In this document: one piece after another, positions 1 to 35,286 of the stretch
Numbering within the stretch: the first letter of the stretch is position 1
How the letters are laid out: every line of letters begins with the position of its first letter
Virus record (IMG/VR): IMGVR_UViG_2606217105_000003
Span: 1-35,286 of that record
Length of the DNA: 35,286 bases
Direction: 5' to 3' (one strand)
Source of the DNA: a virus
Lineage: Duplodnaviria > Heunggongvirae > Uroviricota > Caudoviricetes
Notes under the pieces: generated by a model
What the model was told of the DNA's origin: nothing
The model's input: only the letters and a program-made list of their open reading frames with translations
The model's database searches: none
Made by a program: the position numbers and the translations under genes

Positions 1-1275
1 GAACGTTACGAGAAAGCCCTGGCATCCGGTAAGAAAAAAACACGCGAAACCCGTAATGATGAGGCCACCCGGTTATTGCTGCAGTACAGTCAGCAACAGG
101 CACAGGTGGAAGGACAGATTGCTGCTGCCAGACAGTCAGCAGGCATTGCCACGGAAAGGATGACAGAAGCGCATAAACAGCTTCTGGCTCTGCAGCAGCG
201 CATCAGCGACCTGGACGGGAAAAAACTGACGGCAGATGAAAAGAGTGTGCTGGCCCGTAAAGATGAACTGATTCAGGCACTGACGCTGCTGGATGTAAAA
301 CAGCAGGAGCTTCAGAAACAGACGGCACTCAACGAGCTGAAGAAAAAAACAATTCATCTGACCAGTCAACTGGCTGAAGAAGAGCGCGCTCAGCTTCAGC
401 AACATGACCTGGATATCGCCACGGTGGGTATGGGTGATCAGCAGCGGCAGCGATATCAGGTACAACTGAGTCTTCGCCAGAAATACCAGCAACAGCTGGA
501 GCAGTTGAGGCGGGATAGTGAGCAGAAAGGGACATATAACACGGATGACTACAGAAAGGCCGAGCAGGCGCTGACGGAGAGCCTGAACCGACAACTGAAT
601 GAGAATCGCCGTTACTGGCAACAGCTTGAAGTTGTGCAGGGTAACTGGAAAAACGGAGTCCTGCGTGCATTTCAGGATTTTACCGTGGATGCAGATAATA
701 CGGCAGGAACAGCAGAACAGGTGTTCTCGTCAGCCTTCAGCAACATGGGAAATGGCCTGGCAACTTTTGTCACTACCGGCAAACTCAACTTCAAATCCTT
801 CACCTCTTCGGTGCTGTCAGATATGGCGAAAATCCTGGCGCAGGCAACCATGATGAAATCGATAAAAGGGATTGGCAGTGTACTGGGATTTGATCTCAGC
901 AGCCTTTCCCTGAATGCCAATGGGGGGATTTATCAGTCTGCTGATTTGAGTCGTTACAGTGGCACGGTGGTTAACCGTCCGACGTTTTTTGCTTTTGCAA
1001 AAGGCGCGGGTGTGATGGGGGAAGCTGGACCTGAAGCCATTCTGCCACTGCGTCGTGGTGCTGACGGTAAGCTGGGGGTTGTGGCGGATATTGGTGGTTC
1101 AGGTATGGCGATGTTTGCCCCGCAGTACAACATTGAGATCAATAACGATGGCACGAACGGGCAGATAGGTCCGGCTGCCCTGAAGGTGGTTTATGACCTT
1201 GGGAAAAAAGCGGCAGCGGACTTTATGCAACAGCAGGCCCGTGATGGTGGTCGGTTAAGTGGAGCATATCGGTAA
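1..1275 (+). CDS. Lambdoid tail tape-measure protein, C-terminal part (5'-truncated by window edge)
   Basis: Open frame runs from base 1 with no stop until TAA at 1273-1275. Glutamine-rich coiled-coil followed by a Gly-rich C-terminus, typical of lambda gpH-family tape-measure proteins. Directly upstream of an M-like gene start, as in lambda order H-M-L. Confidence 0.7.
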   Translation, partial: ERYEKALASGKKKTRETRNDEATRLLLQYSQQQAQVEGQIAAARQSAGIATERMTEAHKQLLALQQRISDLDGKKLTADEKSVLARKDELIQALTLLDVKQQELQKQTALNELKKKTIHLTSQLAEEERAQLQQHDLDIATVGMGDQQRQRYQVQLSLRQKYQQQLEQLRRDSEQKGTYNTDDYRKAEQALTESLNRQLNENRRYWQQLEVVQGNWKNGVLRAFQDFTVDADNTAGTAEQVFSSAFSNMGNGLATFVTTGKLNFKSFTSSVLSDMAKILAQATMMKSIKGIGSVLGFDLSSLSLNANGGIYQSADLSRYSGTVVNRPTFFAFAKGAGVMGEAGPEAILPLRRGADGKLGVVADIGGSGMAMFAPQYNIEINNDGTNGQIGPAALKVVYDLGKKAAADFMQQQARDGGRLSGAYR

Positions 1276-1340
1276 TGGAGACGTTTCACTGGAAAGTGCG
1301 CCCGGATATGAATGTGGTATCAGAGCCGAATATTGAGAAG
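1275..1340 (+). pseudogene. Lambdoid minor tail protein M, N-terminal 22 codons, interrupted by the Mu-like insertion
   Basis: ATG overlaps the H stop (TAATG). Translation METFHWKVRPDMNVVSEPNIEK matches my recollection of the lambda M N-terminus (MKTFRWKVKPGMDVASVPSVRK). The frame ends shortly after in phage-end sequence. Confidence 0.65.
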
Positions 1341-1520
1341 GAGTTTATTTGATACCAGAGAGAAAACCGGGAGAACATTAGAATAAACGGGATTTGGCGG
1401 GATAAAACAACGAGTTAGGTTGTGTTGTTAGGCTGATTTCGTGTTACCGCTTTTTTGATACCATCAAAGGAAAATGCCAGTTTGGGTAAAACTTTTGATA
1501 CTACGTCAAAAAACCTTCAA
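1341..1520. repeat. Left end (attL-like) with three direct copies of TTTGATAC(C/T), putative transposase binding sites
   Basis: Copies at about 1348-1356, 1454-1462 and 1494-1502. The segment AAAACCGGGAGAACATT (1363-1379) resembles Mu left-end AAAAACCGGGAGGACATT. Confidence 0.6.
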
Positions 1521-1676
1521 ATACTGTTCGATGGTTTTTAAACTCCCTCGCTCGCAGTAAATCTTTTCTTCGTTTTAGTCATACATCTACCGCAATGAGT
1601 ATCAGCAGGCCGCTACAGCGTTGACATAGTTCTACACCAACATCGAAAACAGCCTAATGAAATAGGCAAACTACTA

Positions 1677-2288
1677 TCAGCGGGCCTGCTGCTTTTTAGT
1701 TGTCAGGCTCTTGGACTGTTCATGGCGTAAAGGATGAGTGGTATCACACTCTCTCGCCTCGTTATCTGCAAAAGCCTGCTCCTCGGGCGTTCTGGGCTGG
1801 ATTCCCAGGATTTTCTCTTTCACTACGCGATCCATTTGTAGTAAGCGAATATTATCTTCGTCAAGGAGAAAAAGTAGTGTTTCTATCCCTTTGCGAGCAA
1901 GCACCTGGAATAACGCTTCTTTCTCGCTATCAGACAAAAAGCGGATCAGCGATAGGATTTTATCATCTAAATCTGAATGAGGCGGCACTAAACCGTCTTG
2001 AGTTCTTTTTATGTTCATTTCTGGTTCTTTTCCCTCTCCGGTTTGAAGCCATTCAAGGCTGACCCCTTCACACTGCGCTATCTTTTCTAACAGAGTTTTT
2101 CTTGGTACTGGAGAGAGGTCTTTACGTTTGTAATAGTTCTGTAACGTATTGATGTTGATTCCCCACGCTTTCGCAGCTTCATTTCTCGAACGATAGCGAT
2201 CTACTAGTTTAAAAATTCTATTGATAACAGGTTCTTTTGAATCAGGAGCAAAAGAACCATTGTGTTCTTTTTGAGTCTCACGTTTCAT
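1677..2288 (-). CDS. Prophage repressor (c-like), HTH DNA-binding protein
   Basis: Leftmost gene, divergent from ner-A-B. ATG at 2288 gives MKRETQKEH...; the track ORF extends upstream only through a TTG. Probable HTH segment EAAKAWGININTLQNYYKR. Sequence unlike the Mu c repressor as I recall it. Confidence 0.6.
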   Translation of the reverse strand: MKRETQKEHNGSFAPDSKEPVINRIFKLVDRYRSRNEAAKAWGININTLQNYYKRKDLSPVPRKTLLEKIAQCEGVSLEWLQTGEGKEPEMNIKRTQDGLVPPHSDLDDKILSLIRFLSDSEKEALFQVLARKGIETLLFLLDEDNIRLLQMDRVVKEKILGIQPRTPEEQAFADNEARECDTTHPLRHEQSKSLTTKKQQAR

Positions 2289-2439
2289 TTGCTTATCCAA
2301 TTGAATTAAAAGACAAAAAGTGCAGACACATAAAAAACACAAAAGAACATTTGACAAGTTCTTTTTGTGTTCTTATTCTTTGTCCGAGTGGATAACCGCG
2401 CGGTTATCCGCACGGATAACTTTTTAGGATAGTGGAATC
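2289..2439. promoter_or_regulatory. Operator and early promoter region between repressor and ner
   Basis: Consensus -35 TTGACA (about 2351-2356) with TATTCT about 17 bp downstream. Perfect 20-bp palindrome GGATAACCGCGCGGTTATCC (about 2390-2409) at the predicted transcript start, plus a third GGATAAC copy at about 2414-2420. Position matches the Mu operator/enhancer region. Confidence 0.55.
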
Positions 2440-2688
2440 ATGACTCGAAAAGAAGATCCGCGTGCCGATTGGCACCCTGAAATCATTAAGGCAGAGATTC
2501 ACAAACGGGGACTGTCATTTCGCGCACTGTCCATTCAGGCGGGTTACAGCAAAGACTCCCTCAAGAGTGTTTTACGCACACCGTGCAAACCTTATCAGCA
2601 GATTGTTGCTGATGCGCTGGGGGTTGCACCGGAAACTATCTGGCCCAGCCGCTATCAGACAGAAAGCTACATTCAGAAGGTATCCTGA
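2440..2688 (+). CDS. ner: Ner-like DNA-binding regulator (Ner/Nlp family)
   Basis: 82 aa; motifs DWHPEIIKAEIHKRGLSFRALS and ETIWPSRYQ resemble Mu Ner and E. coli Nlp; immediately upstream of the transposase. Confidence 0.8.
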   Translation: MTRKEDPRADWHPEIIKAEIHKRGLSFRALSIQAGYSKDSLKSVLRTPCKPYQQIVADALGVAPETIWPSRYQTESYIQKVS

Positions 2689-2691
2689 TTT

Positions 2692-4773
2692 ATGTTTGTT
2701 CTCGCCAAAGAGCTGGTCGGTGTACCAGGATTACCAAAAACAATTAAAGGAATTCGGGAAGCATTGCGCCGTTATTGCGGCGAATCAGAAGGAATGATGC
2801 GTAAGCGTGCAGGGACAAAGGCTTTTGAGTTCCATGTCGACTGTTTGCCTGATGTGGCGCGTAAGGCGTTACAGGCTCGCCAGATTAAGGCGTTAATGAA
2901 TCAGCCAGCAACTGAGGCAAAAGAACCTGAATCTCCGCGTTTAAAAAAACGTGAAGACGGCAAAATTGCGGTTTACCGCAAATGTCCTGCGCTGTTTGAG
3001 CAGAAACTCGGAACGTTAACCGCTACGCAAAAAGAAACAGCGGATGCCCGGATTGCGATTGTCAGCGAAGTTTTGCGCGTTTGTGAACTACCAGGAATCA
3101 GCCAGGCCGCCGCTATCCGTGAGTTTGTGAAACAGGCTCAAAACGGTGAGTTACCGGCACACCTGGTGGAAACCGTTGCAACTGCGAACGCGAAAAAAGG
3201 TTCTTTGCGCTCCCTTAGTGAAATATCACTGAAACGCTGGATTGCTGATTTTAAAAAAGCAACCACTCCGGCTGAACGTCTGATCATGCTGGCACCAGGC
3301 AAACGTCAGCCCATAAAACCAGACCAGATTCGCTGGTTACCAGAGTTTCTTCGCTTTTACCGCCGTCCGAACGGGTGCGGAATACGAGAGGCTTATGATG
3401 ATTTTGCTGCGGAATGGTATGAAGTGCATCAGGACAATCCTGCGATGTGTGCAGCACTGCCGTCGTATGATCAGGTTTGCTATGCCATGAACAAACTCCC
3501 GGTTGTTGTGAAACAACGTGGGCGCGTTACAGGCAGCGAGTTCCGGCAGTATGAAGGCTTCGTGCGTCGGGACTGGTTATCTTTACCGGTAAATTATGCC
3601 TGGATTGGTGATGGTCACGGCATGAAGATGAAAGTGGCACATCCTGATCACGGCAATCCATTTTCCCCAGAAGTCACCTTTATCATGGACGGCAGTTGCC
3701 GCTTTATTGTGGGCTGGAGTCTGGCACTTTCTGAAAGTGTGGTTGCTGTTGCTGATGCGTTACGCCACGGAATAAAAAATCACGGCAAACCGTATATCTA
3801 TTATTCAGATAATGGCGGCGGTGAAACCAATAACACGTTCGATGCTGATATTACGGGTGTCTTACCGCGTCTTGGAATTGATCACCGTCTTGGTATACCG
3901 GAAAACCCGCAAGGGCGAGGGATTATAGAGCGTCTGAACCGTACTCTGGCTATGCGCATATCACGCCAGTTTGCCACGTATTATGGCACCGGTGCCGACC
4001 GTGGAACGGTTCGCCGGACGACAAAGGCTCTGATATCTGCAACAAATGCGGCAAACAAAGGACGGGAGCTGACTGAAAAACAACGGCAGGCTTTAAAAAA
4101 CCTGCCGTCATGGAATGAACTTATTGCTGCTATTGAAGCTGGTGTGGAATGGTACAACAACCGTCCGCATAGTTCGCTACCACTACGTGGAAACGGTGAA
4201 CATTACACCCCGGCGCAGTTCCGACGCTACAAACTGGAAAAAGAAGCGACGGAAATCGAATGGTTGTCCGACCTTGAACTGCGTGAAATGTTTATGCCCC
4301 AGATTGAACGTACAGTCAACCGCTGTGAAGTCAGGCTGTTTAATAATATTTATTATTCAACTGACCTGGAATATGAGCACGGTAATAAGGTGCTGGTGAA
4401 TTACGATATTCATGATGCAACAAAAGTAATTATCCGCCGCATGGACGGTTCCTATATCTGTGAGGCTGTCTGGGATGGCAATAAACAGCAGGCATTCCCG
4501 GTCACTGCGGAATACCATCAGCGCCAGCAGCGTATCAAAGGGATGCGTCAGCGCGGAGAGGAAAAAATCAGACTGGCCGAGGCAGAGAATACCCGAACAC
4601 TGCCAGCTCCTGTTACAGGCAACGGGTTGTTCAGCAACGTCTACAGACCAGTGGAGAAAGTCGTGCCAGTGCTGGCAGATGAACCGGACGATGAATATGA
4701 AAGCGACCGCGACGAATATCTGAATAATTCACTGGATATTCTGGAACAGAACAGACGTAAAAAAGCCATTTAA
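2692..4773 (+). CDS. A: Mu-type DDE transposase A
   Basis: 693 aa; N-terminal LPGLPKT motif as in the MuA enhancer-binding domain; C-terminus DDEYESDRDEYLNNSLDILEQNRRKKAI nearly identical to the MuA C-terminus as recalled. Confidence 0.9.
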   Translation: MFVLAKELVGVPGLPKTIKGIREALRRYCGESEGMMRKRAGTKAFEFHVDCLPDVARKALQARQIKALMNQPATEAKEPESPRLKKREDGKIAVYRKCPALFEQKLGTLTATQKETADARIAIVSEVLRVCELPGISQAAAIREFVKQAQNGELPAHLVETVATANAKKGSLRSLSEISLKRWIADFKKATTPAERLIMLAPGKRQPIKPDQIRWLPEFLRFYRRPNGCGIREAYDDFAAEWYEVHQDNPAMCAALPSYDQVCYAMNKLPVVVKQRGRVTGSEFRQYEGFVRRDWLSLPVNYAWIGDGHGMKMKVAHPDHGNPFSPEVTFIMDGSCRFIVGWSLALSESVVAVADALRHGIKNHGKPYIYYSDNGGGETNNTFDADITGVLPRLGIDHRLGIPENPQGRGIIERLNRTLAMRISRQFATYYGTGADRGTVRRTTKALISATNAANKGRELTEKQRQALKNLPSWNELIAAIEAGVEWYNNRPHSSLPLRGNGEHYTPAQFRRYKLEKEATEIEWLSDLELREMFMPQIERTVNRCEVRLFNNIYYSTDLEYEHGNKVLVNYDIHDATKVIIRRMDGSYICEAVWDGNKQQAFPVTAEYHQRQQRIKGMRQRGEEKIRLAEAENTRTLPAPVTGNGLFSNVYRPVEKVVPVLADEPDDEYESDRDEYLNNSLDILEQNRRKKAI

Positions 4774-4810
4774 TTAACGTTTAAACAAAATTTAATTACG
4801 AGGTTATCAG

Positions 4811-5749
4811 ATGAATATTTCCGATATTCGTGCAGGACTGCGCACGCTTGTAGAAAATGAAAAAACAACTTATGCACAAATCGCCCGCGAGTCTGGGGTG
4901 GCCGCAGGAACGTTAAGCGCATTCGTGAATGACAAGTACAACGGCGACAATGAACGTGTCGCGCAGTCTCTTGAACGCTGGCTGGAGAACTATCACCGCG
5001 CCGCAGAACTGCCAGAACCCCCGCGTTTTGTGGAAACCAGAACGGTCCGCCAAATCTGGACAAGTATGCGTTTTGCCAGCCTGACTGAAAGTATTTCTGT
5101 TATCTGTGGTAATCCAGGAGTGGGAAAAACTGAAGCGGCCCGCGAATTTCGTCGCACCAATAACAATGTCTGGATGATCACCATTACCCCATCCTGTGCC
5201 AGTGTTCTGGAATGCCTGACTGAACTGGCTTATGAACTGGGAATGAATGACGCACCGCGCCGTAAGGGGCCACTCTCCCGCGCTTTGAGACGCCGTCTTG
5301 AAGGTACGCAGGGGCTGGTCATTATCGACGAAGCTGATCATCTTGGCGCTGAGGTTCTGGAAGAACTCCGCCTGTTACAGGAGTCCGCCCGTATTGGTCT
5401 TGTTCTGATGGGGAATCACCGCGTTTATTCAAACATGACCGGTGGTAACAGAACGGTTGAATTTGCCCGCCTGTTTTCCCGTATTGCCAAACGGACGGCA
5501 ATCAATAAAACCAAAATTGACGATGTAAAAGCCATTGCGGATGCCTGGCAAATTACCGGCGAAAACGAGCGGGAATTATTACAACAGATTGCACAAAAAC
5601 CAGGTGCGCTTCGTATCCTGAATCACTCGCTGCGCCTTGCGGCCATGACAGCCTACGGTAAAGGCGATCGTGTTAATGAAAATTATCTGCGTCAGGCTTT
5701 CCGTGAATTAGACCTGGACGTTGATATTTCAACCCTGCTGCGCACGTAA
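4811..5749 (+). CDS. B: Transposition target DNA activator B (AAA+ ATPase)
   Basis: 312 aa; [17 protein letters not shown]... with Walker A GNPGVGKT and Walker [10 protein letters not shown]; near-identical to Mu B as recalled; directly downstream of A. Confidence 0.9.
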
Positions 5750-5762
5750 GGAGAGCGAAATC

Positions 5763-5990
5763 ATGATGTCACGGAATATCAAAATGGCGACGGAAGTAAA
5801 GACCTGGTTACAGGAGCGCGGCAGCCACGTCAACGAATCCTGGCTGGGCGTGGCCCGCCCGGTGCTTGAAATTACCTGCCCGCCACCGGAGCTGGTCAGA
5901 AACGCTGTCAGGATTATGGAGCATAAATCAGGGGTTGCCCGTTCCGTATGGACGGCCCGCCTTAATGGTTGCCAGATTATCTGGCGTTAA
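5763..5990 (+). CDS. Small early protein, Kil-like by position
   Basis: 75 aa from ATG with RBS AAGGAG upstream (track ORF begins at an upstream TTG). First gene after B as kil is in Mu. Assignment by synteny only. Confidence 0.4.
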
Positions 5991-6022
5991 TAACGGCTTA
6001 TTTATTTGTGAGGAATAACAAA

Positions 6023-6292
6023 ATGGCAAAAGTAATCTTTGAATTTAACCGCATGGAAGATGTTGAGTTTCAGAAAAAAGGAGGTTTCTTTGTAGGAATG
6101 AGTGTGCAACTGGAAGAACAGTCTCCTAAGGAGCAAATCGGACCGCATGACGTGATGGCAGGCATTATCAAGAGCATGGCTCCTGAAATTATTGAAAAAG
6201 CAACCCAGGAGTTGTTGAAGTCAGCCAGAGAACTTGGGCTGGAAGCCGAAGGCGAGTTATTCCGGTATAACCCGGATGCAGCCAAACATTAA
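6023..6292 (+). CDS. Hypothetical early-region protein
   Basis: 89 aa from ATG after GAGGAATAACAAA; in the semi-essential early region. Confidence 0.45.
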   Translation: MAKVIFEFNRMEDVEFQKKGGFFVGMSVQLEEQSPKEQIGPHDVMAGIIKSMAPEIIEKATQELLKSARELGLEAEGELFRYNPDAAKH

Positions 6293-6308
6293 TTTCAGGG
6301 AAGGAGGC

Positions 6309-6599
6309 ATGATGATAATCCCTCGCAAAAGATGGTCACGCGAAGACCGGGAATTTATCGAAGCCAACGTCGGGAAACTGACCGTTGAAGAAATGGCGAA
6401 AAAACTGAACGTTGCCCCAACCGCCCTACAGGCGCATGCCAGAAGGCACGGAATATCGTTGTGTGCATACCGGGTCAGTGAGCACGACAAATATTTGTGT
6501 CGTGAACTTTATAAAGAAGGGCTGGCTATTCATGTGATAGCCCAGAAGATGGAATTAAGCAATCGTGCTGTATCCAGCATTGTATACAGCGAATATTAA
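6309..6599 (+). CDS. Hypothetical early-region protein with probable HTH
   Basis: 96 aa from ATG after AAGGAGG; segment LTVEEMAKKLNVAPTALQAHARRHGISL looks like a helix-turn-helix. Confidence 0.45.
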   Translation: MMIIPRKRWSREDREFIEANVGKLTVEEMAKKLNVAPTALQAHARRHGISLCAYRVSEHDKYLCRELYKEGLAIHVIAQKMELSNRAVSSIVYSEY

Positions 6600-6617
6600 T
6601 TAACAGGAGCTTTATTT

Positions 6618-7142
6618 ATGGCTAGACCAGTAAAACGAATCAAGAACGCCGCAGCGGCTTATGTTCCACAGTCCCGCGATGCAGTGATGTGTGATATTCG
6701 CCGGATTGGTGACCTGCAACGCGAAGCGGCACGACTTGAAACGGAAATGAATGACGCTATCGCTGAAATTACTGAGAAATACGCCTCACAGATTACGCCG
6801 CTTAAAACCAGCATTGAAACCCTTTCAAAAGGCGTTCAGGGATGGTGTGAAGCGAACCGTGACGAACTGACGAACGGCGGTAAGGTGAAGACGGCAAATC
6901 TGGTAACCGGCGATGTGTCATGGCGTCAGCGCCCACCATCAGTAAATATTCGCGGTGTGGATGCGGTGATGGAAACACTGGAGCGTCTTGGCCTGCAACG
7001 CTTTATTCGCACGAAACAGGAAATCAACAAGGAAGCGATTTTACTGGAACCGAAAGCGGTCGCAGGTGTTGCCGGAATTACAGTTAAATCAGGCATTGAA
7101 GATTTTTCTATTATTCCGTTTGAACAGGAAGCCGGTATTTAA
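6618..7142 (+). CDS. gam: Gam, host-nuclease inhibitor (DNA end-binding, Ku-like)
   Basis: 174 aa; MARPVKRIKNAAAAYVPQSRDAV...GIEDFSIIPFEQEAGI closely matches Mu Gam as recalled. Confidence 0.85.
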   Translation: MARPVKRIKNAAAAYVPQSRDAVMCDIRRIGDLQREAARLETEMNDAIAEITEKYASQITPLKTSIETLSKGVQGWCEANRDELTNGGKVKTANLVTGDVSWRQRPPSVNIRGVDAVMETLERLGLQRFIRTKQEINKEAILLEPKAVAGVAGITVKSGIEDFSIIPFEQEAGI

Positions 7143-7240
7143 TATCACCATTAATATTTAATTAGTTCACTTTCTTTTAATTATGGCGCGATGCGTCAGG
7201 GGATTGCTCGCGCCTGAAACAGATTACTAAGGAATAAAAA

Positions 7241-7780
7241 ATGGTTGATGCAAAAGTTCTGAACGGTGTCAGCACATTATTACGGGCTTACGGGCGTCTG
7301 ACCTGTGGCGTTCTGGCTGAAAAAATGAATATGCCACCTTCCTCAATGGTGTATTTCCTGCGTGATGCGGTTGATGCCGGAGTTCTCACTGAAAGCAACG
7401 GATTTTATGACGTTCCGCGCCCTCGTCAGACGCCGCCAGTAAGACGAAACGCAACGGAGCAACCCGCTGTTGATGATGCTAAATGGTGCACGTTCCGTCG
7501 TTCGTTGCCCTGGCTGGAAAGCAACGCCATTCCGGCACTGGCAAAAGAATTTGCGACAGGCGTACTGACCTGCGAGTCGGTTCACATCGTTGCAGAAGTG
7601 GATGACGAGATGTGCAAACAGGGAATGCCTCGTTTTGCGATGGCGCATATCGATTTACGGCTGGGGCGTTTTATTTGCAGTTTAAGCGGCTGGAATATCA
7701 CCGACCATGTGGTGCGTTATCTCATTCTTGATTATTCACCGGTTCCGGCGACAACACAGGAAGTCAGCGAGCATGGTTAA
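7241..7780 (+). CDS. Hypothetical early-region protein
   Basis: 179 aa; ATG preceded by AAGGAATAAAAA; no recognised family. Confidence 0.5.
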   Translation: MVDAKVLNGVSTLLRAYGRLTCGVLAEKMNMPPSSMVYFLRDAVDAGVLTESNGFYDVPRPRQTPPVRRNATEQPAVDDAKWCTFRRSLPWLESNAIPALAKEFATGVLTCESVHIVAEVDDEMCKQGMPRFAMAHIDLRLGRFICSLSGWNITDHVVRYLILDYSPVPATTQEVSEHG

Positions 7781-7955
7781 GTCAATTGGCTTTGTCCTGC
7801 TGGTTGGCACCTGCGGGAATGATGCCTGCGATGCCATCCCGGTAACGGAAAAAATCTGGCCCACAGAGCAGGCCTGTATGCAGGTGATGGAGCGCATACA
7901 AAAACGTTATCCCAGTGAAATCTTTTATTGCGAAGAGGTATTACGAAATGAATAA
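7773..7955 (+). CDS. Small Cys-rich hypothetical protein
   Basis: 60 aa from ATG overlapping the upstream stop (ATGGTTAA); hydrophobic N-terminus VLLVGTCGNDAC; seven cysteines in 60 aa. Confidence 0.35.
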   Translation: MVKSIGFVLLVGTCGNDACDAIPVTEKIWPTEQACMQVMERIQKRYPSEIFYCEEVLRNE

Positions 7956-8337
7956 CGCAGAGAAAAATGAAATTAAATCCACATCCGCCAGCACCAGAAA
8001 ACATCTTTATGATTTTTATGTTGCCTATAACCAGTGGTTAAAAAATGGTGCACCAGAAACAGAGGGTGAAATATTTGTTCAATATTCAGGATTATGTGCA
8101 AATGCTTGTCGTTATTTTGACGAAATCGGAGTGGATACCGAAGATATATTAGAACAATTACGTGCAGATTTTATCGCGAACGAGTTGGATGAATTATTAC
8201 CTTTCAATGAAAGTAGAGCGCACTATCATGAGGAATGCAGACTTGGCAGATGTCACCTGAATTCTGCTCGTGTGGCATGGGTCGAAAAACACTGCATTAA
8301 GGAGATGGGACATAATGAGCCGCACATCCCTGATTAA
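7948..8337 (+). CDS. Hypothetical protein, AT-rich (moron-like)
   Basis: 129 aa from ATG after GAGGT; visibly AT-rich relative to neighbours; no recognised family. Confidence 0.4.
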   Translation: MNNAEKNEIKSTSASTRKHLYDFYVAYNQWLKNGAPETEGEIFVQYSGLCANACRYFDEIGVDTEDILEQLRADFIANELDELLPFNESRAHYHEECRLGRCHLNSARVAWVEKHCIKEMGHNEPHIPD

Positions 8338-8866
8338 ATTAATTCATGTTGCCCGTCGGGAGTTGCAACTCGACGATGACACTTACCGAGCTTTTCTGGT
8401 GCAGTGCACGGGCAAAACCAGTTGCCGCGAGCTGTCCGTTGCACAACTGGAACAAGTGCTCGATGCCATGAAAAAGCGCGGTTTTAAGAAGCAGAAAAAA
8501 CATCCCCGCCGTCGCTTTAAGGGGCATGTCACACCACGCGAGAAGATTTACAAAATCTGGCAGCAGATGTTCCTTGATGGTTTCGTTTCCGATATCAGCG
8601 ACGCCGCGCTGGACAAATACGTTGAGCGCCTGACGGCCAGACGTAATGGCGGTCAGGGGGTTTCCACACTGGCCTGGTGTCACGGGGAATCGTTGCAGGT
8701 TGTGCTCGAAACGCTCAAACAGTGGCATATGCGCTGCATCCGTGAAGCCTTTGCCCGACATGGTGTGCCTTTACCTGTGAGCGAAACCGGTCGGGAGCTG
8801 CGCGGCTATGATGCACTGACCAGTGCGTATGCCCGCGCACGAAACAGCGGGAGAATTGCTGTATGA
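8315..8866 (+). CDS. gemA: GemA-like regulatory protein (Mu gene 16 family)
   Basis: 183 aa from ATG after GGAGATGGGACATA; sits immediately before mor as gemA does in Mu. Confidence 0.65.
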   Translation: MSRTSLIKLIHVARRELQLDDDTYRAFLVQCTGKTSCRELSVAQLEQVLDAMKKRGFKKQKKHPRRRFKGHVTPREKIYKIWQQMFLDGFVSDISDAALDKYVERLTARRNGGQGVSTLAWCHGESLQVVLETLKQWHMRCIREAFARHGVPLPVSETGRELRGYDALTSAYARARNSGRIAV

Positions 8867-9273
8867 AACAGATGAAAGAGCAGGATTTATTCGAAGACTT
8901 CCGGGACGACACCGTTCTGGAATATCTTCACGATTATCAGGAAAAATATGTTTATCCGGCGCTACTTTCAGAGCTGAATGCTCTGTTGCGACAGGAACTG
9001 ATAAGGCTTGGGGTTAACCCGGTCTATTCCCTTGAGTTGGTAGTGGCGATTTGTAATCATATCGGTGGGATTCAGGTATATGTTCCTAAAGGGAAAATAC
9101 TGGAAAATCTTATCAGAGACATGCGCATCTGGCGTGATTTTGATGGGAAAAACGTAGCGGAACTGGTGCAGCGTTACAAAGTGACATACAAAACGGTATA
9201 TCAAGCTATCAAAAGAATGCGAAGGCTGGAGCGTGGAAAATATCAAATGCAACTGTTTAAGGATGAGTCATGA
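8863..9273 (+). CDS. mor: Mor/C-family transcriptional activator
   Basis: 136 aa; acidic N-terminus, conserved-looking core LELVVAICNHIGGIQVYVPKG and C-terminal HTH-like YKTVYQAIKRMRR; position after gemA. Confidence 0.6.
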   Translation: MKQMKEQDLFEDFRDDTVLEYLHDYQEKYVYPALLSELNALLRQELIRLGVNPVYSLELVVAICNHIGGIQVYVPKGKILENLIRDMRIWRDFDGKNVAELVQRYKVTYKTVYQAIKRMRRLERGKYQMQLFKDES

Positions 9274-9749
9274 AATACTTTCCTCTTATACTTTTACTGA
9301 GCGTATTTTGCGCTAATGCGGCAAAGTTGCCAGCTGAAGATGTCATCAAAAAACGTCTGACAGAAAAAGATTTCATTGCACTAAATAGCTGGATGCCTCT
9401 TAAGGGAGGCGATTCTATTAAGAACGGTGGAACTGAAACTGCTCACAGCAAATTCGGGGTATTTACGATCAATAATAAAGTCGTCAGCTCAAGGACGACT
9501 GTAAAGGATTTTGAAAACAATCCTTCAGGTGTGTTGTCTTCCTTTGTAGCATGCTCGCGGGTTGCAGAGTCAGCAATTGGTGAACTAACAGAGAAGCAGC
9601 AGAAACGAATTATTGACATGGTAGTTTCAGCTACAAAAGTTGAAGGGTATGGGTTAACTGACGTGATACAGGGTTTTCTCATGCAAACCAAATTTCTCAA
9701 GATGGGTAACGATATGGTAATAGATTGCTCCATCAAAGGAGATGAGTAG
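9270..9749 (+). CDS. Predicted secreted/periplasmic protein of unknown function (moron)
   Basis: 159 aa; N-terminal signal peptide MKYFPLILLLSVFCANA; AT-rich; followed by its own intrinsic terminator. Confidence 0.55.
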   Translation: MKYFPLILLLSVFCANAAKLPAEDVIKKRLTEKDFIALNSWMPLKGGDSIKNGGTETAHSKFGVFTINNKVVSSRTTVKDFENNPSGVLSSFVACSRVAESAIGELTEKQQKRIIDMVVSATKVEGYGLTDVIQGFLMQTKFLKMGNDMVIDCSIKGDE

Positions 9750-9770
9750 TTATCTTCCCTTAATTCAATG

Positions 9771-9795
9771 AAGCCGGTAAATCCGGCTTTTTTTG
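9771..9795 (+). terminator. Rho-independent terminator (stem AAGCCGG/CCGGCTT followed by a T-run)
   Basis: AAGCCGGTAAATCCGGCTTTTTTT directly after the secreted-protein gene. Confidence 0.7.
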
Positions 9796-9849
9796 TGCCT
9801 CCGGCACTATGAAGCAGACCACGTTTAACTCTGCTTCACAGGTGCTTTT

Positions 9850-10437
9850 ATGGAAAATCAAAAATTCTCTCCGGCCTTTGAACATGCGCTGAATTTTATT
9901 CTGCGTCCTGATATCGAAGGCGTCTATGTCAATGACCCCACAGACCGTGGCGGCGAAACCAAATACGGCATTTCTGACCGCCGCGACGGTGTGATTGACG
10001 GCAAAACCGATGTCAACGGCGATGGTAAACCCGACACCCGCATTAAGGATTTAACCCGCGAACAGGTTGCGCAGATTTACTGGCGCGATTACTGGCTGCC
10101 TGCCGGATGTGACCAGTGGCCTGATGGCGTGGCGATGTTTGTGTTCGATGCGGCGGTTCAGCATGGCGTTAAAAAAGCTATCAAAATTTTGCAGGAAGCC
10201 ACTGATGTGGATGCTGACGGCATCATCGGCCCGCGTACCCGTAAGGCCGTGAGCCTGTCCACCCCGGACTGGTTGCTGACCCGCTGCATTGTCCGTCGTT
10301 CCCGCTTTTATGCCGAAATCATCAAATCCAAACCCGCCCAGGGCAAATACCTGAATGGCTGGTTTAACCGCATGGAAAAACTGACCGACGCCTGTCTGGA
10401 AATCATCGACAACGCGCCGTCCACCACGCGGGGGTGA
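9850..10437 (+). CDS. Endolysin, GH108-type muramidase with C-terminal peptidoglycan-binding domain
   Basis: 195 aa; N-terminal FEHALNFILRPDIEGVYVNDPTDRGGETKYGIS is typical of the GH108 family; C-terminal DADGIIGPRTRKAV is PG-binding-like. Confidence 0.75.
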   Translation: MENQKFSPAFEHALNFILRPDIEGVYVNDPTDRGGETKYGISDRRDGVIDGKTDVNGDGKPDTRIKDLTREQVAQIYWRDYWLPAGCDQWPDGVAMFVFDAAVQHGVKKAIKILQEATDVDADGIIGPRTRKAVSLSTPDWLLTRCIVRRSRFYAEIIKSKPAQGKYLNGWFNRMEKLTDACLEIIDNAPSTTRG

Positions 10438-10438
10438 C

Positions 10439-10690
10439 ATGGGCAAAGGCTGGGACGCCTCCCTGAAAGCCGGGCGGCGTGACCGCCTGCGTCAGGAGGT
10501 TTTACACCGCATGGCCGGAGGCCCGCCTCCGAAACCGCTGGACTATACCGGCCATGACGGCACACACGCCAGCTACTACATGCGTGGCTGGAACTCCGTG
10601 GATACACGGGACATTTTCTGGCAGTGCCAGAAGTACAGGGAAAAATTCAATGTGGAAAAAGGTAATGAACAAAATTTTAAAACTGTGTGA
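10439..10690 (+). CDS. Hypothetical protein in the lysis region
   Basis: 83 aa; ATG coupled to the endolysin stop (GTGACATGG). Confidence 0.4.
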   Translation: MGKGWDASLKAGRRDRLRQEVLHRMAGGPPPKPLDYTGHDGTHASYYMRGWNSVDTRDIFWQCQKYREKFNVEKGNEQNFKTV

Positions 10691-11075
10691 CTGGCTGCTT
10701 TGTTCCCGACTGATGAGAACCCCATGGCCGCTGGCCGGACTGACACTCTGCATGTTCATCATCAGCATGTTATGTGGCTGGCGATCGTTCGTGTTGATGT
10801 TGTTGTCCTTTGCCGGGGTGGTGTTGTTTTCATACAGCGCAAGCCTCGGGAATGTGCCATTTCGCCTGCTGCCTGAGGTCCGTTACCGGGCTTTTGGTCG
10901 CCACATCATCGTGTGGTCATGGGTGGTCTGGGCGCTGGGATATTTCTGCTGCGTCTTCAGCACGCTGATGATGATGTCACCGGTGCATCCGGTGTTCTGG
11001 CTGTGTGGTGGTTGTTGCGGCGGTCTGCTCTGTCTTCAGCGTTATCTGTATGGAGGTTTCCCGTGGATCCGTTAA
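10650..11075 (+). CDS. Predicted membrane protein, Cys-rich, several TM helices
   Basis: 141 aa from internal ATG (track ORF 10479..11075 likely over-extended); overlaps the previous ORF in another frame. Confidence 0.4.
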   Translation: MWKKVMNKILKLCDWLLCSRLMRTPWPLAGLTLCMFIISMLCGWRSFVLMLLSFAGVVLFSYSASLGNVPFRLLPEVRYRAFGRHIIVWSWVVWALGYFCCVFSTLMMMSPVHPVFWLCGGCCGGLLCLQRYLYGGFPWIR

Positions 11076-11671
11076 CCCTTTCAGGCATCGCCTCTGTTCT
11101 GCTGAAAGCCGGGCCGGGGCTGATTCGTTCCGTCGGGCGCTGGTTTGGTGGCAGCACATCTGCCGCTGCTGACTCGGTGGCCGGTATGGTGGAAAGCGTC
11201 CGGGAAAGCCTGCCGGTGGCTGAACAGCAACGCATTCTGGAACAAAAACTGGTGATGCTGTCACCGGAGCAACTGATGCAGCTGGAAACCCTGAAAGTTC
11301 AGCTGCAACAGCTGGAGGTGGAACGGCAGAAGCTGGTGCTGGCTGACCAGCAGGCCGCACACCACGAACAGCAGGAAACCATCCGCAATGGTGACAACGC
11401 CACGGACAGCTATGTGCGCCAGACACGCCCGCTGCTGGCCCGCCTTTCCTGTTACAGCAGTCTGGCCTATGTGCTGTTGCTCTCCTGCGGCCAGATTGCC
11501 GGAGCCATTGCCGGTGCCAGAGGTATCACGCTGCATATGCCATCACCGGACTGGGATATCACGCTGATGTTGCTTACCCCGGCGCTGGGCTATCTCGGTG
11601 TAAGAACCCTTGACGGCTTTGCCCGTTACAGCAAATCAAGCCGTCACAAAATGTCTGCGGGGCTGAAATGA
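11063..11671 (+). CDS. Putative holin-like membrane protein (3TM holin type)
   Basis: About 202 aa if started at GTG 11063 (GGAGG 6 nt upstream); central coiled-coil and C-terminal hydrophobic segments. Start uncertain; ATG at about 11191 is an alternative. Confidence 0.4.
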   Translation: MDPLTLSGIASVLLKAGPGLIRSVGRWFGGSTSAAADSVAGMVESVRESLPVAEQQRILEQKLVMLSPEQLMQLETLKVQLQQLEVERQKLVLADQQAAHHEQQETIRNGDNATDSYVRQTRPLLARLSCYSSLAYVLLLSCGQIAGAIAGARGITLHMPSPDWDITLMLLTPALGYLGVRTLDGFARYSKSSRHKMSAGLK

Positions 11672-11895
11672 CCGACGAAATCGATCGCATCAGTGAAGTG
11701 GTTCTGAACGAGCGTCAGAGCGTCGTTAAAGCCTGGCAAACACGGACAAAAGAAACGCCCCACAGCCGGGGCTTCTGCAATGACTGCGGGAACGTTATTC
11801 CGGCACAGCGCCTTGCGGCGCTGCCGGATGTGGTGACCTGTATTGACTGTCAGCAGATGCGGGAACGCAGGAGGAAAACGTGTCCTGGGAAATGA
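11668..11895 (+). CDS. TraR/DksA-family C4 zinc-finger protein
   Basis: 75 aa; CNDCGNVIP...CIDCQ four-cysteine motif. Confidence 0.7.
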   Translation: MTDEIDRISEVVLNERQSVVKAWQTRTKETPHSRGFCNDCGNVIPAQRLAALPDVVTCIDCQQMRERRRKTCPGK

Positions 11896-12185
11896 TCAGA
11901 GCCAACTGGCCCATTCTGTGGGCATTGCTGATGACAGGAATAAACCTGCTTCAGCTGATTCTGGCGAAAACCTACGTCAAACGTGAAGAGTTTGATTCAC
12001 TCCGTTCCCGCGTGTCGGTGATGGAAAGCCAGGTACACCATTTACCCGACCGTGATGAGTTCCACCGCCTGCAACTGGATATCAGCAATCTGCGGGGAGA
12101 AATCAAAGAACTGGGGCCATCCATCCGCCAGGTATCCCGCATCAGCGATTTGTTATTAGAGAACGAGTTAAAGGAAAAAAATTAA
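11880..12185 (+). CDS. Membrane-anchored coiled-coil protein (possible lysis accessory)
   Basis: 101 aa; GTG start with GGAGGA RBS; N-terminal TM helix WPILWALLMTGINLLQLILA followed by coiled-coil. Confidence 0.45.
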   Translation: MSWEMIRANWPILWALLMTGINLLQLILAKTYVKREEFDSLRSRVSVMESQVHHLPDRDEFHRLQLDISNLRGEIKELGPSIRQVSRISDLLLENELKEKN

Positions 12186-12478
12186 TGGCGATGAAAGAGA
12201 TCCTCACTGAAGACCGTCGTCTTGTGTTGCTGCGTTCCCTGCTGGACTGTGGCGACAGCGCGAATGAATCCGTGTTGCAGACCTGCCTTCAGGCTTACGG
12301 TCATAAGGTATCCCGTGATGTGGTGCGCACTCAGCTTGCATGGCTTCGCGAGCAGGGGCTGGTTCGTCTGTCTGATGTGGGCGGCTGTTACGTGGCTGAA
12401 ATCACCGGCAGCGGCGAGGATGTGGCAAACGGCCTGTCCAGCGTTCCGGGCGTTAAAAAACCCCGTGCGAGGGACTGA
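12185..12478 (+). CDS. Hypothetical protein
   Basis: 97 aa; ATG overlaps the upstream stop. Confidence 0.45.
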   Translation: MAMKEILTEDRRLVLLRSLLDCGDSANESVLQTCLQAYGHKVSRDVVRTQLAWLREQGLVRLSDVGGCYVAEITGSGEDVANGLSSVPGVKKPRARD

Positions 12479-12480
12479 GC

Positions 12481-12768
12481 ATGGCCCGAAAACTGAAGCC
12501 GTTAAGTCGCGGAGAACGGGCCGTCGTGCGGCAACTGGCGTACTGCCTTGTGCTGGCAGATATTGAGCAAAACGCCATTGTCCGTGCATACGAAAAACAG
12601 ACAGGAAAGCCCTGGAACCCGGATGCACCGGATACCCCCATGAAACGCGCCCTGCGATCATCACCGGCATGTGCGCGGCTGTGGAAGCTGTTAAGTAAGG
12701 ATATTCAGTCCGTTCGTGAAGAAATATACGCCGGTCTGAAAACGCAGAGGTCTGAAGATGGAAAATGA
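12481..12768 (+). CDS. Hypothetical protein
   Basis: 95 aa; tightly packed before the terminase small subunit. Confidence 0.45.
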   Translation: MARKLKPLSRGERAVVRQLAYCLVLADIEQNAIVRAYEKQTGKPWNPDAPDTPMKRALRSSPACARLWKLLSKDIQSVREEIYAGLKTQRSEDGK

Positions 12769-13339
12769 ACAACGCCCCACCCGTGGCCGTCTTTCCAAAG
12801 TGGATTTACTCCCGGACAGCATCCGGGAGCAGTTACATCAGATGCTGCGGGAAAAGCGGCACACGCAGGAAGAAATCCGCGAAGCCATCAACGCCCTGAT
12901 TGACGAACACAACCTGCCGGAAGAGATGCAGTTAAGCCGGACGGGCTTAAACCGCTATGCCAGCCGTATGGAAAAAGTCGGGGCCAAAATCCGCGCCTCC
13001 CGCGAGATGGCCGAGGTCTGGGCGGCAAAGCTGGGTTCCGCGCCGACGTCAGACGTCGGCAAGCTGCTGATGGAGTTTGTAAAAACGCTGGCCTTTGAAA
13101 CGTCCATGTCGATGGCAGAAGACGACAAGCCCGTTGCACCGAAGGCGCTGGGCCAACTGGCGCTGGTTGCCCAGCGTCTGGAAGCGGCCGCCATGACCAG
13201 CCATAAACGCGAGAAAGCGATCCGCGATGCGTTTGCGCAGGAGATGGCAGAAAAAACCGAAGAGCTGGTCAGAACGGGCGGTCTGTCAGGCGGTGCGGCT
13301 GACACCATCAAACGGGACATTCTGGGGATTAGCGCATGA
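12758..13339 (+). CDS. Terminase small subunit (Mu gp27-like)
   Basis: 193 aa; position immediately upstream of the large terminase; helical, charged sequence typical of Mu-like small terminases. Confidence 0.6.
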   Translation: MENEQRPTRGRLSKVDLLPDSIREQLHQMLREKRHTQEEIREAINALIDEHNLPEEMQLSRTGLNRYASRMEKVGAKIRASREMAEVWAAKLGSAPTSDVGKLLMEFVKTLAFETSMSMAEDDKPVAPKALGQLALVAQRLEAAAMTSHKREKAIRDAFAQEMAEKTEELVRTGGLSGGAADTIKRDILGISA

Positions 13340-14871
13340 CACAGATGAACACGTTCAGTGAATCCGATGTTCTGCTGCCGTATCAGAAACGCTGGGTTGC
13401 GGATGATTCAAAACTGAAAATCGCCGAGAAATCCCGCCGTACCGGTTTAACCTGGGCAGAAGCGGCAGATGCGGCACTGACCGCATCACTGAAGAAGGAA
13501 AACGGCGGGAGCGATCACTTTTATATCGGTTCGAATAAGGAGATGGCCCGCGAATTTATCGACGCCGTGGCGATGTGGGCGAAAGCGTTTAATGCGGCAG
13601 CAGAAGAAATCCGCGAGGAAGTGATCACCGACGAAGACAAGGACATTCTGACGTTCGTCGTGTACTTCGCCAGCGGATTTAAGGTCAAGGCGCTGTCCAG
13701 TAATCCGGGCAACATTCGCGGGATGCAGGGGAATGTCACTATCGACGAAGCGGCGTTTCATGAACAACTGGATGAGGTACTCAAGGCGGTCACACCACTG
13801 ACCACGTGGGGCGGTAAGGTTCGCCTTATCTCTACCCATGACGGCGTGGACAACCCGTTTAACCAGCTGATTCAGGAAAGCCGCGCAGGCAAAAAAGATT
13901 ACCGTATTCACACCATCACGCTGGATGATGCCTGCAATGACGGGCTGTACCGGCGTATCTGTCAGGTGCGCGGCATGGTGTGGTCACCAGAGGCCGAGGC
14001 GGAATGGAAAGAAGGTCTGCTGAGAAATACCGCCACCCGCGAAGACGCCCTGGAGGAATACTACTGCGTCCCGAAAAACGGCGGCGGCACGTATATCCCC
14101 CGCTCACTGCGTGAACGTGCGGCCCGTGGCACCGGAAAAGTGTTGCGTTTTACCGGTACACCGGAATTTAACGCACTGACGGAAAGCCAGCGCCGGGCAG
14201 ATATCCGGGAATGGCTGGAAACGGTGGTGCGTCCCGAGCTGGAAAAACTCCCGAAGAACCTGCGCCACTGTCTGGGGGAAGACTTTGCGCGTTCGGGTGA
14301 CCTGACCGTACTGGCCCCGGTGACGGTGAACGATGACACCACCCGCGAGGTGCCGTTCCTGGTTGAGCTTGGCAATGTGCCGTTTAAACAGCAGGAGCAG
14401 GTGCTGTTCTGGCTTTGCGATCGTCTGCCCCGCCGTGACGGCATCAAAATGGATGCGCGGGGGAATGGTCAGTATCTGGCAGAACAGGCGGCAGAGCGGT
14501 ACGGCGATGAAGTGGAACAGGTGATGCTGTCCGTGGCGTTTTACCGCGAAAACATGCCCCGTTTCCGTGCGGCGTTTGAAGATGATGAGCTGATCCTTCC
14601 GAAGCATGAAGACGTGATCAATGACCTCGGGGCCATTCAGTTACTGCGTGGCGTTCCCGGCATTGATGATTCACGAACCAAAGGCAGCGACGGTCACAAA
14701 CGTCACGGCGACGCCGCTGTGGCCATTTTCCTGGGCTTCCTTGCCAGCAAGGATGACTGCCACCGTTACGAGCTGCACCGCCTGAACCGCCCGGCGAAAC
14801 CGGAAGAAGGCAACACGCGCCGCCAGATGAAACTGACACGCGGCCTGAAAAATGAGGGAGGTTTACTGTGA
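13336..14871 (+). CDS. Terminase large subunit (Mu gp28-like)
   Basis: 511 aa; size and position before the portal. Confidence 0.75.
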   Translation: MTQMNTFSESDVLLPYQKRWVADDSKLKIAEKSRRTGLTWAEAADAALTASLKKENGGSDHFYIGSNKEMAREFIDAVAMWAKAFNAAAEEIREEVITDEDKDILTFVVYFASGFKVKALSSNPGNIRGMQGNVTIDEAAFHEQLDEVLKAVTPLTTWGGKVRLISTHDGVDNPFNQLIQESRAGKKDYRIHTITLDDACNDGLYRRICQVRGMVWSPEAEAEWKEGLLRNTATREDALEEYYCVPKNGGGTYIPRSLRERAARGTGKVLRFTGTPEFNALTESQRRADIREWLETVVRPELEKLPKNLRHCLGEDFARSGDLTVLAPVTVNDDTTREVPFLVELGNVPFKQQEQVLFWLCDRLPRRDGIKMDARGNGQYLAEQAAERYGDEVEQVMLSVAFYRENMPRFRAAFEDDELILPKHEDVINDLGAIQLLRGVPGIDDSRTKGSDGHKRHGDAAVAIFLGFLASKDDCHRYELHRLNRPAKPEEGNTRRQMKLTRGLKNEGGLL

Positions 14872-16439
14872 ACCTGAAACAACAGACCGGGGATGTTCGT
14901 CATTTGCTGAACCCGACAACCGGCGAGGGCGACACCCTGAAAAAAGAGACGCTCAATGAAGCACAGGCCCGCCCGCGTCAGGCTGGCGTACGTTCGGCCT
15001 CGCCGGGCATCAGCATTGCTTCCGGGCTGAATCCCGGCAGGCTGGCAGGCATTCTGCGCAATGCCGCCGACGGCATCACGCGTGATTTTTTTATCCTTGC
15101 CGAAGAGATGGAAGAACGTGATTTGCATTACGCCTCGGTGCTGCGCACCCGCAAGCTGACGGTGGCGGGTATCGAACCGGTGGTGGTGGCCGCCAGTGAT
15201 GACGATGCTGACGTGCAACTGGCGGACGCCATCCGTGCACTGATGGAAGCCCCGCAAATCCCCGAACTGATGTTTGATTTGCTCGACGGGCTGGGAAAAG
15301 GCGTGGCGGTCTGTGAAATCCTCTGGAATACCCACAAAAACCACTGGATTCCCCGTGATTATGAGTGGGTTGATCCCCGTTTTCTGAAAGCCGAAAAAAC
15401 CACGCTGCGCCAGTTCCGCCTGCTGACTGACGATGAACCGGTGGATGGCGTACCGCTGACACCGGGAAAATTCATTGTTCACCAGCCGCGCCTGAAATCC
15501 GGTCTGCCGCTGCGTAACGGTCTGGCCCGTCTGGTGGCGGTGATGTACATGCTGAAATCCTTTACCGTGCGCGACTGGTGGGCATTTGCGGAAAAGTTCG
15601 GCATTCCGGTTACAGTGGGGAAATACGGCCCCAACGCCACGGAGGAGCAAATCCGCGTGCTGATTGATGCGATTGCTTCCATTGCCTCGGATGCCGGGTG
15701 TGCCATTCCGCAGTCCATGCAACTGGAAATGAAGGAAACCGCCAGCCGGAATAACGGCGGCGCACTGTTCCGTGAAATGGCGGAATGGTGCGATGCGCAA
15801 ATCAGTAAAGCCGTACTGGGGCAGACCATGACCACAGATAACGGCAGTTCGCGTTCACAGGCGGACGTGCACAATCAGGTGCGCATGGACATTGTGCGCT
15901 GGGACGCGCGACAGCTGGCTAACACGCTGAATGAATATCTGGTGCGTCCCTACATCGAGGCCAACTACGGGCCACAGGCGCACTATCCCCGTGTTGTTCT
16001 GCGTATCAGTGAAGCCGAAGATCTGAAGGCGCTGACTGATGCTCTGGTGCCACTGATTGACCGGGGGATGCGGGTTCAGGAATCGGAGCTGCGGGATCGG
16101 TTCGGCCTGGCGGAACCGGACGAAGGGGCTGATGTTCTGCATCCGGTTTCTGCCGGAATGTCAGGTGAAATGGCGATGAACCGCGAGCGCGTCGCCCTGA
16201 ACCGGGAACACCCCGACGAACTGGCACAGATGGTGGATGATGCCCTGCGTGACTGGCAGAAAACCGGCGAGGCGTTCACAAACCCGGTGCTGACACTGGC
16301 GCAGGAATGCGACAGTTTTGATGACTTTCTGAAACGTCTGCCTGAGCTTCAGGAAACGCTGAACGCGGACGACTTTGCCCTGCAACTGGCGGAGGTGTGC
16401 TTTAAGGCGCGTGCGCTGGGGGACACCGGCCATGCGTGA
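14868..16439 (+). CDS. Portal protein (Mu gp29 family)
   Basis: 523 aa; follows the terminase; overlapping start and stop. Confidence 0.75.
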   Translation: MNLKQQTGDVRHLLNPTTGEGDTLKKETLNEAQARPRQAGVRSASPGISIASGLNPGRLAGILRNAADGITRDFFILAEEMEERDLHYASVLRTRKLTVAGIEPVVVAASDDDADVQLADAIRALMEAPQIPELMFDLLDGLGKGVAVCEILWNTHKNHWIPRDYEWVDPRFLKAEKTTLRQFRLLTDDEPVDGVPLTPGKFIVHQPRLKSGLPLRNGLARLVAVMYMLKSFTVRDWWAFAEKFGIPVTVGKYGPNATEEQIRVLIDAIASIASDAGCAIPQSMQLEMKETASRNNGGALFREMAEWCDAQISKAVLGQTMTTDNGSSRSQADVHNQVRMDIVRWDARQLANTLNEYLVRPYIEANYGPQAHYPRVVLRISEAEDLKALTDALVPLIDRGMRVQESELRDRFGLAEPDEGADVLHPVSAGMSGEMAMNRERVALNREHPDELAQMVDDALRDWQKTGEAFTNPVLTLAQECDSFDDFLKRLPELQETLNADDFALQLAEVCFKARALGDTGHA

Positions 16440-17220
16440 AACCCTCATCCCGAAAGAGGCGCTGGCGTGGCTGAAGGCGAAGAAGCTGCGCCCCGGTTTT
16501 GATTACCGGGATGTGTGGCGGGAAGAACACCGGAACAGCTTCACCGTGGCAAAAATGCTGCAACTGGATTTGTTGTCGGATGTGAAAGCCCTTGTGGAAG
16601 ACGCCCTGCAAAGCGGACAGACGTTCAGCGAGTTCCGGGAGGTGCTGCAACCGCTGCTGATAAAACGCGGATGGTGGGGCGTACAGGAGATGGATGATCC
16701 GCTGACGGGCGAAACCCGCACCGTGCAACTGGGCAGCGACCGCCGCCTCCGCACGATTTTTGATACCAACATGCGCACCGCCCGCGCGGCGGGCCAGTGG
16801 GAACGCATCCAGCGGACAAAGCGGGCCATGCCGTATCTGATTTACGAGCTGGGACCATCCCGCGAGCACCGGGCGGAGCATGTGAAATGGGCACGTCTGT
16901 GTCTGCCGGTTGATCATCCGTTCTGGCTGACACATTTCGCCCCTAACGGCTGGGGCTGCAAATGCACCATCCGTCAGGTCAGCCGTGGTGAATATGCGCA
17001 ACTGGCGGCACAGGGCACCATTCACACCGAAGCGCCGGAAATCAGAACTGTCCGCTGGGTGAACAAACGCACGGGCGAAGAGGAAGATGTGCCGGAAGGG
17101 ATTGATCCGGGCTGGAACTACAATCCCGGTATAAACCGTGAGCAGGAGCTGGCGCGCCAGCTGGCGACAAAACAGGCCCGTTTTGACAGTGAGCACCCCT
17201 CCCGCCGTAAATCCCCCTGA
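16432..17220 (+). CDS. Head morphogenesis protein (Mu F-like, gp30 family)
   Basis: 262 aa from ATG overlapping the portal stop; position after the portal. Confidence 0.65.
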   Translation: MRETLIPKEALAWLKAKKLRPGFDYRDVWREEHRNSFTVAKMLQLDLLSDVKALVEDALQSGQTFSEFREVLQPLLIKRGWWGVQEMDDPLTGETRTVQLGSDRRLRTIFDTNMRTARAAGQWERIQRTKRAMPYLIYELGPSREHRAEHVKWARLCLPVDHPFWLTHFAPNGWGCKCTIRQVSRGEYAQLAAQGTIHTEAPEIRTVRWVNKRTGEEEDVPEGIDPGWNYNPGINREQELARQLATKQARFDSEHPSRRKSP

Positions 17221-17409
17221 AACGCATCAGAAACGCGTTTTTTATTCTGATGGCGTGAATGTGCATTCTGACGTTTTTGAAGATGCTGTGGCGTTTTTGA
17301 AGGGGTTTTGAAGGGGGTATTTCCCCGTTTTCAGTGAAGCCGGTAAATCCGGCTTTTTTTCTGCCTTCCGCATACTGACCGTCGGTAACCCCAAACGACG
17401 GAGACTGAC
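17221..17409. promoter_or_regulatory. Central intergenic region: terminators, direct repeats, putative late promoter
   Basis: AAACGCGTTTTTT after F; repeats CGTTTTTGAAG x2 and GTTTTGAAGG; GGGGGTATTTCCCC hairpin; second copy of AAGCCGGTAAATCCGGCTTTTTTT (about 17337-17360); conserved downstream box before gene I. Confidence 0.5.
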
Positions 17410-18372
17410 ATGCAACCGGAACTGCTGGCGCTGTGTTTTTCCCTGCCAGAACCCATCCCTGAGCTGACACCTGCTCAACTGCCGGAATGGCTTGAACTCG
17501 TCCCTGCGGGTGAGTTCACCGGGCGCGATGGCCGGACGTGGATTAACCGCAATCCGCATGAGGTGGTCACCCGCTCGTCCGACATCAAAATTCCGGTGGA
17601 CATTGAACACGCCACCGAAATTAAAGGGCAACGCGGTGATGAAGCCCCGGCGTATGGCTGGGTGGAAGAACTGCGCGTGACGGACAGCGGCACCATTGAA
17701 GGCCGTGTTGTCTGGAGCGAGTACGCCCGATGGATGCTGAGCGAACGCCGCTACCGCTATTACAGCCCGGCGTTTTTCTTTGACGCAGACGGTGTGGTGA
17801 CGCGCCTGTCCAGCGTCGGGCTGACCAACAAACCTAACCTGGACTTTCCTGCACTGAATACGGAGAAAAACCCGATGACAGTACCTGTGCAAATCACCGG
17901 CCTGCTTGGGCTGGCTGAATCCGCCACGGTGGACGATACCGTGGCCGCCATTAAACAACTTCAGGAGAACGAACAGGTGGCGCTGAACCGCGCACAGACA
18001 CCTGACCTGACGAAGTTTGTACCGGTGGAAACCCACAATCTGGCACTGAACCGTGCCGAAACCGCAGAACAACGCCTTCAGCAACTGGAAGAGAAGGAAG
18101 CAGAAGCGCTTGTGGATGCGGCCATCGAAGCCGGAAAAGTGGCCCCGGCAAACCGTGACATGTTCCTTGCCACCTGCCGCACGGAAGAAGGCCGCAAACA
18201 GTTTGCGGAGTACACCAAAGGTGCACAGCCGCTGGTGAACAACGACAAGCCCAGCCAGGGCAAGGATAAACCCGCGCAGACACTGACCGACGCCGAACTG
18301 GCGATGTGCCGCAGCATGGGTATTACCGGGGAAGAGTTCCTCGCCGCTAAACCTAAACAGGAGAATAACTGA
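17410..18372 (+). CDS. Head protease/scaffold protein (Mu I-like)
   Basis: 320 aa; precedes the major capsid gene. Confidence 0.7.
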   Translation: MQPELLALCFSLPEPIPELTPAQLPEWLELVPAGEFTGRDGRTWINRNPHEVVTRSSDIKIPVDIEHATEIKGQRGDEAPAYGWVEELRVTDSGTIEGRVVWSEYARWMLSERRYRYYSPAFFFDADGVVTRLSSVGLTNKPNLDFPALNTEKNPMTVPVQITGLLGLAESATVDDTVAAIKQLQENEQVALNRAQTPDLTKFVPVETHNLALNRAETAEQRLQQLEEKEAEALVDAAIEAGKVAPANRDMFLATCRTEEGRKQFAEYTKGAQPLVNNDKPSQGKDKPAQTLTDAELAMCRSMGITGEEFLAAKPKQENN

Positions 18373-19274
18373 TGGGAGCAGTCACTTCCGAAGTCCTTCA
18401 CGCGCTGACCACCTGTCTGAGCGCCGCTTATACCCGTGGTCTGAGTGGTGTCACCCCACAATGGCAGCGCATCGCCTCTGAAATCCCGAGTTCGTCCGCC
18501 TCCAATACCTACGGCTGGATGAAAGATTTACCGGAGATTAAGGAATGGGTCAGCGCCCGTCAGATGGCAACGCTGGACGGTTATGGTTACACCCTTGCGA
18601 ACAAAACCTGGGAAAGTTCGATCCGCGTTAAACGCGAACACATTGAAGACGATCAGATTGGTCAGTACAGCATTATCGCTGAACGCTATGGCCGCCAGAC
18701 ATCGGAGTTCCCGGACAAGCTGTGTTACCCCCTGCTGTGTGCCGGGTTTAACACCCTGTGTTTTGACGGTCAGAACTTCTTTGATGAAGACCACCCGCTG
18801 GGCGACGGCACCTGCAGCAACGTTGTCGGCACCCCGGCATCAGACCAGGGAGAACCGTGGTTCCTGATTGATGATTCTCAGGTACTGAAACCCATCATCT
18901 GGCAGACGCGACGCGCCTTTAAGTTTGAAGCCCTGGATGATCTGAACAGCGAGCACACCTTCAAGAATAACGAGTTCCTTTACGGGGTGGACGGTCGCTG
19001 CAATGCGGGCTTCGGCTTCTGGCAGACCGCCGTCGGTTCCCGTGCGGCACTGACAGCGGAGAACTACGAGAAGGCCAGCAATCTGCTGCTGGGTATGAAG
19101 ACCACCAACGGTGAACCGCTGGGCATCCGCCCGGCCACCCTTGTGGTGGGGCCGAAAAACCGCGCGGCTGCGAAGCGCATCATTGACGCCATGCTGGTAA
19201 ACGGCGGCGATTCCAACATCTGGTACAAGGATGTGGATATCGTGGTCAGTCCGTTCATCACCACCCCGGCATAA
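18372..19274 (+). CDS. Major capsid protein (Mu T-like)
   Basis: 300 aa; position after I; followed by a strong palindromic hairpin. Confidence 0.75.
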   Translation: MGAVTSEVLHALTTCLSAAYTRGLSGVTPQWQRIASEIPSSSASNTYGWMKDLPEIKEWVSARQMATLDGYGYTLANKTWESSIRVKREHIEDDQIGQYSIIAERYGRQTSEFPDKLCYPLLCAGFNTLCFDGQNFFDEDHPLGDGTCSNVVGTPASDQGEPWFLIDDSQVLKPIIWQTRRAFKFEALDDLNSEHTFKNNEFLYGVDGRCNAGFGFWQTAVGSRAALTAENYEKASNLLLGMKTTNGEPLGIRPATLVVGPKNRAAAKRIIDAMLVNGGDSNIWYKDVDIVVSPFITTPA

Positions 19275-19352
19275 CCCGTCATCCGTAATCTGTAACCCGC
19301 AGTTAAAAGGCGCTGTGAATGCCCTTTTAACTGCCTTTTAAAAGGCAGAGTC
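19275..19352 (+). terminator. Hairpin-rich region after the major capsid gene
   Basis: Perfect palindrome CTGCCTTTTAAAAGGCAG plus an adjacent imperfect hairpin. Confidence 0.45.
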
Positions 19353-19664
19353 ATGAGTGAAAAAGCAGGAACCAAAGGCGCGAAAGCCGCAAAGAACAGC
19401 GCAGCACAGGAAAACCCGGCACCGCTGGCAGACGTTATTGTGGCTGACGGTCAGGCGAATGAACCACGTCCGGCTGAAGACCCGGTTACTGTACAGGGTG
19501 ACGCCCCTGTCCAGCTGAACGTCCGGGCCGTGTCTGAAAACGGATTCTGGCGCTGTGGCCGTTTCTGGTCACATGCCGGTGAGGATGTGGCGGTGACCGC
19601 TGCGGTTGCCACCCGCCTGATGGCAGAGCCGAATCTGATTGTCCGGGAAGCGGAGAAAGGCTGA
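19353..19664 (+). CDS. Hypothetical Ala-rich virion-associated protein
   Basis: 103 aa; between the major capsid and head-tail genes. Confidence 0.45.
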   Translation: MSEKAGTKGAKAAKNSAAQENPAPLADVIVADGQANEPRPAEDPVTVQGDAPVQLNVRAVSENGFWRCGRFWSHAGEDVAVTAAVATRLMAEPNLIVREAEKG

Positions 19665-20101
19665 TGGGGTATATCACGCAGGAAGACCTGTTACGCGCGG
19701 ACGGCAATCTTGTCTGGAACATGGCGATTAACCGGGAAACCAACGAACTGGATGAAGACAAAATCCGTCAGGCCATCAGTGATGCTGAAGCGGAGATTGA
19801 TTCGTTTCTGTCCCGCCGCTACCAGCTGCCGCTGGGGGTGACGGAAATCCCGCGCCCGCTGCAACGCGTGGCGGTATCGCTGGCGTTTTACTGGTTATCA
19901 GAGCGTGACAATCAAATCACGGAGCTGATCCAGAAACGCTACGACGACGCCATTAAAACCCTGCGTGAAATGGCGAACGGCACCCGTGATCTGGGCCTGC
20001 CGACGTATGCCACCCCGGCAGAAACCGACCACGGGAAAATCATTGTGGTGGGTGCCAATGCCCGGCTGTTCACCCGTAACAACCTGAAAGGGGTGCTGTG
20101 A
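19664..20101 (+). CDS. Head-tail connector/completion protein (Mu gp36-like)
   Basis: 145 aa; position. Confidence 0.55.
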   Translation: MGYITQEDLLRADGNLVWNMAINRETNELDEDKIRQAISDAEAEIDSFLSRRYQLPLGVTEIPRPLQRVAVSLAFYWLSERDNQITELIQKRYDDAIKTLREMANGTRDLGLPTYATPAETDHGKIIVVGANARLFTRNNLKGVL

Positions 20102-20643
20102 TGGGGATTTCTGTACAGGTCAGCGGTGACCAGCGGCTGGAGGATATCCGCCGTGCCGTTGAAAAACTGGCAGATGGTTCATTGCAGGCAGAGCTGCTGG
20201 AAAGCATCGGTGCGGTGGTGGAATCACAGACCCGCCGCCGCATCATCGATGAGAAAACCAGTCCGGGTGGCGAACGCTGGCCGGACTGGTCTGACGGGTA
20301 CAAAAAGACCCGCCACGGCAACCAGAGTCTGCTGCGTGGTGAAGGCCATCTGCTGGAGAGTATCCAGTACATCGTGGAAAACCGCGTGGTGCGTATCGGT
20401 TCACCGCTGGATTATGCCCGCATCATGAATGATGGCTTTTCCGGCAGTGTGCCGGTCAGCGCCCACAAACGGCTTATCTCGCAGTGTTTCGGGCGGGCGC
20501 TGAAATATCCGGTCTGGCAGACCGTCGGCGCACATAACCGCATGATGAACATTCCGCAACGTGAATTTCTGGGGCTGTCTTCTGCCAATCAGCAGGAGCT
20601 GCAACAGGTTATCAGTCATTTCTGGAAGGAGGTTCTGCCATGA
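20098..20643 (+). CDS. Virion morphogenesis protein (Mu G-like)
   Basis: 181 aa; position after the connector gene. Confidence 0.6.
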   Translation: MMGISVQVSGDQRLEDIRRAVEKLADGSLQAELLESIGAVVESQTRRRIIDEKTSPGGERWPDWSDGYKKTRHGNQSLLRGEGHLLESIQYIVENRVVRIGSPLDYARIMNDGFSGSVPVSAHKRLISQCFGRALKYPVWQTVGAHNRMMNIPQREFLGLSSANQQELQQVISHFWKEVLP

Positions 20644-21251
20644 CAGAACAACGCCCTGAACTGCGCACACCGGGGAGCACCGTTGCGGCCGCAGAGCGCA
20701 TTGTGGCCTGGCTGAAAACAGCACTTCAGGGGAAAACCCCTGACCGGGCTGACGTGGTGGAGCGTCACATCGGCCAGTTCAACAGCCCGGAGGAAGTCAA
20801 ACGCTATCTGTCCGGTCGCACCGGCTGTATCCGTGTCGCGGCCCTGCGTGTCCGGGATATCAACCCGCGCGGCGGGCTGTCCGGTCTGGTTACCTGGGTG
20901 GCTTACATCATGGCGACGGATTCGTGGGGGTACTCCCGCGACGTGCGCTGTGAAGTGCTGGCCGGGAAGGTGATCAAACGCCTGTTGTCGTCGGATGCCA
21001 CCGGGGGCATGGGGGCTGAACGCATGGCTGCTGATGTGCGGGCAGACAACATTTACTCCGCCAGCCTCGACGGGCTGGGCGTCACCATGTGGGCGGTGAC
21101 GTGGGAGCAGGAATTTCAGCTGGATGAAGAGATTGATCTCGCCGCGCTCCCGGACTTCCTGCGCCTCGGGGCAACGCTGCGTAGCGGTGAACATACTGAG
21201 ATTAACGACGTGATCCATGTACGGGGTGACGATGGAACAGAAACTGATTAA
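20640..21251 (+). CDS. Mu gp37-like structural protein
   Basis: 203 aa; position. Confidence 0.5.
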   Translation: MTEQRPELRTPGSTVAAAERIVAWLKTALQGKTPDRADVVERHIGQFNSPEEVKRYLSGRTGCIRVAALRVRDINPRGGLSGLVTWVAYIMATDSWGYSRDVRCEVLAGKVIKRLLSSDATGGMGAERMAADVRADNIYSASLDGLGVTMWAVTWEQEFQLDEEIDLAALPDFLRLGATLRSGEHTEINDVIHVRGDDGTETD

Positions 21252-21417
21252 GCCAGCGCGGGAAAACGTCCGTGTCCGTAAACCGGATGGCGCGCATTTA
21301 TCCCCGGAAGGGGAACGTCTCGACGTCTGCGCTTACTGGCTGCGCCGTGAAGCCGAAGGAGATGTGGAAATAACCGCGCTTCCGAAAAATAGCAACAAAA
21401 CCAGAGGGAAAAAATAA
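21217..21417 (+). CDS. Small Mu gp38-like protein
   Basis: 66 aa; immediately upstream of the sheath gene. Confidence 0.45.
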   Translation: MYGVTMEQKLIKPARENVRVRKPDGAHLSPEGERLDVCAYWLRREAEGDVEITALPKNSNKTRGKK

Positions 21418-22892
21418 TGTCGCTGGGTTCAATTCCTGATGATATCCGCGTCCCGCTTGTCTGGATCGATATCGACAATTCACAGGCGCTGGAGGGTGCA
21501 TCCGCGCAAAGCCGAAAAATTCTGGTCATGGGCCATGCGGTATCGTCCGGCAGCGCAGACGCCCTGTCACTGACCCGCATCACCAGTGACAGCCAGGCAG
21601 ACCAGCTTTATGGCAAAGGGTCGATGCTGGCTGAAATGCTCAAAATGCTGCGTCGTGCCAACACGTACACGGAAACCTGGGCAATGCCGGTTGCCGCGCC
21701 TGAAGGCGCTGCCGCAAAAGCCACGCTGACCGTGCTGGGTACAGCGACTGAAGCTGGAACGGTGGCACTGCTGATTAACGGTGTGTCCGTTCAGGTGAGC
21801 GTGAGCGCCGGGGCTACGAAGGAAAACATTGCAAAAGCCATTGCTGATGCGGTGACGAAAAAGCCTGCCACGCAGGTGGCCGCTGCGGTGAAGGATGATG
21901 CCACGGATACCGTGGAGCTGACCGTGAACTGGCACGGCGTCACCGGCAACGGTGCCGACGTTCGCCTGAACTACTACACCGGTGAAGCCTTCCCGGCAGG
22001 TGTGAAGGTGACCGCTACTGCGTTTACCGGCGGCACCGGGACACCGGAAATGGCGGATGCCGTTGCGGCCATCGGCCCGGAGTGGTTTACCGATATCATC
22101 GCCCCGTTTACCGACACGAAAAGCCTGAACACCCTGCGTGATGAACTGCTGAATCGCTGGGGGCCGCTCAAAATGATGGAGGCGCAGTTGTGGACGGCGT
22201 TTCGTGGCACACACGGGGAAACCGGCACGTTTGGTGAAACCCGCAATGACTGGCTGATTAGCTGTATCGGCACCAACCTGTCACCGCACCCGGCGTGGAT
22301 GTGGGCCGCGTCATACGGCGCAACGGCAGCGTATCACCTTGCCATTGACCCGGCGCGTCCGCTTCAGACGCTGGTTCTGACCGGCATTCTGCCGCCTGCG
22401 CGTAATGTTCGCTGGGATATGCCGGAGCGTAATCTGCTGCTGCATGACGGCATTGCCACGCACATGGTGGACGCCGGGGATAACGTCTGCATCGAGCGTG
22501 AAATCACCATGTACCGGGTTAATCAGTACGGTGATGCGGATGTGTCGTACCTGGATGTGCAGTCCCCCGCCACGCTGGGCCGTATCCGCTACATCATCAA
22601 AAACCGTTTCACGAACCGTTATCCGCGCCACAAGCTGGCGGATGATGACGTGCTGGACTCACTGGATGCCGGTCAGCCGGTGATGACGCCGAAGCTGTGC
22701 ACCGCAGAGCTGCTGGATATCTGCCAGACCGAACTTCTCCCGGCAGGCCTTGTGGAGAACTTCAGCGATTACAGGGACACGCTTCAGGTGACACGCGACA
22801 GCAGCGATAAAAACCGCCTGAACTTTATCTGCCACCCGAATCTGGTGAACCAGCTGCGTGTGCTGGCAGGCCTGATTCAGTTCAAACTTTAA
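21417..22892 (+). CDS. Contractile tail sheath protein (Mu L-like)
   Basis: 491 aa; followed by tube, chaperone and tape-measure genes. Confidence 0.8.
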   Translation: MSLGSIPDDIRVPLVWIDIDNSQALEGASAQSRKILVMGHAVSSGSADALSLTRITSDSQADQLYGKGSMLAEMLKMLRRANTYTETWAMPVAAPEGAAAKATLTVLGTATEAGTVALLINGVSVQVSVSAGATKENIAKAIADAVTKKPATQVAAAVKDDATDTVELTVNWHGVTGNGADVRLNYYTGEAFPAGVKVTATAFTGGTGTPEMADAVAAIGPEWFTDIIAPFTDTKSLNTLRDELLNRWGPLKMMEAQLWTAFRGTHGETGTFGETRNDWLISCIGTNLSPHPAWMWAASYGATAAYHLAIDPARPLQTLVLTGILPPARNVRWDMPERNLLLHDGIATHMVDAGDNVCIEREITMYRVNQYGDADVSYLDVQSPATLGRIRYIIKNRFTNRYPRHKLADDDVLDSLDAGQPVMTPKLCTAELLDICQTELLPAGLVENFSDYRDTLQVTRDSSDKNRLNFICHPNLVNQLRVLAGLIQFKL

Positions 22893-22901
22893 GGGGACCG
22901 C

Positions 22902-23258
22902 ATGGCAAAAATTCTTGGCATGGCGACCATTCGCGTGAATGGCCGCGAAATTAAAACCGAGGGGAAATCCATACTGAATCCGGGCGGCTTCAGCCGCACC
23001 CAGCATATGGGCGGCGGCAAGGTCTGGGGCATCTCCAGCAAGATGGCCTCGCCGTCCATCAAGGTGACCATTGCGGCAGCAGCGGATATGGACGTGATTG
23101 AAATCAGCAGCTGGGAAGACGTCACGGTGATGTTCTACGGCGACAACGGCCTGAACTACATGATGACGGGTTCAGCCACGGATAACCCGGCGGAGCTGGA
23201 CGAGGATTCCGGCACCATCAGTGCGAACTTTATCGGTGAAAAATGCGTGAAGGTGTGA
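22902..23258 (+). CDS. Tail tube protein (Mu M-like)
   Basis: 118 aa; directly after the sheath gene. Confidence 0.7.
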   Translation: MAKILGMATIRVNGREIKTEGKSILNPGGFSRTQHMGGGKVWGISSKMASPSIKVTIAAAADMDVIEISSWEDVTVMFYGDNGLNYMMTGSATDNPAELDEDSGTISANFIGEKCVKV

Positions 23259-23259
23259 C

Positions 23260-23655
23260 ATGGCCGCAATGGAATTTGAACTGAAACACGGGCTTCTGAC
23301 CGGCAAAGGCACGGCAGATGAAACCCTGCATAAAACCGTGAAGCTGCGCGAACTGACCGCCAGTGACGTGATTGATGCGCAACTGGCCGCAGAACGCGTC
23401 GTCATGGGCGGGAACGGAAAGGCGGTGGCTTACTGCTCGGAAGTGCTGATGGGGCTGGAGATGATGCGCCGTCAGGTTGCGGCCATCGGCAGCATTCCCG
23501 GCCCGCTGGACATGAGACAGCTGCGAATGCTCCACCCGGCAGACCTTGAGCTTATCAGCACGAAAGCTGCTGCGCTGGATGACATGCTTGAGGAGGTAGC
23601 AACGCGGGGGCGAACTGATGCCGCTGGCGGCGGCACTGATGAACCTGCTGGTTAA
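23260..23655 (+). CDS. Tail assembly chaperone (Mu gp41-like)
   Basis: 131 aa; between tube and tape measure. Confidence 0.6.
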   Translation: MAAMEFELKHGLLTGKGTADETLHKTVKLRELTASDVIDAQLAAERVVMGGNGKAVAYCSEVLMGLEMMRRQVAAIGSIPGPLDMRQLRMLHPADLELISTKAAALDDMLEEVATRGRTDAAGGGTDEPAG

Positions 23656-23741
23656 CCTGTCTCAGCGATTCAGTATTCAGTACCTGGAACAGCTGCCCCT
23701 GCGGCAGCTGTTCCGCCTGATAAAGCAACTGGAGAAACAGC

Positions 23742-25589
23742 ATGGCAACAGGTAACCGTCTCAGCACGGAAATCATGATCAACCTTGCCGGGAACCTGAC
23801 CGCCAAAGCCCGGCAGTACGGCGCAAACATGTCGCAGTTCGCCCGGAACCATCAGAAGGCCATGCGCCTTGTCAAAGCCACAACGGAGGCCGCCACGCGT
23901 GGCCTTGACACGCTGGGTAACCGCTACACGGCGATGATTGCCGGGCTTGGCAGTAGCCTTACCATCAAACAGGTTGCCGATTTTGATGCGCAGATGCGCC
24001 GGATGGGTACGGATGCCCAGTTAACCACTGAACAGGTAAAGACGCTTCACGACAAAATCAGGGATGTGTCGAACCAGAAAGATATTCGTATTGATGCCTC
24101 TGCGCTTGGTCAGGGGGCCAGCGAACTTCTGGGGAAAACAGGTGATTATCAGTATGTGGTGGATAATCTTCGCAACATGGGACTGGTAATGCAGGCGTTT
24201 GGTGTTGACGGACAGGTTGCTGCCGGGCTGATGGCGCAATTCTGGGAAAAAAACGTCCGGGGCGCTGATGCGGTCAGTAACATGATGGACAGGCTGTATT
24301 CACAGTTCGCAGTGGGGTCTGTGAGCGTTGCCGATGTTGCCCGCGCTGCCCCGAAACTGTTTTCCATCATTCAGGATCAGGGACCGGAAGCCATTGCCCA
24401 GATGGGGGCATTTGCTCAGGTGTTCGCCAAAAACAAAGGTAGCATTGATGAGACGGTAACCAGTATTCAGGCCATGTATGCTTCCCTGTCGGACAAAAAG
24501 AACATCGAGTTCCTGAAAAAAAACGGCATTGACGTTTTTGTCAAAGGCACAAAAGACATCAAAAAGCCCTATGAGCTGATGATGGAAATCCTTAAACGGG
24601 CCAAATACGACCCGCTGAAACTTCAGGATGTGTTTGATCTGACCGGAATGCAGGGGATTAAGGCGCTGCTTAACCCTGAAAACCGGCAACTGATGGAACA
24701 AATGATTTACGGCACGATTGAGCTGGGTTCCACGCAAAAGGCCGCACAGACCAATGCCGAAGGCTTTAATGCCGCAATACAGTCACTGAATAACGAATGG
24801 CAACGTTTTGCTGAAGGGCAACTGGCAAAGCCCGTTCAGGACCTGGCTGATGCGCTCAACAGCGTGGACCAGAACACTGTCCAGAACTGGTTGCAGGTCG
24901 GTAAATATATGGCGATTGCGCTGGGAGGCATTATCGCCATCAGAAAGACGTATCAGTTCGGTAAAACCATCCACGACATCATGAATCCCAAAGGGAAAGG
25001 CAAAGGGATACCCGGTGGCATCACAGATGTTTTCGGCTCCGGTGTGATGCCGGTTTATGTGGTTAATATGGGCAGTGGCGGGATGAATGGTAATACCGGA
25101 GGTCTGCCGGATGCGCCGGATTCATCGCGCAATCCCCGCAATCCTCGGGGTCCGGGTAACCGTGGAGGAAAGGCAGGTAAAGGCGCTGGCATCATTGCCG
25201 GTGCTCTGGAGTTTTACGATTTTCTGACCACGCAATACGCCCTGCCGGGTGAGGTTGACAGTCTCACTAAATCCGTTGCCGGTGATGCCAGCGCCAGCCC
25301 GTGGGAGCGCGAGTTCGCACAACAGAGTCAGAACAATCAGAAAGCGCTCGAGTCCGTCTGGCGTAAGGTAACGGACTGGTTCAACTCGCTGGGTGACAAG
25401 AACATTGCCGACCCGCGACCGTGGGCAGGTATGCAACCCACACAGAATTATCCTTTCCTTCCGCAGCAATTGCAGGGGGAAATCCGTGTGGTAGTGGAAG
25501 GTGACGCCCGCGTGAAAAGCGTCAGAGTGGATCAACCCGGCGTCAGACTCAGTGCGCAGGCTGGCGTCACCAGCGTGGAGCAAGGGTAA
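23742..25589 (+). CDS. Tail tape-measure protein
   Basis: 615 aa; helical with Gly-rich C-terminal part; position. Confidence 0.75.
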   Translation: MATGNRLSTEIMINLAGNLTAKARQYGANMSQFARNHQKAMRLVKATTEAATRGLDTLGNRYTAMIAGLGSSLTIKQVADFDAQMRRMGTDAQLTTEQVKTLHDKIRDVSNQKDIRIDASALGQGASELLGKTGDYQYVVDNLRNMGLVMQAFGVDGQVAAGLMAQFWEKNVRGADAVSNMMDRLYSQFAVGSVSVADVARAAPKLFSIIQDQGPEAIAQMGAFAQVFAKNKGSIDETVTSIQAMYASLSDKKNIEFLKKNGIDVFVKGTKDIKKPYELMMEILKRAKYDPLKLQDVFDLTGMQGIKALLNPENRQLMEQMIYGTIELGSTQKAAQTNAEGFNAAIQSLNNEWQRFAEGQLAKPVQDLADALNSVDQNTVQNWLQVGKYMAIALGGIIAIRKTYQFGKTIHDIMNPKGKGKGIPGGITDVFGSGVMPVYVVNMGSGGMNGNTGGLPDAPDSSRNPRNPRGPGNRGGKAGKGAGIIAGALEFYDFLTTQYALPGEVDSLTKSVAGDASASPWEREFAQQSQNNQKALESVWRKVTDWFNSLGDKNIADPRPWAGMQPTQNYPFLPQQLQGEIRVVVEGDARVKSVRVDQPGVRLSAQAGVTSVEQG

Positions 25590-26863
25590 TGACAACAGGC
25601 AAAGGCAAATGGGACGGGCTGCGCGATGCCTCGTTTCGCGGCGTCCCCTTCTTTCTGGTGGATACGGAAGGCACCGGTGGCCGCAGGGCTATTCCCCGTG
25701 CTTACCCCCGGCGCGAAACCGCCTGGACGGATGATAACGGGGCCGTTCCGGGGCAACAGCAGATTAACGCAAAGCTGCCAGGTAAAAACTTCCGGGATGA
25801 TTTAAACGCCCTTTTAGACGCGCTCAATACCCCCGGCCCCGGCGAGCTTATCCACCCGTGGTTCGGGATACAGACCGTACAGGTTGGCAAGGTCACCCAT
25901 CGCCTCAGCACGGAGGAAGACGGCATTGCGTATGTCACCTTTGAAGTGTTTGAGGCAGGCGAGCGCCTGTTCCCGTCTGCGGCGGATAACACGCAGCAGG
26001 AAGTGCTGACGGGCATTGATGCGGTAAAAGCGGCCATTGACGATGGCGACTGGTTCGGCGCACTTGACGGGCTGGGTGAGATGGCCGACAGCTTTCTGGC
26101 CGATATGGAAAACCTTGTGGCTAATCTGCCCACGTTACCGGCAGCACTGAATCAGTGGATGGACAGGCTGAACCATTTTAAGGAGATGGCCGGAACCATT
26201 ATTGCCACGCCGGGACGTCTGGTCAGTGAGTTGTCATCGTTCATCGACGGCGTGGTTGATCTGGTGACGGAACCACCCGAAGCACTGGCGGTTTACACGA
26301 CATTACGCAACCAGTGGGCCGGAGAACGCGCCCGACAGGTTGCCACCGGCGCACTGCCGGAAGATATCACCGTGAAGCCAGGCAGCGTGGCAGACGGCGA
26401 GATTGGCTTTGCTATCGGGTTGTCACCGGATTATCAGCCGGTATCTGACAGCCTGCAGAAGAACATTGACGACTTCCGCCAGGTGGTGGTGCTGGAAACC
26501 CTGCTGGGACAGGCAAATGCCGTGGCCTCGATGACGTTCGATACCAGTGATGCGGCCTTATCTGCCGGCGACACGCTGGCGGCTGAACTGCATGAGCAGG
26601 CGGTGGCAGCGGTGGAAAATAACCAGCGGGCATTGTGGCGAACGCTGCGTGATTTACGGCAGGCCGTGATTACGGATGCCCGCGAGCGTGCCGCCCGTCT
26701 GCCGGAAACCCGGCAGGTGACGCTGACCACAACCACATCTGCCGCATTGCTGGCATGGCGCGAGCATGGTGACACCAGCCGACGGGATGAAATCGTGCAG
26801 CGTAACCGCCTGCGCCATCCGTCATTCATCCTGCCGACGCAACCTGTGGAGATTACCGACTGA
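25589..26863 (+). CDS. DNA circularisation protein (Mu N-like)
   Basis: 424 aa; after tape measure, before baseplate genes. Confidence 0.65.
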   Translation: MTTGKGKWDGLRDASFRGVPFFLVDTEGTGGRRAIPRAYPRRETAWTDDNGAVPGQQQINAKLPGKNFRDDLNALLDALNTPGPGELIHPWFGIQTVQVGKVTHRLSTEEDGIAYVTFEVFEAGERLFPSAADNTQQEVLTGIDAVKAAIDDGDWFGALDGLGEMADSFLADMENLVANLPTLPAALNQWMDRLNHFKEMAGTIIATPGRLVSELSSFIDGVVDLVTEPPEALAVYTTLRNQWAGERARQVATGALPEDITVKPGSVADGEIGFAIGLSPDYQPVSDSLQKNIDDFRQVVVLETLLGQANAVASMTFDTSDAALSAGDTLAAELHEQAVAAVENNQRALWRTLRDLRQAVITDARERAARLPETRQVTLTTTTSAALLAWREHGDTSRRDEIVQRNRLRHPSFILPTQPVEITD

Positions 26864-27933
26864 TGGAATCCGTGATTCTTACCGTTGACGGCAAATTGTG
26901 GGAAGGCTGGACGGAAATGTCCATCAGCCGTTCCCTGAAGGCGATTGCCGGTGAGTTTGATCTCAGTGTGACAACCCGCTGGTCGGCGGCGGCACCGCGC
27001 GTGATTCGTGAGGGGCAACCCTGCACGGTCAGGCTGGGCGCGGATACCGTGCTGACGGGGTATATCGATGATTTTATCCCCAGCTATGACGCAGATAACG
27101 TGGAGATTCGCGTCATGGGGCGCGACAAAACCGGCGACCTGGTTGACTGCTCTGTGGTGCATTCGTCCGGGAAATGGAAAGGCGTGCGGCTTGAACAGGT
27201 GGCGGCTGATGTCTGCTGCCCGTTCGGGATAACCGTCATTACGGAAACCCCGACCGGGGAGGCGTTTGCGTCTGTCGTTCTGGAACAGGGTGAAACGGGT
27301 TTTGAACTGCTCGACCGGCTGGCAAAACAGCGCGGCGTTCTGCTGACGTCTGACGGCGCAGGTAACCTGATTATCACCCGCGCCTCTTCCGTTCGCGCGG
27401 GTGTGTCACTGGTGCTGGGGAAAAATATCCTCGCCGCCCGTGGACGCTTCAGCTGGCGGGAGCGTAACAGCCAGTACATCATCAAAGGCACCACCAGTGC
27501 CGGTGGCAAACTGTGGGACAGCCAGCCTGCCTCGATGGTGGGCGGTCGCCAGTACATCACCGAAGACCCGGAAATTAACCGTTACCGCCCGCGCATTCTG
27601 GTCAATGAAGACAGCCTGACCGTGGGCGGGGCCAGCATTCGCGGGGAATGGTACAAAGCCCGGATGCTGGGGGAATCCCGCACGACGGAAATCACGGTGG
27701 CAGGCTGGCGCGAACAGGGCGACAGCGGCCCGCTGTGGCAGACCAATCGCCTTGTCGATATCGACGACAGCATTCAGAACCTGAAAACCACCTGGCTGAT
27801 ATCCGGGGTGACCTGGACGGATGGCGCACAGGGGCGGATGACGGTTCTGGCGCTGGTTCCGCCTGAATCACTGGACATGCCGGAAATGAAAGCGAAGACG
27901 AAGAAAACAAAGGCGGTGGCCACATGGGATTAA
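26863..27933 (+). CDS. Baseplate hub protein (Mu P-like)
   Basis: 356 aa; position and size. Confidence 0.65.
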   Translation: MESVILTVDGKLWEGWTEMSISRSLKAIAGEFDLSVTTRWSAAAPRVIREGQPCTVRLGADTVLTGYIDDFIPSYDADNVEIRVMGRDKTGDLVDCSVVHSSGKWKGVRLEQVAADVCCPFGITVITETPTGEAFASVVLEQGETGFELLDRLAKQRGVLLTSDGAGNLIITRASSVRAGVSLVLGKNILAARGRFSWRERNSQYIIKGTTSAGGKLWDSQPASMVGGRQYITEDPEINRYRPRILVNEDSLTVGGASIRGEWYKARMLGESRTTEITVAGWREQGDSGPLWQTNRLVDIDDSIQNLKTTWLISGVTWTDGAQGRMTVLALVPPESLDMPEMKAKTKKTKAVATWD

Positions 27934-28460
27934 ACGCTATTGCCCGCCGTCTGCGGCTGCTGGTTGACCGTGCCGTTGTCCGCATGGTGTCTGACAGTCT
28001 GGAGCGGCAGAACCTGCAAATCCAGACGCTGGCAGATGCCACTGATGACGATGTGGAACGCTTCCAGAATTACGGGTTTACTTCCGTTCCGCCGGAAGGT
28101 TCAGAAGCTATTGTGCTGGCCGTTGGCGGACGGCGTGATGGTCTGGTTGCCATTGCGGTGGAAGACAAGCGATGTCGCCCTAAAGGCCTGTCCCCCGGCG
28201 ACGTCCGGCTGTATCACCGGGACGGAAAATCACACATCACCCTGAAGGAAAACGGCGTCATTCAAATCACAGGAGAACAATTAAACGTTTCAGGGAAAAC
28301 GGTAAATCTCACCGCCGACGAATTGCTGAATATTATCGGTAAACAAATGAAATTCGTCGGTCCCTGTGAATTTACTGAAGATGTCAGAATCAACGGTAAA
28401 TCATTCATCGAACACATTCATAAGGACGGCGACAATGAGAATACATCACCGCCCGTATGA
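27924..28460 (+). CDS. Baseplate spike/assembly protein (gpV-like, Mu Q/gp45 family)
   Basis: 178 aa; position and size. Confidence 0.65.
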   Translation: MGLNAIARRLRLLVDRAVVRMVSDSLERQNLQIQTLADATDDDVERFQNYGFTSVPPEGSEAIVLAVGGRRDGLVAIAVEDKRCRPKGLSPGDVRLYHRDGKSHITLKENGVIQITGEQLNVSGKTVNLTADELLNIIGKQMKFVGPCEFTEDVRINGKSFIEHIHKDGDNENTSPPV

Positions 28461-28909
28461 CGACAGGAATCCACTGGAATAACATGCTCTCACGGGGTGA
28501 CATCACCGTCACCCATAACGGCCTCTCGCTGGATGAGGGGCTGGTCACTCAGGTTCTTATCTGCCTTTTCACCGATGCCCGTGCTGATGACGATGATGTC
28601 ATCCCTGATGGTTCCGGCGACCCGCGCGGCTGGCCGGGCGACACATACAGCGATTTTTCGTGGGGTTCCCGCCTGTGGCTGCTTGAACGCGAAAAGCTGA
28701 CGGAAGATGTCCGCCTGCGCGTGGAGGATTACGCGCGACTGTCCATGCAACCGCTGTTGCGGGCCGGTTACGCCCGTAACGCCACCGTCACGGCCAGAAT
28801 CATCGTCCCTGACTGTATTGCCTTTCAGGTGGTGTTAACCCGCCCGGACAAAACCACGCTCACAATCGAAATCACCCGCCGATGGGAGGCCACCATTAAT
28901 GCCGTATGA
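28457..28909 (+). CDS. Baseplate protein (Mu gp46 family)
   Basis: 150 aa; position. Confidence 0.6.
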   Translation: MTTGIHWNNMLSRGDITVTHNGLSLDEGLVTQVLICLFTDARADDDDVIPDGSGDPRGWPGDTYSDFSWGSRLWLLEREKLTEDVRLRVEDYARLSMQPLLRAGYARNATVTARIIVPDCIAFQVVLTRPDKTTLTIEITRRWEATINAV

Positions 28910-29987
28910 AATCCCCACGCTGGGCAAGCTGATTGCCGACGGCGAGAAAGATATTGCGTATGAACTCGGTCTGCAAAAGCTGCCGCCTGTCAGTGTTGAG
29001 CAGGCGCTGAACGTGTCGTTCAGCAGTCAGGTCCGGGATTTATACGACCATCAGAGCTGGATTAAGGACCAGATAATCCCCTCCACCGCATCTGATGATG
29101 AAACCATTATCAAAACAGCAACGTATGAAGGGGTTATCCGCAAGCAGGCCACCTTTGCCAGCGGGCCGGTGACCTTCACCAGTCAGTCCCCCATTCCGGC
29201 AGAAACCCGGATGCAGTCCGACACGAATCAGGTGTATCAGGTACTAACATCCGGCGAGGTACAGGACGGCGAGGTCACCGTCATCGTGCAGGCTGAAGAA
29301 GCCGGTGTGGCGGGCAATCTTGCTGCCGGTGCCGTGCTCACTCTGTTGTCCCCGCTACCCGGAACGGGCAGCACCGGCGCGGTGACTGAAAGTGGCATCA
29401 CCGGTGGCGCAGACATCGAATCCATCGCAGAGCTGCTGGACCGTCTGCTGTATGTGCGTCGCAATCCCCCGGTGGGTGGTGCGCTGCATGACTACGTGAT
29501 ATGGGCGCGTGAAGTGCCGGGCGTCAGCCGCGCGTGGGCGTGGGATGCATGGCACGGCCCCGGCACGGTCGGGCTGGCATGGCTTTATGATGACCGTGAA
29601 GACATTGTGCCGACCCGCGAAGACCTGAAGACAATGGAGCAGTATCTGTTCTGCCACAAACACCCGGCCACCGGCGTGATGGTGGGCAAACCGGGCGGCA
29701 TCGAGGTCTGGCCGGTACAGGTCAGACTGATTAAAGTTCATTTATCCATCCGTCTGACACCGGACAGCCAGGTGAACAGGAACGCCGTCCGGGCAAACCT
29801 GACCGCATTACAGAAAACGCTGACCCCCGGTCAGATGCTGCCGGTGTCCTCGCTGCGCACGGCCATCGGTATGACGTCCGGCATCACAGACTACTTCCTC
29901 AACATCGGGGAGGACACCACCTGTGACGTGGATGAACTTATCACCATCGGGGAGGTTACATGGCTCACAGCGTCACGGAATGGCTGA
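28899..29987 (+). CDS. Baseplate wedge protein (gpJ-like, Mu gp47 family)
   Basis: 362 aa; position and size. Confidence 0.65.
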   Translation: MPYEIPTLGKLIADGEKDIAYELGLQKLPPVSVEQALNVSFSSQVRDLYDHQSWIKDQIIPSTASDDETIIKTATYEGVIRKQATFASGPVTFTSQSPIPAETRMQSDTNQVYQVLTSGEVQDGEVTVIVQAEEAGVAGNLAAGAVLTLLSPLPGTGSTGAVTESGITGGADIESIAELLDRLLYVRRNPPVGGALHDYVIWAREVPGVSRAWAWDAWHGPGTVGLAWLYDDREDIVPTREDLKTMEQYLFCHKHPATGVMVGKPGGIEVWPVQVRLIKVHLSIRLTPDSQVNRNAVRANLTALQKTLTPGQMLPVSSLRTAIGMTSGITDYFLNIGEDTTCDVDELITIGEVTWLTASRNG

Positions 29988-30544
29988 CCGCACTGCAACA
30001 GGTCATGCCTCGGGGTAAGGCATGGCCGCGTGATAACGACGCGGATTTAAACCGTTTTTTAAGGGCGCTTGCAGAGCGTTTAACCCGCGTTGAATACGAC
30101 GCCTCGCGCCTGCATGTGGAGATGCGCCCGGAAACCACGCTCCAGCTGCTGCCGGAGTGGGAGCAATATCTGGCGCTGCCGGAATGCGGAATTGCCGCCA
30201 CCACAACGGAAGCCCGCCGCCGGGCCGTGGTGGAGAAATACCACCGCAAAGGCGGGCTGGCAACCTGGCAGATTGAAGCCGCTGCGGCGGCGCTGGGCTT
30301 CACCATTAAGGTGACGGCCGTTCTGCCGCATCACTGTCTGCGCGACTGTATGTATCCGCTGCATCCGGCCCGGTATCGCTGGCTGCTGAAAGTGGAAGTC
30401 CCGGACAAAGATGCCGGACGGTTTACCTGTATTGATGACGTCATGACGCCATTAATCAGCGAACGGACCCGCGAGCTGGAATGCCTGCTGAAGCATTACC
30501 GGCTGGCGGGCACGGAATATGAATATTATTACACCGGAGAATAA
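29960..30544 (+). CDS. Baseplate/tail protein (Mu gp48 family)
   Basis: 194 aa; position before the tail fibre gene. Confidence 0.6.
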   Translation: MAHSVTEWLTALQQVMPRGKAWPRDNDADLNRFLRALAERLTRVEYDASRLHVEMRPETTLQLLPEWEQYLALPECGIAATTTEARRRAVVEKYHRKGGLATWQIEAAAAALGFTIKVTAVLPHHCLRDCMYPLHPARYRWLLKVEVPDKDAGRFTCIDDVMTPLISERTRELECLLKHYRLAGTEYEYYYTGE

Positions 30545-30547
30545 TTT

Positions 30548-31309
30548 ATGTTTCATGTGGATAATCCGACGGGTGTGCCGGTGATGCCACCTGTCGCGGC
30601 TGAATTAAGCAAAACAACGCTTTATTTTACCGAAGGCGGGAACGGTATTCCGCCCACTTATCCGGGGCCGGACTGGTTTAATATTATTCAGTCTGAACTG
30701 CTGGAAATTCTCCGGCAGGCAAATATCAAACCGGATAAAAACACCACCGACCAGATTATGACGGCACTGAAAAAACTGTTTATTACGAACAGTGGTTCAG
30801 CCGGTGCCATTGCCGGATTAACCGGTGAGAATAATACGTTCCCGTATTTTACCGGCGAAGACACAATGGCATTAACACCGCTCAGTGCTTTTGTGCGCGG
30901 TATTCTCGGGAAAAACACAGCCGGTGAAATTATCGAAGCACTTTCATTACGTGACACGGTAAATAAAGCCAACAGTGCTGTACCGAATACCCGCAAGGTC
31001 AACGGCATGGCCCTGTCTTCGGATATCACCATCAGCAACATCAGCGGCAACGCCGGAACGGCAACCCGGCTTCAGACGGCCCGCAGGATTAATAATGTGC
31101 TGTTTGATGGCACCAGCGATATCACCATCACAGCTACAGGTGTGCAGGATATACGTCTGGGCAGCGCCATTGGTATTGGACGTGGCGGGAATGCACCATC
31201 AGGTCATTTGCTGAGCGGTGTTGATGGCGGTGAAAGTGTGGACTGGGCCAATGCACGCCCGGTGCAGGTTCTGATTAATGGCGTCTGGCGAAATGTAGCG
31301 AGTTTGTAA
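30548..31309 (+). CDS. Tail fibre protein (short, Mu S-like)
   Basis: 253 aa; C-terminal ...VLINGVWRNVASL resembles the C-terminus of P2 H-type fibres (...INGTWYNVAQV as recalled). Confidence 0.65.
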   Translation: MFHVDNPTGVPVMPPVAAELSKTTLYFTEGGNGIPPTYPGPDWFNIIQSELLEILRQANIKPDKNTTDQIMTALKKLFITNSGSAGAIAGLTGENNTFPYFTGEDTMALTPLSAFVRGILGKNTAGEIIEALSLRDTVNKANSAVPNTRKVNGMALSSDITISNISGNAGTATRLQTARRINNVLFDGTSDITITATGVQDIRLGSAIGIGRGGNAPSGHLLSGVDGGESVDWANARPVQVLINGVWRNVASL

Positions 31310-31311
31310 TC

Positions 31312-31860
31312 ATGATGCACTTAAAAAATCTTACGGCACAAAACCCTAAAACAATTGAGCAATACCAGCTGGCGCGACAGCATAAATTTTTATTGTGGCT
31401 GTTCTCCGATGATGGTCAGGAATGGCACGAAGCCCAGGAAAAATTTCAGCCAGACACTCTGAAAGTTATTTATGTTGAAACTGGCGAAGTGGTCTGGGTT
31501 GGAAAATACATCACCTCAATCTGCCCGGAAAATAAAAGCGTGATTGAGCTACCGGATATTACCGCCAATCGTCGCATTGATGCGTCGGGTTACTGGTTCT
31601 ACCGCAATGATGAATTTGTTTTTGACTACAAACTTAAAGCGGAAGATGAGCGTGATGCACTGTTAAAACAGGTCAGCATCGTGACCAGTGAATGGGAAAA
31701 AGACCTGCTGCTTGGATTAATCAGCGACGAAGAGAGGGAGAAGCTGAAATCGTACCGCATTTACGCGAAATCGCTGCGGGCAATGGATTTCAGCGCCATC
31801 ACAGATAAAGCCACATATAACGCCATCAACTGGCCGGAGCATCCTGATGCCGCAGCTTAA
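31312..31860 (+). CDS. Tail fibre assembly chaperone (Tfa, Mu U-like)
   Basis: 182 aa; immediately after the fibre gene. Confidence 0.7.
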   Translation: MMHLKNLTAQNPKTIEQYQLARQHKFLLWLFSDDGQEWHEAQEKFQPDTLKVIYVETGEVVWVGKYITSICPENKSVIELPDITANRRIDASGYWFYRNDEFVFDYKLKAEDERDALLKQVSIVTSEWEKDLLLGLISDEEREKLKSYRIYAKSLRAMDFSAITDKATYNAINWPEHPDAAA

Positions 31861-33664
31861 AGGTATAATTACATCCCCTGTGGGAGAACCGCTGAGCGGA
31901 GCAACAATAACCCTGACCTCACTACACAATCAACCCGGGATCCTGAGAGGTGTTTACAGTCACGTAACCACTCTGAGCGGTGAATATGATTTCCCCGTGC
32001 TGCCCGGAGTATATAGTGTTCGTCTGACACACAGTTCACAGCGCCTTGCAGAAATCGGGGTCATTCGGGTCTATATGGATTCGCGCGATGGTTCACTTAA
32101 TGATTTTCTGGGAGCAACTGAAATTGACTTACGACCAGAATCTTTGCGCAGATTCGAAGAACTGGCAGACAAGGTGCAGGAAAATGCAGATACGGCGGCA
32201 TCATCATCCCAACAAGCAGTAAAGATTCTGGAAGCTATTCAAAACATAGCCGGGAATATATCCGGTCTGCGTTACGAAAATTTTACTGACATACTCAGCC
32301 GTTGCACGACAGCCATGCTGAAACTGGAACAACCCGAGGTTGTTGATACATCAATATCTTTAAAAATAAAAGAAAATATCGATTTTAATTATGTCGGTGA
32401 AGTTAACGGATATTGCGATATTTCTGAACCAGAAAAGTATAAAGTCGAAATGTATGCTTATACAACCGGAGAGTATTTTAACGGCGACGCTAATTTGAAT
32501 AGTGACGGAACTTTCTATTTCAGACGTTGCTGGACGGGAGCAAAACAGTTTCGTCTTATTCGGATTGAGGATAATGCGTGGATCACAACGCTGGAGTTTC
32601 CACTGCTCATTCGTAGCTACTGGATGCCGGAGGACGCAGACCCCGAAGTGATCAGGGTGATGAAAGATCGGTGTTACACGTATGACCAGGCGCTGGCAGC
32701 ACTGGCGTTGATGGTTCAGCGACATGAGGCTGTAGAAAGATACGTTGCGGGCTTGTGTGCGCTTGTTGATGAAAACGGTGGAGTAAAGTTTTTTGTTAAC
32801 AGGCTGTCGGCCATGTCACCGCGTACCTATTACCGCCTGGGGAATGCGGCATGGGTTTATTATGCTTTGGCCTTTTATCTGGAGAAATATCCGGACGGAG
32901 CGCAGGTAAATATTGTTCGGGAAAAGTTGTTATCCGGCATTGTCTGGCTTGATTCTTTCCTTGTGACAACAGAAGGTGACCTGAGAGAAGGTTTATATAA
33001 AGGCGGCCTTGGTCGTTATGTAAATGGCGAATTTGACGCCAGTTTTGTTGCTGAATGGTGCGCACTGGAGCACAACGTAGATATCTGGTTTTTGTTTGAA
33101 CTGATGGGGCGGCTGGGATTTGATGGTTTCACCAAACGTGCAGAAAAACTGGCGCAAAGCATCATCAGGGGGATGTGGGTGGAAGAAGAGGGACGATTCC
33201 GTCAGGGGGTGCATCCAACACACTATGACAACGCGGCAGCACTGGATCAATCTTCCTGGGGAGGATTGTTTATAGCCAATATAGATACCGGGAAAGCAGC
33301 AAGATGTCGTAAGTACATGGGGCGTTTTTTATTTGGCACGCGGGAAACAACAGGTTATACACCGTATCACCCTGACTACGGTTACAGTGGTCACAGTCGC
33401 GGCGTGTGGGTGGAAGGAACTGCGGGCGTGGCACTGTTTGAGCGCAAACTGGGTAACGAGCTGAATGCAGTGAATCTCATTGCTGCAATGGCCCCGCTTT
33501 TTAATAAGTTTGGTTACAGAGATTCATGTGATGATCCAACCTATGATGTGCTACCTCCGTGGCCATCAACAACAAACACAGCCTGGATAATCCTGACGCT
33601 AAAACCAGAAAATTTCTGGTTAGTGGATTCACCTGAAATGGATGTTGGTATGATTCGGTACTGA
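31847..33664 (+). CDS. Chimeric tail-fibre-like protein: lambda Stf-type N-terminal anchor fused to a globular enzyme-like C-terminal domain
   Basis: 605 aa; start overlaps the Tfa stop. N-terminal ~130 aa matches the lambda side-tail-fibre N-terminus as recalled (motifs YSV, LNDFL, RPExLRRxE). C-terminal ~400 aa is Trp/Tyr-rich without fibre repeats. An AT-rich linker lies at about 32300-32520. Confidence 0.55.
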   Translation: MPQLKGIITSPVGEPLSGATITLTSLHNQPGILRGVYSHVTTLSGEYDFPVLPGVYSVRLTHSSQRLAEIGVIRVYMDSRDGSLNDFLGATEIDLRPESLRRFEELADKVQENADTAASSSQQAVKILEAIQNIAGNISGLRYENFTDILSRCTTAMLKLEQPEVVDTSISLKIKENIDFNYVGEVNGYCDISEPEKYKVEMYAYTTGEYFNGDANLNSDGTFYFRRCWTGAKQFRLIRIEDNAWITTLEFPLLIRSYWMPEDADPEVIRVMKDRCYTYDQALAALALMVQRHEAVERYVAGLCALVDENGGVKFFVNRLSAMSPRTYYRLGNAAWVYYALAFYLEKYPDGAQVNIVREKLLSGIVWLDSFLVTTEGDLREGLYKGGLGRYVNGEFDASFVAEWCALEHNVDIWFLFELMGRLGFDGFTKRAEKLAQSIIRGMWVEEEGRFRQGVHPTHYDNAAALDQSSWGGLFIANIDTGKAARCRKYMGRFLFGTRETTGYTPYHPDYGYSGHSRGVWVEGTAGVALFERKLGNELNAVNLIAAMAPLFNKFGYRDSCDDPTYDVLPPWPSTTNTAWIILTLKPENFWLVDSPEMDVGMIRY

Positions 33665-33828
33665 AGCAATTCAGCATGAAAAGTGGATGTGGAGCGTACT
33701 TATAAATAATCATTTTGTATAGTTTATGACGATCGATAGCATCATATCGATCGTCGGTTTGCATCAGTTGTGATTAAATACCCCCAGCCCTCCGGGCGGT
33801 CATGTCTGGTTATTACACAGGGGGAATC
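33665..33828. promoter_or_regulatory. mom operon control region with GATC-containing inverted repeat
   Basis: 11-bp perfect inverted repeat GACGATCGATA-N6-TATCGATCGTC (about 33728-33755) carrying two GATC sites, upstream of com; in Mu, Pmom is controlled by Dam methylation/OxyR and activated by C. Confidence 0.5.
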
Positions 33829-34014
33829 ATGGACTCTGTTCGCTGTAAAAACTGCAATAAATTACTGTTTAAAGGAGGTTTTAAGCATATAGAAATTAAA
33901 TGCCCTCGCTGTAAACGTTACATTGTCATATCGAATGCCAAAGAGCATCCCACGGAGCTGTATTGTGGGAAAAGAGAAGAAATCACGCGTTCTGACAAAA
34001 CCCTGCGTTATTGA
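33829..34014 (+). CDS. com: Com, zinc-finger translational activator of mom
   Basis: 61 aa from internal ATG ([14 protein letters not shown]...CPRCKR...) with C4 zinc finger; track ORF 33802..34014 extends upstream. Confidence 0.8.
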
Positions 34015-34669
34015 GTATGAAGGCCGGATTGTCGGCTATGGTTCAAAGGAGCTACGTGTTGAAACCATATCCTGCTGGCTGGCCCGCACAATCATTCAGA
34101 CAAAACACTATTCCCGCCGTTTTGTGAATAACTCCTACCTGCATCTTGGCGTATTCAGCGGACGTGATCTGGTTGGCGTTCTTCAGTGGGGATATGCCCT
34201 TAACCCCAACTCAGGGCGTCGGGTCGTGCCTGGAACGGATAACCGGGGCTATATGGAACTGAACCGCATGTGGCTACACGACGACATGCCCCGCAACTCT
34301 GAGTCACGGGCCATCAGCTACGCGCTGAAAACCATCAGGTTATTGTATCCGTCAGTGGAGTGGGTTCAGTCCTTTGCAGACGAACGCTGCGGACGCGCAG
34401 GCGTTGTATATCAGGCGTCGAATTTTGATTTTATTGGTAGCCATGAAAGCACGTTCTACGAGCTGGACGGCGAGTGGTATCACGAAATAGCGATGAACGC
34501 GATTAAGCGCGGAGGGCAACGAGGCGAGTATTTGCGGGCTAATAAGGAGCGGGCCGTGGTACACAAATTTAATCAGTATCGCTACATCAGGTTCCTGAAC
34601 AAGCGTGCAAAAAAGCGCCTAAACACCAAGCTATTCAGGATTCAGCCATACCCCAAAAACACATCTTGA
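33935..34669 (+). CDS. mom: Mom, DNA modification (adenine carbamoylmethylation) anti-restriction protein
   Basis: Frame overlaps com; sequence ...[25 protein letters not shown]... matches Mu Mom as recalled. True start uncertain: ATG at 33935 or GTG at about 33965 with GGAG upstream; track ORF begins at TTG 33923. Confidence 0.8.
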
Positions 34670-34768
34670 TTTGTATCAAATAATTTTCCGTAATGCCGTT
34701 TTGGGTGGTATCAAAAAAAATCCAAAACGGTATCAAATAATTTCGCGCGCTTTACGAAAGTGGTGACA
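34665..34768. repeat. Right end (attR-like) with three GGTATCAAA copies
   Basis: TTGTATCAAA (about 34671-34680), GGTATCAAA (about 34707-34715 and 34729-34737), inverse orientation to the left-end repeats; terminus ...GTGACA. Confidence 0.6.
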
Positions 34769-35032
34769 GTGAAGCTGGGCGATGGTTATGAACAGCGTCG
34801 TGCGGCGGGACTGAATAACCAGTTGTCGACTTACAGCGTGACGATACGTGTTCGTAAATGTGAACACCCATCTTTAAAAGCCTTTCTGGAACGGCACGGT
34901 GGCGTCCGCGCATTTCAGTGGACGCCACCTTATGACTGGAAACCGATTAGGGTGGTTTGTCGTAAATGGTCGGCAAGCGTGGGGGCGCTGTGGGTAGCCA
35001 TAACGGCAGATTTTGAACAGGTCGTGGCATAG
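34769..35032 (+). pseudogene. Lambdoid minor tail protein M, C-terminal part resuming after the insertion
   Basis: VKLGDGYEQRRAAGLNNQLSTYSV...ADFEQVVA aligns with lambda M from VRFGDGYSQRAPAGLNANLKTYSV... to its end; the two fragments together equal lambda M length (109 aa). Confidence 0.7.
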
Positions 35033-35040
35033 GAGGCTCT

Positions 35041-35286
35041 GATGCAGGATATTCCACAGGAAACACATCATGAGACGACACGCCTCACTCAGTCAGCCCA
35101 GGTGGTGCTCTGGGAAATCGATCTGACAGAGGTCGGTGGTGAACGTTATTTTTTCTGTAATGAGCAGAACGAAAAAGGTGAGCCGGTTACCTGGCAGGGG
35201 CGGCAGTATCAGGCATACCCCATTCAGGGGACAGGATTTGAACTGAACGGCAAGGGCAGTGCTGCCCGTCCGACACTGACGGTTTC
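35041..35286 (+). CDS. Lambdoid minor tail protein L, N-terminal part (3'-truncated by window edge)
   Basis: MQDIPQETHHETTRLTQSAQVVLWEIDLTEVGGERYFFCNEQNEKGEPVTWQGRQYQAYPIQGTGFELNGKG matches lambda L as recalled. Confidence 0.75.

Follow-up and report, generated by a model that had tools for sequence, protein, structure and literature searches.

A Mu-like prophage with TA...TA ends lies within tail gene M of a lambdoid prophage

The window (the whole stretch analysed, 35,286 nt of a Caudoviricetes virus record) opens in a lambdoid tape-measure gene and closes in a minor tail gene L. Between them lies an M-type minor tail gene, which runs from 1275 to 35032 and is split by some 33.4 kb of Mu-like DNA. 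The lambdoid prophage is represented in the window by 1.3 kb and 0.5 kb of flanking sequence. The features at the interruption are the following:

1–1275, plus strand: lambdoid tape-measure (H-like) gene, 3' part (Pfam Tape_meas_lam_C, TMP_4; 99.9–100% identity to annotated E. coli tape-measure genes)
1275–1330, plus strand: M minor tail gene, 5' fragment (codons 1–18 plus 2 nt); match to intact M stops at 1330
1327–1330: target-site duplication CGAA, left copy (flank alignments)
1331–34754, plus strand: Mu-like transposable prophage, 33,424 bp, starting TATTGAGAAGG and ending GCGCGCTTTA
34755–34758: target-site duplication CGAA, right copy (flank alignments)
34755–35032, plus strand: M, 3' fragment (rest of codon 19 to the stop); match to intact M-L begins at 34755
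35042–35286, plus strand: lambdoid minor tail gene L, 5' part (Pfam Phage_tail_L, E = 3.6e-22; RefSeq annotation of the intact locus)

M is placed between Tape_meas_lam_C upstream and Phage_tail_L downstream, in agreement with the RefSeq annotation of the intact locus, which bears out the lambda order H-M-L proposed in a sequence-only reading of this DNA; the H-like stop overlaps the M start (TAATG). By BLAST against 5,426 complete E. coli genomes, the flanks are 99.8–100% identical to the intact lambdoid H-M-L region of thousands of genomes. The left flank matches intact H-M up to 1330 only and the right flank matches intact M-L from 34755; the two matches have 4 bases of NZ_CP039404.1 in common (857171–857174), and the empty site in L001 reads GAGCCGAAAGTGG. 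M is cut after 18 codons and 2 nt. Removal of 1331–34758, which joins 1275–1330 to 34759–35032, restores a 330-nt ORF of 109 aa that is identical to the intact M of strain 377323_2f at 329 of 330 positions and fits the Pfam model Phage_min_tail (PF05939) from end to end (1–108 of 108, E = 3.6e-39), a full-length match to the lambda gpM family. These alignments define the empty site and the duplication and show that the two pieces are one gene; the boundaries, the duplication and the restored ORF are all observed directly.

The sequence-only reading had placed the junctions at 1340 and 34769, 10 and 14 bases away from the observed ones, and it had rightly allowed for their being misplaced. It described a degenerate 5-bp duplication (AGAAG on the left, TGAAG on the right), which would have been mutated after a canonical Mu-type insertion, and such a history draws some support from the first 10 bases of the insert, which keep the M frame open, and from the pieces still totalling 109 codons. 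We regard it as next to impossible, and the empty-site alignment rules these junctions out: intact alleles part from the window at 1331 and rejoin it at 34755, TATTGAGAAG (1331–1340) recurs as the conserved phage start at 16 other insertion sites and in phage Tongde, and CGAAAGTGGTGACA (34755–34768) is M sequence in the empty site. M is not split after codon 22, as had been proposed: the supposed codons 19–22 (N-I-E-K) are the first 10 phage bases, through which the frame stays open by chance, and 34757–34768, which had been assigned to the insert, are the true M codons 19–22 (K-V-V-T). The summed length of 109 codons, that of lambda M, was correct only because the two boundary errors cancel, both pieces having been mis-cut. 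The duplication itself is a perfect CGAA, and the expectation of 5 bp does not hold for the inserted phage, for which 4 bp is typical.

Both window junctions were absent from every other genome in the collections searched (including the 5,426 complete E. coli genomes), so that the insertion rests on one assembly. As prophage repeats are also a common source of misassembly, a chimeric contig joining a Mu-like prophage to non-adjacent lambdoid tail DNA was considered, and we find it very improbable: a misjoin would not place both junctions at exact phage termini, would not create a perfect 4-bp direct repeat of single-copy target sequence, of a length characteristic of the phage family, and would not leave M restored to 329/330 identity after removal of the insert. 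Independent insertions match the window from exactly 1331 on the left (A21, STEC388, phage Tongde) and to exactly 34754 on the right (STEC388, FDAARGOS_943), and with the same termini found at other loci the intervening DNA is a discrete insertion, as had been claimed. Harder still to credit is recombination or replicative transposition between two phage copies (inversion, deletion or co-integrate), by which the M halves would be joined to the ends of different copies. Such events do occur in the phage family, FDAARGOS_1059 having no duplication and different genes on either side; in the window, however, the flanks join up into one gene, are oriented alike and share the 4-bp duplication, a pattern diagnostic of one simple insertion.

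The gene content of the insert, likewise observed directly, is as follows:

1677–2288, minus strand: c-like repressor of 203 aa, by gene calls in sister copies (PHROG 3037, transcriptional repressor, E = 1.6e-42)
2440–2688, plus strand: Ner-like early regulator (Pfam HTH_35, E = 8.5e-22)
2692–4773, plus strand: transposase A, 693 aa (Pfam HTH_Tnp_Mu_1, rve, Mu-transpos_C)
4811–5749, plus strand: MuB-type AAA+ target-DNA activator, adjoining A (90% identity to Mu B; Pfam Phage-MuB_C, E = 3.9e-32, and AAA_22)
5763–7142, plus strand: semi-essential early region (DNA 86–87% identical to Mu, D108 and SfMu)
5763–5990, plus strand: Kil (Pfam Kil_protein, in sister copies)
6618–7142, plus strand: Gam (Pfam Phage_Mu_Gam, E = 8.6e-43)
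8315–8866, plus strand: GemA-like gene (Pfam GemA)
8863–9273, plus strand: Mor middle-gene activator (Pfam Mor, E = 3.9e-29)
9270–9749, plus strand: accessory ORF with a signal-peptide-like N-terminus (PHROG 38744, function unknown, only)
9850–10437, plus strand: endolysin (Pfam Glyco_hydro_108, PG_binding_3)
12758–19274, plus strand: head module with gp27-like protein, large terminase, Mu portal, F-like protein, protease I and major head protein gpT (Pfam Phage_Mu_Gp27, Terminase_6N, Portal_Mu, Phage_Mu_F, Mu-like_Pro, Mu-like_gpT)
21417–33664, plus strand: contractile tail module (Pfam Phage_sheath_1, DNA_circ_N, GpP-like, Baseplate_J, Caudo_TAP, phage_tail_N)
33829–34014, plus strand: DNA-modification gene com (Pfam Zn_ribbon_Com)
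33935–34669, plus strand: DNA-modification gene mom (Pfam Mom, E = 4.5e-76)

The tail module comprises sheath, tube, tape measure, DNA-circularisation N and baseplate P/V/gp46/J, with a tail fibre, a fibre assembly protein and a second tail fibre in its 3' part (PHROG tail-fibre families). The tail-fibre genes all lie on one strand, from 30548 to 33664, with com directly after them, and neither an invertase or recombinase ORF nor an invertible G segment with gin was found in the insert. The accessory ORF at 9270–9749 has no Pfam or PADLOC match and no counterpart in the relative FDAARGOS_943. The head genes and every other major gene of the insert are full length when compared with the same relative.

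Judging from this gene content, the insert is apparently a complete, intact Mu-like prophage that may be capable of induction. A decayed and immobile remnant would be compatible with the absence of two Mu features, the invertase and the invertible fibre segment, although the relative A21 has an invertase. We consider a remnant unlikely, as the duplication, the two ends and their six sites are all intact, the major genes are full length, and sister copies at many different sites are nearly identical, which implies recent transposition or infection. An identical transposase was observed directly in at least 8 different chromosomal contexts, where the element DNA shows 1–32 mismatches per 13,443 nt (99.8–99.99% identity); the phage has thus been recently active. 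For the phage family as a whole, the flanks recorded number more than 20 distinct sequences.

Putative transposase-binding sites were located by motif count at the two ends of the insert:

1331–1501, plus strand: left end, three putative TTTGATAC sites (1348, 1454, 1494)
34673–34754, minus strand: right end, three inverted putative TTTGATAC sites (34673, 34708, 34730)

The whole window holds 8 copies of TTTGATAC against 0.82 expected by chance, and 6 of the 8 lie at the two ends. Those on the left fall within 171 bp of the end with spacings of 106 and 40 bp, which we take to resemble the L1/L2/L3 layout of Mu, and those on the right fall within 82 bp of the end with spacings of 35 and 22 bp. 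TA...TA tips were present in 9 of 9 insertions in the junction table and in every additional left or right end seen; by the same analysis the positive control, true Mu in E. coli W, displayed TG...CA ends and a 5-bp duplication (GCCGC). Both junctions are known for 11 insertions, among which 9 have a perfect 4-bp duplication (window, A21, STEC388, FDAARGOS_943, JCKP02, 12A, S6, 1290 and SRR36487423), one has a 5-bp duplication (GCA_000351565.1) and one, FDAARGOS_1059, is rearranged. Empty sites were verified for three of them (window, JCKP02 and 1290), the predicted sites of JCKP02 and 1290 having matches identical at 296 of 296 positions in over 5,000 E. coli genomes. The one 5-bp sister insertion indicates that the stagger is not perfectly fixed, or that one extra base can be carried along. 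Mu biochemistry would not predict a 4-bp duplication or TA tips. These non-standard ends are the modestly novel part of this element; its nesting inside a prophage is ordinary.

Transposase A has predicted DDE residues at D307, D373 and E413. Its HTH_Tnp_Mu_1 (29.1 bits, cutoff 23.3) and Mu-transpos_C (67.8 bits) matches score above cutoff and its rve core below (24.9 vs 32.6), and it also matches, weakly, retroviral integrase cores and 1tns, the N-terminal domain of MuA. Identity to MuA is 24% overall by BLASTP, 22.9% in the body and 77% over the last 35 aa; by these identities transposase A is a mosaic of a foreign body and a Mu-type C-terminal tail. The nearest phage transposases in the collection, after that of Tongde, are those of the Klebsiella prophage ST405-OXA48phi1.1 (46% identical) and then of the D3112 group (Casadabanvirus, Pseudomonas phages; 30–31% identical over about 90% of the length). 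In contrast to the window phage, D3112 starts with TG, and D3112-type phages are siphoviruses whose late genes are unrelated. In a figure legend on the D3112-like phage Ab30 the two insertion orientations are offset by five base pairs, and as far as the legend goes we take this to imply a 5-bp stagger.

With Mu (Muvirus mu; D108, SfMu) the window phage shares the order c, ner, A, B, kil, gam, mor, lysis, head, contractile tail, com, mom, DNA that is 86–87% identical from the 3' end of A to the gam region, near-random insertion with a short duplication, and three putative transposase sites per end in a Mu-like spacing. It differs from Mu in its end motif, TTTGATAC, in TA...TA rather than TG...CA ends, in 4 rather than 5 bp of duplication, in a transposase body only 23–24% identical, and in a late region without DNA-level similarity to Mu. 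The marks of a Mu-like phage are therefore present (Mu-type DDE transposase domains, MuB, many sites with a short duplication, inverted end repeats), whereas those of Mu proper (TG...CA ends, 5-bp duplication, MuA-like transposase, gin/G segment) are absent. TA...TA tips in place of the otherwise universal TG...CA have been reported for Leptospira transposable prophages of the WETA1 type, which combine them with a B3/Tn552-type transposase, a 6-bp duplication and spirochaete hosts (PMC8705779). The window phage resembles these elements in its tips, size and A/B module, but has Mu-type domains (HTH_Tnp_Mu_1, rve, Mu-transpos_C), a 4-bp duplication and an E. coli host.

Closer relatives carry the same ends, and one of them, a Yersinia phage, speaks for a viable lineage. 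Yersinia phage vB_YpM_Tongde (MT591577) has the same left end from the first base, directly outside of which its virion record shows non-phage IS-type genes, and its transposase is 97.4% identical to that of the window (tblastn; 97.9% over the body); at the DNA level, however, it matches 28% of the query (window 1331–21000). The prophages of E. coli strains STEC388, A21, FDAARGOS_943, JCKP02, 12A, S6 and 1290 share the left and/or right termini and the 4-bp duplication, and across Tongde, A21 and STEC388 transposase identity to the window is 97–99.7%. The late proteins of FDAARGOS_943 are mostly 94–99% identical to those of the window, though less so in the tape measure and tail fibres, whereas its A is 57% identical and its B, a non-Mu protein, 40% identical; A21 differs by its invertase. 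Tongde and the E. coli relatives occupy other insertion sites and have shuffled modules, and none is inserted in M.

Altogether, we assign a probability of about 0.93 to a Mu-like phage having integrated by DDE transposition into codon 19 of M, within a lambdoid prophage already resident in the E. coli chromosome. This was the core claim of the sequence-only reading, and both the gene content of the insert and the flank alignments uphold it. By analogy with Mu, on which each step is modelled, transposase A would bind the three sites at each phage end, the MuB-type ATPase would deliver target DNA, the two 3' phage ends would be joined to target strands cut 4 nt apart, and gap repair would leave the CGAA duplication; the insert's own repressor (1677–2288, minus strand) would then keep it silent.

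Compared with lambda M, the window copy is a pseudogene cut at codon 19. The 5' fragment reads on into the phage end, giving by translation a predicted 25-aa product, METFHWKVRPDMNVVSEPNIEKEFI, so that all that is left of M is a stub of 18 residues, followed by 7 foreign ones, and the 3' fragment is now without start codon or promoter. Foreign DNA of 33.4 kb now stands between the late promoter and the remainder of M, as well as genes L-K-I-J downstream. Going by lambda, M would be required for tail assembly in this prophage too. With M a stub and its neighbours separated from the late promoter, the lambdoid prophage should not build tails by itself, and we regard the inactivation of its tail assembly as a sound inference from lambda genetics.

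The M-L region is found in up to 9 copies per E. coli genome, and M could be supplied in trans by another lambdoid prophage of the cell.

The first part of the window is the 3′ portion of a lambda-type tape-measure gene, identified by Pfam Tape_meas_lam_C and TMP_4; its stop codon is overlapped by the ATG of the tail gene M at 1275. At the other end of the window, an ORF terminates at 35032 and an L-type gene starts at 35042 (Pfam Phage_tail_L). Approximately 33 kb with Mu-type gene content separates these two lambdoid flanks, so that on Pfam assignment and gene content the sequence-only reading of a Mu-type element lying between the parts of M, with the tape-measure gene and L on either side, holds. 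The left flank (600–1800), used as a megablast query against 5,426 complete E. coli genomes, is 99.9–100% identical to intact tape-measure and M genes and the match stops at 1330; with the right flank as megablast query (34300–35286), intact M and L genes match from 34755 onward only. Strain 377323_2f (NZ_CP039404.1) is matched by the left flank up to 857174 and by the right flank from 857171 onward, so that the window contains two copies of these four bases. The sequence of the empty site is GTATCAGAGCCGAAAGTGGTGACAGTGAAG, and across the junctions the window reads ...GAGCCGAA followed by TATTGAGAAGG on the left and ...GCGCGCTTTA followed by CGAAAGTGG... on the right. When 1331–34758 is deleted in silico, a 330-nt ORF is restored that is 329/330 identical to intact M and covers 108/108 positions of Pfam Phage_min_tail (E = 3.6e-39). 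These data show that a complete Mu-like genome entered M at codon 19 in one simple insertion and that 4 bp of the target were duplicated.

The breaks had previously been placed at 1340 and 34769, which is 10 and 14 bases too far to the right, respectively: intact alleles match to 1330 and from 34755, and the true K-V-V-T codons had been missed on the right side. The left junction was misleading because the insert starts with ten bases (TATTGAGAAG) that happen to extend the M frame by N-I-E-K. This frame stays open for seven codons into the phage (1331–1352, N-I-E-K-E-F-I-stop), and M in place would be reduced to a 25-aa peptide. The two parts do add up to the lambda M length, with a total of 109 codons, because the errors at the left and right junctions cancel out; the boundaries of the individual pieces were wrong. 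What had looked like an unclean 5-bp duplication (AGAAG and TGAAG) is, in the flank alignments to intact M, a clean 4-bp CGAA at a different place. The former junctions left the inverted repeat TTATTTGATACC 5 nt from the left junction and 28 nt from the right one, and were abandoned; this asymmetry disappeared once BLAST shifted the junctions to 1330/1331 and 34754/34755. The prophage within a prophage is correct in substance and ordinary. Landing in a resident prophage is expected under near-random insertion and matters mainly for annotation, the locus being two nested prophages and not a single 40-kb-plus mosaic.

The early genes of the insert encode a repressor (PHROG 3037), a Ner-like HTH_35 protein, the transposase A (693 aa, with HTH_Tnp_Mu_1, rve and Mu-transpos_C domains), MuB (Phage-MuB_C), Kil, Gam, GemA and Mor, and the lysis gene a GH108 endolysin. 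The head genes encode a gp27-like protein, the large terminase, a Mu portal, an F-like protein, protease I and the gpT head protein; the tail genes specify sheath, tube, tape measure, DNA-circularisation protein N and baseplate proteins P, V, gp46 and J; tail fibres with an assembly protein, then Com and Mom, complete the set. All major genes are full length when compared with the related prophage of E. coli FDAARGOS_943. The window has 8 copies of the octamer TTTGATAC, as compared to 0.82 copies expected by chance, and copies lie at both ends of the insert.

Copies of TTTGATAC at the ends of the insert, by motif count
1348, plus strand, left end
1454, plus strand, left end
1494, plus strand, left end
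34673, minus strand, right end
34708, minus strand, right end
34730, minus strand, right end

This three-plus-three arrangement, in which one left site is at the tip, the other two are more internal and the three right sites are close together, is the layout of Mu.

Both junctions were collected for 11 insertions, including those of the E. coli strains A21, STEC388, FDAARGOS_943, JCKP02, 12A, S6 and 1290, which carry related prophages.

Duplications flanking the 11 insertions
Window: CGAA
A21: AGTA
STEC388: TGCG
FDAARGOS_943: TGTT
JCKP02: TAAG
12A: CGCG
S6: TTAA
1290: GTGA
SRR36487423: TCCA
GCA_000351565.1 (loci L029 and L039; near-identical phage): AGTTA, 5 bp, or 4 bp with one extra A at the left tip
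FDAARGOS_1059 (NZ_CP066032.1, loci L009 and L010): no duplication, flanking genes differing between the sides

All copies start with TA and end with TA. The outermost T and A are not target bases, because the M empty site has C and A at the positions where the insert has its tip T and A. Empty sites were also predicted for JCKP02 (in mscM) and 1290 (in ydcO) by removal of TA...TA and one 4-bp copy, and the predicted sequences are 296/296 identical to sequences found in >5,000 genomes. As a positive control, true Mu in E. coli W gave TG...CA and a 5-bp duplication, GCCGC, by the same procedure; Mu in B-766 has junctions and flanks identical to those of E. coli W and was treated as the same insertion, not as a second case. 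We considered a 5-bp duplication with one mismatched base, possibly a donor-flank nucleotide retained after flap removal. This reading was rejected because the fifth base agrees in only 1/8 of the 4-bp cases, as chance predicts, because T and A are invariant and because three empty sites show them to be non-target. A 6-bp duplication in which T and A are substituted at each insertion was dropped as a mere re-description of a T and an A carried by the element. The case of GCA_000351565.1 means either that the stagger is slightly flexible or that a donor base can be carried along. In FDAARGOS_1059, one side is a carbohydrate ABC-transporter permease pseudogene and the other an SDR oxidoreductase pseudogene, which suggests that the phage has mediated a rearrangement, for example by inversion, deletion or recombination between two copies.

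The transposase itself is a mosaic. A (2692–4773) is 24% identical to MuA by BLASTP, or 23% for the body without the tail, while its last 35 residues (...DDEYESDRDEYLNNSLDILEQNRRKKAI) are 77% identical to MuA and B is 90% identical to MuB. At the DNA level the insert resembles Mu, D108 and SfMu (86–87%) from ~4687, inside the 3′ end of A, to ~7746. After the Yersinia phage vB_YpM_Tongde, the nearest phage transposases are those of a Klebsiella prophage (46%) and of the Pseudomonas D3112 group (30–31%). The left tip of D3112 is TG. The comparison of relatives for the A tail and B covered window 4687–5749 and the related loci L007, L002 and L003. Between FDAARGOS_943 and the window, identity is 57% for the A body, 26% for the A tail and 40% for B. 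The relative thus has another type of A tail and also another type of B, and the A tail therefore travels with B, a co-variation which, from these alignments, looks like a natural domain swap. The C terminus of MuA contacts MuB and ClpX, which would predict that the A tail is inherited together with B. A may be a chimera in which a foreign DNA-binding and catalytic body is joined to a Mu tail for interaction with MuB and ClpX, inherited with a Mu-type B.

According to a 2021 survey (PMC8705779), every end of a Mu-like or B3-like phage described up to then was TG-CA, while a subset of Leptospira prophages, with a transposase of B3/Tn552 type and a duplication of 6 bp, has TA-TA ends. The survey raised the question of whether such prophages also occur in other bacteria, and it gives the duplication length as 5 bp in Mu and 6 bp in B3. 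The present phage lineage differs from Mu in its tips, in the length of its duplication and in the ancestry of its transposase. The E. coli prophages described here suggest that TA-TA transposable prophages do exist beyond Leptospira. That the insert represents an undescribed enterobacterial Mu-like lineage, with a 4-nt stagger, TA...TA termini and a chimeric transposase combining a foreign body with a Mu C-terminal tail, we hold at slightly less than even odds (about 0.45). The sequence facts behind the 4-bp, TA and chimera reading are well supported; the novelty of the stagger and tips is not established, as the literature searched was incomplete; it yielded no account of enterobacterial Mu-like phages with TA ends or with a duplication of 4 bp, and none of phage Tongde. 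If true, the insert would be the first transposable phage with TA-TA ends to be described outside Leptospira, and the first to combine such ends with a Mu-domain transposase. The insert indicates that a Mu-architecture transposase can use TA and not CA at the cleaved ends, and a 4-nt and not a 5-nt stagger. The lineage also offers a natural experiment on the matching of the A C-terminal tail to its B partner, and its host, E. coli, is one in which the genetics and biochemistry of Mu are at hand.

By analogy with Mu, A would assemble on the six end sites and capture B-bound target DNA; both 3′-OH ends would attack the target at phosphates separated by 4 nt, the gaps would be filled by host repair, and the early operon would then be silenced by the repressor. 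The rest of M, and L onward, would be cut off from the late promoter of the outer prophage. The M-L region is present in up to 9 copies per E. coli genome, and the outer prophage has probably lost tail production unless another lambdoid prophage supplies the proteins.

Other copies indicate mobility. The independent insertions in A21 and STEC388 and the sequenced Tongde virion genome match the window exactly from base 1331, and STEC388 and FDAARGOS_943 match it exactly to base 34754. The A21 copy lies at the yciH locus, where the annotated yciH CDS overlaps the phage left end, and the STEC388 copy sits in a DUF945 gene. The identical transposase protein was found in 45 blocks of the assembly collection; at the eight places displayed the chromosomal neighbours are all different, and the phage DNA has 1–32 mismatches per 13,443 nt relative to the window. 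Near-identical phage DNA at different sites implies that the phage has been moving recently. A search with the Mom protein (from its ATG start) gave a single contig in which the right end is identical and the flank different, and two exact-pattern scans of species-representative genomes gave no match. In IMG/VR contig L025 (1360–3105), the lambda-type genes V (tail tube), G and T follow ~100 nt after the phage right end (...GCGCGCTTTA); here the phage family has inserted independently, in a second case, into a lambdoid tail region.

In the Tongde record (MT591577.1, L021 1–2310), the conserved left end is bordered directly on its outer side by ~2.3 kb of non-phage DNA with IS-type genes, one of which carries the annotation IS5376-type ATP-binding protein. 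Presumably this stretch is host DNA that was packaged and assembled into the record, and it fits Mu-style packaging of host flanks. In the window prophage, com directly follows the tail-fibre genes, and 30548–34014 holds two fibre genes and one assembly gene on one strand, without an invertase or an invertible tail-fibre segment; the A21 relative (L006 789–1406), with the same ends, has a recombinase and fibre genes in opposite orientations. Finally, a 159-aa ORF (9270–9749) between mor and the endolysin gene has a signal-peptide-like N terminus (MKYFPLILLLSVFCANA). It had no match in Pfam or PADLOC and only a PHROG family lacking a functional annotation, is without counterpart in the FDAARGOS_943 relative, and is a possible lysogenic-conversion gene (moron).

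Follow-up and report, generated by a model that had tools for sequence, protein, structure and literature searches.

Is the transposition module of this element a Mu machine in which only the parts that recognise DNA have changed, or does it belong to another lineage? Replicative transposition has its reference system in Mu, and the initial annotation had proposed, for an otherwise Mu-like machine, swapped DNA-recognition domains that match different ends and operators. Having analysed the whole stretch of 35,286 nucleotides (the window), we consider a different answer probable: the window contains an intact Mu-like prophage whose transposition and immunity module was recombined from at least two lineages, and which works by the mechanism set out further below.

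The prophage occupies 1331-34754 (33.4 kb) and sits in a lambdoid minor tail gene M. The extent originally given to the module, 1341-4773, has to be widened, since the element starts at 1331 and both B and the right end (34672-34754) also belong to it. The boundaries are as follows.

1327-1330 (no strand): CGAA, left copy of the 4-bp target duplication, within the lambdoid minor tail gene M, read from the sequence
1331-1520 (plus strand): left end, attL, terminus 5'-TATTGAG, with three candidate transposase sites, L1-L3, in the same orientation
34672-34754 (minus strand): right end, attR, terminus ...GCGCGCTTTA-3'
34755-34758 (no strand): right copy of the duplication, CGAA, from the junction and an empty-site comparison

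The module is not peculiar to the window. It is already in GenBank, at 96-98% identity, in the Yersinia phage vB_YpM_Tongde (MT591577, genus Muvirus) and in prophages of two complete E. coli genomes, A21 and STEC388. All three have the left end, ner, A (97-100% amino acid identity) and the right end of the window, the ner of STEC388 excepted. Tongde and A21 also share the C-terminal third of c, but their late genes are those of Mu, and neither the DNA-binding region of their c nor its operator is that of the window. In STEC388 the late genes (96%) and the upstream c operators agree with the window, and its repressor N-terminus is the nearest of those compared; its ner, its array and the C-terminus of its c, by contrast, are different. 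Nearly all proteins in the Tongde record are annotated as hypothetical, and our literature search for this phage found no paper. The transposase lineage itself is found widely among Enterobacterales, for example in common E. coli Mu-like prophages (58% identity) and in prophages of Klebsiella and Serratia. The 58% E. coli type (A of 697 aa) resembles the window in its TTTGATAC sites at matching positions, its left 5'-TA terminus (TATAGAGAGG...), its 4-bp duplication, its Mu-type tail joint, and its B, kil and gam, but has other c and ner alleles and mostly Mu-type late genes. Since the 58% matches include an O157:H7 protein, we call it Sp18-type, with reference to the O157 Sakai prophage; the label does not mean identity with Sakai Sp18. 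If a Tongde/Sp18-type lineage is defined, as we do here, by an A at least about 58% identical, TTTGATAC sites that begin 18-19 nt from each terminus and a 4-bp duplication, the window has all three.

The left boundary at 1331 was fixed by comparing four different flanks. When the flanks of the window element are joined (300 nt), they match intact sites of 296 nt in over 1,700 E. coli genomes, and the joined flanks of the A21 element likewise match an empty site that is 4 bp shorter. Inspection of the junctions gave 4-bp duplications for STEC388 (TGCG), for WS1933D (AGCC) and for an insertion in ymjC (GAGG, where the left flank comes from one assembly, L013, and the right one from two others, L017/L018, one ancestral insertion being assumed). 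Thus five independent insertions at unrelated sites (lambdoid M, yciH, a DUF945 gene, glpT and ymjC) each have a 4-bp repeat; they represent two sub-lineages (97-100% and 58%), and two of the five were checked against empty sites. Many unrelated insertion sites with a short target duplication are what is expected of a transposable phage, yet the length differs from the 5 bp of Mu and D108. As a control, the Mu prophage in E. coli W gave TG..CA termini and a 5-bp duplication, GCCGC, on junction inspection.

The termini differ as well. In place of the TG...CA reported for Mu- and B3-like phages, TA...TA was read at both ends in the window, A21, STEC388, Tongde and WS1933D. TA is also found at the left end of five more 58%-type loci and of the 75% type, so TA left ends occur in three sub-lineages; the left end of the 76% Klebsiella/Serratia type is TG, not TA. 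According to a 2021 survey of transposable prophages, TG-CA ends are a conserved trait of all Mu- and B3-like phages, whose duplications are of 5 or 6 bp; the survey asks whether TA-TA prophages occur outside Leptospira (PMC8705779). Likewise, in the literature that we searched, transposable phages are reported with duplications of 5 or 6 bp and of no other length, and Leptospira is the sole case of TA-TA ends. It could be objected that we are looking at a decayed, immobile remnant, whose termini and 4-bp repeat are products of decay or chance, and indeed some late genes of related prophages are frameshifted according to the A21 and STEC388 annotations. We give this objection hardly any credence. 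At unrelated sites, identical termini accompany five distinct 4-bp duplications, the empty sites are exactly 4 bp shorter than the joined flanks, and TA left ends recur in the three sub-lineages. Moreover, none of the genes c, ner, A and B is damaged in the window, and near-identical modules lie at four independent sites, one of them in Tongde, which was isolated as a phage (on Y. pestis) with host DNA at both of its ends.

If the element is an active one, what does its transposase recognise? The candidate sites, and one further segment of the left end, are these.

1348-1356 (plus strand): L1, core TTTGATACC, candidate transposase site
1454-1462 (plus strand): L2, core TTTGATACC, candidate transposase site
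1494-1502 (plus strand): L3, core TTTGATACT, candidate transposase site
34672-34680 (minus strand): R3, TTTGATACA, candidate transposase site
34707-34715 (minus strand): R2, candidate transposase site
34729-34737 (minus strand): R1, candidate transposase site
1361-1410 (plus strand): segment of the L1-L2 spacer resembling Mu left-end nucleotides ~25-70 (AAACCGGGAG.ACATT.GA.TA..CGGGAT), from alignment to the Mu left end

We agree with the initial annotation that the end repeats are of another kind than Mu's. Six sites of the TTTGATAC(C/T) type, which the transposase is predicted to bind, stand in place of the Mu att consensus; the Mu att core RAARYRCGAAAR was not found at the window ends by a search that finds it at all Mu ends (positive control). 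For TTTGATACY the window has six matches where 0.25 would be expected, five of the six being within the two ends, and the remaining end site is TTTGATACA. The ends thus have the several asymmetric subterminal repeats of a transposable phage. In five of six related elements the sites lie 19, ~124 and ~165 nt from the left terminus and 19, 41 and 76 nt from the right one, Kp4866-3 being the exception with L2 at 89 and L3 at 131. The Mu cores lie at 16, 121 and 161 nt on the left; on the right the distances from the terminus are 16 and 38 nt, and an inverted copy follows at 56. The spacing is therefore nearly the same, since L1-L2, L2-L3 and R1-R2 measure 106, 40 and 22 bp in the window and 105, 40 and 22 bp in Mu, and L2 and L3 are retained in STEC388 although the surrounding DNA has diverged. 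The segment at 1361-1410 is conserved in the window, A21, STEC388 and the 58% Sp18-type and Kp-type left ends. Possibly it is a packaging (pac) or host-factor site, the pac role being suggested by analogy with Mu.

The central matter is the transposase itself, and what lies next to it.

2692-4773 (plus strand): A, transposase, 693 aa; Pfam HTH_Tnp_Mu_1, rve and Mu-transpos_C, sequence matches to integrases and to 1TNS, and fold matches
4687-4773 (plus strand): recombination joint and Mu-type C-terminal tail, the last 28 codons plus stop; DNA identity to Mu begins at 4687
4811-5749 (plus strand): B, AAA+ target-DNA activator, 312 aa; Pfam Phage-MuB_C and AAA_22; 89.7% identity to Mu B
6618-7142: Gam, 90.2% identity to Mu Gam

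A is predicted to consist of an I-alpha-like winged helix (residues ~2-70), a helical end-binding region (~90-275), a DDE core (D307, D373, E413), a beta-barrel (532-591), a basic helix (~606-631) and a Mu-type tail, and it reads ...DDEYESDRDEYLNNSLDILEQNRRKKAI at its C-terminus. The N-terminal winged helix corresponds to the enhancer-binding I-alpha domain of Mu and D108: it matches Pfam HTH_Tnp_Mu_1 (E=1.5e-6), finds 1TNS with phmmer, and superimposes on it in Foldseek (prob 1.0, TM 0.69, 36% identity). A DDE transposase with a Mu-transpos_C barrel beside an AAA+ activator of MuB type is likewise present (Pfam rve, Mu-transpos_C, Phage-MuB_C, AAA_22). The best Foldseek matches of the A model, which is of low quality, are TnsB strand-transfer complexes, and the model also matches the MuA core and MuA I-alpha; over residues 277-440, in the catalytic core, the AlphaFold pLDDT is below 50. 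E413 was assigned by sequence alignment to integrases, MAFFT having misaligned it against E392 of MuA. The D-to-E spacing is 40 residues in A vs 56 in MuA.

Could this nevertheless be a transposase of Mu/D108 type that remains Mu's except for its N-terminal DNA-recognition domains, which have diverged along with the ends and the operators? D108 differs from Mu in exactly this manner, its N-terminal DNA-recognition domains, ends and operators having diverged; A and MuA have the PGLPKT motif and an I-alpha-like domain in common, and the tail and B are of Mu type. In our opinion, however, the comparison along the length of the protein refutes it and leaves it very improbable. The two proteins are 24% identical overall and 15-36% by region: the DDE core reaches 26%, residues 431-530 16%, the beta-barrel 28% and residues 601-663 24%. 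The earlier statement that the transposase diverges after LPGLPKT holds as to the shared PGLPKT, but the divergence is not N-terminal only, as it takes in the whole protein except the tail. An "otherwise Mu-like machine" is contradicted by a core, beta-barrel and domain III-alpha that are merely 16-28% identical to those of MuA. Sequence searches with A return retroviral integrase cores and not the MuA core, DNA identity to Mu starts only at 4687, and 4 bp are duplicated instead of 5. The relatives of A are 58-98% identical in enterobacterial prophages, and ~31% identity is found to the D3112-type A. Judged by these alignments, A is a lineage separate from MuA.

What remains of Mu in A is its end. 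In the DNA, identity to Mu sets in 87 nt upstream of the A stop codon; the tail, ...DEYLNNSLDILEQNRRKKAI, is 92% identical to Mu in DNA and its last 30 residues are 87% identical to MuA, the only part in which the relationship is of Mu type. When the Mu/D108, 58% Sp18-type and window-type A genes are compared, the three converge ~87 nt before the stop. A joint within the last ~29 codons means that A bears the Mu-type C-terminal peptide which in MuA contacts MuB and ClpX. This peptide corresponds to domain III-beta of Mu and D108, whose function is taken from the literature (PMC3362531), and the same interactions are predicted for A. The Mu-like transposase C-terminus, B and Gam reported in the initial annotation are thus borne out, and so is its view of a mosaic in which the ends, repressor and transposase differ from Mu while B, Gam and the A tail are of Mu type.

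Control of the module involves the following features.

1677-2288 (minus strand): c, immunity repressor, 203 aa, CI-type helix-turn-helix; phrog_3037 E=1e-42, weak match to Pfam Phage_CI_repr
2230-2369 (no strand): candidate c operators with GTTCTTTT/AAAAGAAC half-sites, from site clustering and inverted repeats
2337-2369 (no strand): palindrome ACACAAAAGAAC-N9-GTTCTTTTTGTGT, candidate c operator overlapping the -35 of the early promoter
2351-2379 (plus strand): candidate early promoter Pe, TTGACA, 17 nt, TATTCT, a consensus match only
2390-2420 (no strand): GGATAAC array, GGATAACC / GGTTATCC / GGATAAC, with a 12-bp period, between Pe and ner; candidate Ner operator
2440-2688 (plus strand): Ner-like early regulator, 82 aa; Pfam HTH_35 E=8.5e-22, 45% identity to Mu Ner

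The repressor has no similarity to Mu c, as noted before us, nor to the N-terminus of A (residues 1-119); the homology of repressor and transposase I-alpha DNA-binding domains seen in Mu and D108 is therefore absent. Alignment with Mu and D108 found neither the ends nor the repressor to be those of either phage, and it is reasonable to suppose that the element has its own end specificity and is heteroimmune to Mu. The window c is itself a hybrid, with ~60 C-terminal residues that match A21 and Tongde and an N-terminal DNA-binding part closest, among the repressors compared, to that of STEC388 (~60-65% identical). Seven of the nine GTTCTTTT matches in the window fall in 2002-2365, against 1.25 expected across the whole window, although three of the seven lie inside the c coding sequence (K-E and G-S-F codons), may merely reflect codons, and are given less weight. 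A21 has a different palindrome at the equivalent place together with a different repressor DNA-binding region. Pe is the sole sigma-70-like match in 1331-2700 (10 of 12 positions). Downstream of it the GGATAAC repeats start at 2390, 2403 and 2414, and the next gene is, as in the Ner family, that of a small HTH_35 protein standing first in the early operon.

Most likely the GGATAAC array is the operator of Ner; its inheritance follows ner, not c or A. It could instead be taken for the operator of the repressor, or for an enhancer bound by the I-alpha domain of A: the array sits in the c-ner control region next to Pe, the Mu enhancer coincides with operator DNA, and A possesses an I-alpha-like domain. 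Both suggestions seem unlikely to us. The array is identical in A21 and Tongde despite another repressor DNA-binding region and another upstream palindrome. In STEC388 it is altered to GGATATCC/GGATATCC/GGGTAAT, and there it is ner that differs (55% identical), whereas A is 99-100% identical (99% in residues 1-70) and the repressor N-terminus is the closest of those compared. Further, a pair of 58%-type elements has a recombination breakpoint immediately left of the equivalent array. Our assignment to Ner relies on linkage in a few natural recombinants, where adjacency alone could explain why array and ner are inherited together. Given that the repressor is not homologous to the I-alpha domain of A, a Mu-style enhancer overlapping the operator cannot be assumed. 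As far as protein sequences tell, this lineage shows that the "Mu-specific" enhancer-binding domain exists without a homologous repressor.

From the anatomy, homologies, joints, site geometry, termini and duplication length described above we infer all DNA-protein contacts and the catalysis, as follows. A, with its six TTTGATAC(C/T) sites and TA termini, would come from an enterobacterial lineage (Tongde, the 58% E. coli type, Klebsiella/Serratia), and B, kil, gam and com-mom from Mu proper. A would use its helical N-terminal domains to bind L1-L3 and R1-R3, and the Mu-like spacing of these sites suggests a Mu-like asymmetric transpososome. The DDE core (D307, D373, E413) would nick after the terminal TA and join the ends, at positions staggered by 4 nt, to target DNA that B holds, which gives the 4-bp duplications, after which ClpX may recognise the ...RRKKAI tail so that the complex is remodelled. 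The CI-type repressor would act at the AAAAGAAC palindromes over Pe and the Ner homologue at the GGATAAC array just downstream of it, each regulator with its own sites forming a separately exchangeable cassette. We lean, by a little, towards regarding this lineage as the first group of transposable phages shown to make 4-bp duplications, and the first outside Leptospira with TA-TA ends, all the while working with an essentially Mu-type B by means of a plug-in tail of ~30 residues.

Why does this matter? A natural domain swap with its joint ~29 codons from the end of A supports the C-terminal peptide as a sufficient, portable interface with MuB and probably ClpX. Mu spacing is kept while the site sequence, the terminal dinucleotide (TA) and the stagger (4 bp) differ, and so transpososome architecture appears separable from sequence recognition and from active-site spacing on the target. 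The question raised by the 2021 survey can be answered: TA-TA ends are present in E. coli prophages and in a phage isolated on Y. pestis, hence outside Leptospira. Tools that look for prophage boundaries by TG..CA and 5 bp will put the ends of such elements in the wrong place. If our reading is true, the transposase alone sets the duplication length and the terminal-dinucleotide preference, and E. coli supplies natural Mu-compatible material for finding the determinants of both.

How does the element compare with systems already described? Tn7 and CAST TnsB-TnsC are like it in having a DDE transposase, multiple subterminal sites and an AAA+ target protein contacted via the transposase C-terminal tail, but they are not phages, duplicate 5 bp, and are related to it in fold (low model quality) and not in sequence. 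Leptospira transposable prophages have TA at both ends as well; unlike the window, they make 6-bp duplications with a B3/Tn552-like transposase that has no enhancer-binding domain, in unrelated hosts and genomes (PMC8705779). The D3112/B3-type phages of Pseudomonas have an A ~31% identical over ~90% of its length, nearer than MuA, and a repressor that is not Mu c-like; B3 differs by its 6-bp duplications and TG-CA ends (PMC8705779). Mu and D108 differ from the window in A (24% identical), in the TTTGATAC(C/T) sites, TA..TA termini and 4-bp duplication, in R3 (a direct copy at +35, inverted in Mu), in the CI-type HTH repressor not homologous to the A N-terminus, and in the late genes. Yet they share with it the order c (leftward), ner, A, B, kil ... 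gam with com-mom at the right end, B and Gam at ~90%, the last 30 aa of A at 87%, an I-alpha-like domain, a DDE core and a Mu-transpos_C barrel, and the six-site geometry (L1-L2 105-106 bp, L2-L3 40 bp, R1-R2 22 bp) with a similar L1-L2 spacer.

The element is a Mu-like prophage of 33,424 bp that starts at 1331 and ends at 34754. Its left boundary was set by four copies of one end, each adjoining unrelated DNA: in the window (lambdoid gene M), in Yersinia phage vB_YpM_Tongde, and in prophages of E. coli A21 (target yciH) and E. coli STEC388 (target a DUF945 gene). The window begins with the end of a lambdoid tape-measure gene and the first 22 codons of minor tail gene M; the element splits M after codon 22, and the reading frame of M picks up again past 34754. 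A Mu-like prophage is here nested in another prophage, and the flanks (1-1330 and 34755-35286) are lambdoid tail regions present in about 1,780 complete E. coli genomes, the best matches being free of mismatches except for a 4-bp duplication. The initial annotation described a Mu-type B, Gam and A tail combined with ends and a repressor that are not those of Mu, and all of this is confirmed. The module it delimited is indeed present, but it starts at 1331 and not at 1341, and B and the right end within the window also belong to it.

Features of the element
1677-2288, leftward: repressor c
2440-2688: Ner homologue
2692-4773: transposase A, 693 aa
4811-5749: B, the AAA+ target activator, followed by kil and gam
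Right end of the element: com-mom

Every copy of the window family that was read at both ends has the form 5'-TA ... TA-3'. The termini are TATTGAG ... GCGCGCTTTA in the window, A21, STEC388 and Tongde, and TATAGAGAGG ... GCGCGCTTTA in WS1933D, which represents common E. coli Mu-like prophages with a 58% identical A. The label "Sp18-type" for this 58% type is provisional and was chosen because an O157:H7 protein is among the 58% hits. Left-end reads alone cover five additional 58%-type loci, each with a different flank, which also start with TATAGAGAGG, and the 75% type, which starts with TATGGGG... next to three distinct flanks. In the 76% Klebsiella/Serratia type the left end is TG (Klebsiella phage Kp4866-3, 1-30; three further loci, L019-L021, near 1290), so the second terminal base is not constant across the family. 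The right end of the Kp4866-3 record (33060-33090) appears to be TA, while its left terminus is the canonical 5'-TG; judging from this phage, the terminal dinucleotide may differ at the two ends of one element.

Five independent insertions each carry a 4-bp duplication, the lengths coming from the 97-100% and 58% A sub-lineages; there was no member of the 75-76% sub-lineages in the set of complete E. coli genomes.

Target-site duplications
Window, lambdoid gene M: CGAA
A21, yciH: AGTA
STEC388, DUF945 gene: TGCG
WS1933D, glpT: AGCC
58% (Sp18-type), ymjC: GAGG

For GAGG the left flank was taken from one assembly (L013) and the right flank is common to two others, L017 (NZ_CP066032.1) and L018 (NZ_CP077479.1), a single ancestral insertion being assumed. 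These last two have an identical right junction of the 58% (Sp18-type) prophage in ymjC and different left flanks, ycjP in one and tyrR in the other, with no duplication. Hence they are rearranged, and neither yields a duplication by itself; the pattern resembles a deletion or inversion next to the prophage, of the kind that replicative transposition generates.

The empty sites of the window and A21 insertions were checked by joining 150 nt from each flank and searching complete E. coli genomes. Each joined 300-nt query aligned to an unbroken site of 296 nt, present in more than 1,700 genomes for the window query and in 5,423 for the A21 query; the identity, 98.7%, equals 296/300. A 5-bp duplication with shifted boundaries fits none of the junctions, nor does a duplication that includes the TA. 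As a control, a genuine Mu prophage in E. coli W, read at both junctions, gave TG...CA and the 5-bp duplication GCCGC.

The ends themselves contain six candidate A sites, TTTGATAC, divided between attL (L1-L3) and attR (R1-R3). The motif TTTGATACY occurs 6 times in the window against 0.25 expected, and 5 of the 6 are in the two ends; a further end site, the sixth in all, reads TTTGATACA. The Mu att core RAARYRCGAAAR was not found at the window ends by a search that finds every site at Mu's own ends, in agreement with the initial annotation that the ends depart from the Mu consensus. TTGATAC-type sites lie 19, about 124 and about 165 nt from the left terminus in five of six related elements, the exception being Kp4866-3 (L2 at 89, L3 at 131), and 19, 41 and 76 nt from the right terminus in all six. 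Each has the same orientation relative to its own terminus, and in STEC388 the L2 and L3 motifs are still in place although the DNA on either side of them has diverged. In Mu the core 12-mers lie at 16, 121 and 161 nt on the left and at 16 and 38 nt on the right, with an inverted copy at 56. The geometry of the sites is like that of Mu, whereas their sequence is different.

Spacing of end sites
L1-L2: window family 105-106 bp; Mu 105 bp
L2-L3: window family 40-42 bp; Mu 40 bp
R1-R2: window family 22 bp; Mu 22 bp

Within the L1-L2 spacer, 1361-1410 (AAACCGGGAGAACATTAGAATAAACGGGATTTGGCGGGAT) is similar to Mu left-end nt ~25-70, which we take to be the segment where the Mu pac site was mapped. 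The 58% Sp18-type and Klebsiella-type ends retain this spacer despite differing packaging genes, and it may be a pac or host-factor site.

Concerning the transposase, we disagree with the initial annotation, which saw a Mu enzyme with new DNA-binding domains. Over its full length A is 24% identical to MuA (BLASTP), and every region except the tail is only 15-36% identical.

Identity of A to MuA by region
Residues 1-70: 36%
Residues 71-180: 15%
Residues 181-290: 21%
Residues 291-430, catalytic core: 26%
Residues 431-530: 16%
Residues 531-600: 28%
Residues 601-663: 24%
Residues 664-693, tail: 87%

A belongs to a separate lineage and is not the Mu enzyme with swapped DNA-binding domains. Pfam recognizes HTH_Tnp_Mu_1 (residues 6-96), rve (328-406) and Mu-transpos_C (532-591). 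Searched by sequence against the PDB, A matched retroviral integrase cores and the MuA I-alpha domain (1TNS), with no match to the MuA core. The predicted catalytic residues, from the integrase alignment, are D307, D373 and E413; MAFFT pairs MuA E392 with S424, which was dropped in favour of E413. The D373-E413 spacing would be 40 residues, against 56 for D336-E392 in MuA. An AlphaFold2 model of A, built with 24 homologues in the alignment, only close ones being eligible, has a mean pLDDT of 55.7; residues 1-270 are good and the catalytic core is below 50, so the model is usable for the N-terminal domains and coarse fold matches alone. Its top matches are TnsB strand-transfer complexes, the MuA core and MuA I-alpha, the last with TM 0.69 and 36% identity.

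Relatives of A
96-98% identical: E. coli, Salmonella
88%: S. enterica subsp. diarizonae
74-77%: Serratia, Klebsiella, Citrobacter, Pluralibacter, some E. coli
58%: very many E. coli, Shigella and Salmonella, including O157:H7
About 31%: Pseudomonas D3112-type phages

The module is already in public records, unannotated, and its lineage is widespread. Intact genes, clean duplications, near-identical copies at unrelated sites and the isolation of Tongde as a phage, which carries host DNA at both ends, suggest that it is active.

The C-terminus of A reads ...DDEYESDRDEYLNNSLDILEQNRRKKAI. Aligned at the A stop codon, the upstream DNAs of Mu, D108, WS1933D and of the window type are unrelated up to a point some 87 nt short of the stop; from that point into B all four are almost identical. 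The A of Kp4866-3 (71-92% identical to the window A, by region) also ends in ...EYLNNSLDILESNKRKNAI, and the MuB homologue that comes after it has 77% identity to the window B; the tail must therefore be old and conserved in both lineages. Judged by these alignments, it is also a recent crossover point. The III-beta subdomain of MuA mediates the interactions with MuB and ClpX (PMC3362531), and by analogy we infer that the window tail would serve the same interactions. B is 89.7% and Gam 90.2% identical to the Mu proteins. Beyond the early region, DNA similarity of the window to Mu and D108 is limited to patches.

Matches to Mu/D108 DNA
4687-5990: A tail, B, kil
6333-7749: gam and neighbours
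8312-9086: weak
33839-34656: com-mom

At the DNA level the late genes (9000-33800) are not those of Mu; they match the STEC388 prophage at 96% identity and Kp4866-3 at about 70%; A21 and Tongde have the same A module joined to Mu late genes. In the STEC388 prophage annotation, the stretch from the tail-fibre genes to com-mom has no entry for a gin invertase. The mosaicism goes further than the initial annotation proposed.

The immunity region is mosaic too. The last ~60 residues of the repressor are common to the window, A21 and Tongde; the nearest relative of its DNA-binding part is in STEC388 (about 60-65% identity), with which the window also has the upstream operator DNA in common. As had been supposed, the repressor is unlike Mu c, to which it has no similarity; it belongs to phrog_3037 (E=1e-42, CI-type helix-turn-helix), with a weak match to Pfam Phage_CI_repr. 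In STEC388 the C-terminal half of the repressor (L003 3239-3844; aa 91-193) matches phrog_7148, the N-terminal part of which is matched by the A N-terminus (aa 3-66). This suggests that phrog_7148 is the Mu c family and that the STEC388 repressor would be a CI-type N-terminus fused to a Mu c-like C-terminus.

The candidate early promoter Pe, TTGACA-17-TATTCT at 2351-2379 and directed toward ner, is the sole good sigma-70 match in 1331-2700. A 12/13-nt palindrome, ACACAAAAGAAC-N9-GTTCTTTTTGTGT, covers its -35. The half-site GTTCTTTT occurs 7 times in 2002-2365 against 1.25 expected for the whole window, though three of the seven lie in c codons and so count for less. At the same place A21 has a different palindrome, ACCAAAAATACC-N7-GGTGTTTTTGGT, and a different repressor DNA-binding region. 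We read these palindromes, of the AAAAGAAC type in the window, as putative repressor operators.

Between the Pe -10 and the ner start codon there is a GGATAAC array with a 12-bp period (2390-2420: GGATAACC, GGTTATCC, GGATAAC), which had been proposed as the repressor operator. Natural recombinants point elsewhere. Array and ner are identical in the window, A21 and Tongde, which differ in the repressor DNA-binding part and upstream DNA. In STEC388 A is 99-100% identical, the repressor N-terminus is, at about 60-65%, the nearest to the window among those compared, ner is 55% identical, and the array becomes GGATATCC, GGATATCC, GGGTAAT. In two 58% (Sp18) prophages with different repressors the shared sequence starts directly left of the equivalent TTATCC array. 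Since the array is inherited with ner and not with the repressor, it is most probably the operator of Ner, not of the repressor. The window has 12 copies of GGATAAC where 2.7 are expected; 9 of the 12 are found away from the control region, spread over the late genes.

The repressor and the I-alpha-like domain of A are not homologous, so an overlap of operator and enhancer in the style of Mu cannot be assumed. A comparison of shared 9-mers among three elements with identical A gave no candidate enhancer for the I-alpha domain; it returned the end sites, the spacer and the AAAAGAAC motif, and nothing else.

The anatomy and established Mu biochemistry lead us to the following mechanism. A would bind the six end sites via helical domains downstream of I-alpha, and the Mu-like spacing would give the same kind of asymmetric synapse. 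The DDE core would nick after the terminal A of TA and join the ends to target DNA bound by B, at a stagger of 4 nt, and the Mu-type tail would recruit B and later ClpX. As B is about 90% identical between the 5-bp and 4-bp phages, the stagger would most simply be set by A.

We found no literature on phage Tongde, Sp18 ends or a 4-bp duplication in Mu-like phages, and a Pseudomonas integration-site paper does not mention duplications in its text. Nor did we find a later report of TA-TA ends outside Leptospira, a weak absence given that most subscription journals were outside the search. According to a 2021 survey co-authored by a Mu specialist (PMC8705779), Mu makes 5-bp and B3 6-bp duplications, and TG-CA ends were conserved in all Mu- and B3-like phages described until then. 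The TA-TA ends of Leptospira prophages, with a 6-bp duplication, were new in that survey, and whether such prophages occur beyond Leptospira was unknown at the time (PMC8705779). What appears to be new in the present element is that Mu-like site geometry occurs together with TA-TA termini, a 4-bp duplication and a plug-in Mu tail.

Follow-up and report, generated by a model that had tools for sequence, protein, structure and literature searches.

The gp11 gene followed by two exchangeable cassettes, one related to N4 gp3, in the early region of a Mu-like prophage

The interval between gam and gemA in this Mu-like prophage is best explained overall, with a probability of roughly 55%, as a conserved gp11 gene followed by two exchangeable cassettes, ORF2 and ORF3, whose roles would lie in host takeover or counter-defence during lytic growth. 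The window, that is, the whole stretch of DNA analysed here, is 35,286 nucleotides long. The features that bear on this reading are listed below, with the evidence for each in brackets.

6618 to 7142, + strand: gam, encoding the host-nuclease inhibitor Gam, left flank of the slot (Pfam Phage_Mu_Gam, E 8.6e-43)
7143 to 7240, + strand: gam-gp11 spacer with a hairpin and the gp11 ribosome-binding site (RNA fold, conserved in Mu)
7241 to 7780, + strand: ORF1, 179 aa, Mu gp11 orthologue (protein identity, Pfam, PHROG)
7749, no strand: left breakpoint of the slot (homology with Mu, SfMu and E. coli E300082 stops at 7748/7749)
7773 to 7955, + strand: ORF2, 60 aa, phrog_16556 (PHROG profile match)
7948 to 8337, + strand: ORF3, 129 aa, with an N4 gp3-like domain (phrog_6418, phrog_2510)
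8307 to 8312, no strand: right breakpoint of the slot (homology with Mu, SfMu, RIVM and ETEC1734 restarts at 8307-8312)
8315 to 8866, + strand: gemA, right flank (Pfam GemA, E 9.2e-33; 81% aa identity to Mu GemA)

The three ORFs are as tightly coupled as the earlier note had described them. All lie on the + strand, 8-nt overlaps (ATGnnTAA) join both ORF1 to ORF2 and ORF2 to ORF3, and the 3' end of ORF3 runs 23 nt into gemA, whose ATG is at 8315. The same CDSs are annotated by RefSeq in near-identical E. coli prophages. The left flank, gam, shares 88% nt identity with its colinear counterpart in Mu, and the repressor gene and ner lie upstream of the interval. No promoter-like or terminator-like site was found on the + strand within the cluster. 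In this Mu-like prophage the interval makes up the 3' part of the early operon, which is under repressor control, and the two cassettes, joined through their start/stop overlaps, are predicted to be co-transcribed with gam and gemA.

An accessory cluster of three genes without a recognisable family had been proposed for this region; profile searches now place each ORF in a family, and ORF1 stands apart from the other two. It shares 86% aa identity with Mu gp11 over 176 aa in a colinear, full-length alignment, scores 120.2 bits against PF25754 (Gp11_C; curated cut-off 27), and matches phrog_1949 at E 1.3e-99. The protein comprises an N-terminal wHTH-like segment, for which the HTH matches are weak (E 0.16–0.3), a Pro-rich linker, and the Gp11_C domain (residues 90–167). 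The same domain is present in Mu gp11 (Mup11), which likewise directly follows gam. The last ~10 codons are unlike those of Mu gp11, because the 3' end of the gene contains the left breakpoint of the slot. In addition, gp11 is found in Mu, D108, SfMu and Yersinia Mu-like phages; a scan of the genome contigs with gp11 found no relative. By these comparisons ORF1 is the Mu gp11 orthologue, a genus-conserved Muvirus early gene of ordinary composition, and not cargo. This is the outcome that the earlier note had named as refuting its proposal, here for ORF1.

Beyond gp11, the interval up to gemA is an ordinary variable accessory slot shaped by phage gene mosaicism. Its left breakpoint falls ~30 nt upstream of the gp11 stop codon and its right breakpoint directly 5' of the gemA ATG, with a further boundary at ~7950 between the ORF2 and ORF3 cassettes. 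The stretch from the gp11 3' end (~7749) to the gemA start (~8312) is, by sequence comparison, a recombination hot spot. A comparison of the same slot in other Mu-like prophages, as the earlier note had suggested, showed that sister prophages hold other combinations: slot contents differ among the 93 E. coli genomes compared, and in other Mu-like prophages of E. coli the slot contains just ORF2, just ORF3, or different genes. Within the 49 E. coli genomes that gave a match, ORF2 occurs without ORF3 in ~37, ORF3 without ORF2 in 2, and the two together in 10; the RIVM, ETEC1734 and SE11 prophages have ORF2 without ORF3. The same position between gp11 and gemA is occupied by the semi-essential early region gp12–gp15 in Mu, and by slot genes in D108, SfMu and E. 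coli prophages. Like ORF2 and ORF3, genes of the gp12–gp15 type are small, translationally coupled and seemingly non-essential, with variable contents. The slot described here has no antisense gp15-like gene. Between ORF2 or ORF3 and Mu gp12, gp13 and gp14 no homology was detectable, and hhalign probabilities below 1% rule out the two as remote homologues of the replaced Mu genes. ORF2 and ORF3 are separate exchangeable cassettes and non-orthologous replacements of Mu gp12–gp15. The accessory cluster thus survives for ORF2 and ORF3 as mosaic slot cargo, and not for ORF1. For Mu-type early regions the layout that emerges is a fixed gp11 followed by a sharp-edged cassette slot, filled differently in sister prophages.

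The base composition differs along the interval. Against a whole-window GC of 0.535, the values are 0.513 for ORF1, 0.470 for ORF2, 0.390 for ORF3 and 0.543 for gemA. ORF3 (GC3 0.323) is as markedly AT-rich as had been noted, falling in the lowest ~1% of 390-nt windows: just 1.05% of all such windows match it, and the others that do are in the repressor/operator region (1917–2523) and at 32091–32600. Since mor (GC 0.426) and the ORF at 9270–9749 (GC 0.406) are AT-rich as well, ORF3 is extreme, yet not the sole low-GC early gene. ORF3 is foreign by composition. The dN/dS values are 0.16 for ORF1, 0.24–0.39 for ORF2 and 0.30 for ORF3, and purifying selection acts on all three.

ORF3 is a member of the N4 gp3-like family. 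Over its whole ~100-aa domain it matches phrog_6418 (E 1.5e-42) and phrog_2510 (E 1e-30), and its family counts at least 674 representatives at E <= 1e-3. The link to N4 gp3 itself was obtained by BLASTP (E 5e-17) and by hhalign of the ORF3-family profile against N4 gp3 (probability 99.5%). The domain (about residues 18–118) is mildly acidic and has five helices; the AF2 model is all-alpha with a pLDDT of 88.5, and residues 122–129 are disordered. In BFVD, family members align to this model with TM-scores of up to 0.74 (query length) and 0.88 (target length), and the predicted fold has no solved structural relative. ORF3 carries the family-invariant W30, G48, C50, P85 and F86. Across the family, Gly-Leu-Cys is invariant at the N-terminus of helix 2, and N52, N87, E96, H103, N105 and R108 are near-invariant, N105 and R108 both being present in ORF3; among 109 members aligned, C50 is conserved in all 109, and N105 and R108 in 108 each. 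A Zn(Cys)4 or Cys3His site formed by C50, C97, C102 and H103 was considered as a family feature and rejected, C97 being found in 28 and C102 in 69 of the 109. A relaxed Pfam scan of the same 109 members gave no consistent weak family.

The genomic distribution of the family is broad, covering phages of alpha-, beta- and gamma-proteobacteria. Relatives in virulent phages include early-region genes, namely N4 gp3 at 1.2 kb, those of N4-like Achromobacter phages at 2.4–3.7 kb, phi92 gp010, and 2–4 paralogues per phAPEC8-like genome. In temperate phages of the lambdoid, P2-like and Mu-like types, the relatives are found in moron regions that are either early or linked to replication. The domain also occurs in tandem arrays (12 among the top 148 representatives) and in fusions, with Lar at the C-terminus (P0038), with a dATP/dGTP pyrophosphohydrolase and DUF7415 (P0031), and with DUF551 (L038). 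Compared with N4 gp3, also an early gene, with which it shares the ~100-aa domain and the invariant residues, ORF3 has a 17-aa N-terminal extension, a junction-derived C-terminal tail and a host genome that is a temperate transposable phage. The last ~14 codons of ORF3, which overlap gemA, belong to a shared junction sequence, and ETEC1734 has the tail 'GHNEPHIPD' in a cassette that is unrelated. The family matches tie an anonymous gene of an E. coli prophage to N4 gp3.

ORF2 matches phrog_16556 at E 1.2e-28 and belongs to a family of 279 clusters across Enterobacterales. It is Cys-rich, as the earlier note had it, with five cysteines, of which four (C14, C19, C35 and C53) are invariant, along with F7, A21 and P23, in the alignment of 85 relatives; the family has in addition two conserved Asp. 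The AF2 model is a compact beta-beta-alpha-beta fold with a pLDDT of 92.9. The phrog_16556 proteins of Yersinia vB_YenM phages, Aeromonas pAEv1818 and Hafnia phages, and those encoded on chromosomes of Yersinia, Serratia, Pantoea, Erwinia and Mixta, have the same length as ORF2 and share with it the four cysteines and a CG.DACDA.PV motif. Unlike ORF2 in its slot, the genes of the other phages lie in the int-proximal early-left region. Phage copies adjoin Lar, methyltransferases, RecT and xis-int. In several genera the gene stands alone on the chromosome.

Profile, PDB and structure searches matched none of the three ORFs to a known defence or anti-defence family. PADLOC-DB v2 gave no match at E <= 1 for any of them, NCBIfam gave nothing, sequence searches against PDB chains returned nothing meaningful, and Pfam, the Lar zinc-ribbon included, had no match for ORF2 or ORF3. 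Lar (Rac prophage restriction alleviation, PF14354) is fused to one ORF3-family member and lies near ORF2 relatives in Yersinia phages; the Lar domain itself is absent from ORF2 and ORF3. The beta-beta-alpha-beta fold of ORF2 resembles AcrIC8 (PDB 8g9s), T7 Gp2 and ClpS, a likeness that is probably one of fold only, the fold being a common one. With AcrIC8 the identity is 8%; AcrIC8 lacks the Cys pattern, and there is no anti-CRISPR-associated regulator near ORF2. In the literature on gp11 and the early region of Mu, and on gp3 of N4, no functional data were found.

We infer that the candidates ORF2 and ORF3 most likely serve in host takeover or counter-defence during the lytic phase. Both would be small cytoplasmic proteins, made solely in lytic growth, following infection or induction, that bind or modify a component of the host rather than protect the lysogen. 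Counter-defence in particular gains some support because virulent phages such as N4 (gp3) have members of the ORF3 family in their early regions and because one member is fused to Lar. A precedent for a host-modifying accessory gene in the Mu early operon is gnarl2, which is Mu E6/Mup07 (Silas et al., bioRxiv 10.1101/2023.04.06.535777). It is a precedent only, being a different gene that lies upstream of gam and is unrelated in sequence to ORF2 and ORF3.

For ORF3, the conserved polar patch centred on the cysteine is a putative ligand-binding or catalytic site, whose target would be conserved across Proteobacteria. Such a target might account for the tandem duplications and the fusions to Lar, DUF551 and nucleotide pyrophosphohydrolase, as well as for the retention of the same residues across alpha-, beta- and gamma-proteobacterial phages. 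ORF2 might be a mini-protein that depends on a metal or on redox state and that was captured from enterobacterial chromosomes or is shared with them. A bolder version, which we put forward tentatively and regard as doubtful, is that the N4 gp3-like domain represents a new widespread class of early effectors, the Cys site of which binds or modifies a target found throughout Proteobacteria, with ORF2 as a second, metal-dependent effector. The family is common to virulent (N4, phi92, phAPEC8) and temperate (Mu, lambda-like, P2-like) phages. Under this version the target might be a signalling molecule of host immunity or one of the core host factors, and ORF2 would mimic a chromosomal small protein. 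If the N4 gp3-like family does consist of counter-defence or host-takeover effectors, a function could be assigned by homology to hundreds of early genes of therapeutic-type coliphages (N4-like, phi92-like and phAPEC8-like).

Several other explanations were weighed against host takeover or counter-defence. First, gp11 together with ORF2 and ORF3 might assist phage development, by modulating the transposition or the replication of Mu, the handling of DNA ends or the early-to-middle switch, rather than act on host immunity. The setting of ORF1–ORF3 in one operon between gam and gemA/mor would suit such helpers, as would the conservation of gp11 across Muvirus, with its low dN/dS and weak HTH matches. 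Furthermore, in lambdoid and P2-like prophages the relatives of ORF3 come after genes for replication (DnaC-like, gpA). However, the lineage can dispense with ORF2 and ORF3, sister prophages lacking one or both, and the ORF3 family spans unrelated replication strategies (N4, phi92, phAPEC8, P2, lambda, Mu). We therefore consider this explanation unlikely, though it is the one that fares best among the alternatives.

Second, the cassettes might be host-killing or growth-arrest cargo, either as a kil-like toxin or with ORF2 and ORF3 as a toxin-antitoxin pair; toxin-like cargo had also been envisaged in the earlier note. Small Mu early proteins can be toxic (Kil, by annotation), ORF2 is Cys-rich with a hydrophobic N-terminus, and Hok genes adjoin some ORF3 relatives in lambdoid prophages. 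The independent occurrence of ORF2 and ORF3 in the slot is evidence against a toxin-antitoxin pair, since the pairing is not obligate. As to a single toxin, the hydrophobic stretch of ORF2 spans just 8–9 residues, which form a buried strand in the model, its relatives are found alone on chromosomes, and profile searches gave no match to a toxin family for ORF2 or ORF3. Toxin cargo is accordingly an improbable explanation.

Third, the slot might protect the lysogen through superinfection exclusion or defence, for example with ORF2 as an outer-membrane lipoprotein like T5 Llp or Cor. Defence genes are frequent in variable slots of prophages, and the ORF2 family consensus LLVSAC resembles a lipobox. 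The ORF2 of the window, however, reads VGTC, which does not fit the SPase II lipobox [LVI][ASTVI][GAS]C. The N-termini of its relatives are equally ill-suited: 19 of 85 have Pro at -1, 76 of 85 lack any K/R ahead of the first Cys, and in 55 of 85 just 11 residues precede it. An upstream in-frame start was sought in the phage homologues and none was found. Moreover, the AF2 model places residues 2–14 in a strand of the sheet with pLDDT above 90 (mean 94 for residues 1–10), so that the N-terminus is modelled as a core beta-strand, not as a signal distinct from the folded domain, and the idea of an exclusion lipoprotein is weakened. Both genes also sit inside the repressed early operon without a promoter of their own, phages that are strictly virulent commonly have relatives of ORF3, and PADLOC offers no match. 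Lysogen protection is, on this evidence, decidedly improbable.

Finally, that ORF2 and ORF3 are decaying or non-functional filler is barely credible and was already disfavoured, for although ORF2 copies are frameshifted in some related prophages (P0016–P0018), here both frames are intact with dN/dS of 0.24–0.39, and both families comprise hundreds of relatives with invariant residues and confident predicted folds.

A minor observation concerns the gam-gp11 spacer. An Rfam scan of the window found no RNA family. The spacer contains a G+C-rich hairpin at 7185–7214 (GGCGCGA...TCGCGCC) with a folding energy of -26 kcal/mol (z = -3.0), and none of 200 shuffled sequences folds equally well. In relatives this spacer is a further insertion point, SfMu having a DUF5420 gene at 7222/7230; RM9088 carries an IS66-family element at ~7078–7090.

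The window contains a Mu-type transposable prophage, in which the plus-strand order after the repressor gene is ner, transposase A, B, several small ORFs, gam, the three ORFs considered here, gemA, mor and a GH108 endolysin gene. Between gam and gemA lie a conserved gp11 and two cassettes joined at gene-boundary breakpoints, translationally coupled into the repressor-controlled early operon.

1677-2357, minus strand: repressor
6618-7142, plus strand: gam, 5' of ORF1
7241-7780, plus strand: ORF1, 179 aa
7773-7955, plus strand: ORF2, 60 aa
7948-8337, plus strand: ORF3, 129 aa
8315-8866, plus strand: gemA, 3' of ORF3

The tight coupling of three ORFs of 179, 60 and 129 aa, described in the earlier note, is confirmed: an 8-nt overlap of the form ATGnnTAA occurs at both ORF1/ORF2 and ORF2/ORF3, and the 3' end of ORF3 runs 23 nt into gemA. 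A consensus scan found no plus-strand promoter or terminator inside the cluster and no Rfam family was found anywhere in the window; thus, ORF1–ORF3 are read as part of a long early transcript. A terminator-like hairpin with a T-run lies on the minus strand inside ORF2 (7874-7858), and since such sites occur in the region at chance number, it is probably fortuitous. RefSeq has the same three CDSs in near-identical E. coli prophages, each labelled hypothetical protein. The accompanying interpretation, that the ORFs form an accessory cluster and a plausible site for counter-defence, exclusion or toxin-like cargo, is partly supported.

None of the ORFs had been recognised as belonging to a family, yet sequence comparison places all three. 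ORF1 is assigned to the Mu gp11 family, sharing 86% identity with Mu gp11 over 176 residues and matching Pfam PF25754 (Phage Mu Gp11 C-terminal domain; 120 bits, cut-off 27) and phrog_1949 (E 1e-99); its N-terminal 50 residues gave weak winged-helix matches only (E 0.16–0.3). Nucleotide homology with Mu is unbroken from gam through the spacer and gp11 up to 7749. By tblastn against 50,697 phage records, the protein was found in Mu, D108, SfMu, Yersinia Mu-like phages and Mu-like inserts in Stx phages, with no relatives elsewhere. This colinearity and the restriction to the Mu group indicate a genus-level conserved early gene of ordinary composition. ORF1 was therefore rejected as cargo, and the accessory cluster is reduced to ORF2 and ORF3, which are exchangeable. 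The gam-gp11 spacer itself carries a conserved G+C-rich hairpin (7185-7214; 7-bp stem GGCGCGA/TCGCGCC, no T-run, z = -3.0). In SfMu a DUF5420 gene is inserted immediately 3' of it (7222/7230), and in E. coli RM9088 an IS66-family element lies just 5' of it, so that the spacer may be a site of RNA processing or a second target for insertion.

Between gp11 and gemA, Mu carries gp12, gp13, gp14 and an antisense gp15, whereas the window carries ORF2 and ORF3, for which BLASTP and profile comparison found no similarity to the Mu genes of this interval. Exact cassette boundaries, which are new here, came from aligning the window with Mu, SfMu and four E. coli prophages.

7748/7749: left breakpoint, ~30 nt 5' of the gp11 stop codon
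~7950: internal breakpoint, at the ORF2/ORF3 junction
8307-8312: right breakpoint, just 5' of the gemA ATG

The gp11-gemA stretch is matched in part by 93 of 5,426 complete E. coli genomes, and comparison across Mu-like prophages revealed at least five kinds of filling, with ORF2 and ORF3 exchanged.

Fillings of the gp11-gemA interval
gp11, ORF2, ORF3, gemA: the window arrangement, 10–12 genomes
gp11, ORF2, gp14-like, gp15-like (antisense), gemA
gp11, ORF2, SfMu-gp14-like, gemA
gp11, ORF3, gemA: a 36-nt ORF2 remnant kept
the Mu arrangement

E. coli SE11 has a Mu-like prophage that lacks gp11 but carries ORF2 together with a DUF2513 gene and four further small ORFs. ORF2 and ORF3 are found separately much more frequently than in combination and so do not form an obligate pair; each is a cassette in its own right, and the slot is a hypervariable accessory region of the kind typical of phages. 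An unrelated cassette in ETEC1734 ends in the same ~14 codons as ORF3 (…GHNEPHIPD); this C-terminal tail, disordered in the predicted model, is junction sequence overlapping gemA. Several unrelated cassettes of the slot also share a start, ATGAATAA(C/T), that contains the preceding gene's stop codon (7948 in the window; 4830 in comparison locus L001, 4879 and 5184 in L002, 2211 in L007), and their products begin MNN (MNK in L007). Such a short shared junction could direct the exchange of cassettes.

As had been stated, ORF3 is markedly AT-rich relative to its neighbours, with a GC of 0.390 (GC3 0.323) as opposed to 0.513 for gp11, 0.543 for gemA and 0.535 for the whole window; just 1.05% of all 390-nt windows have a GC this low. 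Fairly AT-rich, too, are mor (GC 0.43) and the ORF after it (0.41). The latter (9270-9749, 159 aa), directly 3' of mor, matches no Pfam family and carries a signal-like N-terminus (MKYFPLILLLSVFCANA); the Mu small ORFs E18–E20 occupy the same position, making this another variable slot. That the cluster consists of junk ORFs is very unlikely: in pairwise comparison with sister prophages, dN/dS is 0.16 (ORF1), 0.24–0.39 (ORF2) and 0.30 (ORF3), marking all three as maintained genes.

ORF2 is assigned to phrog_16556 (E 1e-28). A profile search returned 279 clusters, all of 56–69 aa and all 'hypothetical', from Escherichia, Salmonella, Yersinia, Serratia, Pantoea, Erwinia, Edwardsiella, Tatumella and Hafnia, with F7, C14, C19, A21, P23, C35 and C53 invariant and IGFVLLVS.CG.DACDALPV as the best-conserved block. 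Phages of Yersinia, Aeromonas and Hafnia carry the gene in their int-proximal early region, close to xis and to Lar, methyltransferase and RecT/RecE genes. The family extends beyond phages: in Yersinia and Mixta (comparison loci L010–L016) conserved members stand alone on the chromosome with ordinary genes around them, flanked by two EamA transporter genes in the former and surrounded by hypothetical small genes in Mixta calida. An exclusion lipoprotein was considered, given the superficial likeness of the hydrophobic N-terminus (consensus LLVSAC) to a lipoprotein signal. This is unlikely: no Lys/Arg precedes the Cys in 76 of 85 members, only 11 residues precede it in 55 of 85, position -1 is Pro in 19 of 85 (the window's ORF2 reads VGTC), and the phage homologues have no upstream in-frame start.

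In a full HMMER search across 1.84 billion representatives, ORF3 had 674 relatives (E <= 1e-3). What is conserved is a ~100-aa domain (residues ~18–118) with no Pfam family, corresponding to phrog_6418 and phrog_2510, and ORF3 is thereby assigned to the N4 gp3-like PHROG families. Among the best 148 of the 674, 104 are stand-alone proteins, 12 have two or three tandem copies and 32 carry extensions, e.g., a C-terminal Lar domain (relative P0038), dATP/dGTP pyrophosphohydrolase plus DUF7415 (P0031) or DUF551 (L038). In the alignment (n = 109), there is no variation at W30, G48, C50, P85 and F86; N105 and R108 are kept in 108 members each, E96 in 97, and N52, N87 and H103 in 91 each. The polar residues around the invariant Cys are unusually well conserved and suggest a putative ligand-binding or catalytic site and a broadly conserved target; a fast-evolving protein-protein inhibitor would be less in keeping with them. 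The family is mildly acidic (median pI 5.3; ORF3, 5.1). That so large a family has a confidently predicted fold without any solved relative is also new here.

So is the link between an anonymous E. coli prophage gene and coliphage N4 gp3 (found by tblastn against phages; 35% identity, E 5e-17; hhalign probability 99.5% against the family profile). In N4, gp3 is the third gene from the left end, in the annotated gp1–gp14 block 5' of the RNAPII gene gp15, a block which we take to be the vRNAP-transcribed early region. The available text of PMC4496689 treats early transcription in general, and gp3 is neither named there nor assigned to that region. The deposited records of N4-like Achromobacter phages and of Rhizobium phages have relatives 0.3–6.5 kb in from their start; in phi92 (gp010) the distance is 3.3 kb, and phAPEC8-like genomes carry 2–4 paralogues. 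In IMG/VR prophages, three settings were seen: lambdoid elements, after replication genes (DnaC-like, DUF1627, DUF977) and adjoining Hok and a Mom-like gene; P2-like elements, after gpA; and Mu-like elements, before GemA and Mor. No functional assignment for N4 gp3 or any relative was found in the literature searched.

We infer that the ORF2 and ORF3 products would act as cytoplasmic proteins and be made solely during lytic growth. Three traits seen in the ORF3 family, namely its carriage by strictly virulent phages in left-end early-gene blocks, its paralogue expansion and tandem duplication, and its fusions to Lar, DUF551 and nucleotide-hydrolase modules, together lead us to favour host takeover or counter-defence over a lysogen-protecting role. 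A helper role in Mu development and toxicity of ORF2/ORF3 are the other rivals; no characterised defence, anti-defence, toxin or lipoprotein family was matched by ORF1, ORF2 or ORF3. Host-modifying accessory genes in the Mu early operon are already documented, gnarl2 being Mup07 (bioRxiv 10.1101/2023.04.06.535777).

The Mu-like prophage is itself inserted within a lambdoid prophage (76-1344 and 34760-35032), and comparable 'inserted Mu-like phage' regions are annotated in the Stx-converting phages LC727881 and LC727895.

76-1272: C-terminal part of a lambda-type tape-measure protein (Tape_meas_lam_C), at the window start
1276-1344: first ~20 codons of a split minor tail protein M gene
34760-35029: remainder of that gene (Pfam Phage_min_tail positions 21–108 of 108)

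Finally, the ORF at 31847-33664 (605 aa; lambda-type 'Prophage tail fibre N-terminal' domain) lies 3' of the tail-fibre and assembly genes and 5' of mom, a position occupied in Mu by gin and the invertible G segment; its stretch 32091-32600 is as AT-rich as ORF3, so that the ORF may be a second acquired module.

Follow-up and report, generated by a model that had tools for sequence, protein, structure and literature searches.

The window, by which we mean the whole 35,286-nt stretch of DNA analysed, is a complete Mu-like prophage. Genes for a repressor, ner, transposase A, B, gam, gemA and mor are followed by lysis, head and tail genes. Our subject is a 159-aa ORF between mor and the endolysin gene. 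The features of the region are as follows:

2692–4773: transposase A
8270–8866: gemA
8863–9273, + strand: mor, the upstream cistron, encoding a Mor/C-family activator (Pfam Mor PF08765, E = 3.9e-29)
9259–9267, + strand: Shine-Dalgarno-like AAGGATGAG in the last mor codons, 2 nt 5ʹ of the ATG of the ORF (read from the sequence)
9270–9749, + strand: the ORF, ATG start, 159 aa
9270–9320, + strand: predicted signal peptide, aa 1–17, MKYFPLILLLSVFCANA (hydropathy and the −3/−1 rule)
9321–9749, + strand: mature domain, 142 aa, ~15.5 kDa, pI ~8, plus stop codon
9552–9554, + strand: C95 codon
9726–9728, + strand: C153 codon
9770–9796, + strand: backbone hairpin GAAGCCGGTAAATCCGGC with a T run, the intrinsic terminator of the early operon (terminator scan, fold energy, conservation)
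9803–9846, + strand: another conserved hairpin, within the endolysin gene leader and outside the ORF (fold energy, complementary arms)
9850–10437, + strand: endolysin gene, GH108 plus PG_binding_3, the first gene past the terminator/promoter region (Pfam PF05838, 1e-23; PF09374, 8.6e-17)

The ORF encodes an exported protein with a predicted cleavable Sec-type signal peptide and a signal peptidase I site after A-N-A. Its N-terminus consists of K2, the uncharged hydrophobic run YFPLILLLSVFCANAA and the cleavage motif A-N-A↓A, with cleavage preceding AKLP. A heuristic test for type I signals, which looks for a basic n-region, an h-region of 10–15 hydrophobic residues, small residues at −3 and −1 and no lipobox, was positive for the ORF, finding K2, then YFPLILLLSVFC, then A-N-A↓A. 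The ORF product has neither a lipobox nor a further hydrophobic segment, its maximum KD19 past residue 30 being 1.07. An earlier, sequence-only reading of this DNA had described a 159-aa protein with a clear signal peptide. This description is borne out, since the three-part signal is found by hydropathy and the −3/−1 rule, and its n-h-c layout is kept in 21/21 members of the family described below despite sequence variation. The mature part of each member contains exactly two cysteines, 57–59 residues apart in family A; P21, W41, C95 and C153 are invariant in the family. The two invariant cysteines probably form one periplasmic disulfide.

The ATG of the ORF overlaps the mor stop codon, TGA (9271–9273), as a 4-nt ATGA, and this mor/ORF junction is common to prophages carrying either of two alleles, A and B, described below. 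As read from the sequence, the overlap and the Shine-Dalgarno-like element inside mor fit translational coupling of the ORF to mor. A scan of positions 8000–12500 yielded 0 sigma-70-like promoters at threshold, and a looser scan gave only 8/12 matches. Because of the ATGA overlap, the lack of a convincing promoter, and a downstream terminator that belongs to the phage backbone (see below), we place the ORF at the end of the early operon, as its final cistron. It thus shares a transcript with the lytic activator mor, which makes strong expression in a stable lysogen unlikely. From the gene arrangement, we infer that the product is made early after induction or infection, and not from the repressed prophage. 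These observations bear on an alternative view of the ORF as an autonomous moron or lysogenic-conversion gene, that is, an independent cassette expressed from the prophage that alters the surface of the lysogen or excludes other phages. Both the overlap of its ATG with the mor stop and the lack of a promoter at the scan threshold speak against such independence. Moreover, a transcript containing mor would trigger the lytic programme, so that a conversion gene would need a transcription start inside mor, where there are only the weak 8/12 matches.

The hairpin at 9770–9796 has an 8-bp GC-rich stem followed by a run of seven Ts, and folds with −13.3 kcal/mol (z = −3.7 versus shuffles). In two prophages that lack any gene in this position (L006 and L007), TCAATGAAGCCGGTAAATCCGGCTTTTTTT lies immediately 3ʹ of the mor stop. 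From TCAATGAAGCCGGTAAATCCGGCTTTTTTT to the endolysin start, the sequence is nearly invariant across prophages with allele A, allele B or neither. An identical hairpin follows a ~20%-identical family member in L008, and the hairpin is also found in L015, L019, L020, L023 and Klebsiella phage Kp4866-3. The counterpart in phage Mu is AAAGCCGGTTAATCCGGCTTTTTTT, 8 bp past mor (L025, AF083977, 977–1001), which differs from the window hairpin at two positions, one in the stem and one in the loop. The presence of the hairpin without the ORF in L006, L007 and Mu, and its constancy beside diverged cargo, identify it as a backbone element. It is the early-operon terminator of the phage backbone, and the ORF is inserted between mor and this element. 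The sequence-only reading had credited the ORF with a strong terminator of its own; the terminator is canonical, but it is the property of the backbone, which again counts against an independent cassette. The general lesson for annotation is that a hairpin behind an AT-rich cargo gene need not be that gene's own.

The same hairpin may have a second role. The GenBank record of Mu places a predicted terminator (9179–9200) inside the Mor-activated middle promoter, Pm (9163–9233). The dyad to which Mor binds spans −51 to −36, with its centre at −43.5 (PMC4287176), and in Mu Pm its position coincides with the hairpin. By homology with Mu, the hairpin of the window prophage is probably also a Mor operator. 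The second hairpin, at 9803–9846, folds with −19.4 kcal/mol (z = −3.6), and its GGCAC pairs with the endolysin Shine-Dalgarno sequence, AGGTGC, in the 3ʹ arm. Its inner arms vary yet stay complementary: they are GAAGCAGA/TCTGCTTC in the window, and GAAACGG/CCGTTTC in L008 and L019. If transcription started 43.5 bp from the centre of the dyad, as it does in Mu, the start site would sit in the loop of the second hairpin, and the endolysin ribosome-binding site would then be occluded only on read-through early transcripts. A distant Mu-like clade, with Mor proteins ~27–32% identical, has another conserved terminator, AACCC(C)GCC...GGCGGG(G)TTTTTGTTTGA, in place of the Mu-type hairpin (L009, 6494–6530, and equivalent positions of L016 and L022), with a conserved CCACAAACCCAC motif downstream. 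These sequences suggest that the distant clade uses a different activator operator.

The GC content of the ORF is 40.6% (GC3 39%), compared with 53.5% for the window and 54–59% for the lysis and late genes. The AT-rich coding sequence remarked on by the sequence-only reading is therefore real, and is a point in favour of a moron. However, other early genes are equally AT-rich, with 42.6% GC for mor and 38.5% for an ORF at 7915–8337. The ORF at 7915–8337, with 140 aa and no Pfam family, has the look of a further accessory slot in the early region. It is itself variable among related prophages, being missing from, or only partially matched in, LR882057, STEC388 and FDAARGOS_943.

Related prophages were found in 50 of 5,426 complete E. 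coli genomes. The position after mor is occupied by the ORF (allele A) in 24 cases and by a distinct secreted 165-aa ORF (allele B) in nine; in 14 it is empty, meaning that mor is followed directly by the terminator and the endolysin gene. Allele B and the ORF have the signal peptide and the mor junction in common, but their mature parts show no demonstrable homology, and BLASTP aligns residues 1–32 only. In hhalign comparisons of the ORF family with allele B, the probability is 86% with the signal peptide and 6% (E = 0.006) without it. Nevertheless, the conserved Trp and the first Cys line up even in the weak alignment obtained without the signal peptide, and allele B has two mature cysteines at positions similar to those of the ORF family. 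Relatives of allele B likewise occur between mor and the endolysin gene (L023). Since the slot can be empty or carry other envelope-targeted cargo, the ORF is dispensable. The 3ʹ end of the early operon, before the terminator/Pm, is a hot spot for dispensable envelope-targeted cargo. The description of the ORF as an accessory gene between mor and the endolysin gene thus stands: the cargo slot differs between otherwise near-identical prophages.

Klebsiella phage Kp4866-3 (L026, 2881–3213) carries in this slot a gene for a 110-aa multi-TM protein that begins with GTG, overlapping the mor stop, and is followed by the same hairpin and by a GH108 endolysin gene. In the empty-slot prophages L006 and L007 (both 1564–2013), Mor has 149 aa and ends in a Pro/Arg-rich tail, YPSPNLPHPVRRPPRRP, that is present in neither the window Mor nor Mu Mor, the latter two being 59% identical to each other. 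The tail might record the loss of cargo, or it might be an alternative ancestral terminus.

Close relatives of the ORF form six clusters at ≥73% identity among 5.8 billion proteins. Searching 1.84 billion representatives exhaustively with a profile added ~10 distant full-length relatives of 19–33% identity, 150–169 aa long, all with a signal peptide. A search for related loci with the close-relative alignment found nothing in genome contigs, and only near-identical viral contigs. In 8/8 informative distant loci (L008, L009, L010, L015, L016/17, L019, L020/21 and L022), the family member lies between mor and the endolysin gene of a Mu-like prophage. In 7/8 it is directly after mor and co-oriented with it, at a spacing of roughly −11 to +15 nt. 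The neighbouring endolysin is GH108 or Peptidase_M15_4, depending on the locus. The shared position of relatives that are only 19–33% identical means that the ORF is not a recent one-off acquisition.

The protein evolves rapidly under constraint. The dN/dS of the ORF versus its relatives is 0.06–0.15, and the protein is therefore under purifying selection; within allele A, dN/dS is well below 1, and diversifying selection was not seen. At the same time, no other gene of the region diverges nearly as fast as the ORF, as judged from sequence comparison: Mor, endolysin and gp27 of L019 are 63%, 66% and 79% identical to those of the window, compared with 25% for the ORF. The dS to L002 is 0.75 for the ORF and 0.14–0.29 for flanking genes, which suggests that old alleles have been shuffled between phages by recombination. 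A chance ORF or decaying pseudogene might be expected to lack a known domain and to be narrowly distributed, as this ORF is. Nonetheless, purifying selection, full-length conservation over 19–96% identity with invariant Cys, Trp and Pro residues, a confident fold prediction (see below) and a conserved genome position leave this explanation with a negligible probability.

One locus breaks the rule of position after mor. In L010 (4628–5104), the family member runs opposite to every phage operon and converges on a bidirectional terminator (5106–5132). Its start is 55 bp from the endolysin start codon, which forces the endolysin promoter of L010 to overlap with it, and a possible promoter lies upstream of the inverted gene. 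Hence, coupling to mor is the rule but is not universal. With its own terminator and a possible promoter, the inverted gene of L010 is the kind of arrangement expected of a moron. Presence, absence and replacement of the gene among near-identical prophages, and an allele far older than its flanks, are also features of morons. Set against these is the retention of a co-oriented gene abutting mor in 7/8 distant loci. Taken with the evidence on transcription and the terminator, this leads us to regard an autonomous moron or lysogenic-conversion gene as unlikely. The sequence-only reading had proposed a moron with its own terminator; this does not agree with the ATGA overlap, the lack of a promoter at threshold and the backbone terminator. 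It had offered lysogenic conversion or superinfection exclusion as the function. An accessory role at the envelope remains plausible for an exported protein from a variable slot, whereas conversion is weakened by co-transcription with mor, which makes strong expression in the lysogen unlikely.

The likeness to phage morons of the HK97/lambda type (lambda bor and lom, HK97 gp15) is nonetheless considerable. In both cases, cargo lies between genes that are adjacent in relatives, has a GC content below that of the late genes, is present, absent or replaced among close relatives, and encodes an envelope-targeted product. The ORF differs in having no promoter or terminator of its own, in its apparent translational coupling to mor in an early lytic operon, and in a position that is conserved across deep divergence rather than sporadic.

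An AlphaFold2 model built on a 16-sequence alignment has a pLDDT of 86.6 and a pTM of 0.80, and supersedes an earlier AlphaFold run on a shallow 7-sequence alignment (pLDDT 52). The pLDDT is low (57–65) over residues 1–20. In the model, a disordered signal peptide is followed by a helix (23–34), three strands, a helical hairpin (87–103, 108–121) and three more strands, so that the mature domain is predicted to fold as a compact PAS/PDC-like alpha/beta module. The best structural matches are extracytoplasmic PAS/PDC (Cache-like) sensor domains, those of SrrB, CzcS, PctD and TlpA, none of them at E ≤ 1e-3; Foldseek searches of BFVD and PDB gave no match at that threshold. The N-terminal helix, the six-stranded sheet packed on a helical hairpin and the extracytoplasmic location are shared with these sensor domains. 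Unlike them, the ORF product is a stand-alone secreted domain, without a transmembrane or signalling partner.

Database searches place the ORF in a family that is uncharacterised. Its only match in PHROGs is phrog_38744, which is full-length (E = 1e-109) but carries no annotation and thus gives no functional information; no known exclusion or defence family was matched there. Searches of Pfam, NCBIfam and PADLOC with the ORF, allele B and 16 relatives returned nothing meaningful (PADLOC, 0 families). A profile search of PDB sequences gave no match to the ORF, and neither megablast nor tblastn of the region or the ORF found a match in 50,697 phage records. Periplasmic lysozyme inhibitors (Ivy, MliC/PliC, PliG) were rejected as candidates: they are absent among the structural matches, and the ORF and its 16 relatives have no Pfam match to them. 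We found no description of the gene family in the literature. Small secreted accessory proteins of prophages are already a familiar kind; the fixed position at the mor/Pm junction is the new detail.

What might such a protein do? On balance, and with guarded confidence, we favour the explanation that the last cistron of the early operon encodes an exported accessory protein with an early role of the envelope-protection or exclusion type. The ORF would be read as the terminal early-operon cistron after induction or infection, and its product would be exported to the periplasm and oxidised there. It would then bind a periplasmic or outer-membrane component or ligand, and the lytically committed cell would be shielded from secondary phage attack or envelope damage. 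A dispensable, fast-diversifying periplasmic binding protein that is probably made early has the pattern typical of proteins at phage-phage or phage-host interfaces, and for this reason we chose envelope protection or exclusion as the single most likely function. The assignment of an early superinfection-exclusion-type or envelope-protection function, as opposed to lysogenic conversion, virion assembly or lysis, follows the logic of T4 Sp and Imm, and as a specific function we put it forward only tentatively. Close analogues are Sp and Imm of T4 and Llp of T5, which are also small, non-essential, fast-evolving early products located in the envelope. We detected no sequence or structural similarity to them, however; T4 Sp is all-helical, which the ORF product is not, and Llp is a lipoprotein, which the ORF product again is not.

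A more specific version of exclusion is masking of the phage's own receptor in the style of T5 Llp or phi80 Cor, which would block reinfection and the loss of progeny on debris. Although a periplasmic location, probable early expression and fast evolution would all suit such a protein, the ORF product is not a lipoprotein, and the tail fibres do not follow the slot. The window tail fibre (31847–33664) finds a full-length match, at 95% identity, only in STEC388, which has an empty slot, and the A'-allele prophage TD225 has a different fibre C-terminus. In this small sample, the ORF is therefore unlinked to receptor specificity, and we consider self-receptor masking very unlikely. The tail-fibre region as a whole (31312–33664) is mosaic: other relatives share only the N-terminal 106–138 residues of the 605-aa fibre, at 67–80% identity, and a 182-aa ORF upstream of the fibre gene is 31–34% identical in most relatives and 75% identical in FDAARGOS_943.

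The position of the family next to lysis genes raises another alternative, that of a lysis accessory: a periplasmic modulator of the endolysin or of peptidoglycan, or, in a phage that has no recognisable spanins, an aid to breaching the outer membrane. A family member always adjoins an endolysin gene (GH108 or Peptidase_M15_4), and in and around the lysis cassette of the window (9850–12185) no ORF for an o-spanin-like lipoprotein turned up. Yet the ORF is in the early operon, with the early terminator between it and the lysis genes, and its product has no TMD or lipobox. Empty-slot prophages retain a lysis cassette that is otherwise 83–98% identical. In phage Mu, genes 19 and 20, which lie between mor and lys, are non-essential membrane-protein genes with no significant effect on lysis (PMC9239132). 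We therefore consider a lysis accessory quite unlikely. An inhibitor specific to the endolysin was considered separately; this candidate is weakened by the occurrence of the family beside both GH108 and M15 endolysins and of the same endolysin in empty-slot phages.

Spanins were rejected on similar grounds. An i-spanin has an N-terminal signal-anchor TMD, an o-spanin a lipobox Cys, and a u-spanin a lipobox and a C-terminal TMD, and all are expected in a late lysis cassette. The ORF product has a predicted cleavable signal without lipobox or TMD, its gene is upstream of the early terminator, and empty-slot phages keep their lysis cassette. The earlier view that the protein is not a virion or lysis component accords with these results: the signal peptide is present, and the protein is not a spanin.

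Mu genes 19 and 20 resemble the ORF in encoding non-essential envelope-targeted proteins in the interval from mor to the endolysin gene of a Mu-type genome. They differ in lying downstream of Pm, in the middle operon, and in encoding integral membrane proteins; the ORF is upstream of the terminator/Pm element and has a soluble secreted product. No homology between them was detected.

We also entertain a broader and more speculative possibility, which we think rather improbable, that family A, and perhaps allele B, represent a new class of early periplasmic effectors of Mu-like phages: stand-alone, fast-diversifying PAS/PDC-like binding modules, long kept at the mor/Pm junction, that either keep competing phages out at the envelope through a novel mechanism or imitate extracytoplasmic sensor domains of the host as decoys, rewiring envelope signalling during lytic growth. 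Should it turn out to exclude other phages or to serve as a signalling decoy, the protein would represent a new class among the envelope functions encoded by prophages. More generally, a positionally fixed family of secreted proteins in enterobacterial Mu-like prophages is an accessible candidate for new phage-phage or phage-host interactions at the envelope. The natural isogenic variants with allele A, allele B or an empty slot allow a direct test of function.

The lysis cassette of the window encodes the GH108 endolysin, a gp18-like ORF, a multi-TM protein, a GTA_holin_3TM-like protein, a TraR zinc-finger protein and a DUF2730 "releasin"-family protein. The endolysin gene directly follows the Pm-like region, and the homologue of Mu gp18 (MGKGW..., 10439–10690) is next. 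The window has one Mor/C-family gene, mor, and lacks a homologue of C, the late activator of Mu. With a single Mor/C gene and the endolysin gene placed before the gp18 homologue, the middle/late regulatory layout therefore differs from that of Mu.

Follow-up and report, generated by a model that had tools for sequence, protein, structure and literature searches.

Two copies of a predicted terminator-promoter module of the Mu Pm type precede the endolysin gene and gene I in a Mu-like prophage of E. coli

Results

Gene content of the prophage and the repeated element

The window analyzed here, that is, the entire 35,286 nucleotides of IMG/VR virus record IMGVR_UViG_2606217105_000003, corresponds to a Mu-like E. 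coli prophage. Over positions 9000-18500, prophages in 52 of the 5426 complete E. coli genomes match it with 95-97% identity. The genes and other features relevant to the present analysis are listed in Table 1. A repeated sequence occupies two intergenic gaps, one between the last gene of the early operon and the endolysin gene (hereafter, the pre-lys copy) and the other between the gene for the Mu F-like protein and gene I (the pre-I copy). The initial annotation had named an endolysin gene and head gene I as the downstream neighbors, and these proved to be the genes for a GH108 endolysin and a Mu I-type protease, respectively.

Table 1. Genes and predicted regulatory features around the two copies of the module (positions in the window)
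Feature	Position	Strand	Comment
GemA homologue	8270-8866		Directly before the Mor gene
Mor-family activator, 136 aa	8863-9273	+	Pfam Mor, 3.9e-29; PHROG "late transcriptional activator"
159-aa ORF	9270-9749		Without family; last of the early operon
Gap holding the pre-lys module	Between 159-aa ORF and endolysin		100 nt
Predicted pre-lys Mor box, AATGA-AGCCGG-TAAAT	9767-9782	+	13/16 versus the Mu Pm Mor dyad AGTAAAGCCGGTTAAT; PWM 34.3
Pre-lys intrinsic terminator (by sequence)	9770-9794	+	Stem 9770-9777/9783-9790, loop TAAAT, T-run 9788-9794
Predicted pre-lys -10 hexamer, CACTAT	9805-9810	+	22 nt past the box; in register with TATCCT of Mu Pm
Predicted pre-lys leader helix	9805-9844	+	Inner stem 9810-9818/9830-9838; CACU 9805-9808 with Shine-Dalgarno GGUG 9841-9844
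Predicted Mor-dependent start, pre-lys	9818 (within 2 nt)	+	Mu Pm +1 transferred via ungapped alignment
GH108 endolysin	9850-10437		
Mu E18 homologue	10439-10690		
TraR/DksA-type zinc-finger protein	11668-11895		In the lys operon
Large terminase, then portal	Downstream of E18 homologue, before Mu F-like gene		
Mu F-like protein	16375-17220		
Gap holding the pre-I module	Between F-like gene and protease I		189 nt
Predicted pre-I Mor box, AGTGA-AGCCGG-TAAAT	17333-17348	+	14/16 versus the Mu Pm Mor dyad; PWM 33.6
Pre-I intrinsic terminator (by sequence)	17336-17360	+	Identical to the pre-lys one; terminator scan and RNA fold
Predicted pre-I -10 hexamer, CATACT	17371-17376	+	22 nt past the box; homologous to CAAACT of Mu PI
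Predicted pre-I leader stem, CCGTCG/CGACGG	17379-17401	+	3' arm overlaps Shine-Dalgarno GGAG 17400-17403
Predicted head-operon start, pre-I	17384 (within 2 nt)	+	From the Mu Pm register
Mu I-type protease	17410-18372		
Major head protein T	After protease I		
Candidate third Mor box, AGGGAAAACGGTAAAT	28292-28307	+	Inside gp45-like baseplate gene; PWM 18.4
com-mom operon	33829-34669		

The two copies share an exact 26-nt core, TGAAGCCGGTAAATCCGGCTTTTTTT, at 9769-9794 and 17335-17360, which is embedded in an extended repeat of 52 nt (9755-9806 and 17321-17372) with 85% identity, the longest two-copy direct repeat of the window. Within the core, there is not a single difference between the copies, and outside it, the sequences rapidly diverge. 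The alignment bears out the placement of the repeat in the initial annotation, as well as its claim of a similar box next to it: the boxes TGCCTCCGGCACTATGA (9796-9812) and TGCCTTCCGCATACTGA (17362-17378), located 3' of the core, are in register between the copies. A 25-mer of the repeat, searched with up to 3 mismatches, was found in exactly two places in the window, both of them the module copies, at a chance expectation of 0.00 (100 dinucleotide-preserving shuffles). The search for further copies in the prophage, which had been suggested along with the repeat, produced no third full copy in the window at this threshold and one weaker, box-only match to a PWM, at 28291-28309.

Each copy includes a predicted intrinsic terminator

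Both copies of the core consist of an 8-bp stem and a 5-nt loop followed by seven T, with z-scores between -2.8 and -3.3 across the two. The pre-lys hairpin (-13.3 kcal/mol, z -3.3) lies 20 nt past the stop codon of the 159-aa ORF at 9749, and the pre-I hairpin (-12.6 to -12.8 kcal/mol) lies 115 nt past that of the Mu F-like gene at 17220. In each case, a G+C-rich stem-loop, a U-tract and a same-strand stop codon upstream are present, and in a terminator scan of positions 8000-19000, both copies were among the top three intrinsic-terminator-like sites. By their sequence, the two copies are textbook intrinsic terminators, whose efficiency we infer. In Rfam searches, the only match was to sroD at 17273-17361, which is far below the threshold (22 bits versus a gathering score of 50, E-value 0.87) and which we interpret as fortuitous similarity to a terminator hairpin. 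Stoddard and Howe are said to have identified the hairpin following mor in Mu as the terminator of the early transcript (t9.2).

The module resembles the Pm promoter of Mu

Among the loci collected, a search with the loop-centred core GGTWAATCC led to Mu Pm. The Mu counterpart of the module, AAAGCCGGTTAATCCGGCTTTTTTT, is located directly after mor, at positions 9176-9200 of Mu; the cloning primer "Mu Pm nt9163 F" is ttctgtaaacagtaaagccggttaatccggc (PMC9239132). We set the promoter numbering on the Mu sequence using the mutant Table 3 of PMC4390567, in which the wild-type bases -57 to -52 of Mu Pm are GTAAAC. The published Mor dyad spans -51 to -36, with the centre at -43.5, and consists of two 5-bp inverted repeats flanking a G/C-rich hexamer; because GTAAAC fixes the numbering, this dyad is AGTAA-AGCCGG-TTAAT.

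Both copies in the window align with Mu Pm without gaps, with 25 of 28 positions identical over the box, the hairpin and the T-run, and the pre-lys box is the counterpart of Mu Pm -51 to -36. The predicted Mor box thus comprises the three bases 5' of the hairpin, its left arm and the loop, and the T-run takes the position of the promoter spacer. The arms are less symmetric than those of the Mu box (AGTGA/TAAAT, 3 of 5 symmetric positions, versus 4 of 5). Each copy has a weak -10 hexamer and no -35 element, and the features expected of a promoter of the Pm type, namely, a 16-bp imperfect dyad, a spacing of 22 nt between the box and the hexamer, and a cognate Mor gene in the upstream early operon, are all present. 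The pre-lys box has the best PWM score in the window (34.3), and a PWM built from the sites of the relatives without Mu, when applied to Mu, detected Pm as the sole strong match (30.3, with the next at 14.0). We also considered the dyad of the hairpin (AAGCCGG N5 CCGGCTT, with its centre at about -37) as the activator site and rejected it, since the published dyad, formed by the left arm and the loop, lies 5.5 bp further upstream and conservation at the pre-I site is asymmetric.

In position, the pre-lys copy thus corresponds to Mu Pm rather than to Mu Plys: it follows mor, and its operon includes the homologue of E18, the first gene of the Mu middle operon. The initial annotation had stated that both copies precede genes of the Mu Plys and PI type, and this holds for the positions of the genes; the pre-lys copy, however, does not correspond to Plys, and the pre-I copy is related to PI solely in its downstream half, that is, the -10 hexamer and the leader. 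There, the core CCTTCCGCATACTGAC and the leader stem are homologous to CCTCCCGCAAACTGAC of Mu PI and its stem. The pre-I copy therefore reads as a mosaic of a Pm-type upstream half with a PI-type core and leader.

The predicted activator site outlives the terminator

We selected 80 loci from GTDB genomes and 80 from IMG/VR by terminase similarity, irrespective of the motif, and extracted the regions upstream of the endolysin gene and of gene I, numbering positions from x1, the G of GAAGCCGG. INPHARED contributed no more than 3-4 distant relatives of these regions. In the sampled enterobacterial clade (TerL 69-99% identical, other proteins 60-70%), every pre-lys region and every pre-I region contains the box. 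Each of the 84 unique sites (45 pre-lys and 39 pre-I) has 22-23 nt between the box and the hexamer, across a spacer of variable sequence, and each of the 84 hexamers has A in the second position and T in the sixth.

The two sites differ in the fate of the hairpin. At pre-lys, the hairpin and at least 6 T are intact in 44 of the 45 unique sequences. At pre-I, the hairpin and T-run are kept in 12 of the 39 unique sites, the right arm being lost in 22 and the T-run broken in 5. Among these 39 sites, positions x -3, -2, 1-3, 6-9 and 11-15 are 90-100% conserved, compared to 56-64% for x16-18 of the right arm, and this conserved stretch matches the Mor footprint published for Mu Pm, -56 to -33. In the relatives, then, the terminator appears to be dispensable at pre-I, and both functions appear to be kept at pre-lys, after the early operon.

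These patterns bear on the possibility that the copies are intrinsic terminators and nothing else, in which case read-through or other promoters would supply the transcripts of the endolysin and head genes and the similarity to Pm would be a relic. The canonical hairpin with T7 in both copies and the near invariance of the pre-lys hairpin and T-run among the relatives are as such an explanation would have them. Terminators, however, constrain the complementarity of the stem, whereas the most conserved bases here are those of the loop, TWAAT, together with x -3, x -2 and x1-3, and at pre-I, the box with its spacing to the hexamer (A2, T6) persists in 39 of 39 sites although the terminator features are lost in 27. 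Because the box and the spacing are retained where the pre-I hairpin or T-run is gone, selection probably acts on the activator site and not only on the terminator; the conservation of the loop and of the stem flank, the fixed distance to the -10 hexamer and the dispensability of the right arm are what a promoter, not a terminator, would predict. Furthermore, a sigma-70 consensus scan of positions 8000-19000 reported 0 promoters and, accordingly, no other promoter candidate for lys or I. We consider terminators alone to be an improbable explanation.

The module is confined to Mu-like phages

An exact 22-mer of the element occurs at least 123 times in IMG/VR. Among these matches listed (at least 123), 87 are located after Mor and before a GH108 endolysin gene, 21 after the F-like gene and before I, 13 between Mor and E18, the arrangement found in Mu, and 2 after Mor with no recognised downstream gene. 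In E. coli, the element was found in 54 of the 5426 complete genomes, at a median of 2 places each. Among the IMG/VR matches listed and the 5426 complete E. coli genomes, the element is confined to Mu-like phages. A host-wide repeat of the REP/BIME kind or a mobile miniature element is ruled out by these data, given the occurrence in only 54 genomes, typically twice in each, compared to 52 genomes with the prophage stretch, and the Mu-like contexts in IMG/VR.

The initial annotation had also offered, as an alternative, a small repeat spread by recombination. In a more specific form, the pre-I copy could be a recent, functionless duplication of the pre-lys module or a product of gene conversion from it, as could be suspected from the perfect identity over 26 nt with rapid divergence outside and from the tendency of the copies to be alike within genomes. 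The distribution speaks against a functionless repeat: both sites are occupied in relatives with 60-70% identical proteins, the box outlives the terminator at pre-I, and the element is restricted to Mu-like phages among the IMG/VR matches listed and the E. coli genomes. The pre-I box is present in all sampled enterobacterial relatives (TerL 69-99%), including lineages in which it has diverged from the pre-lys copy. In some genomes (L239 is an example), one site has TTAAT and the other TAAAT, so conversion does not keep the two copies the same. Finally, the element never appears outside the three promoter contexts among the IMG/VR matches listed, and the E. coli scan agrees. Taken together, this leaves very little room for a functionless copy at pre-I.

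Mor, and not C, is the likely activator

The Mor protein encoded in the window shares 59% identity with Mu Mor (E-value 5e-56) and 32% with Mu C. Tblastn searches of the window with Mu Mor and Mu C as queries detected no second homologue, the C query matching the Mor gene only, and all 94 of the 94 related loci with a match, the relatives having been chosen by terminase similarity only, possess a single gene of the Mor/C family. In Mu, Mor is strictly specific for Pm and C for the late promoters. The consensus of the C box is TTAT-N5-6-ATAA (PMC12867686), and it is present in neither copy. Promoters of the C type (the Plys, PI, PP and Pmom class) were ruled out on these two grounds, the lack of a C gene in the window and the lack of the C consensus in the copies. 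With a Mor gene present, C absent, promoter specificity in Mu strict and the C consensus missing, the evidence supports assignment of the modules to the Mor (Mu Pm) type. The terminator fused to a Mor/C-dependent promoter, as proposed in the initial annotation, is accordingly supported in its terminator part and in its Mor part, given the 25/28 match to Mu Pm and the presence of the Mor gene, but not in its C part.

The promoters might still depend on an activator other than Mor, such as the 159-aa protein, the TraR/DksA-type protein or a C-like factor encoded elsewhere. In favor of this, lys and I of Mu are under the control of a second activator, C, homology to Mu PI extends over the downstream half of the pre-I copy, and a protein of the TraR/DksA family is encoded in the lys operon. 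All the same, the box is that of Pm and not the C consensus, no C homologue was found in the window or in the 94 relatives, and Mor and C of Mu each act with strict specificity at their own promoters. The 159-aa ORF is missing from most relatives that have both modules and precedes only 5 of the at least 123 IMG/VR matches listed. An activator other than Mor is, in our assessment, highly unlikely.

A candidate third Mor box

The additional PWM match at 28292-28307 scored above the maximum of 11.3 in 50 shuffles and is followed, 23 nt downstream, by the hexamer TATTAT (28331-28336). There is no hairpin at this site, and the box lacks CC at x14-15. Relatives retain it down to protein identities of about 62%, and it is absent at the equivalent place in Mu. 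The box encodes a conserved G-K-T/S-V-N motif; the identity at third codon positions is 78% within the box versus 53% gene-wide, with some other 5-codon stretches reaching 83-87%. We regard this site as a candidate third Mor promoter and a possible counterpart of Mu PP. The com-mom operon contains no Mor box detectable with the PWM.

Predicted leader helices

The leaders of both operons are predicted to form helices in which the 5' strand starts within the promoter. From x26, the pre-lys leader folds at -21 kcal/mol versus about -4 for RNA starting at 9818, and across lineages, the values are about -21 kcal/mol with the 5' strand and about -5 from the predicted +1. In its outer helix, x27-39, that is, the spacer and the -10 hexamer, pairs with the ribosome-binding region, with lineage-specific partners that include AUGCCUGC/GCAGGCAU, GGCAC/GUGCC and CCGGAA/UUCCGG. 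At pre-I, the 5' arm is at or upstream of the predicted start, and an equivalent stem is present in 17 of 17 unique pre-I leaders and in Mu PI. In Mu Pm, which has a mapped start, the predicted partner of CUGUGAUGA (-9 to -1) is UCAUCAUGG, which covers the E18 start codon. More generally, every pre-lys and pre-I leader of the clade, as well as Mu Pm and Mu PI, contains an inverted repeat that begins at x39-48 (mostly, x39-44), in or just past the -10 hexamer, and ends at or over the Shine-Dalgarno sequence or the start codon. The sequences of the stems vary between lineages.

RNAalifold yielded no consensus structure for the leaders, the stems being in different registers and the MAFFT alignment not structural. 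In its place, we folded each sequence separately and compared native combinations of 5' and 3' strands with chimeras. At pre-lys, across 12 lineages, native pairs reached -21.1 kcal/mol versus -13.8 for chimeras, and in 7 of the 12, no chimera was as good; at pre-I, where the stems are alike across lineages, the comparison did not discriminate. The folding models thus support co-variation at pre-lys but not at pre-I.

Because the 5' strand is upstream of the predicted Mor-dependent start, the helix would form only in RNA that has read through the terminator. A tentative extension, in which we place rather less than even odds, is that each unit (9767-9849 and 17333-17409) is an insulator with three layers: a terminator, an embedded Mor box for the re-start, and a leader helix specific to read-through RNA and lying over or next to the ribosome-binding site. 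If so, the endolysin and the head proteins would be translated solely from Mor-initiated RNA, and the conserved "TGCC..." box pointed out in the initial annotation would be accounted for. We know of no description of leader logic of the T4 gene e type for Mu-like phages.

Discussion

The observed sequence homology, register, gene content and pattern of conservation lead us to conclude, with a probability of about 0.8, that the copies are compact units of the Mu Pm type, each combining a terminator with a promoter that would depend on Mor, in a phage that lacks C. The hairpin GAAGCCGG-TAAAT-CCGGCUUU followed by U7 would stop transcription coming from upstream: at 9770-9794, that of the early operon, whose last genes are mor and the 159-aa ORF, and at 17336-17360, that of the lysis, packaging and portal operon ending with the F-like gene. 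At the DNA level, the left arm and the loop together with the three upstream bases would bind Mor as a 16-bp box, with the T-run serving as the spacer. With a weak -10 hexamer and no -35 element, the host sigma-70 RNA polymerase is expected to initiate, at about 9818 and 17384, only when Mor is bound around -43.5, so that Mor would re-start transcription about 24 nt past the terminator. Mor produced from the early operon would then switch on the lysis and head operons directly, in two tiers versus the three of Mu. In this scheme, Mor binding, Mor dependence, the start sites and the efficiency of termination are transferred from Mu. Middle transcription of Mu also needs DNA replication, according to the Mu literature, and Mor may therefore be insufficient alone.

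Some observations count against the main reading. Besides the weaker symmetry of the box, a terminator placed directly before a re-start looks redundant at pre-I, where many relatives have none. Gene conversion could also account for the 26 nt without a mismatch between the copies.

Compact units of the Mor type would provide a testable map of the timing of lysis and particle assembly in a common group of enterobacterial Mu-like prophages, which occurs in roughly 1% of the complete genomes of E. coli as well as in Klebsiella, Raoultella, Kluyvera and Pluralibacter. The pre-I copy would be a natural promoter mosaic, with the same PI core combined with a C box in Mu and with a Mor box here, and could inform the rewiring of activator specificity. 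For annotation of Mor-dependent promoters in these prophages, we propose the motif ARKGAARSCGGTWAATCC followed by a -10 hexamer 20-21 nt later. The current understanding of how promoters of the Mor type work is unchanged. Elements of this kind are well characterised, and the novelty lies in their use at two late operons, in the Pm/PI mosaic at gene I and, possibly, in leaders resembling that of gene e.

The closest known system is Mu Pm, with which the module shares a nearly identical sequence, 5-bp arms around AGCCGG, the 22-nt spacing and the absence of a -35 element, and, in the case of the pre-lys copy, the location after mor, with the Mor gene upstream and an E18 homologue in the driven operon. 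Unlike Pm, which drives a short middle operon with the C gene, the module is present twice and would directly drive the endolysin and the head and tail genes; the half-sites read AGTGA/TAAAT here and AGTAA/TTAAT in Mu, and the hexamers differ as well. Mu Plys and PI are found in the same places, before the endolysin gene and gene I, and similarly have an activator site instead of a -35 element; Plys, in addition, contains a T6 stretch in its spacer. The differences are that there is no C gene here and that the box is not TTAT-N5-6-ATAA. Specifically with regard to Plys, the endolysin here is of the GH108 family and not of the Mu gp22 type, and the terminator after C in Mu is a separate hairpin upstream of Plys that is not fused with the activator site.

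The leaders invite a comparison with those of gene e, soc, 49 and I-TevI of T4, which are translated only from late-promoter transcripts (PMC3014915). The promoter type and the phage family are different, the helices described here are predicted, with inferred starts, and the Shine-Dalgarno sequence is just partly covered in several lineages. The shared feature would be the arrangement whereby the 5' strand of the inhibitory helix lies upstream of the late start, so that the ribosome-binding region is exposed in RNA initiated at the promoter and hidden in read-through RNA.

Activator and its candidate binding sites

The Mor homologue encoded in the window ends in KYQMQLFKDES, and the QMQLF within this end resembles QPDLF, the C-terminal clamp-binding motif reported for MuC (PMC12867686). 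Mu Mor lacks this motif and reads QPSLL. The homologue also carries an N-terminal DLF motif. From sequence, the MuC-like motif would fit a Mor that has assumed the role of the late activator.

A candidate third Mor box, followed after 23 nt by a TATTAT hexamer, precedes the start of the gp46-like gene by about 150 nt. It is kept in relatives but missing from Mu, a pattern of conservation that is confounded by the conserved G-K-T/S-V-N peptide motif.

The stretch preceding com-mom shares homology with the mom regulatory region of Mu, including the GATC cluster, which in Mu is the Dam/OxyR control site. At the position of Mu's C box (TTATGCCCCAATAA), the window reads TTGTGATTAAATAC. The C gene is absent, and no Mor-box match was found upstream of com-mom in the window.

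Among more distant relatives, the Vibrio/Enterovibrio loci (L008-L011 and L256) have a distinct hairpin with a T9 run before gene I, GCAACCGACG-TTATTTCT-CGTCGGTTGC. Among the Marinomonas-like loci, L032 retains the hairpin core GACGTTATTTCT before gene I, the hairpin itself being absent, and the pre-lys regions of L032, L254 and L255 retain GGTTAATCC without a hairpin. As judged from these sequences, the comparison suggests that the design of an activator box inside a terminator occurs again, with a different specificity.

Neighboring genes and intergenic regions

The 159-aa ORF matches PHROG 38744 only and no Pfam family; it has no homologue among the 80 GTDB relatives, and of the 123 occurrences of the module in IMG/VR only 5 have it upstream. 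The ORF resembles an accessory (moron-like) gene and, given its placement between mor and the terminator, is predicted to be expressed with the early operon. The TraR/DksA-type gene belongs to the operon under the control of the pre-lys module, and its product might act late in infection as a modulator of RNA polymerase.

The F-I intergenic region contains three phased copies of CGTTTTTGAAG / GGTTTTGAAG. Its counterpart, the G-I gap of Mu, likewise has phased T-tracts (ATTTTTAAA) and includes an annotated strong gyrase site. Of two further hairpins in late intergenic gaps, the one before the tape-measure gene lacks a T-run.

Features in the window and in the Mu locus L081
Feature	Location	Remarks
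Mor C-terminal end	9240-9273	
159-aa ORF	9270-9749	between mor and terminator
Leader helix, pre-lys	9805-9844	
TraR/DksA-type C4 zinc-finger protein	11668-11895	Pfam match, 7e-11
Phased copies	17270-17313	F-I intergenic region
Leader helix, pre-I	17379-17401	
Hairpin	19296-19345	CAGTTAAAAGG...CCTTTTAACTG; after major head gene
Hairpin	23690-23718	GGAACAGCTGCC...GGCAGCTGTTCC; perfect 12-bp stem; before tape-measure gene
Candidate third Mor box	28292-28307	AGGGAAAACGGTAAAT; inside gp45-like baseplate gene
TATTAT hexamer	28331-28336	
mom-like regulatory region	33690-33835	upstream of com-mom
GATC cluster	33729-33755	GACGATCGA...ATCGATCG; within mom-like regulatory region
Mu Pm leader helix	L081 1215-1250	
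Mu PI leader helix	L081 10022-10053	

Predicted leader helices

At both modules, as in Mu Pm and PI, a predicted leader helix covers or abuts the ribosome-binding site. The 5' strand of these helices lies in the promoter spacer/-10 region, upstream of the start (mapped in Mu Pm, predicted in the others), so that the helix would fold only in read-through RNA. The leader stems vary in sequence from one lineage to another. In the pre-lys leaders, native combinations of the 5' and 3' halves folded better than chimeras with halves swapped between lineages; in the pre-I leaders they did not. The arrangement predicted for the window and for Mu, with the ribosome-binding site covered or abutted in read-through RNA, would resemble that of T4 gene e.

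Follow-up and report, generated by a model that had tools for sequence, protein, structure and literature searches.

A predicted Mu-type strong gyrase site with a three-unit right arm in the F–I gap of a Mu-like Escherichia coli prophage

The stretch of DNA analysed here (hereafter the window; 35,286 bp) carries a Mu-like transposable prophage of 33,424 bp on the plus strand (1331–34754; centre ~18,043). The prophage sits inside a lambdoid tail gene, and roughly the first and the last kilobase of the window belong to this interrupted lambdoid tail region. When complete E. coli genomes were searched for the left junction, the lambdoid flank was found to match through 1330, and in a second insertion, beside yciH in E. 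coli A21, the phage end matches from 1330 on. The prophage ends are symmetric over 26 nt each and terminate in TTATTTGATACC, with the right end at 34754, and CGAA(A) is duplicated on both sides. Scans with PHROG and Pfam recovered the repressor, ner, transposase A (2692–4773), transposition protein B (4811–5749), GemA (8270–8866), a Mor-family activator (8863–9273, plus strand; Pfam PF08765, E = 3.9e-29), lysis genes with the endolysin at 9850–10437, the small and large terminase subunits, the portal, an F-like head protein (16375–17220), an I-type head protease (17410–18372), a T-type major head protein (18372–19274), and com/mom at the right end of the prophage; Mu-type connector and tail genes are present as well. 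The G homologue lies at 20098–20643; no G gene precedes the gap between F and I. The late region, including the F–I gap, is found in 46–49 of 5,426 complete E. coli genomes (~1%), at differing chromosomal sites. In the mosaic prophage of ETEC1732, a gap identical to that of the window is found in an element whose ends are true Mu ends and whose A and B genes are Mu-like; it lies in flhA with a GCTAT target duplication.

An earlier reading of the sequence alone had singled out a 190-bp gap near the middle of the prophage, containing direct repeats and tandem hairpins, as a possible analogue of the central strong gyrase site of Mu. The gap is as described: the F-like reading frame ends at 17220, the I protease begins with an ATG at 17410, and the interval lies ~48% of the way along the 33.4-kb prophage. 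In seven related E. coli copies the F stop is found at the equivalent of window 17196, 24 nt upstream of its place here, which makes the usual gap 213 bp long. The direct repeats are also present, all on the plus strand, as unit 1 (CGTTTTTGAAG, 17272–17282), unit 2 (CGTTTTTGAAG again, 17292–17302) and unit 3 (GTTTTGAAGG, 17305–17314), and they lie 15.9 kb from the left prophage end. There are exactly three copies of the 8-mer TTTTGAAG in the window, counting both strands, and all of them fall within 17275–17313. This count by itself is unremarkable (the mean in shuffled sequences is 1.4, and 20 of 100 shuffles reach three copies); what is non-random is that the copies cluster in a 39-bp segment, 20 and 11 bp apart. 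When one mismatch is allowed, GTTTTTGAAG has eight matches as against 2.7 expected, a number that none of 100 shuffles reached. The repeats do not resemble MuA-type end sites, a reading that we rejected; the prophage ends carry TTTGATACC motifs.

The hairpins fared less simply. Four inverted repeats do exist in the gap, namely CATCAGAA/TTCTGATG at 17225–17252; a weak plus-strand hairpin, GGGGG-TATTT-CCCC, at 17313–17326, which forms a fourth A/T tract and is variable among alleles; GAAGCCGG-TAAA-TCCGGCTTT (17336–17356) followed by seven T residues, in all 17336–17360, on the plus strand; and CCGTCG/CGACGG at 17379–17401 on the plus strand, which overlaps the ribosome-binding site GGAG (17400–17403) of gene I, the two together covering 17379–17403. 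Most of them, however, belong to a separate late promoter and terminator that occupies the 3' ~75 bp. An inverted repeat with other arm sequences lies at the same place as CCGTCG/CGACGG in Mu, in the prophages SE11 and Sp18 (O157:H7 Sakai), in Klebsiella phage Kp4866-3 and in a Brenneria salicis prophage.

This downstream element, at 17333–17409, is very probably, judging from its sequence, a late promoter of the Mor type, the dyad of which also forms an intrinsic terminator. The Mor site has been described by the Howe laboratory as a 16-bp imperfect dyad in which a 6-bp spacer rich in G/C separates two 5-bp arms, extending from -51 to -36 and centred at -43.5 (PMC4390567, PMC4287176); on our reading of those descriptions, the dyad of Mu Pm falls on AGTAAAGCCGGTTAAT (AGTAA-AGCCGG-TTAAT), with TATCCT as the -10 hexamer. 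Its counterpart in the window is the box AGTGAAGCCGGTAAAT on the plus strand (17333–17348). It is overlapped by the terminator hairpin (17336–17360, plus strand; eight pairs, five of them G-C, followed by T7) and followed by a -10 hexamer, CATACT (17371–17376), with no -35. Mu Pm reads ...AGTAAAGCCGGTTAATCCGGCTTTTTTT-N10-TATCCT and the window equivalent of P_I reads AGTGAAGCCGGTAAATCCGGCTTTTTTT-N10-CATACT (17333–17376). A twin late promoter, here called P_lys, lies on the plus strand upstream of the endolysin gene and reads AATGAAGCCGGTAAATCCGGCTTTTTTT-N10-CACTAT (9767–9810); the 15-mer GCCGGTAAATCCGGC, which precedes the T7 run, is identical in the two boxes of the window. In all three promoters the dyad is 17 nt from the -10. 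The likeness to Mu Pm extends to the box AGTRAAGCCGGTWAAT, the T7 run, the 17-nt distance and a hairpin that serves as a terminator; a terminator overlapping the Mor-dependent promoter is also annotated at Pm. We found no sigma-70 consensus promoter in the gap, and transcription is predicted to start near 17384. The box is invariant in eight E. coli alleles and conserved in Kp4866-3 and Brenneria. The window differs from Mu in that the box is present twice and putatively drives late operons (lysis, head) directly, with one Mor-family gene only (8863–9273) among the reading frames scanned, whereas in Mu it is Pm that Mor activates, and the late promoters are served by C, a related protein. The product of this gene is presumed to be the activator of both boxes, and the terminator is predicted to end the late operon that runs from lysis to F.

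The arrangement upstream of gene I follows that of Mu. In the annotated Mu genome (AF083977), the G stop (17859) is followed by the gyrase cut (17879/17880), 20 bp further on, and then by a predicted terminator (17908–17953), P_I (17977–18043) and gene I (18056); in the window, the order is the F stop codon, a predicted cleavage core, the repeats, the terminator and promoter, and I. The predicted site of the window and that of Mu, which occupies the G–I gap with the cut at NC_000929 17876–17880, both lie directly before the terminator, the late promoter and gene I, near the genome centre. We compared the gap upstream of gene I in the window, Mu, SE11, Sp18, Kp4866-3 and the Brenneria prophage, the last of which was the one locus returned by an I-protease search of genome contigs. 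In a MAFFT alignment, all six sequences are gapless from the core to the end of unit 3, and the columns invariant among the six phages fall in the T-tracts and in the AA of units 2 and 3. Unit spacing is 20 and 11 bp wherever the first unit is recognisable, which is in all but Sp18. After its cut, Mu reads ...ATTTTTTAAAACGcgccacggGATTTTTAAACCggTATTTAACGG..., that is, three T-tract/A-tract units spaced 20 and 11–12 bp. Unit 1 of the window aligns with ATTTTTTAAAAC of Mu; unit 2 aligns with GATTTTTAAACC of Mu, GATTTTCTAACC of Sp18, CGTTTTTGAACG of Kp4866-3 and CGTTTTTAAACA of Brenneria; and unit 3 aligns with GTATTTAACGG, found in both Mu and Sp18. A similar repeat array also occurs in a Vibrio phage.

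The significance of these resemblances was assessed pairwise by comparing the best ungapped segment with dinucleotide-preserving shuffles (200 or 300). The window matches SE11 at 44 of 46 positions and Kp4866-3 at 25 of 29, scores that no shuffle out of 300 reached in either case, and it matches units 2 and 3 of Mu at 20 of 27 positions (5/300 shuffles). Mu in turn is matched by Kp4866-3 (33/42, 0/200 shuffles), Sp18 (27/34, 0/200) and Brenneria (29/44, 1/200). Direct similarity between the window and Sp18 was not significant by this test. As the I proteases of the window and Mu are only ~26% identical, the similarity of the non-coding repeats has outlasted that of the flanking genes. The likeness between the window and Mu covers the three T-tract units, their spacing of 20 and 11 bp, and the placing of the second (+37 to +41) and third (+49 to +52/53) T-tracts relative to the cut, which in the window is the predicted one. 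The differences are that the unit is TTTTTGAAG(G) in the window but TTTTTAAAC(C) in Mu, that the cores are unrelated (GGCGT|GAAT|GTGC, predicted, in the window and CATAA|AATC|AGCC in Mu), that G is the upstream gene in Mu and not in the window, and that the downstream promoter is Mor-type in the window and C-type in Mu. Sp18, which represents another prophage lineage and is absent from the E. coli matches to the window, shares the G–I synteny of Mu, has right-arm units (GATTTTCTAACC and GTATTTAACGG) homologous to those of Mu, and possesses a palindromic core with AATGCATT in the same register as GAATGTGCATTC of the window.

A further connection to Mu is provided by the SE11 prophage, which is closely related to Mu and agrees with it in the order and the lengths of its genes, G included. 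Its G–I gap consists of the Mu cleavage core ATAA|AATC|A, then TTTTTGAAGGTTCTGTGGCGTTTTTGAAGGGGTTTTGAAGGGGGTA, and then a Mu-like C-type P_I. The middle block (NC_011415, ~2679080–2679125) is 44/46 identical to window 17274–17319, contains all three units, and lies in the same orientation before gene I; SE11 differs in having retained the Mu core, the G gene and the C-type promoter, and its DNA outside the 46 bp is unrelated to the window. By sequence, then, the repeat block occupies in SE11 the position of the right arm of a Mu-type site. Since the same 46 bp are common to phages with differing late promoters, the block appears to be a unit in itself and not part of a promoter, and its placement between the Mu core and a C-type P_I in SE11 suggests a cassette that moves independently of the promoter type. 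The lack of such repeats at P_lys, despite its Mor box, and the ETEC1732 prophage, in which an identical gap accompanies Mu ends, agree with this view of the block. SE11 combines the Mu core with this arm, and the window combines an unrelated core with the same arm. It is conceivable, if still tentative, that the right arm is a portable cassette of ~46 bp that has been swapped among Mu-like lineages regardless of core, genes and promoter, and that its wrapping signal is as strong as or stronger than that of Mu. The TTTTTGAAGGGG-type arm alternates T-tracts and G-tracts, as does the genome-wide gyrase consensus, and the consensus is matched at 50 of 129 positions by the window site as compared with 43 of 129 by the Mu site; with this better match, the TTTTTGAAGGGG-type arm could wrap gyrase as strongly as the Mu arm or more so.

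Where gyrase would cut can be predicted from the alignment with Mu together with the register of the arms. The Mu overhang AATC (NC_000929 17876–17879) aligns without gaps opposite window 17257–17260, which suggests a 4-nt stagger, GAAT, with the top-strand cut at 17256/17257. The 133-bp Mu fragment of Sutormin et al. (2019), with whose Topo-Seq matrix the Mu site is reported to score 14.3, is centred on AATC, and the GenBank cut at 17879/17880 fits the other strand of the 4-bp stagger. With this cut, the T-tracts of the three units would lie at +17 to +21, +37 to +41 and +49 to +52, and the fourth A/T tract at +61 to +65. On the left side, A/T tracts recur at ~11-bp spacing in or near the inverted repeat 17225–17252 (AAA at 17220–17222, AAA at 17231–17233, and TTTTTTATT at 17239–17247; together 17220–17247). 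Applying the 130-bp motif length (PMC6379681) around the predicted cut gives a predicted gyrase-wrapped region of ~130 bp, 17194–17323 (-63 to +66). The predicted cut falls at 47.6% of the prophage length, as compared with 48.7% in Mu; the predicted site is 786 bp to the left of the exact centre of the prophage and at 45% in the ETEC1732 mosaic.

To test the register, we set the two arms of the 133-bp gyrase consensus published from Topo-Seq against the sequence at each position and counted the agreements. Right-arm matches peak at 17256–17259 (20–22 of 52), with troughs of six half a helical turn off, and left-arm matches peak at 17257 (22 of 53); in the Mu control, the arm register peaks at 17875–17878, around the true position 17876. 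The consensus contains TTT at +39 to +41, TTTAA at +49 to +53 and TTTT at +61 to +64, with which the T-tracts of the window (+37 to +41, +49 to +52, +61 to +65) would be in register under the predicted cut. The palindrome GAATGTGCATTC (17257–17268, with GTGC at 17261–17264 as the stagger) was considered as the cleavage centre and is kept as an alternative only, as its right half varies among alleles and both arms point to a register 4 nt further left. Because the core does not resemble that of Mu, the exact predicted cut is uncertain by ~5 nt.

As a means of finding sites, such scores are crude. When matches to the consensus are counted without weights, 17257 (50/129) ranks 50th raw and 17th after composition correction among 70,308 positions, and the same score places the true Mu site only 492nd to 1492nd of 73,170 (top 0.7–2%), so that it serves as a register test and not as a site finder. 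By correlation of smoothed A/T profiles, the Mu site comes first in Mu and the window site 97th of 70,308; this variant is one of nine and was picked post hoc for ranking Mu first. Taken across A/T-profile correlations with the Mu arm and the consensus, the window site ranks from 12th to ~300th of 70,000, which is supportive and not unique. The 10–11 bp periodicity of the gap is only the eighth best peak in the window, and as regards phased bending signals the proxies place the site 14th to 97th of ~70,000 and not first. The 20-bp cleavage consensus of Lockshon and Morris is matched at 11 of 13 positions at 17257 and at 8–10 of 13 in the Mu control, and is weakly discriminating. Since none of these proxies is a validated predictor, the case for a gyrase site is carried by synteny and by homology to experimentally defined sites.

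Variation within E. coli points in the same direction, if modestly. Eight alleles that are 94.5–99% identical over 401 bp differ within the gap at 17254–17255, 17262–17263, 17266–17267, 17271 and 17273, in the 5-nt spacer 17283–17287, and at 17318–17323. The blocks 17274–17282 and 17288–17317 are invariant, as are the Mor box and the -10. None of the 39 unit positions is variable, where about four changes would be expected from the ~11% of gap columns that vary. With units fixed and spacers varying, the pattern is a modest signal of conservation, the sequences being partly related.

Could the repeats instead serve the promoter that follows them? They might form a curved-DNA or UP-like element, or sites for IHF, Fis or H-NS, that tunes P_I or the terminator, with no gyrase site involved. 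Their location, ~-70 to -110 relative to the predicted start of transcription, would suit such a role, and promoters can be stimulated by phased A/T tracts that precede them. In Mu Pm the Mor box is directly preceded by a proximal UP subsite (PMC4390567), at a place equivalent to that of the last T-tract in the window (17328–17331). Yet no T-tract repeats occur upstream of the twin P_lys, which has an identical Mor box, and mutations of Mu Pm upstream of -57 were without effect (PMC4390567). In SE11, moreover, the same 46 bp precede a promoter of the C type and directly follow the mapped gyrase core of Mu, and the homologous units of Mu belong to a right arm that is experimentally essential for the gyrase site (PMC10052514). 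We consider promoter tuning an unlikely explanation of the repeats.

Two further explanations seem to us more improbable still, and to a similar degree. In one, ~17273–17361 would encode a small RNA, or a regulatory leader transcribed as far as the terminator, within which the repeats form RNA structure. The segment 17273–17361 does give an Rfam match to sroD, but its score of 22 bits (E = 0.065) is far below the gathering threshold of 50. The RNA fold z-score of -2.4 and a hairpin predicted between units 1 and 2 would also agree with a structured RNA; this hairpin, however, depends on G-U pairs between direct repeats, its loop and upper-stem spacer varies freely among alleles without compensation, and the units of Mu, Kp4866-3 and Brenneria keep their spacing and not their pairing potential. 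Nor is there a promoter-like site upstream. In the other, the repeats would be functionless leftovers of recombination among Mu-like phages. Mu-like prophages are highly mosaic, as ETEC1732 illustrates by joining Mu-type ends to this late region, and a recently exchanged segment would appear conserved even without selection. A neutral origin is hard to reconcile, however, with a three-unit architecture of 20- and 11-bp spacing that persists where the flanking proteins are 26–60% identical, or with E. coli substitutions that spare the units (0/39) and hit the spacers in a gap in which ~11% of columns vary.

We thus favor the interpretation, at a probability of roughly 70%, that ~17194–17323 is a Mu-type strong gyrase site. 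The proposal of a central element analogous to that of Mu is supported by position and homology, with synteny, the right-arm alignment and the SE11 chimera in its favour, and the apparent register of the T-tracts agrees with it. In Mu, the right arm of the site is essential and carries DNA-bending repeat motifs, and the Sakai prophage (Sp18) site can functionally replace the Mu site, being the only such site reported in a 2023 review (PMC10052514). We suggest that host DNA gyrase would bind here, with its cleavage centre near 17257–17260, and would wrap the right arm, in which the three conserved TTTT(T)GAAG units and the fourth T-tract offer A/T-rich minor grooves every 10–11 bp. Through processive supercoiling from this near-central site, the prophage would then be extruded into a plectonemic loop, and the site would come to lie at the apex. 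Such a loop would bring the prophage ends together for transpososome assembly and the start of replicative transposition early after induction. The loop mechanism is carried over from Mu (PMC3820752, PMC10052514); gyrase binding and cleavage and a role in replication are what we infer for the site, just as Mor dependence and the transcription start are for the promoter downstream.

Oram and Pato are said to have found in 2004 that some central sites of Mu-like prophages did not support Mu replication, and if not every central site did so, homology is no guarantee of the strength of a site. The Mu strong gyrase site is the standard gyrase substrate in single-molecule and structural work, and the model of how a mobile element behaves as a chromosomal domain; to our knowledge, few natural versions have been examined. 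The Mu-type gyrase site is a known kind of element, and what the window adds is another natural example and not another kind. The novelty is modest, and lies in a three-unit architecture found across enterobacterial and Vibrio Mu-like phages and in an apparent cassette-like exchange of right arms. For annotation, the region is better not treated as one element: a predicted gyrase site comes first, and after it a terminator together with a promoter that would depend on an activator. The prophage family would offer a naturally diverged version of the Mu site, in which the spacing of the units is kept and the unit sequence and the core differ, and the SE11 chimera would amount to a natural arm-swap experiment. 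Together, the window and SE11 may make it possible to separate the features of the arm that matter for wrapping and processivity, such as phasing, T-tract length and G-tract spacers.

The central gap of the window directly follows gene F because the window's counterpart of Mu gene G (20098-20643; Pfam Phage_tail_S) does not lie between F and I, as G does in Mu, but downstream of the capsid gene, in the connector gene group. In seven related E. coli copies F stops at a TAA; the window has CAC at that position, and the F frame reads on for eight extra codons (17194-17220), which overlap the predicted left arm, that is, the putative gyrase-wrapped DNA on the F side of the predicted cut. Within the gap, ATCAGAAACGCGT (17226-17238) is a near match to ATCAGAAAACGCGT in Mu (2823-2836 of locus L001), which belongs to the final codons of gene G there and is found in SE11 too. 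ATCAGAAACGCGT may be a leftover of a lost G gene, or may simply have arisen by chance.

Behind the major head gene lies the other central intergenic region (19275-19352), which might itself be a gyrase site; its 10-11 bp A/T periodicity ranks second in the window. The same gap holds nested palindromes (GTTAAAAGGC...GCCCTTTTAAC and GCCTTTTAAAAGGC) and is probably a terminator after the capsid gene; Mu has a terminator at the equivalent place, of which this gap is the probable counterpart.

The late region and central gap of the window recur in a mosaic prophage in flhA of E. coli ETEC1732 (NZ_CP122823, 2159655-2194913), whose A and B genes are Mu-like and whose ends are of the true Mu type (TGTATTGATTCAC... 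and ...GCCGCTTCA), with GCTAT as target duplication. The window prophage, in contrast, has ends and a transposase (693 aa) of a different type from this Mu-type set. A lambdoid minor-tail gene (M-like) is split by the window prophage, its flanks lying at 1267-1330 and 34755-35032, so that it reads METFHWKVRPDMNVVSEP... before the prophage and picks up again as ...VVTVKLGDGYEQR after it. Given this interrupted tail gene and the CGAA(A) duplication on both sides of the insertion, the window prophage is located inside a second, lambdoid prophage.

At the other edge of the central gap, an inverted repeat (17379-17403) overlaps the gene I ribosome-binding site. It is present in all six phages compared (the window and five aligned regions, including Mu), with arm sequences that differ between them: CCGTCG/CGACGG in the window, CTGCTCA/TGAGCAG in Mu and TGTCCGTCAG/CGACGGACA in Kp4866-3. 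Since the predicted start of the late promoter P_I lies within the left arm of this repeat, the hairpin could form only in transcripts reading through from the upstream operon, in which it might mask the ribosome-binding site.

An identical Mor-type box, a 16-bp activator dyad, occurs in two late promoters (9767-9810 and 17333-17376). An imperfect third dyad copy (GCCGGATTAACCGGT, two mismatches) is found at 30812-30826, upstream of the tail-fibre genes and within an ORF (30548-31309). This copy has neither the T7 run nor the -10 spacing seen in the two promoters, and could be the counterpart of the internal P_P of Mu or a chance match. The region upstream of com/mom (33665-33801) contains no Mor-type box, and mom expression may be controlled differently here than in the other late operons. 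A perfect, CGATCGATAGCATCATATCGATCG-like palindrome and a GC-rich hairpin are also seen in this region. Only one Mor-family gene was found (8863-9273), and the ORF at the position expected for C (9270-9749) has no Pfam match. Two identical boxes together with a single Mor-family gene thus suggest a two-step cascade, in which one activator turns on the late operons directly, whereas Mu relies on a Mor-then-C cascade.

Follow-up and report, generated by a model that had tools for sequence, protein, structure and literature searches.

The window was the whole stretch of DNA analysed, 35,286 nucleotides from a Mu-like prophage of E. coli. The features at the locus between the primary fibre gene and mom were as follows.

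30548..31309, + strand: primary short fibre of 253 aa; N-terminus of the Mu S (baseplate) type (tblastn with Mu S; PHROG 1833)
31312..31860, + strand: single-copy U/Tfa-type chaperone for tail fibre assembly (PF02413, E 2e-23)
31836..31839, + strand: ribosome-binding site GGAG, 7 nt before the ATG of the 605-aa ORF, read from the sequence
31847..33664, + strand: accessory tail protein gene, 605 aa (ORF with ATG start; PF08400; PHROGs; identical public protein)
31847..32113, + strand: collar/anchor domain, aa 1–89, a six-stranded beta-sandwich and a short helix (LNDF) (PF08400, PF13620)
32114..32290, + strand: linker and long helix, aa 90–148, presumed trimeric coiled-coil stalk (AF2)
32297..32836, + strand: 540-nt block with 93–100% nucleotide identity to stf of the lambdoid phage phiSTEC1575-Stx2k (codon-aligned identity profile; megablast)
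32357..32599, + strand: beta-sandwich domain, aa 171–251, encoded by an AT-rich stretch (AF2)
32642..33661, + strand: (alpha/alpha)6-barrel domain, six-hairpin glycosidase fold, aa 266–605 (predicted fold)
33802..34669, + strand: com and mom, the right end of the slot (PF10122, PF25680; Mu map)
33802–34014, + strand: com, 71% identical to Mu Com
33923–34669, + strand: mom, 94.6% identical to Mu Mom

The first-pass annotation had placed a 605-aa ORF between the chaperone gene and com-mom, and the ORF was found exactly there, at 31847..33664 on the + strand with an ATG start. In Mu, this slot is occupied by the G segment and gin. The ORF started inside the end of the chaperone gene with an overlap of 14 nt, which suggests translational coupling of the two genes in a late tail operon. 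No promoter-like site belonging to the gene itself was found on the + strand, and none of the minus-strand ORFs within it (54–121 aa) was gene-like. There was no ORF between its stop at 33664 and com, and no downstream chaperone gene, unlike the fibrous variants in sister prophages, where a DUF4376 gene comes next. The 605-aa product was composed of a Stf-type anchor, a helical stalk, a beta-sandwich and an (alpha/alpha)6 barrel. It was matched by PHROGs 13714, 7032 and 4128 ("tail fiber protein", E to 9e-271), and public databases contained an identical protein (P0001).

The 253-aa fibre showed 32% identity to Mu S over aa 1–200 by tblastn, and the 3' part of its gene had 94% nucleotide identity to phiP27 L54. 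The chaperone showed 38–41% identity to Mu U and U' by tblastn. The prophage encoded a sheath and a tube, and no gpV or gpM. The Mu-like prophage was itself inserted in a lambdoid prophage; when a target-site duplication was looked for, the two flanks had only CGAA (4 nt) in common.

Mu is the textbook example of host-range variation by DNA inversion, and its G segment is flanked by inverted repeats of about 34 bp. A single-copy fibre and chaperone, with neither a recombinase gene nor flanking inverted repeats, had been noted at first pass, and both observations were confirmed. The N-terminus of Mu S, S', U and U' matched one + strand locus each in the window (tblastn), and a second fibre/chaperone pair was absent from it. 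The best match to Mu Gin in the whole window had an E of 2.1 (tblastn). No gix-like inverted repeats were found in 29900–34800; the longest arms there were 22 nt at 73–77% complementarity (none above 81%), and the sole perfect inverted pair was 15 nt. A cryptic gin or a reduced G segment was rejected for lack of a Gin match and of gix-like repeats.

The N-terminal domain was compared with known families and structures. PF08400 matched aa 5–126 with an E of 7.9e-24 and 84.6 bits against a gathering cut-off of 26.6. The anchor matched the Ur-lambda Stf chain 9e7m with an E of 2.5e-6 as a single sequence and 3e-28 with the anchor profile. For the XM1 gp40 chain 7kjk, the values were 2.5e-4 and 1.2e-9, and the alignment spanned anchor-profile positions 1–177, through the helix. 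Ur-lambda StfN and the XM1 collar spike were the only two solved proteins found by the anchor profile. In the AF2 model, the strands of the anchor lay at residues 3–7, 19–25, 37–41, 46–50, 54–62 and 65–75, with pLDDT of 74–89. The topology agreed with the published layout of lambda StfN, in which six strands and a short helix are followed by a linker and a long helix (PMC12617516). The early suggestion that the first ~130 aa are Stf-like was thus upheld by the family match, by homology to the solved lambda anchor and by the same model layout.

The anchor was followed by a low-confidence linker at aa 90–96 and a helix at aa 97–135, which had low pLDDT as a monomer in AF2. By analogy with lambda Stf and XM1 gp40 (PMC12617516, PMC10457771), we infer that the stalk would trimerise. 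The region of aa 90–148 contained a conserved DL(R/K)P..(R/K)(R/K)FEE motif. Within it, the lineage-specific anchor also gave way to the shared cassette: resemblance to the proteins of other Mu-like prophages stopped near aa 126, and similarity to lambdoid stf started near codon 151.

The distribution of the anchor was taken from a DNA search of complete E. coli genomes; an anchor-only protein search gave mostly truncated entries. Of the 5426 genomes searched, 48 contained the anchor DNA; among the matches listed, it always adjoined a chaperone gene. The order YmfQ, fibre, Tfa, PF08400 protein, com and mom recurred, with variable C-termini giving proteins of 468, 605, 749 and 1037 aa. Anchor identity was 78–95% among Mu-like prophages, 61–97% among phiP27-type tails and 86–88% among lambda-type tails, while identity between the three groups was 28–45%. 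Sequence comparison therefore showed that the anchor subtype tracks tail type (Mu-like, phiP27-type contractile or lambdoid). The anchor had been described at first pass as a siphovirus part in a myovirus. This did not hold, nor had the anchor been captured recently from a siphovirus: it belonged to a subtype conserved among Mu-like prophages of E. coli that share this gene order. In the myophage XM1, too, the collar spike is attached through a homologous domain.

The three-dimensional structure of aa 128–605 was predicted by AF2. The model showed the last ~455 residues folding as a beta-sandwich and a glycosidase-type (alpha/alpha)6 barrel. The beta-sandwich strands lay at fragment residues 44–124, with pLDDT mostly 83–95. 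The earlier view of this domain as globular and not a fibre tip was supported by the predicted six-hairpin glycosidase fold. Conserved residues of the barrel were Y279-D280, R330, E408-H409-N410-x-D412, W444, D461, D467, W471 and W521-x-E523. Among 130 distant relatives, D280, E408, D412, D461, D467, E523 and the aromatics were 92–98% conserved, and every conserved motif was placed by the model at the N-terminal start of a barrel helix. The cassette was under purifying selection, with a dN/dS of 0.09 over aa 161–605 (range 0.06–0.19).

Pfam at E <= 10 gave no family for the C-terminal 478 residues (aa 128–605) or 354 residues (aa 252–605), and NCBIfam gave nothing useful for the C-terminal region. 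Since PDB sequence and profile searches with the C-domain also returned no match, its classification rests on the predicted fold. The C-domain family comprised 484 clusters at 50% identity and had no Pfam model. Its distant relatives had only sub-threshold matches to GH63, GH88 and GH94. A BFVD fold search returned one uncharacterised viral protein (F9VHN7, E 5e-20) and giant-virus glucosidases. The alpha/alpha-toroid is a recognised fold class in computational surveys of phage and prophage depolymerases, in which it is rare, accounting for about 1% of the depolymerases with an assigned fold among INPHARED phages and for less than 1% in Klebsiella prophages (PMC11326577, PMC12491483). No characterised member of the present sequence family was reported in these two surveys.

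The GC content was 0.355–0.40 across 32200–32600, against about 0.50 on either side. The first-pass annotation had read this AT-rich stretch as a linker marking a recent fusion. The AT-richness was real, but the stretch encoded the beta-sandwich and not a linker, and it lay within the 540-nt block shared with lambdoid stf. Identity to the phiSTEC1575-Stx2k stf was 33–57% on the 5' side of the 32297..32836 block and 72–88% on the 3' side, which points to a recent exchange. The identity breakpoint was sharp, near 32290–32297, which supports domain shuffling. The enzyme cassette was present on five or more further tail anchors: the same C-domain was joined to PF08400, PF12571, PF18668, PF03406 and PF25613 anchors and also to a T4 gp5-type spike. 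Three PF08400 subtypes carried the same cassette, and in a lambdoid phage it filled the stf position after J-lom. At the sequence level, the enzyme cassette was shown to be exchanged between phages, whereas the anchor follows tail type.

The exact pair of anchor and cassette was rare: at least 80% of the locus at 95–98% identity was present in only 3 of 5426 complete genomes. A near-identical gene (99.7% aa) occurred in a prophage of E. coli KFu019 at another chromosomal site, and homologues at 85–86% identity occurred in Yersinia and Salmonella. In many strains, related Mu-like prophages retained only a 113-codon pseudogene. Since some members of the lineage have only this truncated remnant, the protein is dispensable. 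Neither modular receptor-binding proteins nor collar spikes are new as concepts. The 605-aa protein fits the modular plan, with a conserved virion anchor and an exchangeable predicted-enzyme domain that also occurs on unrelated anchors.

The product of the 605-aa gene is probably a second receptor-binding protein of a transposable Mu-like myophage, one that cannot be switched: a virion-tethered accessory putative glycosidase. The protein would trimerise through the stalk helix, and the three collar domains of each trimer would become part of a ring that encircles a junction between stacked hexameric rings of the virion. On a sheathed tail, the most accessible such junction would be the neck, as with XM1 gp40. 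The barrel may bind and cleave a host surface polysaccharide such as O-antigen, capsule, colanic acid or ECA. Binding and cleavage would keep the particle at the cell and open a path for the short baseplate fibre to its receptor. Host range would then be determined by recombination that swaps the C-terminal cassette and not by inversion through Gin.

Docking at a distal site, with the enzyme working beside the cell surface like a classical tailspike, is possible but not the likelier arrangement. Of the two solved homologues, one sits at the tube/tip junction of lambda and the other at the neck of XM1. The homologous lambda collar lies near the tail tip (PMC12617516), the gene directly follows the baseplate, fibre and chaperone genes, and an enzyme positioned some 100 nm away from the surface would seem of less use. 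However, lambda Stf docks where the tube meets a Dit-type ring, and such a junction would lie under the sheath and wedges if the tail is contractile, and the sole solved myophage homologue, XM1 gp40, is located at the neck (PMC10457771).

The neck-tethered putative glycosidase can be taken further. A speculative and rather unlikely extension is a transposable Mu-like lineage with a ring of enzyme-tipped neck spikes on tail-type-specific Stf collars. The barrel of these spikes would then be the first of a new glycoside hydrolase family, and its target would be a glycan that Enterobacteriaceae have in common, such as ECA, colanic acid or LPS core. A shared target is hinted at by the Yersinia and Salmonella homologues.

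It is unlikely that the protein is virion-tethered with a barrel that only binds carbohydrate, as a lectin-like adhesin without catalysis. The (alpha/alpha)6 fold is also found in non-hydrolytic proteins (epimerases, isomerases, cyclases and complement thioester domains), and no catalytic machinery was assigned to the barrel; these two points are consistent with such an adhesin.

That the gene is a recombination by-product or a decaying passenger from co-resident lambdoid prophages, poorly expressed or not built into the particle, is quite unlikely. The block shared with lambdoid stf, the location of the prophage within a lambdoid prophage, the 113-codon pseudogene in related prophages and the many partial database entries are compatible with it. 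However, the frame was intact, with a good ribosome-binding site and the overlap with the chaperone gene, and purifying selection was strong. The KFu019 gene was preserved at a different chromosomal site, and the anchor was the lineage's own subtype, not the lambdoid one. A non-structural cargo (moron) enzyme, active in the lysogen or at lysis, for example on host polysaccharide from within, would suit the prophage-end position beside com-mom, where accessory genes often sit, and the globular, enzyme-like C-domain, but this is very improbable. The N-terminus is a domain of the kind that anchors proteins to the virion, and both of its solved homologues are bound to the particle. On the + strand, the gene lacks a promoter-like site of its own, the PHROG families label the protein as tail fibre, no signal peptide was noted on reading the N-terminus, and the cassette is always found on tail-protein anchors. 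The fusion of this C-domain to several different tail anchors also makes the unrelated cargo enzyme offered as an option at first pass unlikely.

If the gene encodes a second receptor-binding protein, the lineage would have abandoned the Mu-type switch for a fixed short fibre and a second, cassette-swappable receptor-binding protein. Because the Stf collar subtypes follow tail type, they could be used as a portable adaptor, matched to the tail, when receptor-binding proteins are engineered onto tails of the contractile or the non-contractile kind. If active, the C-domain would represent a further enzyme family, new to science, and might yield a reagent directed at a surface glycan of E. coli. 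The findings on the 605-aa gene do not overturn current ideas; they raise the question of where a Stf-type collar docks on a sheathed tail.

The protein was compared with lambda Stf. Ur-lambda Stf (PDB 9e7m/9mgh) has a homologous N-terminal collar domain and the same layout, including the flexible linker and helical bundle. Its gene closes the tail operon, and the protein has an accessory role in adsorption that is not essential (PMC12617516). It docks as a dodecameric collar where gpV meets gpM in a non-contractile tail. Anchor identity to lambda's was only about 32%. Unlike lambda Stf, the present protein had no long fibrous shaft, gp37-like tip or downstream Tfa/DUF4376, and its C-terminus was a predicted globular (alpha/alpha)6 barrel. 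Since the virion would have a sheath and no gpV or gpM, the lambda docking site is not expected in the same form.

XM1 gp40, from a Vibrio myophage with a simple baseplate (PDB 7kjk), likewise has an Ig-like N-terminus (residues 1–100), a coiled coil and a polysaccharide-enzyme-like C-domain; six trimers of it are attached at the neck to the rings formed by connector and tail terminator (PMC10457771). Its C-terminus, in contrast, is a Det7-type tailspike and not an alpha-barrel (PMC10457771), and its stalk has about 100 residues against about 50 here. Attachment at the neck was shown for XM1 and is only presumed for the present protein. Phage Mu itself has no collar fibres (PMC11915804). In the window, the adaptor gene lies at 19664–20101, a putative neck/terminator gene at 20098–20643 and the baseplate genes at 26863–30544. 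In a PDB search, the adaptor matched Mu gp36 (9khx, E 6e-10); the next two neck-region proteins had no significant solved relative, the match to T4 fibritin (E 0.74) being not significant.

[quoted passage not shown] Sequence identity to these was only 9–13%, and there was no Pfam GH match even at E 10.

The L54–L57 region of the Stx2e phage phiP27 has the same order of Mu-type baseplate genes, short fibre, Tfa and PF08400 protein; the arrangement of fibre, chaperone and PF08400 protein is, as judged from gene order, not unique. The 3' end of its fibre gene and its tfa were 94% nucleotide-identical to the window. The L56 anchor, however, is of another subtype (36% identity), and the C-terminal part of L56 differs, with no Pfam match beyond PF08400 and a DUF4376 protein next to it. 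phiP27 is not transposable and has no com-mom.

The Mu G segment (Sc-Sv/U, S'v/U', gix and Gin) occupies the same slot, with the constant fibre region on one side and com-mom on the other, and the 605-aa gene would have the same biological role of setting host range. The two loci differ in that no invertase, inverted repeats or oppositely oriented alternative genes are present here. Variation would arise by cassette exchange between phages, and not by a switch within one genome.

The gene under study was a single open reading frame next to the fibre genes of the Mu-like prophage:
31847..33664, + strand, open reading frame of 605 aa
Its start had a GGAG 7 nt upstream and a 14-nt overlap with the stop of the chaperone gene. 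On the upstream side came a wedge gene of gp48/YmfQ type, a fibre of 253 aa whose N-terminus is of Mu S type, and a single Tfa/U-type chaperone; com and mom were downstream. The corresponding interval of the Mu map contains Sv/U, inverted S'v/U' and gin. Searching all of the window with Mu Gin gave no homologue (best E 2.1); the Mu S, U and U' queries each found one + strand locus. Between 29900 and 34800, no inverted repeat longer than 22 nt was found, and the longest of those present were at most 81% complementary. The first-pass annotation, which described a G-segment position without gin or inverted repeats, was thus confirmed, and the comparisons indicated that the 605-aa gene is not a G segment. 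A perfect 10-nt palindrome with two GATC sites, GACGATCGAT-N8-ATCGATCGTC, was located upstream of com at 33728-33755. It possibly corresponds to the mom regulatory region, which is Dam/OxyR-controlled in Mu; the DNA around it could be aligned to Mu only from 33839 on, past this palindrome.

The C-terminal part matched no Pfam model, even at E 10, but matched PHROGs 13714, 7032 and 4128 ("tail fiber protein") with E down to 9e-271. The AF2 model of aa 128-605, built with 27 homologues, was confident, with a pLDDT of 87.6 and a pTM of 0.89, and showed a β-sandwich (aa 171-251) followed by an (α/α)6 barrel (aa 266-605). GH78 rhamnosidases ranked top in Foldseek (E 1e-8). The enzyme-like character proposed earlier, in place of fibre repeats, took the form of a glycosidase-type barrel, and the modelled fold is of GH type outside any curated GH family. 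With a cut-off of E ≤ 1e-3, an exhaustive HMMER search collected relatives in 484 clusters. Across 130 of them, of about 30% identity, Y279-D280, R330-x-G332, E408-H409, D412, W444, D461, L466-D467, W471 and W521-x-E523-G524 were 87-100% conserved, and N410 was conserved in 85%. In the model the main motifs each begin a barrel helix, a placement that would suit a pocket at one barrel mouth. The dN/dS against the lambdoid homologue was 0.09 over aa 161-605. Together these results support the view that the domain is probably an active glycosidase. Among depolymerases of assigned fold, α/α-toroid enzymes are recognised but rare, at about 1% (PMC11326577, PMC12491483). The RefSeq name of the protein is "prophage tail fiber N-terminal domain-containing protein", and one homologue is named "glucosidase family protein".

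PF08400 matched aa 5-126 (E 7.9e-24), and PF13620 was also matched. In searches of solved structures with the single sequence, chain 9e7m, the N-terminal part of Ur-lambda Stf, was matched at E 2.5e-6, and 7kjk, the gp40 collar spike from the Vibrio myophage XM1, at E 2.5e-4. The anchor profile found the same two at E 3e-28 and E 1.2e-9 and no further significant homologue. The proposed Stf-like N-terminus was borne out by the PF08400 and 9e7m profile matches. The AF2 model of aa 1-160 had six strands within aa 3-75 (pLDDT 74-89), a short helix (84-87), a low-confidence linker (90-96) and a long helix (97-135). The published description of lambda StfN gives the same layout, in which a six-stranded sheet with a helix is followed by a linker of about 10 residues and a trimeric bundle (PMC12617516).

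Three anchor subtypes were distinguished. Anchors of E. coli Mu-like prophages, the window included, shared 78-95% identity, those of phiP27-type contractile-tail prophages 61-97%, and those of lambda and lambdoid phages 86-88%; identity across subtypes was 28-45%. The anchor, previously read as a siphovirus-type part in a Mu-like myovirus, is rather the lineage's own subtype. All three subtypes are known joined to the same barrel cassette. Of 5426 complete E. coli genomes, 48 carried the window's subtype, and at least 80% of the locus, anchor and cassette included, was present in three, at 95-98% identity. The cassette occurred in 41 genomes. The anchor overlapped the chaperone gene in every match among the E. 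coli matches listed. The order YmfQ, fibre, Tfa, PF08400 protein, (DUF4376), com, mom was common to other E. coli Mu-like prophages, and the PF08400 proteins of sister prophages (468, 749 and 1037 aa) differed in their C-termini. In a widespread sister prophage, seen in E. coli RIVM_C019217 (locus L003, 5343-5681) and in many human isolates related to it, what is left of the PF08400 gene is a pseudogene of 113 codons immediately upstream of com-mom. That prophage also has an enlarged YmfQ-type gene and an additional gene of 352 aa. Since only the pseudogene remains, the accessory protein is either dispensable in that lineage or replaced.

The C-domain was joined to PF08400, PF12571 (tail-collar fibre), PF18668 (TSP1/gp66 N-terminal), PF03406 or PF25613 anchors, or to none. 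In P0160, a distant metagenomic relative of 1050 aa, the barrel (aa 40-484) was upstream of T4 gp5-type C-terminal β-helix repeats; this fusion would put the enzyme on the cell-puncturing spike. In the lambdoid phage phiSTEC1575-Stx2k the place of stf, downstream of J and lom, was occupied by a homologue of full length with 78% identity. Codon-aligned nucleotide identity to it was 33-57% for codons 1-150, 93-100% for codons 151-330 (32297-32836) and 72-88% for codons 331-605. The AT-rich stretch (GC 0.355-0.40) had been taken as a linker supporting recent fusion. It is not a linker, because it encodes the β-sandwich and lies inside the near-identical block; shuffling itself was upheld by the sharp breakpoint at the 5' edge of that block. 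Region 31140-31827 takes in most of the chaperone gene and the short-fibre gene's 3' end; its nucleotide identity to phiP27 L54/L55 was 93.9%, so the primary fibre tip and chaperone are, judging by this identity, also an exchanged cassette.

The transposable prophage spanned positions ~1331 to 34754. Nucleotide identity of the early region to Mu, D108 and Mu-like Yersinia phages was 86-92%, and Com and Mom had 71% and 94.6% protein identity to Mu, while baseplate and fibre proteins had only 31-41%; the prophage is therefore strongly mosaic. The best phage match of the head and tail genes was an unannotated Klebsiella phage (74%). A 203-aa ORF (20640-21251), flanked by the neck genes on one side and the sheath gene on the other, matched PHROG 490, labelled "portal protein", a family only 190 residues long; it had no relative among solved structures (T4 fibritin, E 0.74, not significant). 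The prophage sits within a lambdoid prophage, whose flanks 1-1330 and 34755-35286 were 92.7% and 99.8% identical to phage cdtI; the insertion point is in the orf14 minor-tail gene of cdtI, which corresponds in position to lambda M. The two junctions shared only the 4-nt repeat CGAA; the Mu target duplication is 5 bp. The right end at 34700-34754 (...GCGCGCTTTA) was shared with the FDAARGOS_943 prophage; Mu itself, and the KFu019 and ETEC1734 prophages, which are otherwise nearly identical, end instead in the Mu-type ...GCGCCGCTTCA. The right ends compared at other loci were:
~7790, locus L004
~8370, locus L002
~11770, locus L006
The window prophage ends appear to read TA...TA, unlike the TG...CA of Mu.

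A tail-type-specific anchor combined with a cassette exchanged among tail types is the hallmark of a genuine virion-attached receptor-binding protein. The helix of aa 97-148 would hold a trimer, and the collar domains would ring a junction of stacked hexamers. The barrel would bind, and probably cleave, a surface polysaccharide, helping the short baseplate fibre. Close homologues in Yersinia, Salmonella and Citrobacter had 71-86% identity, from which one may speculate that the glycan target is not strictly O-type specific. In lambda, twelve StfN domains in four trimers build the collar at the gpV/gpM junction (PMC12617516); the neck of XM1 carries six gp40 trimers, whose eighteen domains contact the connector and tail-terminator rings (PMC10457771). 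Docking at the neck is tentatively and slightly favoured over a distal site, because the lambda-type junction is covered in a sheathed tail and XM1 gp40, the one myophage homologue of solved structure, is neck-bound.

Among known systems, phiP27 (sequenced in 2002) has Mu-type baseplate genes followed by fibre L54, Tfa L55, the PF08400 protein L56 (E 4e-63) and the DUF4376 protein L57, and shares with the window the order short fibre, Tfa, PF08400 protein. Compared with Stf of lambda, the 605-aa protein has the PF08400 domain but lacks the features of a fibrous Stf with Tfa. XM1 gp40 has the same plan as the 605-aa protein, but with another enzyme fold.
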